DNA of 64,000 nt from Candidatus Oxydemutator sp. (lineage in GTDB: Bacteria > Pseudomonadota > Gammaproteobacteria > Poriferisulfidales > Oxydemutatoraceae), in assembly GCA_965203445.1 (NCBI GenBank), contig OZ241883.1, positions 576,001 through 640,000 on the forward strand. The letters run 5' to 3'. Position 1 is the stretch's first letter. Every line of letters starts with the position of its first letter. The position numbers and the translations under genes are program-made. Under the pieces are notes generated by a model, which saw only the letters and a list, made by a program, of their open reading frames with translations, had not been told where the DNA came from and searched no databases. Shown one piece after another: positions 1 to 64,000 of this stretch.

Positions 1-3000
1 CGTCGCTCGCCTCGATGATGGTCCTGACGGAAACCGGCATGCCCAGATCCACGCCGCGCGCGGGCGCCCCCGTGAGCCTCGCGCCCGTCAACGTCACCAC
101 CAGCACCTCGGAAAACTCGGGCGCGTCGTCGTCGCGCACCCCCACCGAAAACGACGCGCTGACGGCGCCCGATTCGATGGCCACGCTGCTCGCGGTCACG
201 CCGACAAAGTCGGCGGCGTCGACTTCGCCGCCGCCCACCGACCAATCCCAACGCGCACGCACCCCCGGCGGCAAGGCCTGCGGCAAGCGCACCACGTAAC
301 TCGCGGTGCCGCCTTCCGACACCGTCTCGCTGCCGGCGAGCGTCGGGGCAAGACTCACCGCCGGCTGCGCCTCCCGCTGCAACGTGCGACGCGCCACCTC
401 CGTGTCGGTAGCGCCGCCGAACACCAGCACCGGGTAATCGAACACGCTGCCGAAGTCCCACGGCGCGTCGTCGTTCAAGTCGCCGTCGCGTCCCCGATCC
501 ACGCCGTCCACGTCCAACTGGTCCCAACCGGCGTAGATCGTGCCCGCGGTCGTCGTCGGGACGCGCAACTCGCTCGACGTCTTCGAGGTGTCGTCCGGAC
601 TCGGCGCATTCGTTCCGCAGCAACGGCTCAGACCGCTGCGCTCGGCGTCAAAATAACTCGACTCGACCACGGCGCCGACTACCCGGTTGCCTATCAGACC
701 GCCGGCCGTGGCCGTCCCCGTCGTTACCCCGACCGAGTAGCTGGCGCTGACCACCGACGCGCCACCGGCTTCGCCCACCAGACCGCCCGCGTTGCTTCCC
801 TCCGCATGCACCTCCACGTCGGCGTAACTCGCCACCAGCCTGCCGTAATGACCCCCTATCAAACCGCCCACTCTCGAGGCGCCGGATACGCGACCGCCAC
901 TCACGTAACTCGCCGCCACCTTGCCCTCGTTGCGGCCCACCAGCGCACCGGTATAGGTGCTGCTGCGGCCCAAGTTCATCCGCGCGTTGCGCAAGCCCAC
1001 GTTGCGGATCACGCCGGCGGCGCCGACGGCGCCGAACAAACCCACGTGATACCACGACCCGCTCCTGGTCACCCGCAAATTGCTGATGACGTGGCCGTTG
1101 CCTTCAAAAATGGCGCTGTACGCATCCCCCGGAAGGTCTTGAAGCCCGACCCCCCCGCCTAACGGCGTCCAGTCCGGGATGCCGGACAAGTCCAGATCGT
1201 TGGACAACTCGTAGCCGGTGCACGTGCTCGGACAGGTCCGTTTCTCGTCGAAAAAGGGAAACGCCGCATAATAAGCGGATTTGTTAGTCTTGCTCACGCC
1301 CGCCGGCCCGACACCGCCCAGGTCGTAGCGTATCGCCGCCAACTGCGACGTCGTCTCCACGTCTATCAAGGTGTCGCCGTCGCCGTTGTAGATTGTTTCG
1401 TCGCTCGCCTCGATGATGGTCCTGACGGAAACCGGCATGCCCAGATCCACGCCACGCGCGGGCGCCCCCGTGAGCCTCGCGCCCGTCAACGTCACCACCA
1501 GCACCTCGGAAAACTCGGGCGCGTCGTCATCAAACACCCCCACCGAAAACGACGCGCTGACGGCGCCCGATTCGATGACCACGCTGCTCGCAGTCACGCC
1601 GACAAAGTCGGCGGCGTCGGCTTCGCCGCCGCCCACCGACCAATCCCAGCTCGCACGCACCCCCGGCGGCAAGGCCTGCGGCAAGCGCACCACGTAACTC
1701 GCGGTGCCGCCTTCCGACACCGTCTCGCTGCCGGCGAGCGTCGGGGCAAGACTCACCGCCGGCTGCGCCTCCCGCTGCGACGTGCGACGCGCCTGCACCG
1801 TTTCGGTGGAGCCGCCGAACACCAGCACCGGGTAATCGAACACGCTGCCGAAGTCCCACGGACTGTCGTCGTTCAAGTCCCCGTTGTCACCCTGATCCAA
1901 GCCGTCCACGTTCAACTGATCCCAACCCGCATAGATCGTGCCCGCGGTCGTCGTCGGGACGCGCAATTCGCTCGACGTCTTCGAGGTGTCGTCCGGACTC
2001 GGCGCATTCGTTCCGCAGCAACGGCTCAAGCCGCTGCGCTCGGCGTCAAAATAACTCGACTCGACCACGGCGCCGGCAACCCGGTTGCCTATCAGACCGC
2101 CGGCCGTGGCCGTCCCCGTCGTTACCCCGACCGAGTAGCTGGCGCTGACCACCGACGCGCCACCGGCTTCGCCCACCAGACCGCCCGCGTTGCTTTCCTC
2201 CGCATGCACCTCCACGTCGGCGTAACTCGCCACCAGCCTGCCGTAATGACCCCCTATCAAACCGCCCACCCCCGAGGCGCCGGATATGCGACCGCCACTC
2301 ACGTAACTCGCCGCCACCTTGCCCTCGTTGCGGCCCACCAGCGCACCGGTATAGGTGCTGCTGCGACCCAAGACCACCCGCGCGTTGCGCAAGCCCACGT
2401 TGCGGATCACGCCGGCGGCGCCGACGGCGCCGAACAAACCCACGTGATACCACGACCCGCTCCTGGTCACCCGCAAATTGCTGATGACGTGGCCGTTGCC
2501 TTCAAAAATGGCGCTGTACGCATCCCCCGGAAGGTCTTGAAGCCCGACCCCCCCGCCTAACGGCGTCCAGTCCGGGATGCCGGACAAGTCCAGATCGTTG
2601 GACAACTCGTAGCCGGTGCACGTGCTCGGACAGGTCCGTTTCTCGTCGAAAAAGGGAAACGCCGCATAATAAGCGGATTTGTTAGTCTTGCTCACGCCCG
2701 CCGGCCCGACACCGCCCAGGTCGTAGCGGATCGCCGCCAACTGCGACGTCGTCTCCACGTCTATCAAGGTATCGCCGTCGCCGTTGTAGATTGTTTCGTC
2801 GCTCGCCTCGATGATGGTCCTGACGGAAAGCGGCACGCCTAAACTCACGTGCGCGGGCGCCCCCGTGAGCCTCGCGCCCGTCAACGTCACCACCAACACC
2901 TCGGACAACTCGGGCATGCCGTCGTCGCGCACCCTCAACGAAAACGACGCGCTGACGGCGCCCGAGACGATGACCACGTTGCCTGCGGTCGTGCCGACAA

Positions 3001-6000
3001 AGTCGTCGGCGTCGACTTCGCCGCCGCCCACCGACCAATCCCAACGCGCACGCACCCCCGGCGGCAAGGCCTGCGGCAAGCGCACCACGTAACTCGCGGT
3101 GCCGCCTTCCGACACCGTCTCGCTGCCGGTGAGCGTCGGGGCAAGACTCACCGCCGGCTGCGCCTCCCGCTGCGACGTGCGACGCGCCGCCTCCGTGTCG
3201 GTAGCGCCGCCGAACACCAATACCGGGTAATCAAACACGCTGCCGAAGTCCCACGGACTGTCGTCGTTCAAGTTGCCGTCGCGTCCCCGATCCAAGCCGT
3301 CCACGTTCAACTGATCCCAACCCGCATAGATCGTGCCCGCGGTCGTCGTCGGGACGCGCAATTCGCTCGACGTCTTCGAGGTGTCGTCCGGACTCGGCGC
3401 ATTCGTTCCGCAGCAACGGCTCAAGCCGCTGCGCTCGGCGTCAAAATAACTCGACTCCACCACGGCGCCGACTACCCGGTTGCCTATCAGACCGCCGGCC
3501 GTGGTCGTCCCCGTCGTTACCCCGACCGAGTAGCTGGCGCTGACCACCGACGCGGCGCCGGCTTCGCCCACCAGACCACCCGCGTTGCTTTCCTCCGCAT
3601 GCACCTCCACGTCGGCGTAACTCGCCACCAGCCCGCCGTAATGACCCCCTATCAAACCGCCCACTCTCGAGGCGCCGGATACGCGACCGCCGATCACGTA
3701 ACTCGCCGCCACCTTGCCCTCGTTGCGGCCCACCAGCGCACCGGTATAGGTGCTGCTGCGACCCAAGACCACCCGCGCGTTGCGCAAGCCCACGTTGCGG
3801 ATCACGCCGCCGGCGCCGACGGCGCCGAACAAACCCACGTGATACCGCTGCCCGTCCCCGGTCATCGTCAGATTGCTGACGACGCGGCCGTTGCCTTCAA
3901 AAACCGCAGTGTAATAATCCACCGGAGCTTCCACCCCCGAGCCCCCGCCTATCGGCGTCCAGTCGGGGATGCCAGACAAGTCCAGGTCGGCCGACAACTC
4001 GTAGCCGGTGCACGTGCTCGGACAGGTCCGTTTCTCGTCGAAAAAGGGAAACGCCGCATAATAAGCGGCCTTGTTCGCACTGCTCACGCCCGCCGGCCCG
4101 ACACCGCCCAGGTCGTAGCGTATCGCCGCCAACTGCGACGTCGTCTCCACGTCTATCAAGGTATCGCCGTCGCCGTTGTAGATTGTTTCGTCGCTCGCCT
4201 CGATCGTGGTCCTGACGGAAAGCGGCACGCCTAAACTCACGCGCGCGGGCGCCCCCGTGAGCCTCGCGCCCGTCAACGTCACCACCAGCACCTCGGAAAA
4301 CTCGGGCGCGTCGTCGTCGCGCACCGCCACCGAAAACGACGCGCTGACGGCGCCCGAGACGATGGCCACGTTGCCCGTGGTCGCGCCGATAAAGTCGTCG
4401 GCGTCGACTTCGCCGCCGCCCACCGACCAATCCCAATGCGCACGCACCCCCGGCGGCAAGGCCTGCGGCAAGCGCACCACGTAACTCGCGGTGCCGCCTT
4501 CCGACACCGTCTCGCTGCCGGTGAGCGTCGGGGCAAGACTCACCGCCGGCTGCGCCTCCCGCTGCGACGTGCGACGCGCCGCCTCCGTGTCGGTAGCGCC
4601 GCCGAACACCAATACCGGGTAATCAAACACGCTGCCGAAGTCCCACGGACTGTCGTCGTTCAAGTTGCCGTCGCGTCCCCGATCCAAGCCGTCCACGTTC
4701 AACTGATCCCAACCCGCATAGATCGTGCCCGCGGTCGTCGTCGGGACGCGCAACTCGCTCGACGTCCTCGGGGCAACGTTGTCCGTATCACCCGGCTCCG
4801 TTCCGCAGCAACTGGCCTGGAGGCTGCGCCCCGTGTCAAAATAACTGGACTCCACCACGGCGCCGGCTAGCCTCTGCCCTATCAGGCCGCCGGCCGTAGC
4901 CCCCGTCGGTTCCCCGACGGAGTAACTGGCGCTGACCACCGACGCGCCGCCGGCCTCGCCCACCAGACCGCCCACGTTGGCCCCCCCTGCATGCACTTCC
5001 ACGTCGGCGTAACTCGCCACCAACCTGCCGAAGTTACCCCCTATCAAGCCACCCACCGCCCATACGCCGGATATGCGACCGCCACTGACGTAACTCGCCG
5101 CCACTTTGCCCTCGTTGCGACCCACCAGCGCTCCTATATAAGTACTATGATTACCCAGGGACACCCGCGCGTCGCGCAAGCCCACGTTGCGAATCACGCC
5201 GACGGCGCTCACGGCGCCGAACAAACCCGCGTGAGACAACCGTCCATCCCTGGTCATCCGCATATTGCTGATGACGTGGCCGTTGCCTTCAAAAACAGCG
5301 GTGTAATAATCCTCATCCAGAAGGGGGCTAACCCCCCCGCCCAGCGGCGTCCAGCCCGGGCCCGGGGCCGGTTCCACGCTGGACAAGTCCAGGTCGGCCG
5401 ACAACTCGTAGCCGGTGCACGTGGTAGGGCAGGTCTGCTCCACGTCGAAAACGGGAAACGCATCCAGATAAGCGTCCCTGTTCGCATCGCCGCTCACGCC
5501 CGCCAACCCGACACCGTCCAGGTCATAGCGGATCATCGCCAACTGCGACGTCGTCGCCACCTCTATCAAGGTGTCATTGTCAAGATCGTAGTCTATCTCG
5601 CCGCTCCCCTCGATGGTGGTCCTGACGGAAACCGGCACGCCTACACTCACGTGCGCGGGTGCCCCCGTGAGCCTTGCGCCCGTCAACGTTACCACCAGCA
5701 CCTCGGAAAACTCGAGCTCGCCGTCCACGCGCACCCTCAACGAAAACGACGCACTGACGGCGCCCGAGACGATGACCACGGTGCCCGTGATCGCGTCGAC
5801 AAAGTCGTCGGCGTCGACTTCGCCGCCGCCCACCGACCAATCCCAGCTCGCACGCACCCCCGGCGGCAAGGCCTGCGGCAAGCGCACCACGTAACTCGCG
5901 GTGCCGCCTTCCGACACCGTCTCGCTGCCGGCGAGCGTCGGTGCAAGACTCACCGCCGGCTGCGCCTCCCGCTGCAACGTGCGACGCGCCGCCTCCGTGT

Positions 6001-9000
6001 CGGTAGCACCGCCGAACACCAGCACCGGGTAATCGAACACGCTGCCGAAGTCCCACGGCGCGTCGTCGTTCAAGTCGCCGTCGCGTCCCCGATCCAAGCC
6101 GTCCACGTTCAACTGATCCCAACCCGCATAGATCGTGCCCGCGGTCGTCGTCGGGACGCGCAACTCGCTCGACGTCTTCGAGGTGTCGTCCGGACTCGGC
6201 GCATTCGTTCCGCAGCAACGGCTCAAGCCGCTGCGCTCGGCGTCAAAATAACTCGACTCCACCACGGCGCCGACCACCCGGTTCCCTATCAAACCGCCGA
6301 CCGTGCCGCTCCCCGTCGTTGCCCCGACCGAGTAGCTGGCGCTGACCACCGACGCGCCGCCGGCTTCGCCCACCAGACCGCCCGCGTTGCTTCCCTCCGC
6401 ATGCACCTCCACGTCGGCGTAACTCGCCACCAGCCCGCCGTAATGACCCCCTATCAAACCACCCACTCTCGAGGCGCCGGATATGCGACCGCCACTCACG
6501 TAACTCGCCGCCACCGTGCCCTCGTTGCGGCCCACCAGCGCACCGGTATAGGTGCTGCTGCGACCCAAGACCACCCGCGCGTTACGCAAGCCCACGTTGC
6601 GGATCGCGCCGTCGGCGCCGACGGCACCAAACAAACCCACGTGATACCGCTGCCCGTCCCCGGTCATCGTCAGATTGCTGACGACGCGGCCGTTGCCTTC
6701 AAAAACGGCGGTGTAAGAATCCACCGGATATTCCACCCCCGAGCCCCCGCCTATCGGCGTCCAGTCGGGGATGCCAGACAAGTCCAGGTCGGCCGACAAC
6801 TCGTAGCCGGTGCACGTGCCGGGGCAGATCTGCTCCACGTCGAAAACGGGAAACGCCGCCAGATAAGCGGCCCTGTTCGCATCGCCGCTCACGCCCGCCA
6901 ACCCGACACCGCCCAGGTCGTAGCGGATCGCCGCCAACTGCGACGTCGTCGCCACCTCTATCAAGTTGTCGTCGTCAACGTCGTAGTCTTTCGCGCCGCT
7001 CGCCTCGATCGTGGTCCTGACGGAAAGCGGCACGCCTAAACTCACGTGCGCGGGCGCCCCCGTGAGCCTCGCGCCCGTCAACGTCACCACCAGCACCTCG
7101 GACAACTCGGGCTCGTCGTCCACGCGCACCCTCAACGAAAACGACGCGCTGACGGCGCCCGATTCGATGGCCACGCTGCTCGCAGTCACGCCGACAAAGT
7201 CGTCGGCGTCGACTTCGCCGCCGCCCACCGACCAATCCCAACGCGCACGCACCCCCGGCGGCAAGGCCTGCGGCAAGCGCACCACGTAACTCGCGGTGCC
7301 GCCTTCCGACACCGTCTCGCTGCCGGCGAGCGTCGGGGCAAGACTCACCGCCGGCTGCGCCTCCCGCTGCGACGTGCGACGCGCCTGCACCGTTTCGGTG
7401 GAGCCGCCGAACACCAGCACCGGGTAATCGAACACGCTGCCGAAGTCCCACGGCGCGTCGTCGTTCAAGTTGCCGTCGCCTATCCGATCCAAGCCGTCCA
7501 CGTTCAACTGATCCCAACCGGCGTAGATCGTGCCCGCGGTCGTCGTCGGAACGCGCAACTGAGAGGAAGTCCTGGGCGCGGTATCCGTAGTCGGCACGTT
7601 CGTTCCGCAGCAACGGCTCAGACCGCTGCGCTCGGCGTCAAAATAACTCGACTCCACCACGGCGCCGACTACCCGGTTGCCTATCAGACCGCCGGCCGTG
7701 GCCGTCCCCGTCGTTACCCCGACCGAGTAGCTGGCGCTGACCACCGACGCGCCGCCGGCTTCGCCCGCCAGACCGCCCGCGTTGCTTCCCTCCGCATGCA
7801 CCTCCACGTCGGCGTAACTCGCAACCAACCGGCCGTAATGACCCCCTATCAAACCGCCCACCCCCGAGGCGCCGGATATGCGACCGCCGATCACGTAACT
7901 CGCCGCCACCTTGCCCTCGTTGCGGCCCACCAGCGCACCGGTATAGGTGCTGCTGCGACCCAAGTCCACCCGCGCGTTGCGCAAGCCCACGTTGCGGATC
8001 ACGCCGGCGGCGCCGACGGCGCCGAACAAACCCACGTGATACCGCTGCCCGTCCGTGGCCACCCGCAAATTGCTGATGACGTGGCCGTTGCCCTCGAAAA
8101 CAGCGGTGTAAGCATCCCCCGGAAGGTCTTGAAGCCCGACCCCCCCGCCTATCGGCGTCCAATCCGCTACGTCGGACAAGTCCAGGTCGCCCGACAACTC
8201 GTAGCCAGTGCACGTGCTCGGACAGGTCCGTTTCTCGTCGAAAAAGGGAAACGCCGCATAATAAGCGGCCCTGTTCGCATCGCTCACGCCCGCCAACCCG
8301 ACACCGCCCAGGTCGTAGCGGATCGCCGCCAACCGCGACGTCGTCGCCACGTCTATCAAACCGTCGTTGTCGTCGTCGTAATCTATCTCGTCGCTCGCCT
8401 CGATGATGGTCCTGACGGAAACCGGCGCGCCCAGATCCACGCCACGCGCGGGCGCCCCCGTGAGCCGCGCGCCCGTCAGCGTCACCACTATGACCTCGGA
8501 CAACTCGGGCTCGTCGTCGTCGCGCACCTCCACCGAAAACGACGCGCTGACGGCGCCCGATTCGATGGCCACGGTGCTTGCGGTCACGCCGACAAAGTCG
8601 GCGGCGTCGACGTCGCCGCCGCCCACCGACCAATCCCAACTCACGGTCACCCCCGCAGGCAAGGCCTGCGGCAGGCGCACTACGTAACTCGCGCTCTCGC
8701 CTTCCGACACCGTCGCGCTGCCGGTGAGCGTCGCCGCAAGACTTGCCTTCGGCTGCGCCTCCCGCTGCAACGTGCGACGCGCCGACTCCGTGTCGGTAGC
8801 GCCACCGAACACCAATACCGGATAATCGAACACGCTGCCGAAGTCCCACGGACTGTCGTCGTTCAAATCGTCGTCGCGTCCCTGATCCACGCCGTCCACG
8901 TTCAACTGGTCCCAACCGGCGTAGATGGTGCCCGTGGCCGTCGTCGGGGCGCGCAACTGGCTCGACGTCTTCGAGGTGTTGTCCGGATCCGGCGCCCCGA

Positions 9001-12000
9001 ATCCGCAGCAAGCGCTCTGGCCGCTGCGCTCGGCGTCATAATAACTGGACCACACCACGGTGCCGGCGGCTATATTCCCTATCAAGCCGCCACTCGGTAA
9101 CCCCCCCGTCGTTCTCCCGACCGAGTAGCTGGCGCTCACCACCGACGCGAAATCGGTTGCGCCTACCAGACCGCCCGCGTTACTTGCACTTGCACGCACT
9201 TCCACGTCGGCGTAACTCGCCACCAGACTGCCGTAATGACCCCCTATCAAACCGCCTATGTACAATGCGCCGGATATGCGACCGCCGCTGACGTAACTCG
9301 CCGCCACCGCGCCCTCGTTGGTTCCCACCAGCGCACCTACGTGCTCGCTATTCCCACCCAGGGACACCCGCGCGTTATGCAAACCCACGTTGCGGATCCT
9401 GCCGTCGGCACCCACGGCACCGAACAAACCCATGTAAAACCACTGTCCACTCCTGTTCATCCGCAAATTGCTGATGACGTGGCCGTTGCCTTCAAAAACG
9501 GCGGTGTAATAATCCACCGAATAGTTGTTATCCGGGATGCCCCCGCCTAGCGGCGTCCAGCCCGCGCCCGGGGCCGGCTCCACACTGGACAGGTCCAGGT
9601 CGGCCGCCAACTCGTAGCCGGTGCACGTTCTCGGACAGGTCTGCTTCTCGTCGAAAACGGGAAACGCCGCGAAATAAGCAAGTCTGTTCGCCTTGCCCAC
9701 CACGCCCGCTATCCCGGCACCGCCCAGGTCATAGCGGATCGCCGCCAACTGCGACGTCGTCGCCACGTCTATCAAGGTGTCGTTGTCGTCGTCGTAGTCG
9801 GTGCCGTCGCTTAACTCGATGATGGTCATCACGGAAGCCGGCACGCCTAAGCGCACGTACTGCGGCGCCCCCGTGAGCCGCGCGCTTGCCAACGCGACCA
9901 CCAGTACCTCGGACAACTCGGGCTCGTCGTCGTCGCGCACCCGCAACGAAAACGACGCGCTGACGGCGCCCGAGACGATGGCCACGCTGCCCGCGGTCAC
10001 GCCGACAAAGTCGGCGGCGTCGACTTCGCCGCCCACCGACCAATCCCAACTCGCGGTCGTCTCCAGCGGCAAAGCCCCCGGCAAACTCACCACGTACGTC
10101 GCGGTGCCACCTTCCGACACCGTCGCGCTCCCGGCAAGCGTCGGCGCAAAACTCACCGCCGGCTGCGCCTCCCGCTGCGACGCGCGACGCATCGCCATAG
10201 TCTCGGTGGCGCCGCCGAACACCAACACCGGGTAATCGAACACGCTGCCGAAGTCCCACGGCGCGTCGTCGTTATAGTTGCCGTCGCGTCTCCGATCCAC
10301 GTTGTCCACGTTCAACTTGTCCCAACCCGCATAAATCGTGCCCGTCGCCGTCGTCGGGACGCGCAACTGAGAGGAAGTCCTGGGCGCAGTGTCCGTGGTC
10401 GGCACGTTCGTTCCACAGCAACGGCTCAGGCCGCTGCGCTCGGAGTCAAAATAACTGGACTCCAGCGCGGCGGCAGCGTGCTTCCTCCCTATCAAACCGC
10501 CGACCGTGCTCGTCCCCGTCGTTACCCCGACCGAGTAGCTGGCGTTGACCACCGACGCGCCGCCGGCTTCGCCTACCAGACCGCCCGCGTTGCTTCCCTC
10601 TGCATGCACCTCCACGTCGGCGTAACTCGCCACCAAACTGCCGTAATGACCCCCTATCAAACCACCCACTCTCGAGGCGCCGGATATGCGACCGCCTATC
10701 ACGTAACTCGCCGCCACCTTGCCCTCGTTGCGGCCCACCAACGCACCGGTATAGGTGCTGCTGCGACCCAAGGCCCCTAAGGCCACCCGCGCGTTGCGCA
10801 AGCCCACGTTGCGGATCACGCCGTCGGCGCCGACGGCGCCGAACAAACCCACGTGATACCACTGCCCGTCCCCGGTCATCGTCAGATTGCTGATGACGTG
10901 GCCGTTGCCTTCAAAAACCGCGGTGTAAGAATCCGGCGGAGATTCCACCCCCGAGCCCCCGCCTATCGGCGTCCAGTCCGGGATGCCGGACAAGTCCAGG
11001 TCGCCCGACAACTCGTAGCCGGTGCACGTGCTGGGACAGGTCCGTTTCTCGTCGAAAAAGGGAAACGCCGCATAATAAGCGGCCCTGTTCGCGTCGCTCA
11101 CGCCCGCCGGCCCGACACCGCCCAGGTCGTAGCGGATCGCCGCCAACCGCGACGTCGTCGCCACGTCTATCAAGGTGTCGTTGTCGTCGTTGTAGTCGCT
11201 ACCGTCGCTGAACTCGATGATGGTGCTGACGGAAGCCGGCGCGCCCACGGTCACGTCCTGCGGCGCCCCCGCGAGCCGCGCGCTTGCCAACGTTACCACC
11301 AGTACCTCGGGAAACTCGGGCGCGTCGTCATCGAACACCCTGACCGAAAACGACGCGCTGCTCGCGCCGGAACCGATGGCCACGATGCCGGTCGTGCCGA
11401 CAAAGTCGTCGGCGTCGACTTCGTCGCCGCCCACCATCCAATTCCAGCTCGCGGTCACCCCTGCCGGCAGGATCACCGGCAAACTCACCACGTAACTCGC
11501 GACCTCGCCTTCCGCCACCGTCGCGCTGCCGGTGAGCGTCGCCGCGAGACCTACCGGCGGCTGCGTCTCCCGCTGCGACGTGCGGCGCGCCAACCTCGTC
11601 TCGGTAGCGCCGCCGAACACCAGCACCGGATAATCGAACGCGGTGCCGAAATCCCACGGCGCGTCGTCGTTGTAGTCGCCGTCGTCGCCCTGATCCACGC
11701 GGTCCACGTTCAACTTGTCCCAACCCGCGTAGATCGTGCCCGCGGCCGTGGTCGGGGCGCGCAACTGGTGTGACGTCTTCGATCCGCAGCAATCACTCTG
11801 GACGCCGCGCTCTTTGTCAAAATAACTGGACTCCACCACGGAGTTGCGAAACCCACTCCCTATCAAGCCGCCAATCGGGGAAAAAAATCCCGTCACTCTC
11901 CCGACGGAGTAGCTGGCGCTGACCACCGACGCGAGATCGGCCTGGCCTACCAGGCCGCCCACTGTACTGAATGCATGCACTGCCACGTCGGCGTAACTCG

Positions 12001-15000
12001 CCACTACCCTGCCTGCATTATTCCCTATCAAGCCACCCACCCCAAATCCGCCGGATACGCGACCGCCAATCACGTAGCTCACCGCCACTTGGCCCCGGTT
12101 GTCTCCCACCAGCGCACCTACAAAGGGGCTTTGGCCAAAGCCAGAGGCCGCCACCTCCACCCGTGCGTTACGCAAGCCCACGTTGCGGATTGTGCCGCTG
12201 GCACTCACGGCACCGAACAAACCCATCTGATACCACCCCTCGTCCCTGGCCACCCGCAAATTGCTGATGACGTGGCCGTTGCCTTCAAAAACAGCGGTGT
12301 AGTAATCCCCTGGAAAGTCTTGAACCTCAACACCCCCGCCTAGCGGCGTCCAGCCCGTGCCCGGGTGCGGCTCCACGCTGGACAGATCCAGGTCGGCCGA
12401 TAACTCGTAGCCGGCGCACGTGCCAGGGCAGGTTTGGACCTGATCAAACTCATCGAACAAGGGAAACGCCGCCAGATAAGCGGCCCTGTTGGCACTGCTC
12501 ACGCCCGCCAGCCCGGCACCGTCCAGGTCGTAGCGGATCGCCGCCAACTGCGACGTCGTCGCCACCTCTATCAGGTTGTCGTCGTCGACGTCGTAGTCCA
12601 GCGCGTCGCTGAACTCGATGGTGGTCTTCACGGAAACCGGCACGCCCAGATCCACACCACGCGCGGGCGCCCCCGTGAGCCGCGCGCTTGCCAACGTTAC
12701 CACCAGTACCTCGGAAAACTCAGGGATCGCGTCATCGAAGACCCCGACCGAAAACGACGCGCTGACGGCGCCCGAGGCGACGACCACGCTGCCGGTCACG
12801 CCGACAAAGTCGGCGACGGTGACTTCGTCGCCGCCCACCGACCAATCCCAACGCACGCTCACCCCCGGCGGCAAGGCCTGCGGCAAACTCACCACGTAAC
12901 TCGCGCTCTCGCCTTCCGACACCGTCACGCTGCCGGTGAGCGTCGCCGCAAGACTTACCCGCGGCTGCGTCTCCTGCTGCGACGTGCGGCGCATCGCCTC
13001 GGTCTCGGTAGCGCCGCCGAACACCAGCACCGGATAATCAAACGCGCCGCCGAAGTCCCACGGCGCGTCGTCGTTGTAGTCGTCGTCGTCGTTCTGATCC
13101 ACGCGGTCCACGTTCAACCGGTCCCAACCCGCGTAGATGGTGCCCGCGGCCGTCGTCGGGGCGCGCAACTCGCTCGACGTCTGCCGGGCGTCGTCCGGAT
13201 CCGGCACGTTCAAGCCGCAGCAGTCACGCTGGCCGCTGCGCTCCGCGTCAAAATAACTCGACTCCACCACGGCGCCGACGACCCGGTTCCCTACCAGGCC
13301 GCCGACCGGGCTGGCCCCCGCCGTTCTCCCGACCGAGTAGCTGGCGCTCACCACCGACGCGCCACCGACCTCGCCCGCCAGACCACCCACGTTGCTTTCA
13401 CCCGCCTGCACCTCCACGTCGGCGTAACTCGCCACCAGCCTGCCGTAATGACCCCCTATCAAACCGCCCACGAACCATACGCCGGATATGCGACCGCCAC
13501 TGACGTAACTCGCCGCCACCGTGCCCTCGTTGCGGCCCACCAGCGCGCCCGTGAACTCGCTGTTACTACCCAGGGACACCCGCGCGTCGCGCAAGCCCAC
13601 GTTGCGGATAGTGCCGGCGGCGCCGACGGCGCCGAACAAGCCCACGCGATACCACTGCCCGGCCCTGGCCACCCGCATATTGCGGATGACGTGGCCGTTG
13701 CCTTCAAAAACCGCGGTGTAGGCATCCCCCGGAAGGTCATGAAGCATGACGCCCCCGCCTATCGGCGTCCAGCCAGGGCCCGGGGCCGGGTTCACGCTGG
13801 ACAGATCCAGGTCGTTCACCAACTCGTAGCCGGTGCATGTTCTCGGACAGGTCTCCTGCTTGCCGAAAAAGGGAAACGCCGCCAGATACGCGTCCCTGTT
13901 CGCGTCGCTCACGCCCGCCAACCCGGCACCGCCCAGGTCGTGGCGGATCATCGCCAACTGCGACGTCGTCTCCACCTCTATCAAGGTGTCGTCGTCAAAG
14001 TCGTAGTCTATCTCGTCGCTCGCCTCGATCGTGGTCACCACGGAAACCGGTACGCCCAAACTCACGCCACGCGCGGGCAACCCCGTGAGCCTCGCGTTGC
14101 TCAACGTTACCACCAGAGCCTCGGGCAACTCGGGCTCGTCGTCATCGCGCACCCTGACCGAAAACGACGTGCTGTCGGCGCCCGAGGCGATGACCGCGTT
14201 GCCCGTGGTCGCGCCGACAAAGTCGGCGGTGTCGACTTCGCCGCCCACGACCCAACCCCAACGCACGATCACCCCCGGCGGCAAAGGCTCCGGCAAGCGC
14301 ACCACGTAACTCGCCCTCTCGCCTTCCGACACCGTCGTGCTCCCGACGAGCGTCGCCGCAAAATTGGCCTTCGGCTGCGCCTCCCGCTGCAACGTGCGAC
14401 GCGCCTGCATCGTTTCGGTAGAACCGCCGAACACCAGCACCGGATACTCGAACACGGTGCCGAAGTCCCACGGCGCGTCGTCGTTCAAGTTGCCGTCGCC
14501 TATCCGATCCAAGCCGTCCACGTTCAACTGATCCCAACCCGCGTAGATCGTGCCCGCGGTCGTCGTCGGGACGCGCAACTGGCTCGACGTCTTCGAGGTG
14601 TCGTCCGGACTCGGCGCATTCGTTCCGCAGCAACGGCTCAAGCCGCTGCGCTCGGCGTCAAAATAACTCGACTCCACCACGGCGCCGACTACCCGGTTGC
14701 CTATCAGACCGCCGGCCGTGGCCGTCCCCGTCGTTACCCCGACCGAGTAGCTGGCGCTGACCACCGACGCGCCGCCGGCTTCGCCCACCAGACCGCCCGC
14801 GTTGCTTCCCTCTGCATGCACTCCCACGTCGGCGTAACTCGCCACCAGCCCGCCGTAATGACCCCCTATCAAACCGCCCACTCCCGAGGCGCCGGATATG
14901 CGACCGCCGATCACGTAACTCGCCGCCACCTTGCCCTCGTTGCGGCCCACCAGCGCACCGGTATAGGTGCTGCTGCGACCCAAGTCCCCCAAGGCCACCC

Positions 15001-18000
15001 GCGCGTTGCGCAAGCCGACGTTGCGGATCACGCCGTCGGCGCCGACGGCGCCGAACAAACCCACGTGATACCGCTGCCCGTCCCCGGTCATCGTCAGATT
15101 GCTGATGACGTGGCCGTTGCCTTCAAAAACGGCGCTGTAGGCATCCCCCGGAAGGTCTTCAAGCCTGACGCCCCCGCCTATCGGCGTCCAGTCCGCTATG
15201 TCCGACAAGTCCAGGTCGGCCGACAACTCGTAGCCGGTGCACGTTCTTGGACAGGTCTTCGTCCCGTCGAAAACGGGAAACGCCGCGAAATAAGCGGCCC
15301 TGTTGGCACTGCTCACGCCCGCTATCCCGACACCGCCCAGGTCGTGGCCGATCGCCGCCAACTGCGACGTCGTCGCCACGTCTATCAAGGTGTCGCCGTC
15401 GTCGTTGTAGGCTATTCCGTCGCTGAACGCAATGGTGGTCCTGACGGAAACCGGCGCGCCCAGATCCACGCCACGCGCGGGCGCCCCCGTGAGCCGCGCG
15501 CCCGTCAACGTCACCACCAGCACCTCGGACAACTCGGACACGTCGTCATCGCGCACCTCCACCGAAAACGACGCGCTGACGGCGCCCGAGACGACGACCA
15601 CGGTGCTTGCGGTCACGCCGACAAAGTCGTCGGCGTCGACGTCGCCGCCGCCCACCGACCAATCCCAACGCACGCTCACCCCCGGCGGCAAGGCCTGCGG
15701 CAAGCGCACCACGTAACTCGCGCTCTCGCCTTCCGACACCGTCGCGCTGCCGGCGAGCGTCGCCACAAGCCTCACCTTCGGCTGCGCCTCCTGCTGCGAC
15801 GTGCGACGCGCCTGCACCGTGCCGGTAGAACCGCCGAACACCAGCACCGGGTAATCGAACACGCTGCCGAAATCCCACGGCGCGTCGTCGTTCAAGTCGC
15901 CGTCGCGTCCCCGATCCAAGCCGTCCACGTTCAACTGATCCCAACCCGCGTAGATCGTGCCCGCGGCCGTCGTCGGGACGCGCAACTCGCTCGATGTCTT
16001 CGAGGTGTCGTCCGGACTCGGCGCATTCGTTCCGCAGCAACGGCTCAGACCGCTGCGCTCGGCGTCAAAATAACTCGACTCCACCACGGCGCCGGCAACC
16101 CGGTTGCCTATCAAACCGCCGACCGTGCCGCTCCCCGTCGTTGCCCCGACCGAGTAGCTGGCGCTGACCACCGACGCGCCGCCGGCTACTCCCACCAGAC
16201 CGCCCGCGTTGCTTTCCTCTGCATGCACTCCCACGTCGGCGTAACTCGCCACCAGCCCGCCGTAATGACCCCCTATCAAACCGCCCACCCCGGATGCGCC
16301 GGATATGCGACCGCCACTGACGTAACTCGCCGCCACCGTGCCCTCGTTGCGACCCACCAGCGCACCGGTATAGGTGCTGCTGCGACCCAGGTCCACCCGC
16401 GCGTTGCGCAAGCCGACGTTGCGGATCGCGCCGTCGGCGCCGACGGCGCCGAACAAACCCACGTGATACCGCTGCCCGTCCCCGGTCATCGTCAGATTGC
16501 TGATGACGTGGCCGTTGCCTTCAAAAACAGCGGTGTAATAGTCCACCGGAGATTCCACCCCCGAGCCCCCGCCTAGCGGCGTCCAGTCGGGGATGCCGGA
16601 CAAGTCCAGGTCGGCCGACAACTCATAGCCGGTGCACGTTCTCGGACAGGTCTGCGTCTCGCCGAAAACGGGAAACGCCGCATAATAAGCGGCCCTGTTG
16701 GCACTGCTTACGCCCGCTATCCCGACACCGCCCAGGTCGTGGCCGATCGCCGCCAACTGCGACGTCGTCGCCACGTCTATCAAACCGTCGTTGTCGTCGT
16801 CGTAGTCTCTCTGGTCGCTCGCCTCGATCATGGTCCTGACGGAAACCGGCGCGCCCAGATCCACGCCACGCGCGGGCGCCCCCGTGAGCCTCGCGTCACT
16901 CAACGTTACCACTATGACCTCGGACAACTCGGGCTCGTCGTCGTCGCGCACCCCCACCGAAAACGACGCGCTGACGGCGCCCGAGGCGATGGCCACGGTG
17001 CCGGTCGTAGTGACAAAGTCGGCGGCGCTGACTTGGTCGCCGCCCACCTCCCAATCCCAACGCACGCTCGCCCCCGGCGGCAAGGCCTCCGGCAAACCCA
17101 CCACGTAACTCGCGGTGCTGCCTTCCGACACCGTCGCGCTGCCGGCGAGCGTCGGTGCGAGACTCACCTTCGGCTGCGCCTCCCGCTGCGACGCACGACG
17201 CATCGCGCTGGTCTCGGTAGCGCCGCCGAACACCAATATCGGATACTCGAACACGCTGCCGAAGTCCCACGGCGCGTCGTCGTTATAGTCGCCGTCGCGT
17301 CTCCGATCCACGCCGTCCACGTCCAACTGGTCCCAACCCGCGTAGATCGTGCCCGCGGTCGTCGTCGGGACGCGCAACTGAGAGGAAGTCCTGGGCGCGG
17401 TATCCGTAGTCGGCACGTTCGTTCCACAGCAACGGCTCAGGCCGCTGCGCTCGGCGTCAAAATAACTGGACTTCAGCGCGGCGGCAGCATGCTTCCTCCC
17501 TATCAAACCGCCGACCGTGCTCGTCCCCGTCGTTACCCCGACCGAGTAACTGGCGCTGACCACCGACGCGCCGCCGGCTTCGCCCACCAGACCGCCCGCG
17601 TTGCTTCCCTCTGCTTGCACCTCCACGTCGGCGTAACTCGCGACCAGACTGCCGTAATGACCCCCTATCAAACCGCCCACCCCAAAGGCGCCGGATACGC
17701 GACCGCCACTGACGTAACTCGCCGCCACCTTGCCCTCGTTGCGGCCCACCAGCGCACCGGTATAGGTGCTGCTGCGACCCAAGTCCACCCGCGCGTTGCG
17801 CAAACCCACGTTGCGGATCACGCCGTCGGCGCCGACGGCGCCGAACAAACCCACGCGATACCGCTGCCCGTCCCCGGTCATCGTCAGATTGCTGATGACG
17901 TGGCCGTTGCCTTCAAAAACCGCGGTGTAAGAATCCGGCGTACCTCCCCCGCCTATCGGCGTCCAATCCGCTACGTCGGACAAGTCCAGGTCGGCAGACA

Positions 18001-21000
18001 ACTCGTAGCCGGTGCACGTGCTGGGACAGGTCCGTTTCTCGTCGAAAAAGGGAAACGCCGCATAATAAGCGGATTTGTTAGTCTTGCCCACGCCCGCCAA
18101 CCCGACACCGCCCAGGTCGTAGCGTATCGCCGCCAACTGCGACGTCGTCTCCACGTCTATCAAGGTATCGCCGTCGCCGTTGTAGGTTGTTCCGTCGCTC
18201 GCCTCGATCATGGTCCTGACGGAAACCGGCGCGCCCAGATCCACGCCGCGCGCGGGCGCCCCCGTGATCCGCGCGCCCGTCAACGTCACCACCAGCACCT
18301 CGGAAAACTCGGGCTCGTCGTCGTCGAATATCGTCACCGAAAACGACGCGCTGACGGCGCCCGATTCGATGGCCACGGTGCTTGCGGTCACGCCGACAAA
18401 GTCGGCGGCGTCGACGTCGCCGCCGCCCACCGACCAATCCCAACGCACGCGCACCCCCGCAGGCAAGGCCTGCGGCAGGCGCACTACGTAACTCGCGCTC
18501 TCGCCTTCCGACACCGTCGCGCTGCCGGCGAGCGTCGCCGCAAGACTTGCCTTCGGCTGCGCCTCCCGCTGCAACGTGCGACGCATCGCCATAGTCTCGG
18601 TAGCGCCGCCGAACACCAATACCGGGTAATCGAACACGCTGCCGAAGTCCCACGGAGCGTCGTCGTTCAAATCGTCGTCGCCTCTCCGAGCCACGCCGTC
18701 CACGTTCAACTGGTCCCAACCCTCATAGATGGTTCCCGCGGCCATCGTCGGGGCGCGCAACTGGCCCGACGTCTTCGAGGTGTTGTCCGGATCCGGCGCC
18801 CTGAATCCGCAGCAAGCGCTCTGGCCGCTGCGCCCGGCCTCATAATAACTGGACCACACCACGGTGCCGGCGGCCATGTTCCCTATCAAGCCGCCACTCG
18901 GTAACCCCCCCGTCGTTCTCCCGACCGAGTAGCTGGCGCTCACCACCGACGCGAAACCGGTTGCGCCTACCAGACCGCCCACGTTGCTTTCATCCGCATG
19001 CACCCTCACGTCGGCGTAACTCGCCACCAACCCGCCGTAATGACTCCCCAATAAACCGCCCACGAACGCTCCGCCGGATATGCGACCGCCGCTGACGTAA
19101 CTCGCCGCCACCCCGCCCTCGCTGGTTCCCACCAGCGCACCTACGTGATCGGCATCCCTACCCAGGGACACCCGCGCGTTATGCAAACCCACGTTGCGGA
19201 TCCTGCCGTCGGCACCCACGGCGCCGAACAGACCCATGTAAAACCACTGTCCACTCCTGTTCATCCGCAAATTGCTGATGACGTGGCCGTTGCCTTCAAA
19301 AACGGCGGTGTAATAACCCACCGAATAGTTGTCATCCGGGATGCCCCCGCCTAGCGGCGTCCAGCCCGCGCCCGGGGCCGGCTCCACACTGGACAGGTCC
19401 AGGTCGTTCGCCAACTCGTAGCCGGTGCACGTTCTCGGACAGGTCCGTTTCTCGTCGAAAAAGGGAAACGCCGCAAAATAAGCGGCCCTGTTGGCAGTGC
19501 CCACCACACCCGCTATCCCGACACCGCCCAGGTCGTAGCGGATCGCCGCCAACTGCGACGTCGTCGCCACGTCTATCAAAGTGTCGTTGTCGTCGTCGTA
19601 GCCGGTGCCGTCGCTTAACTCGATGATGGTCATCACGGAAGCCGGCACGCCTAAGCGCACGTACTGCGGCGCCCCCGTGAGCCGCGCGCTTGCCAACGTT
19701 ACCACCAGGGCCTCGGACAATTCGGGCGCGTCGTCGTCGCGCACCTCCACCGAAAACGACGCGCTGCTCGCGCCGGAACCGATGGCCACGATGCCGGTCG
19801 TGCCGACAAAGTCGGCGATGTCGGCTTCGCCGCCGCCCACCGTCCAATTCCAGCTCGCGGTCACCCCTGTCGGCAGGATCACCGGCAAACTCACCACGTA
19901 ACTCGCGACCTCGCCTTCCGCCACCGTCGCGCTGCCGGTGAGCGCCGCCGCAAGACCTACCTGCGGCTGCGTCTCCCGCTGCGACGTGCGACGCGCCAAC
20001 CTGGTCTCGGTAGCGCCGCCGAACACCAGCACCGGGTAATCGAACGCGCTGCCGAAATCCCACGGCGCGTCGTCGTTGTAGTCGCCGTCGCCTTCCTGAT
20101 CCACGCCGTCCACGTTCAACTGGTCCCAACCCGCGTAGATCGTGCCCGCGGCCGTGGTCGGGGTGCGCAACCCGTGTGACGTCTGCCGGGCGTCGTCCGA
20201 ATCCCGCACGTTCGATCCGCAGCAACGGTCCTGGCCGCTGCGCTCTGCGTCAAAATAACTAGACTCCACCACGGCGCCGACGTTCCTGATCCCCATCAAG
20301 CCACCAGGGCTATCCCCCGTCGGTCTCCCGACCGAGTAACTGGCACGCACCACCGACGCGCCACCGGCTTCGCCTACCAGGCCGCCCACGCTATTTCCAT
20401 CCGCATGCACTGCCACGTCGGCGTAACTCGCCACTACCCTGCCCAAATTCCTCCCTACCAGGCCGCCCACGTGCCACGTGCCGGATATGCGACCGCCTAT
20501 CACGTAGCTCGCCGCCACTTGGCCCCGGTTGTCTCCCGCCAGCGCACCCGTATAAAGGCTACCGCCAACGTTATCGAACCTCACCTCCACCCGCGCGTTG
20601 CGCAAACCCACGTTGCGGATCACGCCGCTGGCACTCACGGCGCCGAACAAACCCGTGAAATACCACCGGCCCATCCTGACCACCCGCAAATTGCTGATGA
20701 CGTGGCCGTTGCCTTCAAAAACAGCGGTGTAAAAGTCCACCGAAGAATCCCCCACAAGGTCTTCGGACCTGATCCCCCCGCCTAGCGGCGTCCAGCCCGG
20801 CGCCGGGTGCGGCTCCACGCTGGACAGATCCAGGTCGGCCGCCAACTCGTAGCCGGTGCACGTGCTGGGACAGGATCGTATCTCATCAAACACGCCGAAC
20901 AAGGGAAACGCCACCCGATAAGCGGCCCTGTTGGCAGTGCTCACGCCCGCTATCCCGGCACCGCCCAGGTCGTAGCGGATCGCCGCCAACTGCGACGTCG

Positions 21001-24000
21001 TCGCCACCTCTATCAGGGTGTCGTCGTCGACGTCGTAGTCCGGCACGTCGCTGAACTCGATCGTGGTCTTCACGGAAACCGGCGCGCCCAGATCCACATT
21101 GCGCGCGGGCGCCCCCGTGAGCCGCGCGTTGCTTAACGTTACCACCAGTACCTCGGACAACTCAGGGATCGCGTCATCGAAGATCCTGACCGAAAACGAC
21201 GCACTGACGGCGCCCGAGGCGACGACCACGCTGCCGGTCACGCCGACAAAGTCGGCGACGGTGACTTCGTCGCCGCCCACAGACCAATCCCAACGCACGC
21301 TCACCCCCGGCGGCAAGGCCTGCGGCAAACTCACCACGTAACCCGCGCTCTCGCCTTCCGACACCGTCACGCTGCCGGTGAGCGTCGCCGCAAGACTTGC
21401 CCGTGGCTGCGTCTCCTGCTGCGACGTGCGGCGCATCGCCATCGTCTCGGTAGCGCCGCCGAACACCAGCACCGGATAATCAAACGCGCCGCCGAAGTCC
21501 CACGGCGCGTCGTCGTTGTAGTCGTCGTCGTCGTTCTGATCCACGCGGTCCACGTTCAACCGGTCCCAGCCCGCGTAGATGGTGCCCGCGGCCGTCGTCG
21601 GGGCGCGCAACTCGCTCGACGTCTGCCGGGCGTCGTCCGGATCCGGCGCGTTCAAGCCGCAGCAATCACGCTGGCCGCTGCGCTCCGCGTCAAAATAACT
21701 CGACTCCACCACGGCGCCGACGACCCGGTTCCCTACCAGGCCGCCGACCGGGCTGGCCCCCGCCGTTCTCCCGACCGAGTAGCTGGCGCTCACCACCGAC
21801 GCGCCACCGACCTCGCCCGCCAGACCACCCACGTTGCTTTCACCCGCCTGCACCTCCACGTCGGCGTAACTCGCCACCAGCCTGCCGTAATGACCCCCTA
21901 TCAAACCGCCCACGAACCATACGCCGGATATGCGACCGCCACTGACGTAACTCGCCGCCACCGTGCCCTCGTTGCGGCCCACCAGCGCGCCCGTGAACTC
22001 GCTGTTACTACCCAGGGACACCCGCGCGTCGCGCAAGCCCACGTTGCGGATAGTGCCGGCGGCGCCGACGGCGCCGAACAAGCCCACGCGATACCACTGC
22101 CCGGCCCTGGCCACCCGCATATTGCGGATGACGTGGCCGTTGCCTTCAAAAACCGCGGTGTAGGCATCCCCCGGAAGGTCATGAAGCATGACGCCCCCGC
22201 CTATCGGCGTCCAGCCAGGGCCCGGGGCCGGGTTCACGCTGGACAGATCCAGGTCGTTCACCAACTCGTAGCCGGTGCACGTTCTCGGACAGGTCTCCTG
22301 CTTGCCGAAAAAGGGAAACGCCGCCAGATACGCGTCCCTGTTCGCGTCGCTCACGCCCGCCAACCCGACACCGCCCAGGTCGTAGCGGATCGCCGCCAAC
22401 TGCGACGTCGTCTCCACGTCTATCAGGGTGTCGTCGTCGCCGTTGTAGTCTATCTCGTCGCTCACCTCGATCGTGGTCACCGCGGAAACCGGCACGCCCA
22501 GATCCACACCGCGCACGGGCGCCCCCGTGAGCCGCACGTTGCTCAACGTTGCCACCAGAGTCTCGGAAAACTCGGGCTCGTCGTCATCGCGCACCCTGAC
22601 CGAAAACGACGTGCGGTCGGCGCCCGAGGCGATGACCGCGTTGCCCGTGGTCGCGCCGACAAAGTCGGCGGTGTCGACTTCGCCGCCGCCCACGACCCAA
22701 CCCCAACGCATGATCACCCCCGGCGGCAAGGGCTCCGGCAAGCGCACCACGAAGCTCGCGACCTCGCCTTCCGACACCGTCGCGCTGCCGGTGATCGTCG
22801 CCGCAAGATTTACCTTCGGCTGCGCCTCCTGCTGCGACGTGCGACGCGCCTGCCGCGTTTCGGTAGCACCGCCGAACACCAGCACCGGGTAATCGAAGAC
22901 GCTGCCGAAGTCCCACGGACTGTCGTCGTTCAGGTTGTTGTCGTCGTTCTGATCCACGCCGTCCACGTCCAACTTGTCCCAACCCGCGTAGATCGTGCCC
23001 GCGGCCGTGGTCGGGATGCGCAAGTCGCGCGACCTCTTCGGTCCGCAGCAACGGCCCTCGCCGCTGCGCTGGCTGTCAAAATAACTTGAATCCACGTAAC
23101 CTGGCCCTATGTAACCGCCGTCGCCCCTAGCTCCTATCAAGCCGCCAGACGAGGAAGACCTATCTAATGTATTTGTCACTTTCCCGACGGAGTAACTGGC
23201 TTTCACGGACGAGCCGAAATAGACCAGGCCTACCAGGCCACCCACCCTGCTCCCAATCACTTCCACGTCGGCGTAACTCGCCACCACCTCACCGTCATTA
23301 ACTCCTATCAAGCCGCCCCCGGCCGAGAATAAGGATACGCGACCGCCAATCACGTAACTCGCCGCCACCTTGCCCCGGTTGTATCCCACCAGCGCACCTA
23401 CTTCTCTGAAGGATGAACCCGAATTCATCAGCACGTTACGCAAGCCCACGTTGCGGATTCTGCCGTTGGCGCCCACGGCGCCGAACAAACCTGTCCCACT
23501 CCAACCATCACGACTAAATAGGCGCCTATACTCCATCCTCAAATTGCGGATGACGTGGCCGTTGCCTTCAAAAACAGCGGCGTAACCAACTTCCTCCGGA
23601 TAGACAAAGAAAAAGCCCTGAGCAAGTCCGCCTATCGGCGTCCAGCCCGTGCCCGGGGCCGGGTTCACGCTGGACAGGTCCAGGTCGGCCGCCAACTCGT
23701 AGCCTTTGCACGTGCCCGGACAGGTGCGCGCCTCGTCGTAAACGGGAAACGCCGCCTGATAAGCCCGATAAGCGGCCTCGTTGGCACTGCTCACGCCCGC
23801 CAGCCCGGCGCCGCCCAGGTCGTAGCGGATCGCCGACAACTGCGACGTCGTCGCCACCTCTATCAAGTTGTCGTCATCAAAGTCGTAGTCTATCTCGTCG
23901 CTCACCTCGATCGTGGTCCTGACGGAAAGCGGCACGCCCAAACCCACGTGCGCGGGCGCCCCCGCGAGCCTCACGCCCGTCAACGTTACCACCATGACCT

Positions 24001-27000
24001 CGGACAACTCGGGCACGTCGTCATCGAACACCCGCACCGAAAACGACGCGCTGACGGCGCCCGAGGCGATGACCACGCTGCCCGCGGTCGTGCCGACGAA
24101 GTCGTCGGCGCTGACGTCGCCGCCGCCCACCGCCCAGCTCCAACTCGCGCTCACCCCCGCCGGCAAGACCATCGGCAGGCGCACCACGTAACTCGCGGTG
24201 CCGCCTTCCGACACGGTCTCGCTGCCGGCGAGCGTCGCCGCAACCGTTACCTCCAAGGCCCGCTGCTGCGACGTGCGACGCGCCGCCTGCGTGTCGGTGG
24301 CGCCGCCGAACACCAGCACCGGGTAATCGAACGTGCTGCCGAAATCCCACGGCGCGTCGTCGTTATAGTCGCCGTTGTGATCCACGCCGTCCACGTTCAA
24401 CCGGTCCCAACCCTCGTAGATGGTGCCCGCGGCCGCGGTCGGGGCGCGCAACTGAACGGAAGTCCTGGGCGCGTTGTCGGTAGTTGGTACATTGCTGCCG
24501 CAACACGCGGACTGGCCGCTGCGCTGTTTGTCAAAATAGCTTGTCTGTAGCGTGCCGGAAAGATAGTCCCCGACCAGACCGCCGGATGGAGACCCTTGCA
24601 GGCCGTCGCCGTCCCTGGTCAGCCTCGAGAGCGCGTAGCTGGCGCTGACTATGCCCCCGTTCGCAACGGCGCCTATCAACCCCCCCACGCTTCGCCCCGG
24701 CGACCGCTGATGCACCGGCACGTCCGCATAACTGGCAATCACGACGCCCCCGTCCAATCCGCCTACCAGACCGCCCAAGGCCGAACCGCCGCGCACTTGT
24801 CCGCCGCCGCCCACCACGTAACACGCCGCCACTTTGCCCGCGTTGTACCCCGCCAACGCGCCCGCCCCCATGCTTGCGCCGGACACGTCCGTATGCACGT
24901 TGTCCAAACCCACGTTGCGGATTATGCCGCCTGCGCCCACGGCACCAAAAAGGCCCACGTTATCGAGCCGGGCGGCTCCATTGTTCGCGCTGCGGATCGT
25001 TACATTGCTGATGACGTGGCCGTTGCCTTCAAAAACCGCGGTGTAATAATCCGACGTACCGGCCCCGCCTAACGGCGTCCAGTCCTCGCCGGCCAAGTCC
25101 AGGTCGGCCGACAACTCGTAGCCGGTACACGTGCCGGGACAGGTCTGCTCCACGTCGAAAAAGGGAAACGCCGCCAGATAAGCGGCCCTGTTGGCGCTGC
25201 TCACGCCCGCCAGCCCGGCACCGCCCAGGTCATAGCGGATCGCCGCCAACCGCGACGTCGTCGCCACCTGTATCAAGTCGTCGCCGTCGACGTCGTAGTC
25301 TATCTCGTCGCTCGCCTCGATCGTGGTCCTGACCGAAAGCGGCACGCCCAGACTCACGCGGCGCGGTGCTCCCGTGAGCCTCGCGCCCGTCAACGTTACC
25401 ACCAGCACCTCGGACAACTCAGGCACGTCGTCATCGAACACCCTGACCGAAAACGACGCGCTGCTCGCGCCGGAGCCGATGACTACGGCGCCGGTCGTGG
25501 CGACGAAGTCGGCGGCGTCGGCTTCGCCGCCGCCCACCGTCCAATCCCAGCTCGCGGTCACCCCTCTCGGCAGAATCACCGGCAGACTCACCACGTAACT
25601 CGCGGTGCCGCCTTCCGGCACGGTAACGCTGCCGGTGAACGCCGGCGCAAGAATTATCCGCGGCTGCGCTTCCTGCTGCGACGTGCGACGCATCGCCACA
25701 GTCTCGGTAGCGCCACCGAACACCAGCACCGGGTAATCGAACACGGTGCCGAAATCCCACGGCGCGTCGTCGTTATAGTCGCCGTCGTCTCCCTGATCCA
25801 CGTCGTCCACGTGCAACTTGTCCCAACCCGCGTAGAGGGTGCCCACCGCGGTGGTCGGGGCGCGCAACTGGTGTGACGCCCTCGGTTTGCAGCAACCACC
25901 CTGGCGACTACGCTCCTGGTCAAAATAACTGGACTCCACCACGGCGCCGGCCACCCGGTTCCCTATCAAACCGCCAATCGGGTAAATCCCCGTCACTCTC
26001 CCGACCGAGTAGCTGGCGCTCACCACCGACGCGCCACCGGCTTCGCCTATCAGACCGCCCACGTTAGCTCCATCTGCACGCACTTCCACGTCGGCGTAAC
26101 TCGCCACCAGCCTGCCGGCGTAATGACCCCCTATCAAACCGCCCACCCCCGCATTGCCGGATACGCGACCGCCAATGACGTAACTCGCCAACACTTCGCC
26201 CTCGTTGTCTCCCACCAGCGCACCTATAAACAAGCTATCACCACCCATTTCCACCCGCGCGTTGTGCAAGCCCACGTTGCGGATCACGCCGCCGGCGCCC
26301 ACCCTGCCGAACAAACCTATCTGCCACTCCCCGTCCCTGGCCACCCGCAAATTGCGGATGACGTGGCCGTTGCCTTCAAAAACGGCGGTGTAAGCATCCC
26401 CCGGCACGGCACGCGGAACCCCCCCGCCCAGCGGCGTCCAGCCTGGGCCCGGGGCCGGGTTCACACTGGACAGATCCAGGTCGGCCGACAACTCGTAGCC
26501 GGCGCACGTGCCCGGACAGGTCTGCTTCTCGTCGTAATGGGGAAACGCCGCCCGATAAGCCCGATAAGCGGCCTCGTTGGCACTGCTCACGCCCGCCAGC
26601 CCGGCACCGCCCAGGTCGTGGCGGATCATCGCCAACTGCGACGTCGTCGCCACCTCTATCAAGTTGTCGTCATCAAAGTCGTAGTCTATCTGGTCGCTCG
26701 TCTCGATCGTGGTCCTGACGGAAACCGGCACGCCCAAACTCACGTGGCGCGGCGCCCCGGTGAGCCTCGCGCCCGTCAACGTTACCACCAGCACCTCGGA
26801 CAACTCAGGCACGTCGTCATCGAACACTACCACCGAAAACGACGCGCTGACGGCGCCCGAGGCGATAACCACGCTGCCCGCGGTCGTGCCGACAAAGTCG
26901 TCGGCGCCGACGTCGTCGCCACCCACCGCCCAGCTCCAACTCGCGGTCACCCCCGCCGGCAAGACCAGCGGCAGACTCACCACGTAACTCGCGGTGCCGC

Positions 27001-30000
27001 CTTCCGACGTGGTCTCGCTGCCGACGAACGTCACCGCAAGAATTACCCGCGGCTGCGCCTGCTGCTGCGACGTGCGACGCATCGCCATAGTCTCGGTAGC
27101 GCCGCCGAACACCAGCACCGGGTAATCAAACACGCTGCCGAAGTCCCACGGCGCGTCGTCGTTGTAGTCGTCGTCGCCTCCCTGATCCACGCGATCCACG
27201 TTCAACTGGTCCCAACCCTCGTAGATGCCCGCGGCCGTGGTGGGGGCGTACAACTGGCTCGACCTCCTCGGGACGACGTTGTCCAGACCCCGCGCAAACG
27301 TTCCGCAGCAACTGCTCTGGCCGCTGCGCTCCTGGTCAAAATAACTCGACTGCACCAGGGCGCTGGCAGCCCCGCTCCCTATCAAACCGCCGATGCTGGA
27401 CACGCCCGGCGCCCCCGTCGTTTCCCCAACGGAGTAACTGGCGCTCACCACCGCCCCGAGACTGATTTCGCCTATCAGACCGCCCACCACGCTTTCCTCT
27501 GCATACACTTCCACGTCGGCGTAACCCGCCACCAGCCTGCCGTAATGAGCACCCGCCAAACCGCCCACCGCGGAGGCGCCGGATACGCGACCGCCACCGG
27601 CGTAACTCGCCGCCACTTCGCCCTGGTTGAATCCCACCAGCGCGCCTACAAAATAACCGCCGTGCACCCGTGCGTTACGCAAGCCCACGTTGCGGATGGT
27701 GCCGCCGGCACCCACGGCGCCGAACAAACCTATCTGATACCACCCGTCCCTAGCCACCCGCAAATTGCGAATGACGTGGCCGTTGCCTTCAAAAACGGCG
27801 GTGTAGGCATCCCCCGGGAAGGTTGCAGGCCCGACCCCTCCGCCTATCGGCGTCCAGCCCGGGCGCGGGGCCGGGTTCACGCCGGACAGATCCAGGTCGG
27901 CCGACAACTCGTAGCCGGCGCACGTGCCGGGACAGGTGCGCACCTCGTTGTACAGGGGAAACGCCGCCAGATACGCGGCCCTGTTCGCGTCGCCCACGAC
28001 GCCCGCCAGCCCGGCACCGCCCAGGTCGTGGCGGATCGCCGCCAACTGCGACGTCGTCGCCACCTCTATCAAGTTGTCGTCATCAAAGTCGTAGTCTATC
28101 TCGTCGCTCACCTCGATCGTGGTCCTGACCGAAAGCGGCACGCCCAGACTCACGCGGCGCGGCGCCCCGGTGATCCTCGCGCCCGTCAACGTTACCACCA
28201 GTACCTCGGAAAACTCGGGCACGTCGTCATCGAGCACCCCGACCGAAAACGACGCGCTGCTAGCGCCGGAGCCGATGACTACGGCGCCGGTCGTGTTGAC
28301 AAAGTCGGCGGCGTCGGCTTCGCCGCCACCCACCGTCCAATCCCAGCTCGCGGTCACCCCTCTCGGCAGGATCACCGGCAGACTCACCACGTAACTCGCG
28401 GTGCCGCCTTCCGGCACGGTAACGCTGCCGGTGAACGCCGGCACAAGAATTATCCGCGGCTGCGCTTCCTGCTGCGACGTGCGACGTATCGCCATAGTCT
28501 CGGTAGCGCCACCGAACACCAACACCGGGTAATCAAACACGCCGCCGAAATCCCACGGCGCGTCGTCGTTCAAATCGCCGTCGTCTCCCCGATCCACGTC
28601 GTCCACGTTCAACTTGTCCCAACCCGCATAGATGGTGCCCGTCGCCGTAGTGGGACCAATCAACTCGCCTGACGTCTTCGAGGTGTTGTCCGGACTCGGC
28701 ACGTTCGCTCCACAGCAACGGCTCCGGCCGCTGCTCTCGGCGTCAAAATAACTCGACTCCAGCGTGGCGCCGACCACCCTGTTCCCTATCAAGCCACCGA
28801 CCAGACCGGCCCCCGTCGTTGCCCCGATGGAGTAACTGGCGCTCACTACCGACGCGCCACCGCTTGCGCCCACCAGACCGCCCACGGTACCCAATCCATG
28901 CACTTCCACGTCGGCGTAACTCGCCACCACTCTGCCGAAATGAGACCCTATCAAGCCGCCCACCGAAAACGCGCCGGATACGCGACCGCCACTGACGTAA
29001 CTCGCCGCCACTTTGCCCCGGTTGGAACCCACCAGCGCGCCTATATAAGTACCATTATTACCCACGCTCACCCGCGCGTTGCGCAAACCCACGTTGCGGA
29101 TCACGCCGACGTCGCTGACGACGCCGAACAAACCCATGCTGTACCACGGGCGATCATTCCTGGTTATCGTCAGATCGCTGATAACGCGGCCGTTGCCCTC
29201 AAAAACGGCGCTGTAAGGATTCCTCAAACGGTGTGTGAGCGTGGTGGCCTCTCCGCCTATCGGCTTCCAGTTCAAGCCGGACAGATCCAGGTCGGCCGAC
29301 AACTCGTAGCCGGTGCACGTGCCCGGACAGGTCTGCTTCTCGTCGTAATGGGGAAACGCCGCCCGATAAGCCCGATAAGCGGCCTCGTTGGCACTGCTCA
29401 CGCCCGCCAGCCCGGCACCGCCCAGGTCGTGGCCGATCGCCGCCAACTGCGACGTCGTCGCCACCTCTATCAAGGTGTCGTCATCAAAGTCGTAGTCCAT
29501 CTGGTCGCTCGTCTTGATCGTGGTCCTGACGGAAACCGGCACGCCCAAACTCACGTGGCGCGGCGCCCCGGTGAGCCTCGCGCCCGTCAACGTTACCACC
29601 AGCACCTCGGACAACTCAGGCACGTCGTCATCGAACACCCTGACCGAAAACGACGCGCTGCTCGCGCCGGAGCCGATGGCCACGCTGCCAGTCGTGCCGA
29701 CAAAGTCGTCGGCGTCGACGTCGCCGCCGCCCACCGCCCAATCCCAACGCGCGGTCACCCCCGCCGGCAAGACCAGCGGCAGACTCACCACGTAACTCGC
29801 GGTGCCGCCTTCCGACACCGTCTCGCTGCCGGTGAGCGTCGCCGCAAGAATTACCCGCGGCTGCGCCTGCTGCTGCGACGTGCGACGCATCGCCATAGTC
29901 TCGGTAGCGCCGCCGAACACCAGCACCGGGTAATCAAACACGCTGCCGAAGTCCCACGGCGCGTCGTCGTTGTAGTCGTCGTCGCCTCCCTGATCCACGC

Positions 30001-33000
30001 GATCCACGTTCAACTGGTCCCAACCCTCGTAGATGCCCGCGGCCGTGGTGGGGGCGTACAACTGGCTCGACCTCCTCGGGACGACGTTGTCCAGACCCCG
30101 CGCAAACGTTCCGCAGCAACTGCTCTGGCCGCTGCGCTCCTGGTCAAAATAACTCGACTGCACCAGGGCGCTGGCAGCCCCGCTCCCTATCAAACCGCCG
30201 ATGCTGGACACGCCCGGCGCCCCCGTCGTTTCCCCAACGGAGTAACTGGCGCTCACCACCGCCCCGAGACTGATTTCGCCTATCAGACCGCCCACCACGC
30301 TTTCCTCTGCATACACTTCCACGTCGGCGTAACCCGCCACCAGCCTGCCGTAATGAGCACCCGCCAAACCGCCCACCGCGGAGGCGCCGGATACGCGACC
30401 GCCACCGGCGTAACTCGCCGCCACTTCGCCCTGGTTGAATCCCACCAGCGCGCCTACAAAATAACCGCCGTGCACCCGTGCGTTACGCAAGCCCACGTTG
30501 CGGATGGTGCCGCCGGCACCCACGGCGCCGAACAAACCTATCTGATACCACCCGTCCCTGGCCACCCGCAAATTGCGAATGACGTGGCCGTTGCCTTCAA
30601 AAACGGCGGTGTAGGTATCCCCCGGAAAGGCCGCAGGCCCGACCCCCCCGCCTATCGGCGTCCAGCCCGGGCGCGGGGCCGGGTTCACGCCGGACAGGTC
30701 CAGGTCGGCCGACAACTCGTAGCCGGCGCACGTGCCGGGACAGGTGCGCACCCCGTTGTACAGGGGAAACGCCGCCAGATACGCGGCCCTGTTCGCGTCG
30801 CCCACGACGCCCGCCAGCCCGGCACCGCCCAGGTCGTGGCGGATCGCCGCCAACTGCGACGTCGTCGCCACCTCTATCAAGTTGTCGTCATCAAAGTCGT
30901 AATCTATCCGGTCGCTCACCTCGATCGTGGTCCTGACCGAAAGCGGCACGCCCAGACTCACGCGACGCGGCGCCCCCGTGATCCTCGCGCCCGTCAACGT
31001 TACCACCAGTACCTCGGAAAACTCGGGCACGTCGTCATCGAGCACCCCGACCGAAAACGACGCGCTGACGGCGCCGGAGGCGATGGCCACGCTGCCGGTC
31101 GTGTTGACGAAGTCGGCGACGTCGGCTTCGCCGCCACCCACCGTCCAATCCCAACGCGCGCGCACTCCCGTCGGCAAGACCAGCGGCAGACTCACCACGT
31201 AACTCGCGGTGCCGCCTTCCGACGTGGTCTCGCTGCCGGCAAGCATCGGCGTAAGAATCACCTGCTGCGCCTGCTGCTGCGACGTGCGACGTATCGCCAT
31301 AGTCTCGGTAGCGCCACCGAACACCAACACCGGGTAATCAAACACGCCGCCGAAATCCCACGGCGCGTCGTCGTTCAAATCGCCGTCGTCTCCCCGATCC
31401 ACGTCGTCCACGTTCAACTTGTCCCAACCCGCATAGATGGTGCCCGTCGCCGTAGTGGGACCAATCAACTCGCCTGACGTCTTCGAGGTGTTGTCCGGAC
31501 TCGGCACGTTCGCTCCACAGCAACGGCTCCGGCCGCTGCTCTCGGCGTCAAAATAACTCGACTCCAGCGTGGCGCCGACCACCCTGTTCCCTATCAAGCC
31601 ACCGACCAGACCGGCCCCCGTCGTTGCCCCGATGGAGTAACTGGCGCTCACTACCGACGCGCCACCGCTTGCGCCCACCAGACCGCCCACGGTACCCAAT
31701 CCATGCACTTCCACGTCGGCGTAACTCGCCACCACTCTGCCGAAATGAGACCCTATCAAGCCGCCCACCGAAAACGCGCCGGATACGCGACCGCCACTGA
31801 CGTAACTCGCCGCCACTTTGCCCCGGTTGGAACCCACCAGCGCGCCTATATAAGTGCTATTACTACCCACGCTCACCTGACCCACGCTCACCCGCGCGTT
31901 GCGCAAACCCACGTTGCGGATCACGCCGACGTCGCTGACGACGCCGAACAAACCCATGCTGTACCACGGGCGATCATTCCTGGTTATCGTCAGATTGCTG
32001 ATAACGTGGCCGTTGCCTTCAAAAACGGCGCCGTAAGGATTCCTCAAACGGTGCGCGAGCGTGGTGGCCTCTCCGCCTATCGGCTTCCAGTTCAAGCCGG
32101 ACAGATCCAGGTCGGCCGACAACTCGTAGCCAGCGCACGTGCTGGGACAGGTCTGCCCGTCGCCGAAAAAGGGAAACGCCGCCAGATAAGCGGCCTCGTC
32201 GGCACTGCTCACGCCCGCTATCCCGGCACCGCCCAGGTCGTGGCGGATCGCCGCCAACTGCGACGTCGTCGCCACCTCTATCAAGGTGTCGTCATCAAAG
32301 TCGTAGTCTATCTCGTCGCTCGCCCCGATCGTGGTCCTGACGGGAACCGGCACGCCCAGACTCACGCGCGCGGGCACCCCGGTGAGCCTCGCGCCCGTCA
32401 ACGTTACCACCAGCACCTCGGAAAACTCAGGCACGTCGTCATCGAGCACTGTCACCGAAAACGACGCGCTGACGGCGCCCGAGGCGATGACCACGCTGCC
32501 TGCGGTCGTGCCGACAAAGTCGTCGGCGCCGACGTCGCCGCCCACCGCCCAATCCCAACGCGCGCGCACCCCCGCCGGCAAGACCAGCGGCAAGCGCACC
32601 ACGTACCTCGCGGTGCCGCCTTCCGATACGGTAACGCTGCCGGTGAGCGCCGCCGCAAGAATTACCTGCGGCTGCGCCTGCTGCTGCGACGTGCGACGCG
32701 CCACCTGCGTGTCGGTAGCGCCGCCGAACACCAGCACCGGGTAATCAAACACGCTGCCGAAATCCCACGGCGCGTCGTCGTTGTAGTCGTCGTCACCCCC
32801 CTGATCCACGCCGTCCACGTTCAACCTGTCCCAGCCTTCGTAGAGGGTGCCCGCGGCCGTGGTCGGGACGCGCAACTGGCTCGACGTCTTCGAGGTGTCG
32901 TCCGAACTCGGCGCATTCGTTCCTCCGCAGCATCTGCTCTGGCCGCTGCGCTCGGCGTCAAAATAGCTTGCCTGTAGCGTACCGGAACCATAGCCTCCGA

Positions 33001-36000
33001 CCAGACCGCCGGACGGAAACCCTTGCAGGCCGTCGCCGTCCCTGGTCAGCCTCGAGAGCGCGTAGCTGGCGCTGACTATGCCCCCGTTCACAACGACGCC
33101 TATCAACCCCCCCACGTTTTGCCCCCGCGACCGCTGATGCACCGGCACGTCCGCATAACTGGCAACTACGACACCCCCGTCCAATCTCCCTACCAGACCG
33201 CCCAAGTCCCAACCACCGCGCACTTGTCTGCCGTCGCCCACCACGTAACACGCCGCCACTTTGCCCGCGTTGTACCCCGCCAACGCGCCCGCCCCTACGC
33301 TTCTGCTGGCCACGTCCGTATGCACGTTGTTCAAACCCACGTTGCGGATCCTGCCTGTGACGCCCACGGCACCAAAAAAGCCCACGCTATCGAAGCGGGC
33401 GGTTGCATTGTTCGTGCTGCGGATCGTTACGTTGCTGATGACGTGGCCGTTGCCTTCAAAAACGGCCTGGTAACGCCGCTCCGGGGGAACGTAGTTCCAG
33501 GGGGCGCGTGTAATCCCCCCGCCTATCGGCGTCCAGTTCGGTACGTCGGACAGATCCAGGTCGGTCGACAACTCGTAGCCGGTGCACGTGCTGGGACAGG
33601 TCTGCCCGTCGCCGAAAAAGGGAAACGCCGCCAGATAAGCGGCCTCGTCGGCACTGCTCACGCCCGCTATCCCGGCACCGCCCAGGTCGTGGCGGATCGC
33701 CGCCAACTGCGACGTCGTCGCCACCTCTATCAAGGTGTCGTCATCAAAGTCGTAGTCTATCTCGTCGCTCACCTCGATCGCGGTCCTGACGGGAACCGGA
33801 ACGCCCAGACTCACGCGCGCGGGCACCCCGGTGAGCCTCGCGCCCGTCAGCGTTACCACCAGAATCTCGGAAAACTCGGGCACGGCGTCATCGAACACTG
33901 TCACCGAAAACGACGCGCTGCTCGCGCCGGAACCAATGACTACGATGCCGGTCGTGCCGACAAAGTCGGCGACGTCGGCTTCGCCGCCGCCCACGACCCA
34001 ATCCCAACGCGCGCTCACCCCCGCCGGCAAGGCCAGAGGCAAACTCACCACGTAACTCGCCGCCTCGCCTTCCGACACCGTCGCGCTGCCGGCGAGCGTC
34101 GCCGCAAGAATTACCTGCGGCTGCGCCTCCCGCTGCGACGTGCGACGCGCCGCCTGCGTCTCGGTAGCGCCACCGAACACCAACACCGGGTAATCGAACA
34201 CGCTGCCGAAGTCCCACGGCGCGTCGTCGTTGTAGTCGCCGTCGTCCCCCTGATCCACGTCGTCCACGTGCAACTTGTCCCAACCCGCGTAGAGGGTGCC
34301 CACCGCGGTGGTCGGCGCGCGCAACTGGTGTGACGCCCTCGGTTTGCAGCAACCACCCTGGCGACTGCGCTCCCGGTCAAAATAACTGGACTCCACCACG
34401 GCGCCGGCCACCCGGTTCCCTATCAAACCGCCAATCGGGTAAATCCCCGTCACTCTCCCGACGGAGTAGCTGGCGCTCACCACCGACGCGCCACCGGCTT
34501 CGCCTATCAGACCGCCCACGTTAGCTCCATCTGCACGCACTTCCACGTCGGCGTAACTCGCCACCAGCCTGCCGGCGTAATGACCCCCTATCAAACCGCC
34601 CACCCCCGCATTGCCGGATACGCGACCGCCAATGACGTAACTCGCCAACACTTCGCCCTCGTTGTCTCCCACCAGCGCACCTATAAACAAGCTGTCACCA
34701 CCCATTTCCACCCGCGCGTTGTGCAAGCCCACGTTGCGGATCACGCCGCCGGCGCCCACCCTGCCGAACAAACCTATCTGCCACTCCCCGTCCCTGGCCA
34801 CGCGCAAATTGCGGATGACGTGGCCGTTGCCTTCAAAAACGGCGGTGTAAGCATCCCCCGGCACGGCACGCGGAACCCCCCCGCCCAGCGGCGTCCAGCC
34901 TGGGCCCGGGGCCGGGTTCACGCTGGACAGATCCAGGTCGGCCGACAACTCGTAGCCGGCGCACGTTCCGGGACAGGTGCGCGTCTCGTCATACAGGGGA
35001 AACGCCGCCCGATAAGCCCGATAAGCGGCCTCGTTGGCACTGCTCACGCCCGCTATCCCGGCACCGCCCAGGTCGTAGCGGATCGCCGCCAACTGCGACG
35101 TCGTCGCCACCTCTATCAAGTTGTCGTCGTCAAAGTCGTAGTCTATCCGGTCGCTCACCTCGATCGTGGTCCTGACGGCAACCACGCCCAAACTCACGCG
35201 CGCGGGCGCCCCCGTGAGCCGCGCGCCCGTCAGCGTTACCACCAGTACCTCGGAAAACTCGGGCACGTCGTCATCGAACACCACCACCGAAAACGACGCG
35301 CTGACGGCGCCCGAGGCGATGGCCACGCTGCCGGTCGTGGCGACAAAGTCGGCGGCGCCGGCTTCGCCACCGCCCACGACCCAATCCCAACGCGCGCTCA
35401 CCCCCGCCGGCAAGACCAGCGGCAAACTCACCACGTAACTCGCGGTGCCGCCTTCCGACACCGTCTCGCTTCCGGCAAGCGTCGGCGCAAGAATTACCCG
35501 CTGCGCCTGCTGCTGCGACGTGCGGCGCGTCGCCATAGTCTCGGTAGCGCCGCCGAACACCAGCACCGGATAATCAAACACGCTGCCGAAATCCCACGGC
35601 GCGTCGTCGTTCAAATCGCCGTCGTCCGCCCGAGCCACGCCGTCCACGTTCAACCTGCTCCAACCCGCGTAGATGGTGCCCGTCGCCGTCGTCGGGACGC
35701 GCAACTGGTTCGACGTCTTCGAGCTGTTGTCCGGACTCGGCACGTTCGATCCGCAGCAGTCACTCTGGCCGCTGCGCTCGGCGTCAAAATAACTCGACCC
35801 CACCACGGCGCCGACTCTCCTGTTCCCTATCAAGCCGCCGACTATACCGCTCCCCGTCGTTGCCCCGACCGAGTAACTGGCGCTCACCACCGACACGGCG
35901 CCGGCCTCGCCCACCAGACCGCCCGCGTTAGCTCCATCTGCATGCACTTCCACGTCGGCGTAACTCGCCACCAACCCGCCGTAATGACCCCCTATCAGAC

Positions 36001-39000
36001 CGCCCACCGCCCATACGCCGGATATGCGACCACCACTGACGTAACTCGCCGCCACCTTGCCTTCGTTGCGGCCCACCAGCGCTCCTATATAAGTGCTATG
36101 GGCACCCACGGACACCCGCGCGTTGCGCAAGCCCACGTTGCGGATCACGCCGACGGCGCTCACCGCGCCGAACAAGCCCGCGTGAGACCGCTGTCCATCG
36201 CTGATCACCCGCAAATTGCTGACGACGCGGCCGTTGCCTTCAAAGACGGCGGTGTAATAATGCTCCTCCTGAAGGGTTTCGACCCCGCCGCCTAACGGCG
36301 TCCAGCCCGCACCCGGAGCCGGGTTCACGCTGGACAGATCCAGGTCGGCCGACAACTCGTAGCCGGTGCACGTGCTCGGACAGGTCTGCGGCGCGCCGAA
36401 AAGGGGAAACGCCGCAAAATAAGCGGACTTGTTCGCACTGCTCACGCCCGCCAGCCCGGCACCGCCCAGGTCATAGCGGATCGCCGCCAACTGCGACGTC
36501 GTCGCCACCTCTATCAGGGTGTCGTCGTCCTCGTCGTAGTCTATCCCGTCGCTGAACTCGATCGTGGTGCTGACGGGAAGCGGCACGCCCAAACCCACGT
36601 GCGCGGGCGCCCCCGCGAGCCTCGCGTTGCTCAACGCAACCACCATGACCTCGGGCGGTTCGATCTCGCCGTCGGCGCGCACCCTCAACGAAAACGACGC
36701 GCTGGCGGTGCCGGATGTGATGACCACGCTGCCCGCGGTGGTGCCGACAAAGTCGTCGGCGTCGACTTCGCCGCCGCCCACCGACCAATTCCAACTCGCG
36801 CTCGCCCCCGCCGGCAAGACCACCGGAAAGCGCACCACGTAACTCGCGATCCCACCTTCCGGCCCCGTCGCGCTGCCGGCGAGCGTCGGCACAAGAATTA
36901 CCCCCTGCGCCTGCTGCTGCGACGTGCGACGCATCGCCTTCGTCTCGGTAGCGCCGGCGAACACCAACACCGGATAATCAAACACGGTGCCGAAATCCCA
37001 CGGCGCGTCGTCGTTCAAGTCGCCGTCGTCTCCCTGATCCACGTCGTCCACGTTCAACTGCTCCCAGCCCTCGTAGATGGTGAGCGCGGCCGCGGTCGGA
37101 CTGAACAACTCGGCTGAGGTCTTCGAGGTGTTGTCCGGACTCGGCGGATTCCTTCCGCAGCAGCTGCTCTGGCCGCTGCGCTGGCCGTCGAAATAACTCG
37201 ACTGCAACACGTCGGCGTAATTCAGCAGCAGATGATCGTCGTGATACTCGTGCCCTCCTATCAAACCGCCGACCGCGGCCGTCCCCATCGTTGCCCCGAT
37301 GGAATAACTGGCGCTCACCACCGACGCGGCGGCGACTTCGCCTACCAGACCGCCCGCGTTCAATCTACCTGAAAATGTCTCACCTGGAGGCACCAATCCG
37401 ATACCTGCCTGCACTTCCACGTCGGCGTAACTCGCCACCAAGCTGCCGTAATGACCCCCGATCAAACCGCCCACCCCAAATACGCCGGATATGCGACCGC
37501 CACTGACGTAACTCGCCGCCACTTTGCCCTCGTTGCGGCCCACCAGCGCACCTATATAAGTGCTACCACTATCATCCAGGTTCACCCGCGCGTTGCGCAA
37601 GCCCACGTTGCGGATGATGCCGTTGGCATTCACGGCCCCGAACAGACCCATGTGCCACCACCGCCCATCCCTGTCCATCCTCAGGTTGCTGATGACGTGG
37701 CCGTTGCCTTCAAAAACCGCGGTGTAATAATAATCCGCCGGAGCTCCGTCCCAGCATACACGCGTGCCCCTCGACTGCCGGGTAACGCAAGAGCGATAAT
37801 CCTGCGGAAAGGCACCATCATTAGGAATCTCATCACTGCCGCCCCCGCCTATCGGCGTCCAGTCCAGGATGCTCGACAGATCCAGGTCGGCCGACAACTC
37901 GTAGCCGGTGCACGACGCCCCCGGACAGGTTTGCGTCTCATCGAAAAAGGGAAACGCCGCCCGATAAGCGGGCCGATCCTCGCTGCTCACGCCCGCCAGC
38001 CCGGCACCGCCCAGGTCGTGGCGGATCGCCGACAACTGCGACGTCGTCGCCACCTCTATCAGGGTGTCGCCGTCGAGGTCGTAGTCTCTGCCGACTCCGT
38101 CGCTGGGACTGATCACGGTGCTGACGGAAGCCGGCACGCCCAAACTCACGCGCGCGGGCGCCCCCGTGAGCATCGCGTCGCTCAACGCGACCACCATGAC
38201 CTCGGACAACTCGGTAATGACGTCATCGCGCACCCTCACCGAAAACGACGCGCTGCTCGCGCCGGATGCGATGACCACGCTGCCGCTGGTCCTGCCGTCA
38301 AAGTCGTCGGCGATGACCTGGTTGCCGCCCACCGCCCAATTCCAACTCGCAGTCACTCCCGCCGGCAAGGCCCCCGGAAAACGCACCACGTAACTCGCGG
38401 CCTCGCCTTCCGACACCCCCGCGCTCCCGGCGAGCGTCGGCGTAAGACTTACCTCCGGCTGCGTCTCCCGTTGCGCCTCCCGCTGCGACGTGCGACGCGC
38501 CACCTCCGTCTCGGTAGCACCGCCGAACACCAGCACCGGGTAATCAAACTCGGTGCCAAAATCCCACGGAGCGTCATCGTTCAAATCGCCGTCGCTGCCC
38601 TGATCCACGTCGTCCACGTTCAACTTGTCCCAACCGGCGTAGATGGTGCCCGTCGCCGTGATCGGGAGAATCATGTCGCTCGACGTCTTCGCAACAACGT
38701 CGTCCAGACCGAATTCATTCGTTCCGCAGCAACTGCTCCGGAGGCTGCGCTCCTTGTCAAAATAACTCGACTCCACCGCGGCGATGATGGTCACCCCGAA
38801 CTGTCCGCCACCCGCGGTGGCAACCCGCCGCCCTATCAAGCCGCCGACTCTGCTACCCCCCGTCGTTTTCCCGACGGAGTAACTGGCGCTTACCACCGAC
38901 GCGACACTGGCTTCGCCTACCAGACCGCCCACCTCACCTATACTTGCATGCACTTCCACGTCGGCGTAACTCGCCACCAACCTGCCGGAGTTGCCCCCTA

Positions 39001-40921
39001 TCAAGCCGCCCACCCTGAATGAACCGGATATGCGACCGCCACTGACGTAACTCGCCGCCACTTTGCCCCGGTTGCGCCCCACCAGCGCTCCCACGTAGAT
39101 GTGTCCTACGGCCACCTGCGCGTTGCGCAAGCCCACGTTGCGGATTCTGCCGTCGGCGCCGACGATGCCGAACAAACCCGTGCCATACACCCCGCCGCCG
39201 CTCATCCGCAGGTTGCTGATGACGTGGCCGTTGCCTTCGAAAACAGCGGTGTAAGCATCCGGCGTATCCCCCCCGCCTAGCGGCGTCCAGTCCGCTATGT
39301 CGGACAGGTCCAGGTCGGCCGACAACTCATAGCCGATGCACGCGCGCGGACAGCTCGCCTCATCAAAAAAGGGAAACGCCTTCCGATAAGCGACGTTGTT
39401 CGTATCGCTCACGCCCGTCACCCCGGCACCGCCCAGGTCGTAGCGAATCGCCGCCAACTGCGACGTCGTCGCCACCTCTATCAAGGTGTCGTCATCAAAG
39501 TCGTAGTCTATCTCGTCGCTCACCTCGATGGTGGTCCTGACGGGAAGCGGCACGCCTAAACTCACGCGCGCGGGCACTCCCGTGAGCCTCGCGCCCGTCA
39601 ACGTTACCACCAGAACCTCGGAAAATTCGGGCACGTCGTCATCAAACACTACCACCGAAAACGACGCGCTGACGGCGCCGGATGCGATGACCACGTCGCC
39701 GCTGGTCGCGCCGACAAAGTCGTCGGTGCTGACTTCGCCACCCACCGCCCAATTCCAACTCGCACTCACCCCCGCCGGCAAGGACTCCGACAAGCTCACC
39801 ACGTAACTCGCGGTGCCGCCTTCCGACACGGTCTCGCTTCCGATGAGCGTCGGTGCAAGACTTACCTGCGGCTGCGCCTGCTGCTGCGACGTGCGACGCG
39901 CCGACTCCGTGTCGGTAGCGCCGCCGAACACCAGCACCGGGTAATCAAACGCGCTGCCGAAATCCCATGGAGCGTCGTCGTTGTAGTCGTCGTCGCCCCC
40001 CTGATCAACGTCGTCCACGTTCAACTTGTCCCAACCGGCGTAGATGGTGCCCGTCGCCGTGATCGGGAGAATCATGTCGCTCGACGTCTTCGCAACAACG
40101 TCGTCCAGACCATGCGCGTTCGTTCCGCAGCAACTGCTCCGGAGGCTGCGCTCCTTGTCAAAATAACTCGACTCCACCGCGGCGATGATGGTCACCCCGA
40201 ACTGTCCGCCACCCGCGGTGGCAACCCGCCGCCCTATCAAGCCGCCGACTCTGCTACCCCCCGTCGTTTCCCCGACGGAGTAACTGGCGCTTACCACCGA
40301 CGCGACACTGGCTTCGCCTACCAGACCGCCCGCCTCACCTAAACTTGCATGCACTTCCACGTCGGCGTAACTCGCCACCAACCTGCCGGAGTTGCCCCCT
40401 ATCAAGCCGCCCACCCTGAATGAACCGGATATGCGACCGCCACTGACGTAACTCGCCGCCACTCTGCCCCGGTTGCGCCCCACCAGCGCTCCCACGTAGA
40501 TGTGTCCTACGGCCACCTGCGCGTTGCGCAAGCCCACGTTGCGGATTCTGCCGTCGGCGCCGACGATGCCGAACAAACCCGTGCCATACACCCCGCCGCT
40601 GCTCATCCGCAGGTTGCTGATGACGTGGCCGTTGCCTTCGAAAACAGCGGTGTAAGAATCCGGCGTATCCCCCCCGCCTAGCGGCGTCCAGTCCGCTATG
40701 CTGGACAGATCCAGGTCGGCCGACAACTCGTAGCCGGCGCACGTGCCCGGACAGGTCTCCATCTCGTCGTACAGGGGAAACGCCGCCCGATAAGCCCGAT
40801 AAGCGGCCTCGTTGGCACTGCTCACGCCCGCCAGCCCGGCGCCGCCCAGGTCGTGGCCGATCGCCGCCAACTGCGACGTCGTCGCCACCTCTATCAAGTT
40901 GTCGTCGTCAAAGTCGTAGTC
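1..40921 (-). repeat. Tandem array of 29 coding modules (~1.41 kb, ~470 aa each): DYD-cap, GLUG-type beta-helix, CC/WD cap, Calx-beta domain
   Basis: Each unit reads DYDxDxDxLIEVxTTSQLAAIRxDLxGxG...CPxTCxGYELSADLDLS...WTP[IL]GG-(variable)-YTAVFEGNGHVISNL...GLFGxVGxxGxIRNVGLRNA...GALVG...GGLIG...GGLVG...GGLIG...SSYFD...CCG...YAGWDxLNVD...PWDFGxxFDYPVLVFGG, then a Calx-beta-like domain (SEGxxASYVVxL...DF...SASFSVxVxDDxxxExSEVLVVTL). Spacing of marker ORFs is about 1,380-1,550 bp. Confidence 0.9.
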
Positions 40922-41587
40922 CACGCGATCACGCACCTCGACCGTCACCACGTCCACGCCCGTCGCACCGCGCGCGTCCGCAACCGTCAACTCGAACACC
41001 AGCGTCTCCGCCACCACCACCCGCGGCACCGCGAACGTCGCCGTCTCCGACGTGGCGCCCGTCACCCCGACGACCGTGCCGCTGAGCTGACGCCACCGAT
41101 ACGTCAACTCCTCGCCTTCCGGATCATCCGCGACGCCGCGCAGCGTAACCACGTCGCCCTCGCCCGCGATCACGTCGGAACCCGCGTCCACCATCGGCGC
41201 GTCGTTCGCACCCGCGCGCACCGTGATCACCACCGTGTTCGTCGTATTGCCGACCAGCTGCCGTTCCACGGGCGACGACAAACCCCGCACGTCGGTTACC
41301 ACCAGCGCGAACTCAAGCGTCTCGTCGTCCACCAACTGCGTCGGCGCCAGGAACGTCGTGCTGCGCGCCGCGGCGTCGCGCAACGCCACCGTGGCGCCGC
41401 CGGTCTGACGCCAGCCGTACCTCAGCGGCTCGTTGTGCGAACTGCTGCTCGCGGCGCCGTCCAAAGTCACCACGGCGCCCTCGGACACGGTCTGATCAGG
41501 CCCGGCGTGCGCCGTCGGCGCGACCGCTTCCTGGGCGGACACGGTAGCGGCAACGGACAACCCTAATAGCAATAACAGACTACGCAC
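1..41587 (-). CDS. Giant secreted repetitive adhesin-like protein (gene B): signal peptide, 2 PKD-like domains, >=29 GLUG-type beta-helix + Calx-beta modules; 3' end runs out of the window (>13,860 aa)
   Basis: Hand translation from GTG at 41587 gives (M)RSLLLLLGLSVAATVSA-QEAVAPTAHAGPDQTVSEGAVVTLDG, followed by the same modules as gene A. The 29 antisense marker ORFs that tag each module (15, 1413, 2811 ... 39528) all start at positions divisible by 3, so the frame is constant over 41.6 kb. No long stop-terminated ORF in this frame is listed in the track, so I infer no internal stop. The true start may be the ATG at 41615 if the G tract is 26 or 29 nt. Confidence 0.92.
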   Translation of the reverse strand, partial: MRSLLLLLGLSVAATVSAQEAVAPTAHAGPDQTVSEGAVVTLDGAASSSSHNEPLRYGWRQTGGATVALRDAAARSTTFLAPTQLVDDETLEFALVVTDVRGLSSPVERQLVGNTTNTVVITVRAGANDAPMVDAGSDVIAGEGDVVTLRGVADDPEGEELTYRWRQLSGTVVGVTGATSETATFAVPRVVVAETLVFELTVADARGATGVDVVTVEVRDRVDYDFDDDNLIEVATTSQLAAIGHDLGGAGLAGVSSANEAAYRAYRAAFPLYDEMETCPGTCAGYELSADLDLSSIADWTPLGGGDTPDSYTAVFEGNGHVISNLRMSSGGVYGTGLFGIVGADGRIRNVGLRNAQVAVGHIYVGALVGRNRGRVAASYVSGGRISGSFRVGGLIGGNSGRLVASYADVEVHASLGEAGGLVGEASVASVVSASYSVGETTGGSRVGGLIGRRVATAGGGQFGVTIIAAVESSYFDKERSLRSSCCGTNAHGLDDVVAKTSSDMILPITATGTIYAGWDKLNVDDVDQGGDDDYNDDAPWDFGSAFDYPVLVFGGATDTESARRTSQQQAQPQVSLAPTLIGSETVSEGGTASYVVSLSESLPAGVSASWNWAVGGEVSTDDFVGATSGDVVIASGAVSASFSVVVFDDDVPEFSEVLVVTLTGARLTGVPARVSLGVPLPVRTTIEVSDEIDYDFDDDTLIEVATTSQLAAIRYDLGGAGVTGVSDTNNVAYRKAFPFFDEASCPRACIGYELSADLDLSDIADWTPLGGGDTPDAYTAVFEGNGHVISNLRMSGGGVYGTGLFGIVGADGRIRNVGLRNAQVAVGHIYVGALVGRNRGKVAASYVSGGRISGSFRVGGLIGGNSGRLVASYADVEVHASIGEVGGLVGEASVASVVSASYSVGKTTGGSRVGGLIGRRVATAGGGQFGVTIIAAVESSYFDKERSLRSSCCGTNEFGLDDVVAKTSSDMILPITATGTIYAGWDKLNVDDVDQGSDGDLNDDAPWDFGTEFDYPVLVFGGATETEVARRTSQREAQRETQPEVSLTPTLAGSAGVSEGEAASYVVRFPGALPAGVTASWNWAVGGNQVIADDFDGRTSGSVVIASGASSASFSVRVRDDVITELSEVMVVALSDAMLTGAPARVSLGVPASVSTVISPSDGVGRDYDLDGDTLIEVATTSQLSAIRHDLGGAGLAGVSSEDRPAYRAAFPFFDETQTCPGASCTGYELSADLDLSSILDWTPIGGGGSDEIPNDGAFPQDYRSCVTRQSRGTRVCWDGAPADYYYTAVFEGNGHVISNLRMDRDGRWWHMGLFGAVNANGIIRNVGLRNARVNLDDSGSTYIGALVGRNEGKVAASYVSGGRISGVFGVGGLIGGHYGSLVASYADVEVQAGIGLVPPGETFSGRLNAGGLVGEVAAASVVSASYSIGATMGTAAVGGLIGGHEYHDDHLLLNYADVLQSSYFDGQRSGQSSCCGRNPPSPDNTSKTSAELFSPTAAALTIYEGWEQLNVDDVDQGDDGDLNDDAPWDFGTVFDYPVLVFAGATETKAMRRTSQQQAQGVILVPTLAGSATGPEGGIASYVVRFPVVLPAGASASWNWSVGGGEVDADDFVGTTAGSVVITSGTASASFSLRVRADGEIEPPEVMVVALSNARLAGAPAHVGLGVPLPVSTTIEFSDGIDYDEDDDTLIEVATTSQLAAIRYDLGGAGLAGVSSANKSAYFAAFPLFGAPQTCPSTCTGYELSADLDLSSVNPAPGAGWTPLGGGVETLQEEHYYTAVFEGNGRVVSNLRVISDGQRSHAGLFGAVSAVGVIRNVGLRNARVSVGAHSTYIGALVGRNEGKVAASYVSGGRISGVWAVGGLIGGHYGGLVASYADVEVHADGANAGGLVGEAGAVSVVSASYSVGATTGSGIVGGLIGNRRVGAVVGSSYFDAERSGQSDCCGSNVPSPDNSSKTSNQLRVPTTATGTIYAGWSRLNVDGVARADDGDLNDDAPWDFGSVFDYPVLVFGGATETMATRRTSQQQAQRVILAPTLAGSETVSEGGTASYVVSLPLVLPAGVSARWDWVVGGGEAGAADFVATTGSVAIASGAVSASFSVVVFDDDVPEFSEVLVVTLTGARLTGAPARVSLGVVAVRTTIEVSDRIDYDFDDDNLIEVATTSQLAAIRYDLGGAGIAGVSSANEAAYRAYRAAFPLYDETRTCPGTCAGYELSADLDLSSVNPAPGPGWTPLGGGVPRAVPGDAYTAVFEGNGHVIRNLRVARDGEWQIGLFGRVGAGGVIRNVGLHNARVEMGGDSLFIGALVGDNEGEVLASYVIGGRVSGNAGVGGLIGGHYAGRLVASYADVEVRADGANVGGLIGEAGGASVVSASYSVGRVTGIYPIGGLIGNRVAGAVVESSYFDRERSRQGGCCKPRASHQLRAPTTAVGTLYAGWDKLHVDDVDQGDDGDYNDDAPWDFGSVFDYPVLVFGGATETQAARRTSQREAQPQVILAATLAGSATVSEGEAASYVVSLPLALPAGVSARWDWVVGGGEADVADFVGTTGIVVIGSGASSASFSVTVFDDAVPEFSEILVVTLTGARLTGVPARVSLGVPVPVRTAIEVSDEIDYDFDDDTLIEVATTSQLAAIRHDLGGAGIAGVSSADEAAYLAAFPFFGDGQTCPSTCTGYELSTDLDLSDVPNWTPIGGGITRAPWNYVPPERRYQAVFEGNGHVISNVTIRSTNNATARFDSVGFFGAVGVTGRIRNVGLNNVHTDVASRSVGAGALAGYNAGKVAACYVVGDGRQVRGGWDLGGLVGRLDGGVVVASYADVPVHQRSRGQNVGGLIGVVVNGGIVSASYALSRLTRDGDGLQGFPSGGLVGGYGSGTLQASYFDAERSGQSRCCGGTNAPSSDDTSKTSSQLRVPTTAAGTLYEGWDRLNVDGVDQGGDDDYNDDAPWDFGSVFDYPVLVFGGATDTQVARRTSQQQAQPQVILAAALTGSVTVSEGGTARYVVRLPLVLPAGVRARWDWAVGGDVGADDFVGTTAGSVVIASGAVSASFSVTVLDDDVPEFSEVLVVTLTGARLTGVPARVSLGVPVPVRTTIGASDEIDYDFDDDTLIEVATTSQLAAIRHDLGGAGIAGVSSADEAAYLAAFPFFGDGQTCPSTCAGYELSADLDLSGLNWKPIGGEATTLAHRLRNPYGAVFEGNGHVISNLTITRNDRPWYSMGLFGVVSDVGVIRNVGLRNARVSVGQVSVGSNSTYIGALVGSNRGKVAASYVSGGRVSGAFSVGGLIGSHFGRVVASYADVEVHGLGTVGGLVGASGGASVVSASYSIGATTGAGLVGGLIGNRVVGATLESSYFDAESSGRSRCCGANVPSPDNTSKTSGELIGPTTATGTIYAGWDKLNVDDVDRGDDGDLNDDAPWDFGGVFDYPVLVFGGATETMAIRRTSQQQAQQVILTPMLAGSETTSEGGTASYVVSLPLVLPTGVRARWDWTVGGGEADVADFVNTTGSVAIASGAVSASFSVGVLDDDVPEFSEVLVVTLTGARITGAPRRVSLGVPLSVRTTIEVSDRIDYDFDDDNLIEVATTSQLAAIRHDLGGAGLAGVVGDANRAAYLAAFPLYNGVRTCPGTCAGYELSADLDLSGVNPAPRPGWTPIGGGVGPAAFPGDTYTAVFEGNGHVIRNLRVARDGWYQIGLFGAVGAGGTIRNVGLRNARVHGGYFVGALVGFNQGEVAASYAGGGRVSGASAVGGLAGAHYGRLVAGYADVEVYAEESVVGGLIGEISLGAVVSASYSVGETTGAPGVSSIGGLIGSGAASALVQSSYFDQERSGQSSCCGTFARGLDNVVPRRSSQLYAPTTAAGIYEGWDQLNVDRVDQGGDDDYNDDAPWDFGSVFDYPVLVFGGATETMAMRRTSQQQAQPRVILAATLTGSETVSEGGTASYVVSLPLVLPAGVTARWDWAVGGGDVDADDFVGTTGSVAIGSGASSASFSVRVFDDDVPELSEVLVVTLTGARLTGAPRHVSLGVPVSVRTTIKTSDQMDYDFDDDTLIEVATTSQLAAIGHDLGGAGLAGVSSANEAAYRAYRAAFPHYDEKQTCPGTCTGYELSADLDLSGLNWKPIGGEATTLTHRLRNPYSAVFEGNGRVISDLTITRNDRPWYSMGLFGVVSDVGVIRNVGLRNARVSVGNNGTYIGALVGSNRGKVAASYVSGGRVSGAFSVGGLIGSHFGRVVASYADVEVHGLGTVGGLVGASGGASVVSASYSIGATTGAGLVGGLIGNRVVGATLESSYFDAESSGRSRCCGANVPSPDNTSKTSGELIGPTTATGTIYAGWDKLNVDDVDRGDDGDLNDDAPWDFGGVFDYPVLVFGGATETMAIRRTSQQEAQPRIILVPAFTGSVTVPEGGTASYVVSLPVILPRGVTASWDWTVGGGEADAADFVNTTGAVVIGSGASSASFSVGVLDDDVPEFSEVLVVTLTGARITGAPRRVSLGVPLSVRTTIEVSDEIDYDFDDDNLIEVATTSQLAAIRHDLGGAGLAGVVGDANRAAYLAAFPLYNEVRTCPGTCAGYELSADLDLSGVNPAPRPGWTPIGGGVGPATFPGDAYTAVFEGNGHVIRNLRVARDGWYQIGLFGAVGAGGTIRNVGLRNARVHGGYFVGALVGFNQGEVAASYAGGGRVSGASAVGGLAGAHYGRLVAGYADVEVYAEESVVGGLIGEISLGAVVSASYSVGETTGAPGVSSIGGLIGSGAASALVQSSYFDQERSGQSSCCGTFARGLDNVVPRRSSQLYAPTTAAGIYEGWDQLNVDRVDQGGDDDYNDDAPWDFGSVFDYPVLVFGGATETMAMRRTSQQQAQPRVILAVTFVGSETTSEGGTASYVVSLPLVLPAGVTASWSWAVGGDDVGADDFVGTTAGSVVIASGAVSASFSVVVFDDDVPELSEVLVVTLTGARLTGAPRHVSLGVPVSVRTTIETSDQIDYDFDDDNLIEVATTSQLAMIRHDLGGAGLAGVSSANEAAYRAYRAAFPHYDEKQTCPGTCAGYELSADLDLSSVNPAPGPGWTPLGGGVPRAVPGDAYTAVFEGNGHVIRNLRVARDGEWQIGLFGRVGAGGVIRNVGLHNARVEMGGDSLFIGALVGDNEGEVLASYVIGGRVSGNAGVGGLIGGHYAGRLVASYADVEVRADGANVGGLIGEAGGASVVSASYSVGRVTGIYPIGGLIGNRVAGAVVESSYFDQERSRQGGCCKPRASHQLRAPTTAVGTLYAGWDKLHVDDVDQGDDGDYNDDAPWDFGTVFDYPVLVFGGATETVAMRRTSQQEAQPRIILAPAFTGSVTVPEGGTASYVVSLPVILPRGVTASWDWTVGGGEADAADFVATTGAVVIGSGASSASFSVRVFDDDVPELSEVLVVTLTGARLTGAPRRVSLGVPLSVRTTIEASDEIDYDVDGDDLIQVATTSRLAAIRYDLGGAGLAGVSSANRAAYLAAFPFFDVEQTCPGTCTGYELSADLDLAGEDWTPLGGAGTSDYYTAVFEGNGHVISNVTIRSANNGAARLDNVGLFGAVGAGGIIRNVGLDNVHTDVSGASMGAGALAGYNAGKVAACYVVGGGGQVRGGSALGGLVGGLDGGVVIASYADVPVHQRSPGRSVGGLIGAVANGGIVSASYALSRLTRDGDGLQGSPSGGLVGDYLSGTLQTSYFDKQRSGQSACCGSNVPTTDNAPRTSVQLRAPTAAAGTIYEGWDRLNVDGVDHNGDYNDDAPWDFGSTFDYPVLVFGGATDTQAARRTSQQRALEVTVAATLAGSETVSEGGTASYVVRLPMVLPAGVSASWSWAVGGGDVSADDFVGTTAGSVVIASGAVSASFSVRVFDDDVPELSEVMVVTLTGVRLAGAPAHVGLGVPLSVRTTIEVSDEIDYDFDDDNLIEVATTSQLSAIRYDLGGAGLAGVSSANEAAYRAYQAAFPVYDEARTCPGTCKGYELAADLDLSSVNPAPGTGWTPIGGLAQGFFFVYPEEVGYAAVFEGNGHVIRNLRMEYRRLFSRDGWSGTGLFGAVGANGRIRNVGLRNVLMNSGSSFREVGALVGYNRGKVAASYVIGGRVSLFSAGGGLIGVNDGEVVASYADVEVIGSRVGGLVGLVYFGSSVKASYSVGKVTNTLDRSSSSGGLIGARGDGGYIGPGYVDSSYFDSQRSGEGRCCGPKRSRDLRIPTTAAGTIYAGWDKLDVDGVDQNDDNNLNDDSPWDFGSVFDYPVLVFGGATETRQARRTSQQEAQPKVNLAATITGSATVSEGEVASFVVRLPEPLPPGVIMRWGWVVGGGEVDTADFVGATTGNAVIASGADRTSFSVRVRDDDEPEFSETLVATLSNVRLTGAPVRGVDLGVPVSAVTTIEVSDEIDYNGDDDTLIDVETTSQLAAIRYDLGGVGLAGVSDANRDAYLAAFPFFGKQETCPRTCTGYELVNDLDLSSVNPAPGPGWTPIGGGVMLHDLPGDAYTAVFEGNGHVIRNMRVARAGQWYRVGLFGAVGAAGTIRNVGLRDARVSLGSNSEFTGALVGRNEGTVAASYVSGGRISGVWFVGGLIGGHYGRLVASYADVEVQAGESNVGGLAGEVGGASVVSASYSVGRTAGASPVGGLVGNRVVGAVVESSYFDAERSGQRDCCGLNAPDPDDARQTSSELRAPTTAAGTIYAGWDRLNVDRVDQNDDDDYNDDAPWDFGGAFDYPVLVFGGATETMAMRRTSQQETQPRASLAATLTGSVTVSEGESAGYVVSLPQALPPGVSVRWDWSVGGDEVTVADFVGVTGSVVVASGAVSASFSVRIFDDAIPELSEVLVVTLSNARLTGAPARNVDLGAPVSVKTTIEFSDVPDYDVDDDTLIEVATTSQLAAIRYDLGGAGIAGVSTANRAAYRVAFPLFGVFDEIRSCPSTCTGYELAADLDLSSVEPHPAPGWTPLGGGIRSEDLVGDSSVDFYTAVFEGNGHVISNLRVVRMGRWYFTGLFGAVSASGVIRNVGLRNARVEVRFDNVGGSLYTGALAGDNRGQVAASYVIGGRISGTWHVGGLVGRNLGRVVASYADVAVHADGNSVGGLVGEAGGASVVRASYSVGRPTGDSPGGLMGIRNVGAVVESSYFDAERSGQDRCCGSNVRDSDDARQTSHGLRTPTTAAGTIYAGWDQLNVDGVDQEGDGDYNDDAPWDFGSAFDYPVLVFGGATETRLARRTSQRETQPQVGLAAALTGSATVAEGEVASYVVSLPVILPTGVTASWNWTVGGGEADIADFVGTTGIVAIGSGASSASFSVEVRDDDAPELSEALVVTLASARLTGAPQYVRLGVPASVMTIIELSDGTGYDDDNDTLIDVATTSQLAAIRYDLGGVGIAGVVGTANRAAYFAAFPFFDEKRTCPRTCTGYELANDLDLSSVEPAPGAGWTPLGGGIPDDNYSVGYYTAVFEGNGHVISNLRMNRSGQWFYMGLFGAVGADGRIRNVGLHNARVSLGRDADHVGALVGTSEGGVAASYVSGGRISGGAFVGGLLGSHYGGLVASYADVRVHADESNVGGLVGATGFASVVSASYSVGRTTGGLPSGGLIGNMAAGTVVWSSYYEAGRSGQSACCGFRAPDPDNTSKTSGQLRAPTMAAGTIYEGWDQLNVDGVARRGDDDLNDDAPWDFGSVFDYPVLVFGGATETMAMRRTLQREAQPKASLAATLAGSATVSEGESASYVVRLPQALPAGVRVRWDWSVGGGDVDAADFVGVTASTVAIESGAVSASFSVTIFDDDEPEFSEVLVVTLTGARITGAPARGVDLGAPVSVRTMIEASDGTTYNGDGDTLIDVETTSQLAAIRYDLGGVGLAGVGKTNKSAYYAAFPFFDEKRTCPSTCTGYELSADLDLSDVADWTPIGGGGTPDSYTAVFEGNGHVISNLTMTGDGQRYRVGLFGAVGADGVIRNVGLRNARVDLGRSSTYTGALVGRNEGKVAASYVSGGRVSGAFGVGGLIGGHYGSLVASYADVEVQAEGSNAGGLVGEAGGASVVSASYSVGVTTGTSTVGGLIGRKHAAAALKSSYFDAERSGLSRCCGTNVPTTDTAPRTSSQLRVPTTTAGTIYAGWDQLDVDGVDRRRDGDYNDDAPWDFGSVFEYPILVFGGATETSAMRRASQREAQPKVSLAPTLAGSATVSEGSTASYVVGLPEALPPGASVRWDWEVGGDQVSAADFVTTTGTVAIASGAVSASFSVGVRDDDEPELSEVIVVTLSDARLTGAPARGVDLGAPVSVRTMIEASDQRDYDDDNDGLIDVATTSQLAAIGHDLGGVGIAGVSSANRAAYYAAFPVFGETQTCPRTCTGYELSADLDLSGIPDWTPLGGGSGVESPVDYYTAVFEGNGHVISNLTMTGDGQRYHVGLFGAVGADGAIRNVGLRNARVDLGRSSTYTGALVGRNEGTVAASYVSGGRISGASGVGGLIGGHYGGLVASYADVGVHAEESNAGGLVGVAGGASVVSASYSVGATTGSGTVGGLIGNRVAGAVVESSYFDAERSGLSRCCGTNAPSPDDTSKTSSELRVPTTAAGTIYAGWDQLNVDGLDRGRDGDLNDDAPWDFGSVFDYPVLVFGGSTGTVQARRTSQQEAQPKVRLVATLAGSATVSEGESASYVVRLPQALPPGVSVRWDWSVGGGDVDADDFVGVTASTVVVVSGAVSASFSVEVRDDDVSELSEVLVVTLTGARLTGAPARGVDLGAPVSVRTTIAFSDGIAYNDDGDTLIDVATTSQLAAIGHDLGGVGIAGVSSANRAAYFAAFPVFDGTKTCPRTCTGYELSADLDLSDIADWTPIGGGVRLEDLPGDAYSAVFEGNGHVISNLTMTGDGQRYHVGLFGAVGADGVIRNVGLRNARVALGDLGRSSTYTGALVGRNEGKVAASYVIGGRISGASGVGGLIGGHYGGLVASYADVGVHAEGSNAGGLVGEAGGASVVSASYSVGVTTGTATAGGLIGNRVVGAVVESSYFDAERSGLSRCCGTNAPSPDDTSKTSSQLRVPTTTAGTIYAGWDQLNVDGLDRIGDGNLNDDAPWDFGTVFEYPVLVFGGSTETMQARRTLQREAQPKANFAATLVGSTTVSEGERASYVVRLPEPLPPGVIVRWGWVVGGEVDTADFVGATTGNAVIASGADSTSFSVRVRDDDEPELPEALVVTLSNARLTGLPARGVSLGVPVSVVTTIEASDEIDYDFDDDTLIEVETTSQLAMIRHDLGGAGLAGVSDANRDAYLAAFPFFGKQETCPRTCTGYELVNDLDLSSVNPAPGPGWTPIGGGVMLHDLPGDAYTAVFEGNGHVIRNMRVARAGQWYRVGLFGAVGAAGTIRNVGLRDARVSLGSNSEFTGALVGRNEGTVAASYVSGGRISGVWFVGGLIGGHYGRLVASYADVEVQAGESNVGGLAGEVGGASVVSASYSVGRTAGASPVGGLVGNRVVGAVVESSYFDAERSGQRDCCGLNVPDPDDARQTSSELRAPTTAAGTIYAGWDRLNVDRVDQNDDDDYNDDAPWDFGGAFDYPVLVFGGATETEAMRRTSQQETQPRVSLAATLTGSVTVSEGESASYVVSLPQALPPGVSVRWDWSVGGDEVTVADFVGVTGSVVVASGAVSASFSVGVFDDAIPEFSEVLVVTLASARLTGAPARGVDLGVPVSVKTTIEFSDALDYDVDDDNLIEVATTSQLAAIRYDLDGAGLAGVSSANRAAYLAAFPLFDEFDQVQTCPGTCAGYELSADLDLSSVEPHPGTGWTPLGGGVEVQDFPGDYYTAVFEGNGHVISNLRVARDEGWYQMGLFGAVSASGTIRNVGLRNARVEVAASGFGQSPFVGALVGDNRGQVAVSYVIGGRVSGGFGVGGLIGNNAGRVVASYADVAVHAFSTVGGLVGQADLASVVSASYSVGRVTGFFSPIGGLIGSGFRNSVVESSYFDKERGVQSDCCGSKTSHQLRAPTTAAGTIYAGWDKLNVDRVDQGDDGDYNDDAPWDFGTAFDYPVLVFGGATETRLARRTSQRETQPPVGLAATLTGSATVAEGEVASYVVSLPVILPAGVTASWNWMVGGDEVDADDFVGTTGIVAIGSGASSASFSVRVFDDDAPEFPEVLVVTLASARLAGAPQDVTVGAPASVSTIIEFSDGSDYNDDNDTLIDVATTSRLAAIRYDLGGVGPAGVSDANRAAYYAAFPFFDEKRTCPSTCTGYELSGDLDLSGIPDWTPIGGGSGVESPPDSYTAVFEGNGHVISNLTMTGDGQWYHVGLFGAVGADGVIRNVGLRNARVALGALGRSSTYTGALVGRNEGKVAASYVIGGRISGASRVGGLIGGHYGSLVASYADVEVHAEGSNAGGLVGEAGGASVVNASYSVGVTTGTSTVGGLIGRKHAAAALESSYFDSERSGLSRCCGTNVPTTDTAPRTSSQLRVPTTATGTIYAGWDKLNVDNVDRRRDGNYNDDAPWDFGSVFDYPVLVFGGATETMAMRRASQREAQPAVSFAPTLAGSATVSEGGTATYVVSLPGALPLETTASWDWSVGGEVDAADFVGVTAGSVAIVSGAVSASFSLRVRDDDEPELSEVLVVALASARLTGAPQYVRLGVPASVMTIIELSDGTDYDDDNDTLIDVATTSQLAAIRYDLGGAGIAGVVGKANRLAYFAAFPVFDEKQTCPRTCTGYELAADLDLSSVEPAPGAGWTPLGGGIPDNNYSVDYYTAVFEGNGHVISNLRMNRSGQWFYMGLFGAVGADGRIRNVGLHNARVSLGGNSEHVGALVGTNEGAVAASYVSGGRISGALYIGGLIGGHYGSLVASYADVEVRASASNAGGLVGATDFASVVSASYSVGRTTGGLPSGGLIGNIAAGTVVWSSYYDAERSGQSACCGFGAPDPDNTSKTSSQLRAPTTATGTIYAGWDQLNVDGVDQGRDDDLNDDSPWDFGSVFDYPVLVFGGATDTESARRTLQREAQPKASLAATLTGSATVSEGESASYVVRLPQALPAGVTVSWDWSVGGGDVDAADFVGVTASTVAIESGAVSASFSVEVRDDDEPELSEVIVVTLTGARLTGAPARGVDLGAPVSVRTIIEASDEIDYDDDNDGLIDVATTSRLAAIRYDLGGVGLAGVSDANRAAYYAAFPFFDEKRTCPSTCTGYELSGDLDLSDVADWTPIGGGVGLQDLPGDAYTAVFEGNGHVISNLRVATDGQRYHVGLFGAVGAAGVIRNVGLRNARVDLGRSSTYTGALVGRNEGKVAASYVIGGRISGASGVGGLIGGHYGRLVASYADVEVHAEGSNAGGLAGEAGGASVVSASYSVGVTTGTATAGGLIGNRVVGAVVESSYFDAERSGLSRCCGTNVPTTDTAPRTSSQLRVPTTTAGTIYAGWDQLNVDGLDRIGDGNLNDDAPWDFGSVFDYPVLVFGGSTETVQARRTSQREAQPAVSLAPTLAGSETVSEGGTASYVVRLPQALPPGVRARWDWSVGGGEVDADDFVGVTASSVAIESGAVSASFSLRVRVDDEPELSEVLVVTLTGARLTGAPAHVSLGVPLSVRTTIEASGAKDYDVDDDNLIEVATTSQLAAIRYDLGGVGLAGVSGDANRAAYLAAFPVFDVEQICPGTCTGYELSADLDLSGIPDWTPIGGGSGVEYPVDSYTAVFEGNGRVVSNLTMTGDGQRYHVGLFGAVGADGAIRNVGLRNARVVLGRSSTYTGALVGRNEGTVAASYVSGGRISGASRVGGLIGGHYGGLVASYADVEVHAEGSNAGGLVGEAGGASVVSASYSVGATTGSGTVGGLIGNRVVGAVVESSYFDAERSGLSRCCGTNAPSPDDTSKTSSELRVPTTTAGTIYAGWDQLNVDGLDRGRDGDLNDDAPWDFGSVFDYPVLVFGGATDTEAARRTLQREAQPAVSLAPTLAGSETVSEGGTASYVVRLPQALPPGVRASWDWSVGGGEVDADDFVDAITGTVVIVSGAVSASFSLRVRVDGELEFSEVLVVTLTGARLTGAPAHVSVGVPVSVRTTIEGSGEIDYDLDNDTLIEVATTSQLAMIRYDLDGVGLAGVSGDANRDAYLDAFPVFDVEQTCPTTCTGYELSADLDLSSVEPAPGPGWTPLGGGVSPLLDEDYYTAVFEGNGHVISNMRMTRDGRLSHAGLFGAVSAVGVIRNVGLRDARVSLGNHSTYIGALVGRNEGKVAASYVSGGRISGVWAVGGLIGGNFGRLVASYADVEVHAGGANVGGLVGEAGGASVVSASYSVGEPTGATAGGLIGQRLAGAVVESSYFDTGRSLQASCCGTEPGDTDNVAPRTSSELRVPTTTAGTIYAGWDQLNVDGLDRGRDGNLNDDSPWDFGSVFDYPVLVFGGATDTEAARRTSQREAQPAVSLAPTLTGSETVSEGGTASYVVRLPQALPPGVRAHWDWSVGGGEVDADDFIGATTGNVAIVSGAVSASFSVAVRDDDAPEFSEVLVVTLTGARLTGAPARVSLGVPLSVRTTIEASDETIYNGDGDTLIDVETTSQLAAIRYDLGGVGPAGVSSANKAAYYAAFPFFDEKRTCPSTCTGYELSADLDLSGIPDWTPIGGGSGVEAPVDYYTAVFEGNGRVVSNLTMTGDGQRYHVGLFGAVGAGGVIRNVGLRNARVVLGRSSTYTGALVGRNEGKVAASYVIGGRVSGASRVGGLIGGHYGGLVASYADVEVHAEESNAGGLVGEAGAASVVSASYSVGVTTGTTTAGGLIGNRVVGAVVESSYFDAERSGLSRCCGTNAPSPDDTSKTSSELRVPTTTAGTIYAGWDQLNVDGLDRGRDGNLNDDSPWDFGSVFDYPVLVFGGATDTEAARRTSQREAQPAVSLAPTLTGSETVSEGGTASYVVRLPQALPPGVRARWDWSVGGGEVDADDFVGTTAGNVVIVSGAVSASFSLRVRDDGMPELSEVLVVTLTGARLTGAPAHVSLGVPLSVRTIIEASDETIYNGDGDTLIDVETTSQLAAIRYDLGGVGPAGVSKTNKSAYYAAFPFFDEKRTCPSTCTGYELSNDLDLSGIPDWTPLGGGVGLQDLPGDAYSAIFEGNGHVISNLRVTRSGSWYHVGLFGAVGAAGVIRNVGLRNARVVLGRSSTYTGALVGRNEGKVAASYVSGGRISGASGVGGLIGGHYGRLVASYADVEVHAEESNAGGLVGEAGGASVVSASYSVGVTTGTATAGGLIGNRVAGAVVESSYFDAERSGLSRCCGTNAPSPDDTSKTSSELRVPTTTAGTIYAGWDQLNVDGLDQGDNGDLNDDSPWDFGSVFDYPVLVFGGSTETVQARRTSQREAQPAVSLAPTLAGSETVSEGGTASYVVRLPQALPPGVRASWDWSVGGGEADAADFVGVTASSVVIESGAVSASFSVGVFDDDAPEFSEVLVVTLTGARLTGAPARGVDLGMPVSVRTIIEASDETIYNGDGDTLIDVETTSQLAAIRYDLGGVGPAGVSKTNKSAYYAAFPFFDEKRTCPSTCTGYELSNDLDLSGIPDWTPLGGGVGLQDLPGDAYSAIFEGNGHVISNLRVTRSGSWYHVGLFGAVGAAGVIRNVGLRNARMNLGRSSTYTGALVGRNEGKVAASYVSGGRVSGASRVGGLIGGHYGRLVASYADVEVHAEGSNAGGLVGEAGGASVVSASYSVGVTTGTATAGGLIGNRVVGAVVESSYFDAERSGLSRCCGTNAPSPDDTSKTSSELRVPTTTAGTIYAGWDQLDVDGVDRGRDGDLNDDAPWDFGSVFDYPVLVFGGATDTEVARRTLQREAQPAVSLAPTLAGSETVSEGGTASYVVRLPQALPPGVRARWDWSVGGGEVDAADFVGVTASSVAIESGAVSASFSVGVRDDDAPEFSEVLVVTLTGARLTGAPARGVDLGMPVSVRTIIEASD
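40922..41524 (-). other. Two PKD-like (KIAA0319/K319L-type) Ig domains at the N-terminus of gene B
   Basis: APTAHAGPDQTVSEGAVVTLDG...YGWRQ...FLAP... and NDAPMVDAGSDVIAGEGDVVTLRG...YRWRQ...FELTVADARG; the same pattern as the gene A array. Confidence 0.8.
41534..41587 (-). other. Sec/SPI-type signal peptide of gene B
   Basis: (V/M)-R-S-LLLLL-GLSVAATVSA|QE: basic n-region, hydrophobic h-region, small residues at -3/-1 (V-S-A), followed by QE. Confidence 0.8.
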
Positions 41588-41613
41588 CCCCCCCCCCCCC
41601 CCCCCCCCCCCCC
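41587..41613 (-). repeat. 27-nt poly-G homopolymer (poly-C on +) at the translation start of gene B; candidate phase-variation tract
   Basis: The + strand has 27 consecutive C at 41587-41613. The minus strand reads CCAGTGAT(G)27TGCGTAGT; the first G completes an ATG and the last G begins an in-frame GTG. It is the only very long homopolymer seen in the window. Confidence 0.9.
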
Positions 41614-41621
41614 ATCACTGG

Positions 41622-41627
41622 ACCGCC
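41622..41627 (-). promoter_or_regulatory. Shine-Dalgarno-like GGCGGT 6 nt upstream of ATG 41615
   Basis: One mismatch to GGAGGT at typical spacing. Such matches are common in GC-rich DNA. Confidence 0.35.
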
Positions 41628-41765
41628 GAGCGTTCACGCTTTCGCGCACTTTCCCGTGACCGGCGGCAACGCGTTGGGAGCAGTCGCTTGCGACAAGATG
41701 GATGCAGGTGCGCCCGATACGGACGGCACGTGCCTAAGGCCAGGGAAATGAGATACCATGCTAAT

Positions 41766-41789
41766 AGGGAACTATAGGCTATATGCCCT
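41766..41789. promoter_or_regulatory. Imperfect dyad AGGG-CA-TATAG-C-CTATA-GTT-CCCT (possible operator or leader hairpin)
   Basis: Seen on the minus strand about 27-50 nt downstream of the extended -10 box. Confidence 0.3.
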
Positions 41790-41815
41790 GATCCATGAAA
41801 ATGGGCGATTGGGGA

Positions 41816-41824
41816 ATTATATCA
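41816..41824 (-). promoter_or_regulatory. Extended -10 sigma70-type promoter element TGnTATAAT for gene B
   Basis: The minus strand reads TG-A-TATAAT, a perfect extended -10 consensus, inside the only AT-rich stretch of the window and oriented toward gene B. No good -35 at 17-bp spacing. Confidence 0.55.
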
Positions 41825-41927
41825 AGCAGTTAGATCAATTCCATTCCGACTCCTGACAAATAAATACAAGTTATTGTTCCCCCTTGCTTTTATAATCATT
41901 CCGGGAAATGACCAAGCCGGCCATTGC

Positions 41928-42713
41928 CTAATGCACCGAAAACGTCCTGCGCCGACCCTTGTTCTCTATCACGAAATACCGATCGGCGGACAACACCTCG
42001 CCGTCAAAGTCCACGTCCGCGTCCACCGCGTAATGGCCGGCCGCGGCCGCGGCGCGGTAGTCGGCCACGCCCAGCGACGTCAGGTTGTACACGCGTATCA
42101 ATACCTCGTCTCGCTCATCAATCACGCCGTTTCGATCCACGTCGCCCGCGACCATCGCATACCTGCCTGCCCCCACTGCGATCTGCCCGTCCCCGTGCGA
42201 CTGCCCGACGCGAAAGTCCACGCAGTAGTCCGCCTCGCAATCGGCGCCCGTGGTCGCGGCCGCCGGCACCGCCGACATCACCGGCAGATGGTTGCGGTGG
42301 TGGATCAGCACGTACAGGTGCTCGCCTTCGGGCGGCTTCAGCTCAAAGCGCACGCCGTCCAATGACAGCGCGTCCGCCACCGACGACGCCGCCTCGTTTA
42401 TCCCGGCGATGCGACCGTCGCTCAACAGCAGACCCGCGGCGCGACCGCCCGTCGACGGCCGCGACGACGCGGCCGCGGTCGTGCTCTGGCCGGTGCGCAA
42501 CTCCACCAGCACCCAGTCCACTATCGTCGAGGTTACCCCGGCCAGGCCAACCGCCGCGCCCGCGTGCGGCACCGTCGTCGTCACCGGGTGCCCCCACGGC
42601 AACGCGCCGTACGGCTGGCGCCTCGGCAACAAGTTTGCCAAGTCGCTCCTCATGCGGCGGGTTTCGGCAAGCAACGCCCCCTGCAAAACCACTCGCGCGT
42701 CCACCACTACGAC
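41928..42713 (-). other. Non-repetitive C-terminal domain (~260 aa) with a terminal dockerin-like duplicated Ca-binding loop
   Basis: RVVLQG...LPRRQPY...IVDWVLVELR...GLLLSDG...YVLIHHRNHLPVMS...VDF..., then GDVDRNGVIDERD (42146-42108) and ADVDFDGEVLSAD (42020-41982), matching the DxDxxGxxxxxD dockerin/EF-hand loop pattern twice. Confidence 0.65.
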
Positions 42714-45700
42714 CCTCTCGCTGAAAATGCCGACGTCTGCGAACGACGGCGTTCCCAGCTCCGCTACATGGGTGACGCAATTCGGGCAGCCCGTCAGCCT
42801 CAAACGGAAGCGCTCGCGGCCCTCATTCTCCAACTGGTCGCTCGCCACGCGCACCGCTATCGTCGCCGTGCCCGTCTCATTCAACGTTACGCTCCCGGTG
42901 AACGGCAGCGAACCCACCGAGCGCGCGTCGGCGGCGCGCCCCGTTACGGTCACGGAAGCCAGGTCCTCGTGCGTCAAACCCCCGGAGGCGGCGGTAATCT
43001 CATATTCCACGACCACCGCCCGATCACCGCCGCCGCGCAGCGTGATCGTGAACGTCGCGGTAGTGTTTTCGCTCACCGTCGCGGACCTCGCCGCCACCGT
43101 TATCGGATCATTGACCGCTATCGTCGTGCGCGCGACGGTGCTCGGCACGCCCAAACGTACGTCAGCCGGCGCCCCCGTAAGCCTCGCGCTGCTCAACGTA
43201 ACCGCCAGCACCTCGGGCGGTTCGATAACGCCGTCGGCGCGCACCCTCAACACAAACGACGCGCTGGCGGCGCCGGCTGCGATGACCACGTTGCCCGCGG
43301 TGGTGCCGACAAAGTCGTCGGCGTCGACTTCGCCGCCCACCGCCCAGCTCCAACGCGCGCTCACCCCCGGCGGCAAGGCCTCCGGCAAGCGCACCACGTA
43401 ACTCGCGGTGCCACCTTCCACCACCACCGTGCTGCCGGCGAGCGTCGGCGCAAGAATTACCCGCGGCTGCGTCTGCTGCTGCGACGTGCGACGCGCCGCC
43501 TGCGTGTCGGTAGCGCCGCCGAACACCAACACCGGGTAATCGAACACGCCGCCGAAATCCCACGGCGCGTCGTCGTTGTAGTCGCCGTCGCGTCCCTGAT
43601 CCAGGCCGTCCACGTTCAATTTGTCCCAGCCCTCGTAGATGGTGCCCGCGGCCGTGGTCGGGACGCGCAACTGGTTCGACGTCTTCGAGGTGTTGTCCGG
43701 ACTCAGCACGTTCGATCCGCAGCAGTCACTTTGGACGCTGCGCTCTCGGTCAAAATAACTGGACTCCACCACGGCGCCGACCATCCTGTTCCCTATCAAG
43801 CCGCCGACTATGCCGCTCCCCGTCGGTTTGCCGACCGAGTAACTGGCGCTCACCACCGACGCGACACCGGCCTCGCCCACCAGACCGCCCGCGTTGGCTC
43901 CCTCTGCATGCACTTCCACGCCGGCGTAACTCGCTACCAACCCGCCGTAATTACCCCCTATCAAGCCACCCACCGCCCATACGCCGGATATGCGACCGCC
44001 ACTGACGTAACTCGCCACCACTTTGCCCTCGTTGCGGCCGACCAGCGCTCCTATATAAGTACTGTGATCACCCAGGGATATCCACGCGTCGCGCAAGCCC
44101 ACGTTGCGGACCGTGCCAACGGCGCCGACGGCGCCGAACAAGCCCGCGTGAGACAGCCGTCCACCCCTGACCACCCGCAGATTGCTGATGACGTGGCCGT
44201 TGCCTTCAAAAACCGCGGTGTAATAATTATCCAGAAGGCTGTCCCCTCCCCCGCCCAGCGGCGTCCAGCCCGCGCCCGGGGCCGGGTTCACGCTGGACAA
44301 ATCCAGGTCGGCCGATAACTCGTAGCCGGTGCACGTGCTCGGACAGGTCTGCTTCGCGTCGAAAAAGGGAAACGCCGCGAAATAAGCGAGTCTGTTCGCC
44401 TTGCCCACCACGCCCGCTATCCCGGCACCGCCCAGGTCATAGCGGATTGCCGCCAACTGCGACGTCGTCGCCACGTCTATCAAGGTGTCGTTGTCGTCGT
44501 CGTAGTCGGTGCCGTCGCTCAACTCGATCGTGGTCCTGATGGAAACCGGCCCGCCTATACTCACGTCCGCGGGCACCCCCGTGAGCCTCGCGTCCGTCAA
44601 CGTTACCACCAGAACCTCGGACAACTCGGGCTCGCCGTCAGCGCGCACTATCAACAAAAACGACGCACTGCTCGCGCCGGCTTCGATGACCACGCTGCCT
44701 GCGGTCGTGCCGACAAAGTCGTCGGCGTCGACTTCGCCGCCGCCCACCGCCCAGCTCCAACTCGCGCGCGCCCCCGCCGGCAAGGCCCCCGGCAAGCGCA
44801 CCACGTAACTCGCGGTGCCACCTTCCGACACCACCGTGCTCCCGGTGAGCGTCGGCGCAAAATCTACCTCCGGCTGCGCCTGCTGCTGCGACGTGCGACG
44901 CGCCGCCTGCGTCTCGGTAGCGCCGCCGAACACCAGCACCGGATAATCAAACGCGCCGCCGAAATCCCACGGCGCGTCGTCGTTGTAGTCGCCGTCGCGT
45001 CCCTGATCCAGGCCGTCCACGTTCAACCGGTCCCAACCCTCGTAGATGGTGCCCGCGGCCGCGGTCGGGGCGCGCAACTGAGCGGAAGTCCTGGGCGCGT
45101 CGTCCGTGGCCGGCACATGGCTGCCGCAACAATCGGACTGACCGCTGCGCCCTTCGTCAAAATAGCTTACCTGTATCGTACCGGAACTATGATCCCCCAC
45201 CAGACCGCCGGATGGAAATCCCGACGGGCTGCCGCCGTCCCCGGTCAGCCTCGAAACCGCGTAGCTGGCGCTGACTATGCCCCCCTTCGAAACGCCGCCT
45301 ATCAACCCCCCCACGCTTTCCCCTGGCGACCGCTGATTCACCGGCACGTCCGTATAACTGGCAATCACGACGCCCCCGTCCAATTTGCCCACCAGACCGC
45401 CCAAGGCCCAACCACCGTGCACTTGTCTGACGTCGCCCACCACGTAACACGCCGCCACTTTGCCCGCGTTGTACCCCGCCAGCGCGCCCGCCCCTATACT
45501 TCCGCCGGGCACGTCCGTATGCACGTTGTTCAAACCCACGTTGCGGATCCTGCCTGTGACGCCCACGGCACCAAAAAAGCCCACGCTATCGAAGCGGGCG
45601 GCTCCATTGTTTGCGCTGCGGATCGTTACATTGCTGATAACGTGGCCGTTGCCTTCAAAAACGGCCTGGTAACGCCGCTCCGGGGGAACGTAGTTCCAGG

Positions 45701-48700
45701 GAGCCTGTGTAATCCCCCCGCCTATCGGCTCCCAGTTCGGTATGCTGGACAGATCCAGGTCGGCCGACAACTCGTAGCCGGTGCACGTGGTAGGACAGGT
45801 CTGCAACTGACCGAAAACGGGAAACGCATCCAGATATTCGTCCCTGTTCGCATCGCCGCTCACGCCCGTCAGCCCGGCGCCGCCCAGGTCGTGGCGGATC
45901 GCCGCCAACTGCGACGTCGTCGCCACCTCTATCAAGGTGTCATTGTCGAGGTCGTAGTCCACCTCGTCGCTCGCCTCGATGATGGTCATCACGGAAACCG
46001 GCACGCCTAAACGCGCACGCGCGGGCGCCCCCGTCGGCATCGCGCTGCTCAACGTTACCACCATGACCTCGGAAAACTCAGGGATAGCGTCATCAAACAC
46101 CTCCACCGAAAACGACGCGCTGACGGCGCCGGAACCGATGACTACGACGCCGGTCGTGCCAACGAAGTCGGCGATACTAACCTCGTCGCCGCCCACGACC
46201 CAATCCCAACTCACGGTCGCCCCCGCCGGCAAGACCTCCGGCAAACTCACCACGTAACTCGCCGCCTCGCCTTCCGACACCGTCACGCTCCCGGTGAGCG
46301 TCGCCGCAAGAATTACTTGCGGCTGCGCCTGCTGCTGCGACGTACGGCGCATCGCCATAGTCTCGGTAGCGCCGCCGAACACCAGCACCGGATAATCAAA
46401 CACGGTGCCGAAATCCCACGGCGCGTCGTCGTTATAGTCGCCGTCGTCTCCCTGATCCACGTCGTCCACGTGCAACTTGTCCCAACCCGCGTAGAGGGTG
46501 CCCACCGCGGTGGTCGGGGCGCGTAACTGGTGTGACGCCCTCGATCCGCAGCAACCACTCTGGCGACTGCGCTCCCGGTCAAAATAACTGGACTCCACCA
46601 CGGCGCCGGCCACCCGGTTCCCTATCAAACCGCCAATCGGGTAAATCCCCGTCACTCTCCCGACCGAGTAGCTGGCGCTCACCACCGACGCGCCACCGGC
46701 TTCGCCTATCAGACCGCCCACGTTAGCTCCATCTGCACGCACTTCCACGTCGGCGTAACTCGCCACCAGCCTGCCGGCGTAATGACCCCCTATCAAACCG
46801 CCCACCCCCGCATTGCCGGATACGCGACCGCCAATGACGTAACTCGCCAACACTTCGCCCTCGTTGTCTCCCACCAGCGCACCTATAAACAAGCTATCAC
46901 CACCCATTTCCACCCGCGCGTTGTGCAAGCCCACGTTGCGGATCACGCCGCCGGCGCCCACCCTGCCGAACAAACCTATCTGCCACTCCCCGTCCCTGGC
47001 CACCCGCAAATTGCGGATGACGTGGCCGTTGCCTTCAAAAACGGCGGTGTAAGCATCCCCCGGCACGGCACGCGGAACCCCCCCGCCCAGCGGCGTCCAG
47101 CCTGGGCCCGGGGCCGGGTTCACACTGGACAGATCCAGGTCGGCCGACAACTCGTAGCCGGCGCACGTGCCCGGGCAGGTGCGCGTCTCGTCGTAACGGG
47201 GAAACGCCGCCAGATAAGCCCGATAAGCGGCCTCGTTGGCACTGCTCACGCCCGCCAGCCCGGCACCGCCCAGGTCGTGGCGGATCGCCGCCAACTGCGA
47301 CGTCGTCGCCACCTCTATCAAGTTGTCGTCGTCGGCGTCGTAGTCTATCTGGTCGCTCGCCTCGATGGCGGTCATCACGGGAACCGGCACACCCAAACTC
47401 ACGCGCGCGGGCACCCCCGTGAGCCTCGCGCCCGCCAACGAGATCACCAGAACCTCGGAAGGCTCGGGGGCGTCGTCATCGAGCACCGTCACCGAAAACG
47501 ACGCGCTGACGGCACCCGAGGCGATGGCCACGTTGCCGGTCGTGCCGACAAAGTCGTCGGCGTCGACGTCGCCGCCCACCGACCAATCCCAACTCGCGCG
47601 CACCCCCGCCGGCAAGACCAGCGGCAAGCGCACCACGTAACTCGCGGTGCCGCCTTCCGACGTGGTCTCGCTGCCGGTGAGCACCGGCGTAAGAATTACC
47701 CTCTGCGCCTCCTGCTGCGACGTGCGGCGCATCGCCCTGGTTTCGGTAGCGCCGCCGAACACCAGCACCGGGTAATCAAACACGCCGCCGAAATCCCACG
47801 GCGCGTCGTCGTTCAAATCGCCGTCGTCCGCCCGAGCCACGCCGTCCACGTTCAACCTGTCCCAACCCGCGTAGAGGGTGCCCGCGGCGGTGGTCGGGAC
47901 GTGCAACTGGTGCGACGGCCTCGAAGTGTCGTCCGGACTCAGCGGATGCAATCCACAGCAACGACTCAAGCCGCTGCGCTGGCCGTCAAAATAACTTGAT
48001 TCCATCACGGCGCGGATGTGCCTGCTCCCTGTCAAACCGCCAACCGCGTTGCGCCCCGTCAGGGTGCCGACGAAGTAACTGGCGCTCGTCACCGACCCGT
48101 AACCGGCTTGGCCTACCAGACCGCCCACGTCTACATCGGCATGCACGTCCACCGCGGCGTAACTCGCCACCAGCCTGCCGCCGCGATGATCCCCTATCAA
48201 GCCGCCCACGCTGTCCACCGAGGGTCCGCCTATGCGACCGCCAATGACGTAACTCGCCGCCACTTCGCCCAGATTGAACCCCACCAGCGCACCTATACCT
48301 CGGCCATCATTACTCAGACTCACCCGCGCGTTGCGCAAGCCCACGTTGCGGATCCTGCCGTCGGCACCCACGGCGCCGAACAAACCCATGCTAAGCGACT
48401 GCCTGTCCCTGACCATCCGCAGATTGCTGATGACGTGGCCGTTGCCCTCGAAAACAGCGGTGTAGCGCTCCTGTCCTAGAAGATCCCTGATACGGCTGAC
48501 CTCGCCGCCTATCGGCGTCCAGCCTGGGCCCGGGGCCGGGTTCACGCTGGACAGATCCAGGTCGGCCGACAACTCGTAGCCGGTGCACGTGCTCGGACAG
48601 GTCTGCGGCGCGCCGAAAAGGGGAAACGCCGCAAAATAAGCGGATTTGTTAGTCTTGCTCACGCCCGCTATCCCGGCACCGCCCAGGTCGTAGCGGATCG

Positions 48701-51700
48701 CCGCCAACTGCGACGTCGTCGCCACCTCTATCAGGGTGTCGTCGTCCTCGTCGTAGTCTATCCCGTCGCTGAACTCGATCGTGGTGCTGACGGGAAGCGG
48801 CACGCCCAAACCCACGCCCTGCGGCGCCCCCGCGAGCCTCGCGTTGCTCAACGCAACCACCATGACCTCGGGCATCTCGATCTCGCCGTCGGCGCGCACC
48901 CTCAACACAAACGACGCGCTGGCGGCGCCGGCTGCGATGACCACGCTGCCTACGGTGGTGCCGACAAAGTCGTCGGCGTCGACTTCGCCGCCGCCCACCG
49001 CCCAGCTCCAACGCGCGCTCGCCCCCGCCGGCAAGGCCGCCGGAAAGCGCACCACGTAACTCGCGATCCCACCTTCCGGCCCCGTCGCACTGCCGGCGAG
49101 CGTCGGCGTAAGAATTACCTCCGGCCGCGCCTGCTGCTGCGACGTGCGACGCATCGCCTCGGTCTCGGTAGCGCCGCCGAACACCAGCACCGGGTAATCA
49201 AACACGCTGCCGAAATCCCACGGTGCGTCGTCGTTCAAGTCGCCGTCGCGTCCCTGATCCACGTCGTCCACGTTCAACTTGTCCCAACCCGCGTAGATGG
49301 TGTCCGTCACCGTGGTGGGAAAAAGCAACTCGGTCGACGTCTTCGATGTGTTGTCCGGACTCGGCGAATTCCTTCCGCAGCATCTGCTCTGGCCGCTGCG
49401 CTCTTTGTCAAAATAACTGGACTCCACCACGGAACCGGTAACCCTGCTCCCTATCAAACCATTGGCCGATGCCCCCGTCGGTCTGCCGATGGAGTAACTG
49501 GCTGTCACCGCCCCCTCGGAGTGGTCTGAACCCACGAGGCCGCCCGCGTTCGCCCCACCTGCATGCACTTCCACGTCGGCGTAACTCGCCACCACCTCAC
49601 CGCCATTGATTCCTATCAAGCCGCCCACCGAGATTCCGCCGGATATGCGACCGCCACTGACGTAACTCGCCGCCACTTTGCCCTGGTTGGTTCCCACCAG
49701 CGCACCGGCACCCTCGCTATCACGACCCAGGCTCATCCGCGCGTTACGCAAGCCCACGTTGCGGATCCTGCCGCCGAGGCCCACGTTGCCGAACAAACCC
49801 ACGTGAAACCATCGTTCATGTACGTTCCTCACCACCCGCAGATTGCTGATGACGTGGCCGTTGCCTTCAAAAACCGCGGTGTAAACATCCCCCGGAAGGT
49901 CTTCCAGCCTGACGCCCCCGCCTAGCGGCGTCCAGTCCGGGATGCCGGACAAGTCCAGGTCGGCCGACAACTCGTAGCCGGTGCACGTGCCCGGACAGGT
50001 CTCCATCTCGTTGTAATGGGGAAACGCCGCCCGATAAGCCCGATAAGCGGCCTCGTTCGCACTGCTCACGCCCGCCAACCCGTCACCGCCCAGGTCGTGG
50101 CGGATCGCCGCCAACTGCGACGTCGTCGCCACCTCTATCAAGGTGTCATTGTCAAGGTCGTAGTCCATCTGGTCGCTCGCCTCGATCGTGGTCATCACGG
50201 AAACCGGCACGCCTAAACGCGCACGCGCGGGCGCCCCCGTCGGCATCGCGCTGCTCAACGTTACCACCATGACCTCGGACAACTCGGTCACGGCGTCTGC
50301 GCGCACTGCCACCGAAAACGACGCGCTGACGGCACCGGACGGGATGACCACGCTGCCTGTCGTGCCGACAAAGTCGGCGATGCTGACCTCGTCGCCGCCC
50401 ACGACCCAATCCCAACGCACGCTCGCCCCCGTCGGCAAGACCTCCGGCAAACTCACCACGTAACTCGCCGCCTCGCCTTCCGACACCGTCACGCTCCCGG
50501 TGAGCGTCGCCGCAAGAATTACCTGCGGCTGCGCCTGCTGCTGCGACGTGCGGCGCATCGCCCTAGTCTCGGTAGCGCCGCCGAACACCAGCACCGGATA
50601 ATCAAACACGGTGCCGAAATCCCACGGCGCGTCGTCGTTCAGATCGCCGCCGCCCGCCCGAGCCACGTCGTCCACGTTCAACTGGTCCCAACCCGCGTAG
50701 AGGGTGCCCGCGGCCGTGGTCGGGACGCGCAACTGGCTCGACGTCTTCGAGGTGTCGTCCGGACTCGGCGGATTCACTCCGCAGCAACGACTCAGGCCGC
50801 TGCGCTCGCCGTCAAAATAACTTGATTCCACCACGACGTCGCGATGAGCGATCCCTATCAAACCGCCGACCGTGCCACCCGTCAGTCTGCCGACCGAGTA
50901 ACTGGCGCTCACCACCGACGCGGCGCCGACTTCGCCTATCAGACCGCCCGCGCCACTTGCATTTGTATGCACTTCCACGTCGGCGTAACTCGCCACCAGA
51001 CTGCCGAAATGACCCCCTATCAAACCGCCCACCTCAAATACGCCGGATATGCGACCGCCGATGACGTAACTCGCCGCCACTTTGCCCAGGTTGATTCCCA
51101 CCAGCGCACCGGCAAATCGGCCGCCACTACCCAGGCTCACCTGCGCGTTGCGCAAGCCCACGTTGCGGATCCTGCCGTCGCGACCCACGGTGCCGAACAA
51201 ACCCATGCTGAACCAATGCCCGTCCCTGACCATCCGCAGATTGCTGATGACGTGGCCGTTGCCCTCAAAAACAGCGGTGTAGATCCCCCCCAGAAGCTCC
51301 CCGAAACTGCTGACCCCGCCGCCCAGCGGCGTCCAGCCCGGGCCCGGGGCCGGGTTCACGCTGGACAGATCCAGGTCGGCCGACAACTCGTAGCCGGTGC
51401 ACGTGCCCGGACAGGTCTCCATCTCGTCGTACAGGGGAAACGCCGCCAGATAAGCCCGATAAGCGGCCTCGTTGGCACTGCTCACGCCCGCCAGCCCGGC
51501 GCCGCCCAGGTCGTAGCGGATCGCCGACAACTGCGACGTCGTCGCCACCTCTATCAGGGTGTCGTCGTCGAGGTCGTAGTCTATCTCGCCTCTCGCCTCG
51601 ATGGTGGTCCTGACGGAAACCGGCACGCCTAAACTCACGCGCGCGGGCGCCCCCGTGAGCATCGCGTCGCTCAACGCGACCACCATGACCTCGGACAACT

Positions 51701-54700
51701 CGGTAATGACGTCATCGCGCACCCTCACCGAAAACGACGCGCTGCTCGCGCCGGATGCGATGACCACGCTGCCGCTGGTCCTGCCGTCAAAGTCGTCGGC
51801 GTTGACCTGGTTGCCGCCCACCGCCCAATTCCAACTCGCAGTCACCCCCGCCGGCAAGGCCCCCGGAAAGCGCACCACGTAACTCGCGGTGCCACCTTCC
51901 GACACCGTCTCGCTGCCGGCGAACGTCGGCGTAAGACTTATCTCCCGCTGCGTCTCCCGCTGCGACGTGCGACGCGCCACCTCCGTGTCGGTAGCACCGC
52001 CGAACACCAGCACCGGGTAATCAAACTTGGTGCCGAAATCCCACGGAGCGTCGTCGTTCAAATCGCCGTCGCTGCCCTGATCCACGTCGTCCACGTTCAA
52101 CTTGTCCCAACCGGCGTAGATGGTGCCCGTCGCCGTGAGCGGGAACAACAAGTCGCTCGACGTCTTCGCAACAACGTCGTCCAGACCATGCGCGTTCGTT
52201 CCGCAGCAACTGCTCCGGAGGCTGCGCTCTTTGTCAAAATAACTCGACTCCACCGCGGCGCCGGCAACCCTGTTCCCTATCAAACCGCCGACCAGCCCTC
52301 CCCCCGTCGGTATCCCGACGGAGTAGCTGGCGCTGACCACCGACGCGGCGCCGGCTTCGCCCACCAGACCGCCCGCGTTGCTTGCCTCTGCATGCACCTC
52401 CACGTCGGCGTAACTCGCCACCAAACTGCCGTAATGACCCCCTATCAAACCGCCCACCCCGGATGCGCCGGATATGCGACCGCCACTCACGTAACTCGCC
52501 GCCACTTTGCCCTCGTTGCGGCCCACCAGCGCACCGGTATAGGTGCTGCTGCGACCCAAATCCACCTGCGCGTTGCGCAAGCCCACGTTGCGGATTCTGC
52601 CGTCGGCGCCGACGATGCCGAACAAACCCGTGCCATACACCCCGCCGCCGCTCATCCGCAGGTTGCTGATGACGTGGCCGTTGCCTTCGAAAACAGCGGT
52701 GTAAGCATCCGGCGTACCGCCCCCGCCTAGCGGCGTCCAGTCCGCTACGTCGGACAGATCCAGGTCGGCCGATAACTCGTAGCCGGTGCACGCACCCGGA
52801 CAGCTCGCCTCGTCGAAAAAGGGAAACGCCCGCCGATAAGCGACGTTGTTCGCGTCGCCCACGCCCGTCACCCCGACACCGCCCAGGTCGTGGCGGATCG
52901 CCGCCAACTGCGACGTCGTCGCCACCTCTATCAAGGTGTCGCCGTCGACGTCGTAGTCCTTTTCGACTCCGTCGCTGGGATCGATCACGGTCCTCACCGG
53001 AGCGGGCACGCCTAAGCGCACGCCACGCGCGGGCACCCCCGCGCCCGTGAGCCTTGCATTGCTCAACGCAACCACCATGGTCTCGAACGACTCGGTATCG
53101 GCGTCGTCGCGCACTACCACCGAAAACGACGCGCTGACGGCGCCAGACCTGATGACCACGGTGCCGGTCGTGTTGACAAAGTCGGCGGCGTCGGCTTCGC
53201 CGCCGCCCACGGCCCAATCCCAAGTCGCGCGCACCCCCGCCGGCAAGACCATCGGCAAGCGCACCACGTAACTCGCGGTGCCGCCTTCCGACACGGTCTC
53301 GCTTCCGATGAGCGTCGGTGCAAGACTTACCTGCGGCTGCGCCTCCTGCTGCGACCTGCTACGCGCCTGCCTCGTCTCGGTAGCACCGCCGAACACCAGC
53401 ACCGGGTAATCAAACGCGCTGCCGAAATCCCACGGACTGTCGTCGTTGTAGTCGACGTCGCCCCCCTGATCCACGTCGTCCACGTTCAACTTGTCCCAAC
53501 CCTCGTAGATGGTGCCCGCGGCCGTGGTCGGTGTGCGCAACTGGTACGACGTCCTCGGAGCGACGTTGTTCAGATCACCCGGGTTCCTTCCGCAGCAACT
53601 GGCCCGAAGGCTGCGCTGCACGTCAAAATAACTCGACTCCACCACGGAACCGGCAACCCGGTTCCCTATCAAACCGCCGACGAAGGCAGTCCCCGACTCC
53701 GCTTCCACCAACCCGACGGAGTAGCTGGCGCTCACCACCGACGCGCCATCGGCGTCGCCCGTCAAACCGCCCACGCCGCTCTCTATTCCATGCACCCTCA
53801 CGGCCGCGTAACTCGCCACCAACCGCCCGCCGTAATGACTCCCTACCAAACCGCCCACCGAAGCCACGCCGGATACGCTACCGCCAATGACGTAGCTCGC
53901 CACCACTTCGCCCCGGTCCCCGTTGTCTCCTACCAGCGCGCCTACAAAATAGCCACCGTGCACCTGAACGTTACGCAAGCCCACGTTGCGGATCACGCCA
54001 CTGCCGTTCACGGCCCCGAACAAACCTATCTGAGTCGGAACGGCAGCAGGATTACCAGGCGGAACGTCATGATACATCGTCAAGTTTTTGATGACGTGGC
54101 CGTTGCCTTCAAAAACAGCGGTGTAAGCATCCCCCGGAAAGTCGCGCAGCGGGACGTTCCCGCCTATAGGCTCCCAGTTCGGTATGTCGGACAGATCCAG
54201 GTCGGCCGACAACTCGTAGCCAATGCACGTGCCCGGACAAGTCTCCATCTCGTCGTACAGGGGAAACGCCGCCCGATAAGCCCGATAAGCTGCCTCATTC
54301 GCACTGCTCACGCCCGCCAGCCCGGCGCCGCCCAGGTCGTGGCCGATCGCCGCCAACTGCGACGTCGTCGCCACCTCTATCAAGTTGTCGTCGTCAAAGT
54401 CGTAGTCCACGCGATCACGCACCTTGACCGTCACCGTGTCCACGCCCGTCGCGCCGCGCGCGTCCGCAACCGTCAACTCGAACACCAGCGTCTCCGCCAC
54501 CGCCGCCCGCGGCACCGCGAACGTCGCCGTCTCCGACGTGGCGCCCGTCACCTCGACGACCGTGCCGCTGAGCTGACGCCACCGATACGTCAACTCCTCG
54601 CCTTCCGGATCATCCGCGACGCCGCGCAGCGCAACCACGTCGCCTTCGCGCACGATCACGTCGGAACCCGCGTCCACCATCGGCGCGTCGTTCGCGCCCG

Positions 54701-57700
54701 CGCGCACCGTGATCACCACCGTGTTCGTTGTCTGACCACTCAACTGCCGTTCCACGGGCGACGACAAACCCCGCGTGTCCGTCGCCACCAGCACGAACGT
54801 CAGGGTCTCGCTGCTCACCAACTGCTCCGGCGCCACAAACGTCGTGCTGCGCGCTGCGGCGTCGTGCAACGACACCTGACTGCCGCTGATCTGACGCCAG
54901 CCATACACCAGCATCTCGTTCTCCGGATCCCTGCCTACGCCGGCAAGCGTTACCACGTCGCCCTCGTCCACCATCTGGTCGGCGCCCGCGTCCGCTACCG
55001 GCGCGGCGTTCGCGCCCGCGCGCACCGTGATCACCACCGTGTTCGTCGTCTGACCGCTCAACTGCCGTTCTCTCGGCGACGACAGGCCGCGCGTGTCCGT
55101 CGCCACCAGCACGAACGTCAGGGTCTCGTCGCTCACCAACTGCTCCGGCGCCACAAACGTCGTGCTGCGCGCTGCGGCGTCGTGCAACGACACCTGACTG
55201 CCGCTGATCTGACGCCAGCCATACACCAGCATCTCGTTCTCCGGATCGCTACCGTCGCCGTCCAGCGTTACCATCTCGCCCTCGTACACCACCTGATCAT
55301 CGCCCGCGTCCGCCGTCGGCGCGTCGTTCGGCCCCGCTCGCACCGTGATCACCACCGTGTTCGTCGTCTGACCGCTCAACTGCCGTTCTCTCGGCGACGA
55401 CAAACCCCGCGTGTCCGTCGCCACCAGCACGAACGTCAGGGTCTCGTCGCTTACCAACTGCTCCGGCGCCACAAACGTCGTGCTGCGCGCTGCGGCGTCG
55501 CGCAACGACACCTGACTCCCGCTGATCTGACGCCAGCCATACTCCAGCACCTCCTCCTCCGGATCGCTGCCGGTGCCGGCCAGCGTTACCACCTCGCCCT
55601 CGTCCACCATCTGATCGGCGCCCGCGTCCGCCACCGGCGCGTCGTTCGCGCCCGGGCGCACCGTGATCACCACCGTGTTCGTCGTCTGACCGCTCAACTG
55701 CCGCTCTCTCGGCGACGACAAGCCGCGCGTGTCCGTCGCCACCAGCACGAACGTCAGGGTCTCGCTGCTCGCCAACTGCACCGGCGCCAGGAACGTCGTG
55801 CTGCGCGCTGCGGCGTCGTGCAACGACACCTGACTTCCGCTGATCTGACGCCAGCCATACACCAGCATCTCGTCCTCCGGATCGCTGCCTACGCCGGCCA
55901 GCGTTACCAACTGGCCCTCGTCCACCACCTGATCATCGCCCGCGTCCGCCGTCGGCGCGTCGTTCGGCCCCGGCAACACCTCGACCGACACCTCGGCAGA
56001 CGAACTCGCATCGCGCCTGTCCGTCACCGTCAGACGGAACACCAGCGTCGCCGTCTCCGCCAACTGCATCGGCGCCCTGAAACTCGCCCTATTCGTCGTC
56101 GGTTCGCCCAGCCCCACGTCAATACCGCCAATCTGTTCCCATCTATACGACAGACGGCCACCCTCGGTGTCCGTCGCACTGCCGCGCAACGTAACCTCGG
56201 CGCCTTCGCCTACCACTTGATCCGAACCGGCATCCACCACCGGCGGCGTGTTGACCCCCAGCTCCACATAGACCACCAAATCATCGGTCGTCGCGGCACC
56301 GCGCTCGTCCGTAACACGCAACGCAAACGCTATCTCCGTCGCCGAACTCAAACCCGTCGGTATCACAAAGCTCGTAATCCTCGACGACGCATCGCTCAAC
56401 GCAACTCCCAGCACCTCCGCACCGCTGGTCTGACTCCACCGATACCTCAACTCCTCGCTCTCAGGATCATAGGCGCTGCCGCGCAGCACCACCACGTCGC
56501 CCTCGCCCGCAAGCAGATTATCGCCCGCGTCCACCACCGGCGCGTCGTTCGCTCCCGCGCGCACTTCGACCACTACCGTGTCCGTGTCCGTCGCCCCGCG
56601 CGCGTCCGCCACCGTCAACTCGAACACCAGCGTCGCCGTCTCCACCAACTGCATCGGCGCCGTGAACGTCACGGTGGTCGTCGTGGTGGTCGTGGCGCCT
56701 ATCGTCGCTCCCGTCAACGTCACTCGACCGCCGCCGATCTGACGCCAGCCATACGTCAGATCCTCTCTCTCTGGATCACTGCTGCCATCGCCGTCCAGCG
56801 TTACCAGTCCGCCCTCGTCCACCACCTGATCATCACCCGCGTCCGCCACCGGCGCGTCGTTCGCGCCCGCGCGCACCGTCACCACCACCGTCGCCGTCGT
56901 CGAAACCGCACCACGCGTGTCCGTTACACGCAGCGCAAACTCCAACTCCTCATCCGACACCAACTGCATCGGCGCCGTGAAACTCGCGGTTACCGACATC
57001 GCGTTCGTCAGCGTAACGCGCACGCCCCGGGTCTGACTCCAGACATACACCAGCGCTTCTTTCTCCGGATCGTTACTGGCGTCGCCGTCCAGTATCACCA
57101 CCGCGCCCTCGGACACCACCTGGGCAAAACCGGCGTCCGCCGTCGGCGCGTCGTTCGCGCCCGGGCGCACCGTGATCACCACCGTGTTCGTCGTCTGATC
57201 GCTCAACTGCCGCTCCGCAGGCGACGACAGTCCGCGCGTGTCCGTCGCCACCAACACGAACGTCAGGGTCTCGCTGCTCACCAGCTGCACCGGCGCCACA
57301 AACGTCGTGCTGCGCGCCCCGGCGTCGTACAACGACACCTGACTGCCGCTGATCTGACGCCAGCCATACACCAACATCTCGTCCTCCGGATCGCTGCCCG
57401 CGCCGTCCAGCGTCACCACGTCGCCCTCGTCCACCACCTGATCATCGCCCGCGTCCGCCGTCGGTGCGTCGTTCTCGCCCGGAACCACCTCGACCACCAC
57501 CGTGGCCGTGCCCGTCGCGTCGCGCGCGTCCGTTACCGTCAACTCGAACACCAGCGTCGCCGTCTCCGCCAACTGCATCGGCGCCATGAACGTCGCGGTG
57601 GTCCTGGAACCTATCGTCGCTCCCGTCAGCGTCACTCGACCGCCGCCGATCTGACGCCAGCCATAGCTCAACTCCTCTCTCTCCGGATCCCTGCTACCGT

Positions 57701-60700
57701 CGCCGTCCAGCGTTACCATCTCGCCCTCGGACACCACCTGATCATCGCCCGCGTCCGCTATCGGCGCGTCGTTCTCGCCCGCACGCACCGTGATCACCAC
57801 CGTGTTCGTTGTCCGATCGCTCAACTGACGTTCCACGGGCGACGACAGACCCCGCGTGTCCGTCGCCACCAGCACGAACGTCAGGGTCTCGCTGCTCGCC
57901 AACTGCACCGGCGCCAGGAACGTCGTGCTGCGCGCTGCGGCGTCGTGCAACGACACCTGACTGCCGCTGATCTGACGCCAGCCATACACCAGCATCTCGT
58001 CCTCCGGATCGCTGCCATCGCCGGCCAGCGTCACCAACTGGCCCTCGTCCACCACCTGATCGGCGCCCGCATCCGCTACCGGCGCGTCGTTCGGCCCCGG
58101 CAACACCTCGACCGACACCTCGGCAGACGAACTCGCATCGCGCCCGTCCGTCACCGTCAGACGGAACACCAGCGTCGCCGTCTCCGCCAACTGCATCGGC
58201 GCCGTGAACGTCGCCACCGACGACGTCGGATTCCCCAAAACCACGTCGCCACCGCCGATCTGTTCCCACCTGTACGACAATACGCCGCCCTCGGTGTCCG
58301 TCGCACTGCCGCGCAGCGTGACCTCCGCCCCTTCATCCACCACTTGATCGGAACCGGCATCCACCATCGGCGGCGTGTTCGCTCCCAACTCCACCCTGAC
58401 CACCACTCGCGCGGTCGCCGCCAGACCGCGCTCGTCCGTCACCCTCAACGCAAATCCCAACACCACCGCATCCAACGGCGACGTGAACGTCGCCACCGAC
58501 GACGTCGCACCCGACAACATCACCGTCGGCTGACCGCTGGTCTGACTCCACTGATACCTCAACGTCTCGTTCTCCGGATCAAACGCCACCCCGCGCAGCG
58601 TAACCTCCTCACCCTCGCCCACCACCTGATCCTGCCCCGCGCTCACCACCGGCGCGTCGTTCGGCCCCGGCAACACCTCGACCGACACCTCGGCCGACGA
58701 ACTCGCATCGCGCCGATCCGTCACCGTCAGACGGAACACCAGCGTCGCCGTCTCCGCCAACTGCATCGGCGCCGTGAACGTCGCCACCGCCACCATCGGA
58801 TTCCCCAAAACCACGTCGCCACCGCCGATCTGTTCCCATCTGTACGACAATACGCCGCCCTCGTTGTCCGTCGCACTGCCGCGCAGCGTGACCTCCGCCC
58901 CTTCGCCGACCACTTGATCGGAACCGGCATCCACCACCGGCGGCGTGTTCGTCCCCAACTCCACCCGAACCACCACCAGCGCGGTCGTCGCCAGACCACG
59001 CTCGTCCGTCGCCCTCAACGCAAATATCAGCACCGCCGCCTCCGCCAGACCCGACGGCGACGTGAACGTCGCCACCGACGACGTCGCACCCGACAACACC
59101 ACCGTCGGCTGACCGCTGGTCTGGCTCCATTGATACCTCAACGTCTCGTTCTCCAGATCAAACGCCACCCCGCGCAGCACCACCGCCTCGCTCGAACCCA
59201 CTACCTGGTTCCGCCCCGCACTCACCACCGGCGCGTCGTTCGGCCCCGGCAACACCTCGACTGACACCTCGGCCGACGAACTCGCATTGCGCCCGTCCGT
59301 CACCGTCAGACGGAACACCAGCGTCGCCGTCTCCGCCAACTGCATCGGCGCCGTGAACGTCGCGGTTACCGACTGCGCGTTCGTCAGCGTGACTCCCCTG
59401 CCGCTGACCTGACGCCAGTCATACCTCAACTCCTCTCTCTCCAGATCGCTGCTGCCAGTGCCGTCCAGCGTTACCAACTCGCCCTCGTCCACCACCTGAT
59501 CGGCGCCCGCGTCCGCTACCGGCGCGTCGTTCTCGCCCGCGCGCACCGTGACCGACACCGTGTCCGTGCCCACCGCGTCGCGCGCGTCCGTTACCGTCAA
59601 CTCGAACACCAGCGTCGCCGTCTCCGCCAACTGCATCGGCGCCAGGAACGTCGCGGTGGTCCTGGAACCTATCATCGCTCCCGTCAGCGTCACTCGACCG
59701 CCGCCGATCTGACGCCAGCCATAGCTCAACTCCTCTCTCTCCGGATCCCTGCTACCGTCGCCGTCCAGCGTTACCATCTCGCCCTCGTACACCACCTGAT
59801 CATCGCCCGCGTCCGCCGTCGGCGCGTCGTTCTCGCCCGCGCGCACCGTGATCACCACCGTGTTCGTCGTCTGACCGCTCAACTGCCGTTCCACGGGCGA
59901 CGACAAACCCCGCGTGTCCGTCGCCACCAGCACGAACGTCAGGGTCTCGTCGCTCACCAACTGCTCCGGCGCCACAAACGTCGTGCTGCGCGCTGCGGCG
60001 TCGTGCAACGACACCTGACTCCCGCTGATCTGACGCCAGCCATACACCAGCATCTCGTCCTCCGGATCGCTGCCAACCCCGTCCAGCGTTACCACGTCGC
60101 CCTCGTCCACCATCCGGTCGGCGCCCGCGTCCGCGACCGGCGCGTCGTTCGCGCCCGGGCGCACCGTGATCACCACCGTGTTCGTCGTCTGACCGCTCAA
60201 CTGCCGCTCTCTCGGCGACGACAAGCCGCGCGTGTCCGTCGCCACCAGCACGAACGTCAGGGTCTCGCTGCTCGCCAACTGCACCGGCGCCAGGAACGTC
60301 GTGCTGCGCGCTGCGGCGTCGTGCAACGACACCTGACTGCCGCTGATCTGACGCCAGCCATACACCAGCATCTCGTCCTCCGGATCGCTGCCATCGCCGG
60401 CCAGCGTTACCAACTGGCCCTCGTCCACCACCTGATCGGCGCCCGCGTCCGCCGTCGGCGCGTCGTTCTCGCCCGGCAACACCTCGACCGACACCTCGGC
60501 AGACGAACTCGCATTGCGCCCGTCCGTCACCGTCAGACGGAACACCAGCGTCGCCGTCTCCGCCAACTGCATCGGCGCCGTGAACGTCGCCACCGACGAC
60601 GTCGGATTGCCCAAACCCACGTCGCCACCACCGATCTGTTCCCACCTGTACGACAATACGCCGCCCTCGGTGTCCGTCGCACTGCCGCGCAACGTGACCT

Positions 60701-63700
60701 CCGCCCCTTCGTCCACCACTTGATCGGAACCGGCATCCACCACCGGCGGCGTGTTCGTCTCCAACTCCACACGAACTGCCACCCGCGCGGTCGTCGCCAG
60801 ACCGCGCTCGTCCACAGCCCTCAATGCAAATCCCAGCACCGCCGCCTCCGCCAGACCCGACGGCGACGTGAACGTCGCCACCGACGACGTCGCACCCGAC
60901 AACACCACCGTCGGCTGACCGCTGGTCTGACTCCACTGATACCTCAACGTCTCGTTCTCCGGATCAAACGCCACCCCGCGCAGCGTAACCTCCTCGCCCT
61001 CGCCCACCACCTGATCCTGCCCCGCGCTCACCACCGGCGCGTCGTTCGGCCCCGGCAGCACCTCGACCGACACCTCGGCCGACGAACTCGCATTGCGCCC
61101 GTCCGTCACCGTCAACCGGAATACCAGCGTCGCCGTCTCCGCCAACTGCATCGGCGCCGTGAACGTCGCGGTTACCGACATCGCGTTCGTCAGCGTGACT
61201 CCCCTGCCGCTGACCTGACGCCAGTCATACCTCAACTCCTCTCTCTCCAGATCGCTGCTGCCAGTGCCGTCCAGCGTTACCAACTCGCCCTCGTCCACCA
61301 CCTGATCAAGTCCGGCGTCCGCCATCGGCACGTCGTTCTCGCCCGGCAACACCTCGACCGACACCTCGGCAGACGAACTCGCATTGCGCCCGTCCGTCAC
61401 CGTCAACCGGAACACCAGCGTCGCCGTCTCCGCCAACTGCATCGGCGCCGTGAACGTCGCCACCGACGACGTCGGATTGCCCAAAACCACGTCGCCACCG
61501 CTGATCTGTTCCCATCTGTACGACAATACGCCGCCCTCGTTATCCGTCGCACTGCCGCGCAACGTGACCTCCGCCCCTTCGTCCACCACTTGATCCGAAC
61601 CGGCATCCACCATCGGCGGCGTGTTCGTCCCCAACTCCACCCGAACCGCCACACGCGCGGTCGTCGCCAGACCGCGCTCGTCCGTCGCCCTCAACGCAAA
61701 TATCAGCACCGCCGCCTCCGCCAGACCCGACGGCGACGTGAACGTCGCCACCGACGACGTCGCACCCGACAACACCACCGTCGGCTGACCGCTGGTCTGA
61801 CTCCACTGATACCCCAACGTCTCGTTCTCCGGATCGAACGCCACGCCGCGCAGCACCACTTCCTCGCCCTCGCCCACTATCTGCTCCCGCCCCGCGCTCA
61901 CCACCGGCGCGTCGTTCGGCCCCGGCAACACCTCGACCGACACCTCGGCCGACGAACTCGCATTGCGCCCGTCCGTCACCGTCAGACGGAACACCAGCGT
62001 CGCCGTCTCCGCCAACTGCATCGGCGCCGTGAACGTCGCGGTTACCGACTGCGCGTTCGTCAGCGTGACCCCTCTGCCGCTGACCTGGCGCCAGTCATAC
62101 CTCAACTCTTCTCTCTCCAGATCGCTGCTGCCAGTGCCGTCCAGCGTTACCAACTCGCCCTCGTCCACCACCTGATCAAGTCCGGCGTCCGCCGTCGGCG
62201 CGTCGTTCTCGCCCGGCAACACCTCGACCGACACCTCGGCAGACGAACTCGCATCGCGCCCATCCGTCACCGTCAGACGGAACACCAGCGTCGCCGTCTC
62301 CGCCAACTGCTCCGGCGCCGTGAACGTCGCCACCGACGACGTCGGATTGCCCAAAACCACGTCGCCACCGCTGATCTGTTCCCATCTGTACGACAATACG
62401 CCGCCCTCGTTATCCGTCGCACTGCCGCGCAACGTGACCTCCGCCCCTTCGTCCACCACTTGATCCGAACCGGCATCCACCATCGGCGGCGTGTTCGTCC
62501 CCAACTCCACCCGAACCGCCACACGCGCGGTCGTCGCCAGACCGCGCTCGTCCGTCGCCCTCAACGCAAATATCAGCACCGCCGCCTCCGCCAGACCCGA
62601 CGGCGACGTGAACGTCGCCACCGACGACGTCGCACCCGACAACACCACCGTCGGCTGACCGCTGGTCTGACTCCACTGATACCCCAACGTCTCGTTCTCC
62701 GGATCGAACGCCACCCCGCGCAGCACCACTTCCTCGCCTTCGCCCACTATCTGGTTCCGCCCCGCGCTCACCACCGGCGCGTCGTTCGGCCCCGGCAACA
62801 CCTCGACCGACACCTCGGCCGACGAACTCGCATTGCGCCCGTCCGCCACCGTCAACCGGAACACCAGCGTCGCCGTCTCCGCCAACTGCTCCGGCGCCGT
62901 GAACGTCGCGGTTACCGACTGCGCGTTCGTCAGCGTGACTCCCCTGCCGCTGACCTGACGCCAGTCATATCCCAACTCCTCTCTCTCCAGATCGCTGCTG
63001 CCAGTGCCGTCCAGCGTTACCAACTCGCCCTCGTCCACCACCTGATCAAGTCCGGCGTCCGCCGTCGGCGCGTCGTTCTCGCCCGGCAACACCTCGACCG
63101 ACACCTCGGCCGACGAACTCGCATCGCGCCCATCCGTCACCGTCAGACGGAACACCAGCGTCGCCGTCTCCGCCAACTGCATCGGCGCCGTGAACGTCGC
63201 GGTTACCGACATCGCGTTCGTCAGCGTGACTCCCCTGCCGCTGACCTGACGCCAGTCATACCCCAACTCTTCTCTCTCCAGATCGCTGCTGCCGGTGCCG
63301 TCCAGCGTTACCATCTCGCCCTCGTCCACCACCTGATCAGCGCCCGCGTCCGCCGTCGGCGCGTCGTTCTCGCCCGGCAACACCTCGACCGACACCTCGG
63401 CAGACGAACTCGCATTGCGCCGGTCCGTCGCCGTCAGACGGAACACCAGCGTCGCCGTCTCCGCCAACTGCATCGGCGCCGTGAACGTCGCCACCGACGA
63501 CGTCGGATTACCCAAACCCACGTCAATACCGCCCGTTTGTTCCCACCTATACAACAGACGGCCGCCCTCGGTGTCCGTCGCACTGCCGCGCAACGTGACC
63601 TCGGCGCCTTCGTCCACCACTTGATCCGAACCGGCATCCACCATCGGCGGCGTGTTGACCCCCAACTCCACATAGACCACCAAATCATCGGTCGTCGCCG

Positions 63701-64000
63701 CATCGCGCTCGTCCGTAACACGCAACGCAAACGCTATCTCCGTCGCCGAACTCAAACCCGTCGGTATCACAAAGCTCGTAATCCTCGACGACGCATCGCT
63801 CAACGCAACTCCCAGCACCTCCGCACCGCTGGTCTGACTCCACCGATACCTCAACTCCTCGCCCTCAGGATCATAGGCGCTGCCGCGCAATACCACCACG
63901 TCGCCCTCACCCGCAAGCAGATCATCGCCCGCGTCCACCACCGGCGCGTCGTTCGTGCCCGCGCGCACCGTGACCACCACCGTGTTCGTCGTCTGACCAG
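41928..64000 (-). CDS. Giant repetitive adhesin-like surface protein (gene A): >=32 PKD-like domains, 8 GLUG-type beta-helix + Calx-beta modules, extra Calx-beta-like domain, dockerin-like C-terminal domain; 5' end outside the window
   Basis: 7,350-aa ORF in the track with stop TAG at 41930-41928. The frame stays open to the window edge (GQTTNTVVVTVRA at 63998 onward, mid-repeat), so the listed GTG start at 63980 is not the real start. Confidence 0.95.
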   Translation of the reverse strand, partial: GQTTNTVVVTVRAGTNDAPVVDAGDDLLAGEGDVVVLRGSAYDPEGEELRYRWSQTSGAEVLGVALSDASSRITSFVIPTGLSSATEIAFALRVTDERDAATTDDLVVYVELGVNTPPMVDAGSDQVVDEGAEVTLRGSATDTEGGRLLYRWEQTGGIDVGLGNPTSSVATFTAPMQLAETATLVFRLTATDRRNASSSAEVSVEVLPGENDAPTADAGADQVVDEGEMVTLDGTGSSDLEREELGYDWRQVSGRGVTLTNAMSVTATFTAPMQLAETATLVFRLTVTDGRDASSSAEVSVEVLPGENDAPTADAGLDQVVDEGELVTLDGTGSSDLEREELGYDWRQVSGRGVTLTNAQSVTATFTAPEQLAETATLVFRLTVADGRNASSSAEVSVEVLPGPNDAPVVSAGRNQIVGEGEEVVLRGVAFDPENETLGYQWSQTSGQPTVVLSGATSSVATFTSPSGLAEAAVLIFALRATDERGLATTARVAVRVELGTNTPPMVDAGSDQVVDEGAEVTLRGSATDNEGGVLSYRWEQISGGDVVLGNPTSSVATFTAPEQLAETATLVFRLTVTDGRDASSSAEVSVEVLPGENDAPTADAGLDQVVDEGELVTLDGTGSSDLEREELRYDWRQVSGRGVTLTNAQSVTATFTAPMQLAETATLVFRLTVTDGRNASSSAEVSVEVLPGPNDAPVVSAGREQIVGEGEEVVLRGVAFDPENETLGYQWSQTSGQPTVVLSGATSSVATFTSPSGLAEAAVLIFALRATDERGLATTARVAVRVELGTNTPPMVDAGSDQVVDEGAEVTLRGSATDNEGGVLSYRWEQISGGDVVLGNPTSSVATFTAPMQLAETATLVFRLTVTDGRNASSSAEVSVEVLPGENDVPMADAGLDQVVDEGELVTLDGTGSSDLEREELRYDWRQVSGRGVTLTNAMSVTATFTAPMQLAETATLVFRLTVTDGRNASSSAEVSVEVLPGPNDAPVVSAGQDQVVGEGEEVTLRGVAFDPENETLRYQWSQTSGQPTVVLSGATSSVATFTSPSGLAEAAVLGFALRAVDERGLATTARVAVRVELETNTPPVVDAGSDQVVDEGAEVTLRGSATDTEGGVLSYRWEQIGGGDVGLGNPTSSVATFTAPMQLAETATLVFRLTVTDGRNASSSAEVSVEVLPGENDAPTADAGADQVVDEGQLVTLAGDGSDPEDEMLVYGWRQISGSQVSLHDAAARSTTFLAPVQLASSETLTFVLVATDTRGLSSPRERQLSGQTTNTVVITVRPGANDAPVADAGADRMVDEGDVVTLDGVGSDPEDEMLVYGWRQISGSQVSLHDAAARSTTFVAPEQLVSDETLTFVLVATDTRGLSSPVERQLSGQTTNTVVITVRAGENDAPTADAGDDQVVYEGEMVTLDGDGSRDPEREELSYGWRQIGGGRVTLTGAMIGSRTTATFLAPMQLAETATLVFELTVTDARDAVGTDTVSVTVRAGENDAPVADAGADQVVDEGELVTLDGTGSSDLEREELRYDWRQVSGRGVTLTNAQSVTATFTAPMQLAETATLVFRLTVTDGRNASSSAEVSVEVLPGPNDAPVVSAGRNQVVGSSEAVVLRGVAFDLENETLRYQWSQTSGQPTVVLSGATSSVATFTSPSGLAEAAVLIFALRATDERGLATTALVVVRVELGTNTPPVVDAGSDQVVGEGAEVTLRGSATDNEGGVLSYRWEQIGGGDVVLGNPMVAVATFTAPMQLAETATLVFRLTVTDRRDASSSAEVSVEVLPGPNDAPVVSAGQDQVVGEGEEVTLRGVAFDPENETLRYQWSQTSGQPTVMLSGATSSVATFTSPLDAVVLGFALRVTDERGLAATARVVVRVELGANTPPMVDAGSDQVVDEGAEVTLRGSATDTEGGVLSYRWEQIGGGDVVLGNPTSSVATFTAPMQLAETATLVFRLTVTDGRDASSSAEVSVEVLPGPNDAPVADAGADQVVDEGQLVTLAGDGSDPEDEMLVYGWRQISGSQVSLHDAAARSTTFLAPVQLASSETLTFVLVATDTRGLSSPVERQLSDRTTNTVVITVRAGENDAPIADAGDDQVVSEGEMVTLDGDGSRDPEREELSYGWRQIGGGRVTLTGATIGSRTTATFMAPMQLAETATLVFELTVTDARDATGTATVVVEVVPGENDAPTADAGDDQVVDEGDVVTLDGAGSDPEDEMLVYGWRQISGSQVSLYDAGARSTTFVAPVQLVSSETLTFVLVATDTRGLSSPAERQLSDQTTNTVVITVRPGANDAPTADAGFAQVVSEGAVVILDGDASNDPEKEALVYVWSQTRGVRVTLTNAMSVTASFTAPMQLVSDEELEFALRVTDTRGAVSTTATVVVTVRAGANDAPVADAGDDQVVDEGGLVTLDGDGSSDPEREDLTYGWRQIGGGRVTLTGATIGATTTTTTTVTFTAPMQLVETATLVFELTVADARGATDTDTVVVEVRAGANDAPVVDAGDNLLAGEGDVVVLRGSAYDPESEELRYRWSQTSGAEVLGVALSDASSRITSFVIPTGLSSATEIAFALRVTDERGAATTDDLVVYVELGVNTPPVVDAGSDQVVGEGAEVTLRGSATDTEGGRLSYRWEQIGGIDVGLGEPTTNRASFRAPMQLAETATLVFRLTVTDRRDASSSAEVSVEVLPGPNDAPTADAGDDQVVDEGQLVTLAGVGSDPEDEMLVYGWRQISGSQVSLHDAAARSTTFLAPVQLASSETLTFVLVATDTRGLSSPRERQLSGQTTNTVVITVRPGANDAPVADAGADQMVDEGEVVTLAGTGSDPEEEVLEYGWRQISGSQVSLRDAAARSTTFVAPEQLVSDETLTFVLVATDTRGLSSPRERQLSGQTTNTVVITVRAGPNDAPTADAGDDQVVYEGEMVTLDGDGSDPENEMLVYGWRQISGSQVSLHDAAARSTTFVAPEQLVSDETLTFVLVATDTRGLSSPRERQLSGQTTNTVVITVRAGANAAPVADAGADQMVDEGDVVTLAGVGRDPENEMLVYGWRQISGSQVSLHDAAARSTTFVAPEQLVSSETLTFVLVATDTRGLSSPVERQLSGQTTNTVVITVRAGANDAPMVDAGSDVIVREGDVVALRGVADDPEGEELTYRWRQLSGTVVEVTGATSETATFAVPRAAVAETLVFELTVADARGATGVDTVTVKVRDRVDYDFDDDNLIEVATTSQLAAIGHDLGGAGLAGVSSANEAAYRAYRAAFPLYDEMETCPGTCIGYELSADLDLSDIPNWEPIGGNVPLRDFPGDAYTAVFEGNGHVIKNLTMYHDVPPGNPAAVPTQIGLFGAVNGSGVIRNVGLRNVQVHGGYFVGALVGDNGDRGEVVASYVIGGSVSGVASVGGLVGSHYGGRLVASYAAVRVHGIESGVGGLTGDADGASVVSASYSVGLVEAESGTAFVGGLIGNRVAGSVVESSYFDVQRSLRASCCGRNPGDLNNVAPRTSYQLRTPTTAAGTIYEGWDKLNVDDVDQGGDVDYNDDSPWDFGSAFDYPVLVFGGATETRQARSRSQQEAQPQVSLAPTLIGSETVSEGGTASYVVRLPMVLPAGVRATWDWAVGGGEADAADFVNTTGTVVIRSGAVSASFSVVVRDDADTESFETMVVALSNARLTGAGVPARGVRLGVPAPVRTVIDPSDGVEKDYDVDGDTLIEVATTSQLAAIRHDLGGVGVTGVGDANNVAYRRAFPFFDEASCPGACTGYELSADLDLSDVADWTPLGGGGTPDAYTAVFEGNGHVISNLRMSGGGVYGTGLFGIVGADGRIRNVGLRNAQVDLGRSSTYTGALVGRNEGKVAASYVSGGRISGASGVGGLIGGHYGSLVASYADVEVHAEASNAGGLVGEAGAASVVSASYSVGIPTGGGLVGGLIGNRVAGAAVESSYFDKERSLRSSCCGTNAHGLDDVVAKTSSDLLFPLTATGTIYAGWDKLNVDDVDQGSDGDLNDDAPWDFGTKFDYPVLVFGGATDTEVARRTSQRETQREISLTPTFAGSETVSEGGTASYVVRFPGALPAGVTASWNWAVGGNQVNADDFDGRTSGSVVIASGASSASFSVRVRDDVITELSEVMVVALSDAMLTGAPARVSLGVPVSVRTTIEARGEIDYDLDDDTLIEVATTSQLSAIRYDLGGAGLAGVSSANEAAYRAYLAAFPLYDEMETCPGTCTGYELSADLDLSSVNPAPGPGWTPLGGGVSSFGELLGGIYTAVFEGNGHVISNLRMVRDGHWFSMGLFGTVGRDGRIRNVGLRNAQVSLGSGGRFAGALVGINLGKVAASYVIGGRISGVFEVGGLIGGHFGSLVASYADVEVHTNASGAGGLIGEVGAASVVSASYSVGRLTGGTVGGLIGIAHRDVVVESSYFDGERSGLSRCCGVNPPSPDDTSKTSSQLRVPTTAAGTLYAGWDQLNVDDVARAGGGDLNDDAPWDFGTVFDYPVLVFGGATETRAMRRTSQQQAQPQVILAATLTGSVTVSEGEAASYVVSLPEVLPTGASVRWDWVVGGDEVSIADFVGTTGSVVIPSGAVSASFSVAVRADAVTELSEVMVVTLSSAMPTGAPARARLGVPVSVMTTIEASDQMDYDLDNDTLIEVATTSQLAAIRHDLGGDGLAGVSSANEAAYRAYRAAFPHYNEMETCPGTCTGYELSADLDLSGIPDWTPLGGGVRLEDLPGDVYTAVFEGNGHVISNLRVVRNVHERWFHVGLFGNVGLGGRIRNVGLRNARMSLGRDSEGAGALVGTNQGKVAASYVSGGRISGGISVGGLIGINGGEVVASYADVEVHAGGANAGGLVGSDHSEGAVTASYSIGRPTGASANGLIGSRVTGSVVESSYFDKERSGQSRCCGRNSPSPDNTSKTSTELLFPTTVTDTIYAGWDKLNVDDVDQGRDGDLNDDAPWDFGSVFDYPVLVFGGATETEAMRRTSQQQARPEVILTPTLAGSATGPEGGIASYVVRFPAALPAGASARWSWAVGGGEVDADDFVGTTVGSVVIAAGAASASFVLRVRADGEIEMPEVMVVALSNARLAGAPQGVGLGVPLPVSTTIEFSDGIDYDEDDDTLIEVATTSQLAAIRYDLGGAGIAGVSKTNKSAYFAAFPLFGAPQTCPSTCTGYELSADLDLSSVNPAPGPGWTPIGGEVSRIRDLLGQERYTAVFEGNGHVISNLRMVRDRQSLSMGLFGAVGADGRIRNVGLRNARVSLSNDGRGIGALVGFNLGEVAASYVIGGRIGGPSVDSVGGLIGDHRGGRLVASYAAVDVHADVDVGGLVGQAGYGSVTSASYFVGTLTGRNAVGGLTGSRHIRAVMESSYFDGQRSGLSRCCGLHPLSPDDTSRPSHQLHVPTTAAGTLYAGWDRLNVDGVARADDGDLNDDAPWDFGGVFDYPVLVFGGATETRAMRRTSQQEAQRVILTPVLTGSETTSEGGTASYVVRLPLVLPAGVRASWDWSVGGDVDADDFVGTTGNVAIASGAVSASFSVTVLDDDAPEPSEVLVISLAGARLTGVPARVSLGVPVPVMTAIEASDQIDYDADDDNLIEVATTSQLAAIRHDLGGAGLAGVSSANEAAYRAYLAAFPRYDETRTCPGTCAGYELSADLDLSSVNPAPGPGWTPLGGGVPRAVPGDAYTAVFEGNGHVIRNLRVARDGEWQIGLFGRVGAGGVIRNVGLHNARVEMGGDSLFIGALVGDNEGEVLASYVIGGRVSGNAGVGGLIGGHYAGRLVASYADVEVRADGANVGGLIGEAGGASVVSASYSVGRVTGIYPIGGLIGNRVAGAVVESSYFDRERSRQSGCCGSRASHQLRAPTTAVGTLYAGWDKLHVDDVDQGDDGDYNDDAPWDFGTVFDYPVLVFGGATETMAMRRTSQQQAQPQVILAATLTGSVTVSEGEAASYVVSLPEVLPAGATVSWDWVVGGDEVSIADFVGTTGVVVIGSGAVSASFSVEVFDDAIPEFSEVMVVTLSSAMPTGAPARARLGVPVSVMTIIEASDEVDYDLDNDTLIEVATTSQLAAIRHDLGGAGLTGVSGDANRDEYLDAFPVFGQLQTCPTTCTGYELSADLDLSSIPNWEPIGGGITQAPWNYVPPERRYQAVFEGNGHVISNVTIRSANNGAARFDSVGFFGAVGVTGRIRNVGLNNVHTDVPGGSIGAGALAGYNAGKVAACYVVGDVRQVHGGWALGGLVGKLDGGVVIASYTDVPVNQRSPGESVGGLIGGVSKGGIVSASYAVSRLTGDGGSPSGFPSGGLVGDHSSGTIQVSYFDEGRSGQSDCCGSHVPATDDAPRTSAQLRAPTAAAGTIYEGWDRLNVDGLDQGRDGDYNDDAPWDFGGAFDYPVLVFGGATETQAARRTSQQQAQPEVDFAPTLTGSTVVSEGGTASYVVRLPGALPAGARASWSWAVGGGEVDADDFVGTTAGSVVIEAGASSASFLLIVRADGEPELSEVLVVTLTDARLTGVPADVSIGGPVSIRTTIELSDGTDYDDDNDTLIDVATTSQLAAIRYDLGGAGIAGVVGKANRLAYFAAFPFFDAKQTCPSTCTGYELSADLDLSSVNPAPGAGWTPLGGGGDSLLDNYYTAVFEGNGHVISNLRVVRGGRLSHAGLFGAVGAVGTVRNVGLRDAWISLGDHSTYIGALVGRNEGKVVASYVSGGRISGVWAVGGLIGGNYGGLVASYAGVEVHAEGANAGGLVGEAGVASVVSASYSVGKPTGSGIVGGLIGNRMVGAVVESSYFDRERSVQSDCCGSNVLSPDNTSKTSNQLRVPTTAAGTIYEGWDKLNVDGLDQGRDGDYNDDAPWDFGGVFDYPVLVFGGATDTQAARRTSQQQTQPRVILAPTLAGSTVVVEGGTASYVVRLPEALPPGVSARWSWAVGGEVDADDFVGTTAGNVVIAAGAASASFVLRVRADGVIEPPEVLAVTLSSARLTGAPADVRLGVPSTVARTTIAVNDPITVAARSATVSENTTATFTITLRGGGDRAVVVEYEITAASGGLTHEDLASVTVTGRAADARSVGSLPFTGSVTLNETGTATIAVRVASDQLENEGRERFRLRLTGCPNCVTHVAELGTPSFADVGIFSERVVVVDARVVLQGALLAETRRMRSDLANLLPRRQPYGALPWGHPVTTTVPHAGAAVGLAGVTSTIVDWVLVELRTGQSTTAAASSRPSTGGRAAGLLLSDGRIAGINEAASSVADALSLDGVRFELKPPEGEHLYVLIHHRNHLPVMSAVPAAATTGADCEADYCVDFRVGQSHGDGQIAVGAGRYAMVAGDVDRNGVIDERDEVLIRVYNLTSLGVADYRAAAAAGHYAVDADVDFDGEVLSADRYFVIENKGRRRTFSVH
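42714..43109 (-). other. Divergent single Calx-beta-like domain of gene A
   Basis: ATVSENTTATFTITL...VEYEI...GSVTL...IAVRVASDQLENEGRERFRLRL, a typical Calx-beta pattern, followed by a CPNC pair. Confidence 0.6.
43110..54407 (-). repeat. Eight GLUG-type beta-helix + Calx-beta modules in gene A (~1.41 kb period)
   Basis: Eight DYDxDxDxLIxVATTSQL starts in the 7,350-aa translation (near 54407, 52960, 51585, 50165, 48760, 47345, 45960, 44505). Confidence 0.9.
54408..64000 (-). repeat. Array of 32 complete PKD-like (KIAA0319/K319L-type) Ig domains, ~97-105 aa each, continuing beyond the window
   Basis: 32 counted units beginning N[DT][AP]PxxxAGxDQxVxEGxxVTLxGxxxDxExxxLxYxWxQxxG...FxAP...FxLxVTD. 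Several subtypes; an 870-bp three-domain period is visible (marker ORFs 60533/61403/62273). Confidence 0.88.

Follow-up and report, generated by a model that had tools for sequence, protein, structure and literature searches.

Giant repetitive surface proteins such as LapA, SiiE, the ice-binding RTX adhesins, BadA and Hsf are built with Ig-like or Calx-beta spacers, and some autotransporters of the BadA and Hsf type repeat their binding heads. The Opa proteins of Neisseria and BabA, BabB and SabA of Helicobacter represent another class, in which paralogous surface proteins carry recombining variable loops and the genes carry simple repeats at their 5' ends. Each Opa- or Bab-type gene encodes a small outer-membrane barrel with a single specificity; these systems serve as the mechanistic model for the locus described here, which instead puts many variants within one soluble chain. 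Its proteins also differ from adhesins of the LapA and SiiE type, which are defined by the lack of a Sec signal and by RTX nonapeptides near the C-terminus: they carry a Sec-type signal and only 0-1 RTX-like motif each, and the repeated unit is a beta-helix. The nearest published case found is that of Giant1-5 of Apilactobacillus kunkeei: according to the excerpts used here, this symbiont devotes 6% of its small genome to giant extracellular genes lying one after another, and each chain has a single N-terminal beta-solenoid, a putative binding domain diversified by recombination, on a long rod (PMC12863079). As judged from the same excerpts, the present system is distinguished by 6-33 helices per chain, exchange between paralogues, homopolymer runs and a set of 22 giant genes occupying 20.5% of the genome. 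Sponge aggregation factors, in the excerpts of their description used here, form a cluster of similar, polymorphic, Calx-beta-rich genes with domain shuffling (PMC5400394); these are animal proteins with vWA and Wreath domains, and their likeness to the array is an analogy only. The parts of the present system, namely the GLUG helix, Calx-beta, PKD and X-module/dockerin (XDoc) domains, gene conversion and homopolymer contingency loci, are all known. The placing of many variants in one chain at such a scale appears from the sequence to be an unusual design, and binding is putative. With a probability of about 0.5, we propose that the array encodes secreted multivalent adhesin-like fibres, in which a library of beta-helix surfaces is reshuffled by cassette conversion and tuned by homopolymer contingency loci.

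The window (the whole stretch of 64,000 nt that was analysed) corresponds to positions 576,001-640,000 of a closed genome of 2,378,814 nt (63.6% GC; completeness rating 100%); relatives of the same family have genomes of 1.4-3.0 Mb. The RpoB of the genome scored best with beta chains of gammaproteobacterial type, which points to Gammaproteobacteria. The window shows a portion of a longer array, 158 kb in extent, in which six paralogues (A-F) hold 92 modules: 33 are in gene A, 8 in gene B, and 21, 6, 17 and 7 in the four further upstream paralogues. Genome-wide, 194 copies of the module start motif are spread over 22 ORFs, and the 22 giant genes, chosen by hand from the ORF list with antisense shadows excluded, add up to 487,050 nt. 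Genes A and B are head-to-tail neighbours on the minus strand, with stop-to-stop lengths of 16,130 and 9,081 codons (Table 1). The product of gene A, of about 16,120 residues, is composed of a signal peptide, two PKD domains, 33 modules, an extra Calx-like domain and an XDoc-like end. Common to A and B are a signal peptide, PKD domains at the start, the modules and a C-terminal domain with 92% identity between the two; the first-pass annotation was right in describing two adjacent paralogous giant genes. Its count of 37 modules is exact, because 29 of the 33 modules of A and all 8 of B begin inside the window (A29 is truncated by 5 nt at the window edge).

Table 1. Positions of the features of genes A and B within the window
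Feature	Position	Strand	Basis or remark
Gene A, giant secreted protein (predicted)	1..41615, runs 6.8 kb beyond the left edge	-	ORF, domain content
Modules A01-A29, 460-515 aa each	1..40921	-	Cys-stapled cap, GLUG-type beta-helix, C-cap, Calx-beta
Module A04, basis of the structure model	35144..36541	-	variable core residues 85-255; Calx-beta residues 347-466
Two PKD domains of gene A	40922..41533	-	PF22352, 2 stretches, E 2e-25
Putative Sec-type signal peptide of gene A	41534..41587	-	by eye; still whole if translation starts at the downstream GTG
G27 run on the coding strand, start of gene A	41587..41613	-	sequence
Intergenic stretch 5' of gene A	41616..41927	-	paralogous to the stretch before gene B
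Gene B	41928..64000, start 5.2 kb past the right edge	-	ORF; own in-frame G25 run there
C-terminal X-module/dockerin-like domain of B	41931..42716	-	model and fold match
Extra Calx-beta-like domain ahead of the C-terminal domain of B	42717..43109	-	by eye; weak Ig-type matches only
Modules B01-B08	43110..54407	-	module start motif
PKD repeat array of B	54408..64000	-	about 48 units in the whole gene

DNA as repetitive as this might be mis-joined or over-expanded during assembly, and homopolymer lengths are generally error-prone in assemblies. Mis-assembly is hardly credible, because among the array repeats listed there is one pair of at least 900 nt at 98% identity or more (5.7 kb, 98.07%), and one of 91 modules is an exact duplicate. 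In addition, the reading frames are open over 10-48 kb, the summed contig depth on the module framework is far above the intergenic depth, and the same kind of array is present in other genera, in which the helix is repeated with other spacers.

The structure model of the module (from 96 modules) had a mean pLDDT of 87.6. Its residues 1-343 matched 3n6z with a Z score of 28.6 (rmsd 2.7 over 259 residues) and the helices of IgA1 proteases, 7uvk and 7jgj, with Z scores of 21.8 and 18.5; residues 349-465 matched Calx-beta of the Na/Ca-exchanger CBD type (Z 12.6, rmsd 2.3 over 109 residues). As modelled, the module is a capped right-handed beta-helix of the GLUG/M26_N type with G-x-L-x-G rungs, followed by a Calx-beta domain, and these fold matches bear out the initial view of the repeated unit as a solenoid-type domain plus a spacer. 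The GLUG/M26_N helices of 3n6z and of the IgA1-protease domain NTD2 share this fold including the caps. Unlike in the IgA1 proteases, the helix is here repeated up to 33 times per chain and combined with a Calx-beta spacer, and A and B, fully assigned to other domains, contain no M26 catalytic domain. At the sequence level, PF07581 (GLUG) scored 13 and 9.6 bits in two of the three modules scanned and gave no match in the third (cut-off 20.5), Calx-beta by Pfam score alone was below the cut-off, and no family matching the module or the tail was found in NCBIfam. The structural neighbours in the Atlas carry GLUG (PF07581) or Peptidase_M26_N (PF05342).

Polysaccharide lyases and tailspikes have the same fold at Z 9-11, and the modules might accordingly be lyase- or depolymerase-like enzymes with varied substrates. 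This is very improbable: the scores are far below those of the GLUG-type matches, identity is about 10%, the invariant module positions are chiefly Gly and hydrophobic residues, and no HExxH motif was found in any of the six array proteins. Two Cys pairs are conserved in 87 and 90 of the 92 modules.

The helix itself is widespread, with 20,242 clusters at E<=0.001, the best 150 of which are mostly long proteins with several matches each. In three genomes of the same genus, all of the 150 matches listed, out of 206, covered the Calx part only. The range of 7uvk matched here is the NTD2 beta-helix, described in the excerpt used as a gate and scaffold (PMC9637739), and another paper, likewise cited from an excerpt, calls the GLUG motif one of unknown function (PMC9723798). 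The phrase "GLUG motif" is scarcely present in the searchable literature, with 2 papers among about 8.4 million, and no report of a GLUG domain as a binding domain was found in the literature examined. The search also gave no account of tandem GLUG/Calx-beta giants, and the main texts of two giant-protein surveys contained neither "GLUG" nor "Calx"; supplementary lists may hold such proteins.

Pairwise identity among the 37 modules of the window was 58-96%, with a median of 70%. For all 91-module work the irregularly spaced E01 was excluded. Among the 466 columns of this alignment of array modules, the entropy was below 0.3 bit in 153 and above 2 bits in 67, in agreement with the fixed framework and hypervariable loops noted at first reading. 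Entropy peaks were observed at the loop preceding each G-x-L-x-G strand and at alternate positions following the strand. Rung register accounted for 69% of the entropy variance (p=5e-5, five rungs), and the same register profile was obtained for modules of two other genera (23 in G004, rho 0.90; 12 in G012, rho 0.86). The variable positions are thus clustered as anticipated in the first-pass annotation, the clustering being assessed by rung register and not by 3D coordinates. Since equal registers stack in a regular helix, the variable sites imply one flank of the helix, and hence a putative composite surface. Such register-bound variation is also expected from relaxed exposed loops without function. 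Trp and Tyr accounted for 138 of 2104 residues (6.6%) at variable core sites, for 6 of 1366 (0.4%) at variable Calx sites and for 0.4% of 1425 at variable PKD sites, in counts that include related, non-independent copies.

Site-wise codon models were then applied, using our own scripts and leaving out E02 (a very long branch) and columns with more than 10% gaps; loops with insertions align poorly. For the core, M2a was preferred over M1a with 2dL of 435-533, omega of about 3 and 31-35 of 169 sites, while 2dL was 30-52 in four neutral recombination nulls. When synonymous rates were set free, 18 of the 169 core sites passed, against 0-3 in six nulls. A segment-tree fit of the core gave a 2dL of 339, and fits of the caps gave 130 for the N-cap and 64 for the C-cap, all with class omegas and p0 stuck at their start values. 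The PKD repeats of gene B, which form 6-18 types depending on the cut and are under purifying selection, served as the internal control: for 46 of the 48 units, omega was 0.24, the M2a 2dL was 1.0 and no site out of 96 passed, on a tree half as long. The loops taken as a class gave a different picture. Their omega was 0.84-1.10 against 0.20 for the framework, and L4 alone among the 11 loops was clearly above 1 (omega 1.95, 2dL 12.4). Recent loop pN/pS was 1.08 and 0.77, and in close clusters 197 of 281 loop changes were non-synonymous, a fraction of 0.70 where 0.71 would be expected. Taken as a class, and in their recent changes too, the loops are neutral-like. The excess of non-synonymous change expected at first reading therefore holds for a subset of sites, which stand above both the nulls and the PKD control, and fails for the loop class with its omega near 1.

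This near-neutrality would be accounted for if the modules formed a structural fibre or capsule-like coat of stiff spacers, in which the loops drift and duplication and conversion make a mosaic with no repertoire; the commonness of the domain among long proteins fits such a coat as well. The site signals above the nulls and the PKD control, the enrichment of Trp and Tyr at variable core sites and the fact that gene B already owns a 48-unit PKD stalk all stand against it, and we take it to be possible at rather long odds.

The site signal was not confined to the loops. Core sites carry the signal, but so do 10 of 119 Calx-beta sites (M2a 2dL 160) and 9 of 93 C-cap sites; the recombination nulls were made for core sites. 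In 46-module subsamples, 11-13 of 169 core sites and 7-9 of 119 Calx sites passed, and the per-site rates were alike. Excess change across loops, Calx-beta and C-cap, absent in PKD, would fit an evasion or decoy coat. In such a coat the whole exposed surface of the module would diversify so as to escape or absorb phages, grazers or the pattern receptors of a host, with the G runs switching between variants. For such a role the simultaneous display of all types of one chain seems ill-suited, and we consider this coat unlikely.

Among the 37 copies of the window, 19-31 types were distinguished when core distance was used and 17-29 when the loops were used, with 22 at a 30% loop cut. The figure of 37 thus stands for copies, and the distinct variable types number only 17-31 depending on the cut (about 22 at the middle cut). 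The notion of a diversified library holds with this range of types, and is weakened by 9 of the 37 copies belonging to a single type. At the 30% cut, the 91 array copies formed 36 loop types, 13 of which were found in at least two genes. One type accounts for 21 of the 91 modules. It occupies 13 of the final 17 slots in A and all of the final 8 in C but no earlier slot in either gene, a uniformity that would suit the structural coat. For 140 complete modules of 13 genes (terminal modules omitted), 70-114 core types were counted depending on the cut.

Exchange of segments between copies and between genes, as stated in the first-pass annotation, was well supported. In a PHI-like test, incompatibility increased with distance (p=0.001, 205 sites), and A11 and B06 share an identical tract of 598 nt. 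The five core segments were mutually correlated at 0.55-0.81, whereas their correlation with caps and Calx flanks was 0.15-0.43 even when adjacent; the value was 0.80 between the first and last core segments and 0.28 between the first core segment and its adjoining cap. One core was found in different flanks in A05, A11, B06, C01 and F02. Among the ends of 49 long shared tracts, 19 were located where the core terminates (residues 250-279). As the core segments correlate more strongly with each other than with the flanks, and as many tract ends fall at the core end, the helix core is exchanged largely as a block between copies and genes. The block movement may reflect co-adapted loops, or merely the places where homology is long enough; it could be mechanical, because divergent cores recombine poorly. 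Variable segments are common to paralogues across conserved flanks, the pattern of gene conversion. Diversification by a diversity-generating retroelement was rejected, since no PF00078 match to a reverse transcriptase was found in the 100% complete genome; the lack of this enzyme also speaks against the evasion coat.

Comparison with relatives gave information on the age of the loop sets. Two proteins of a close relative (P0004 and P0006; median tile identity to the genome 85-88%) contained six scored modules. For five of these, loop identity to a matching local type was 66-92%, flank identity was 64-88%, and the median over the loops of all local types was 16-23%; the sixth was a different, short type at 27%. 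In 15 modules of six more distant proteins, loop identity was 17-54%, several with recognisable motifs. Each of these loop-identity figures is the best of 146 and is thus inflated. The loop sets look old and retained. Since they are kept in diverged relatives, a standing library is favoured over fast antigenic turnover, and fixed specificities appear to fit the retention better. The same persistence counts against the evasion coat, for which turnover would be expected, and against the structural coat, as long loops are retained in relatives about as well as the flanks.

A poly-G tract had been recognized at first reading at the start of the larger gene, and a run of G27 is indeed present there. 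An ATG at 41615-41613 precedes the run and is out of frame at the assembled length, its product being 11 residues, and an in-frame GTG at 41587 takes the last G of the run. Gene B carries its own run of G25 just beyond the window, in frame. The upstream ATG is in frame in B (G25) and in C and D (G8); each of the four genes A-D has an in-frame GTG directly 3' of the run, which is aligned with the ATG of gene F and yields a full signal peptide. Pairing with the 16S tail was -10 kcal/mol for the G run against -6.2 for the ATG site. In the genome, 13 G/C runs measure 13-28 nt, and runs of 11-12 nt are absent. Five of the 13 long runs mark the 5' end of a module gene (p=3e-7 if the genome is taken to have about 1800 gene starts), and four have no assignment. 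Three further runs lie at the 5' ends of genes for GT4-like, 2OG-Fe(II) oxygenase and HAD/GNAT-like proteins (GT4 and HAD under the cut-off); the position of such runs at genes of likely surface-glycan chemistry would also suit the evasion coat. A run of G20 splits one other reading frame. The assignment of this split gene as a response regulator was dropped after motif inspection, and it has no Pfam match; its motifs presumably resemble those of glycosyltransferase family 25. With G27 and G25 at their 5' ends, genes A and B thus carry the kind of long simple repeat that marks contingency loci in surface genes, and run length is likely to affect their output. The in-frame GTG may bypass a frameshift switch, and the description of the genes as switchable is drawn from a single assembled tract length, possibly off by a base, and an uncertain start codon.

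Besides the signal peptide, the array proteins have no hydrophobic C-terminal tail, and elsewhere in the genome a T2SS-like operon that includes a secretin was found, together with a rhomboid-type gene. The last 262 residues were modelled with a pLDDT of 86.7 and matched the X-module-dockerin of CipA (3kcp, 5g5d, 2b59) at Z 9.9 and 9.5, the next match being at 4.4. The match extends over the full length of this C-terminal domain, with an identity of merely 10-14%. In this genome 25 ORFs contain the domain in full, and in 71 of 78 scorable named homologues it is located close to the C-terminus. A search of the genome for a cohesin gave no PF00963 match at E<=0.1 (a divergent partner is possible), and in relatives the domain is split into a tail and a separate secreted protein: its first strand forms the tail on 9 of 26 long ORF ends by pattern, 6 more of the 26 carry a variant tail by eye, and the remainder of the domain is found in 15 small proteins whose starts are signal-like, 2 of them directly behind a tailed giant.

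For the adhesin-like fibres that we favour, the following mechanism may be proposed. The chain would be directed out of the cell by its signal peptide and exported by type II secretion, and its X-module/dockerin-like domain would dock it to a partner. Calcium-type Calx-beta spacers would keep the helices apart like beads, and in each module the loop before the G-x-L-x-G strand and the alternate positions after it would build one composite surface. Each loop set would provide a distinct, long-lived specificity for glycans or proteins of a host or of neighbours. Conversion of the RecA type through the conserved caps would copy whole cores among the 92 slots, and the genes would therefore differ in the types that they carry and in their numbers. 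Slippage of the G runs would alter the output of A and B, through a frameshift if ATG is the start and through ribosome binding if GTG is. If the C-terminus anchors the chain, the tip of A would present its diverse types and the base would be formed by its uniform block; the PKD stalk of B, then at the tip, is unexplained by such an anchor.

A more elaborate form of this proposal, which we hold as tentative, is a combinatorial receptor library with about 15 recognition surfaces per chain, in which cassettes are copied, homopolymer switches choose chains and the X-dockerin clip is split in relatives; it takes 70-90 core types in the genome among the 140 modules compared. If true, a symbiont with a small genome would read many host or neighbour ligands at once. 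If the loop types are distinct binders, they would represent a natural scaffold library and give a first handle on the role of the GLUG beta-helix, and the expense of a fifth of a 2.4-Mb genome on giant genes would be explained; if the modules bind nothing, the array is still an extensive case of modules being shuffled among giant surface proteins. The question of binding is cheap to test, because single helices of 345 residues model well and differ only in defined loops.

With respect to the distribution of the locus, 80 named genome loci were found to be distant relatives by way of the C-terminal domain, mostly in Bacteroidota. Conspecific DNA was absent from 77 metagenome loci, for which the best identity was 36%. 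One run labelled as a sponge metagenome contained a 221-nt piece with 1 difference to the locus, a weak hint as to habitat.

The C-terminal XDoc-like (X-module/dockerin-like) domain of the giant proteins was fused in all 25 complete copies in the source genome. In relatives, in contrast, this domain was found to be divided, its first strand (the tail) forming the end of the giants and the remainder being carried on small secreted proteins, encoded in some cases by the gene adjoining that of a tailed giant. Among the matches listed, the tail was located at the end of 15 of the 150 relatives with the GLUG/M26_N-type beta-helix, and the fused domain was detected in 10 of the 150. Three giants of the source genome carry instead a Gly-rich, hydrophobic and basic tail, judged by eye to be GlyGly-CTERM-like. 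A T2SS-like operon of this genome is adjoined by a rhomboid-type gene.

The 40-residue loop with an additional Cys pair in A03, the third module of gene A, is common to C03, D03 and F04 of the paralogous genes C, D and F, and is retained in P0004, a protein of a close relative. Another loop type (21 copies) predominates at the C-terminal end of both gene A and gene C, with no copy in the N-terminal half of either. Gene A is followed on the same strand, after 75 nt, by a gene for a transporter of the AcrB family.

Giant Calx-beta proteins are also present in same-genus genomes (in G001, for example, at L116 and L136-L146). Since the helix was not covered in these giants among the matches listed, some members of the genus may have acquired the helix array, or others lost it.

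Long G/C runs (at least 13 nt) were also observed elsewhere in the source genome. One gene is interrupted by a G20 run and is out of frame as assembled; a Pfam scan of this gene gave no match, and its sequence motifs are reminiscent of glycosyltransferase family 25. An AlbA_2/HATPase gene has two runs at its 3' end, on opposite strands and separated by 42 nt, which could pair to form a hairpin. A G18 run is located upstream of a region of regularly spaced short repeats, which may represent a CRISPR array.

Coordinates of the features described (G000:C1, contig of the source genome; L, loci with local coordinates)
Feature	Position	Remark
21-copy loop type	window 1-16807; gene C beyond window	gene A; gene C
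Module A03	window 36542-38086	
XDoc-like domain	window 41931-42716	reference for comparison
Split XDoc-like domain	L131:5406-6236 and 6267-16826; L147:9093-19998; L145:7347-10331	relatives
GlyGly-CTERM-like giants	G000:C1:1094169-1117187, 1186153-1194978, 1679020-1712808	by eye
AcrB-family gene	L100:9884-13141	
G20 run	G000:C1:359212-359231	gene at L157:1260-2166
Two runs 42 nt apart	G000:C1:1381142-1381235 (L161)	opposite strands
Repeats with G18 run	G000:C1:1459668-1460893 (L162)
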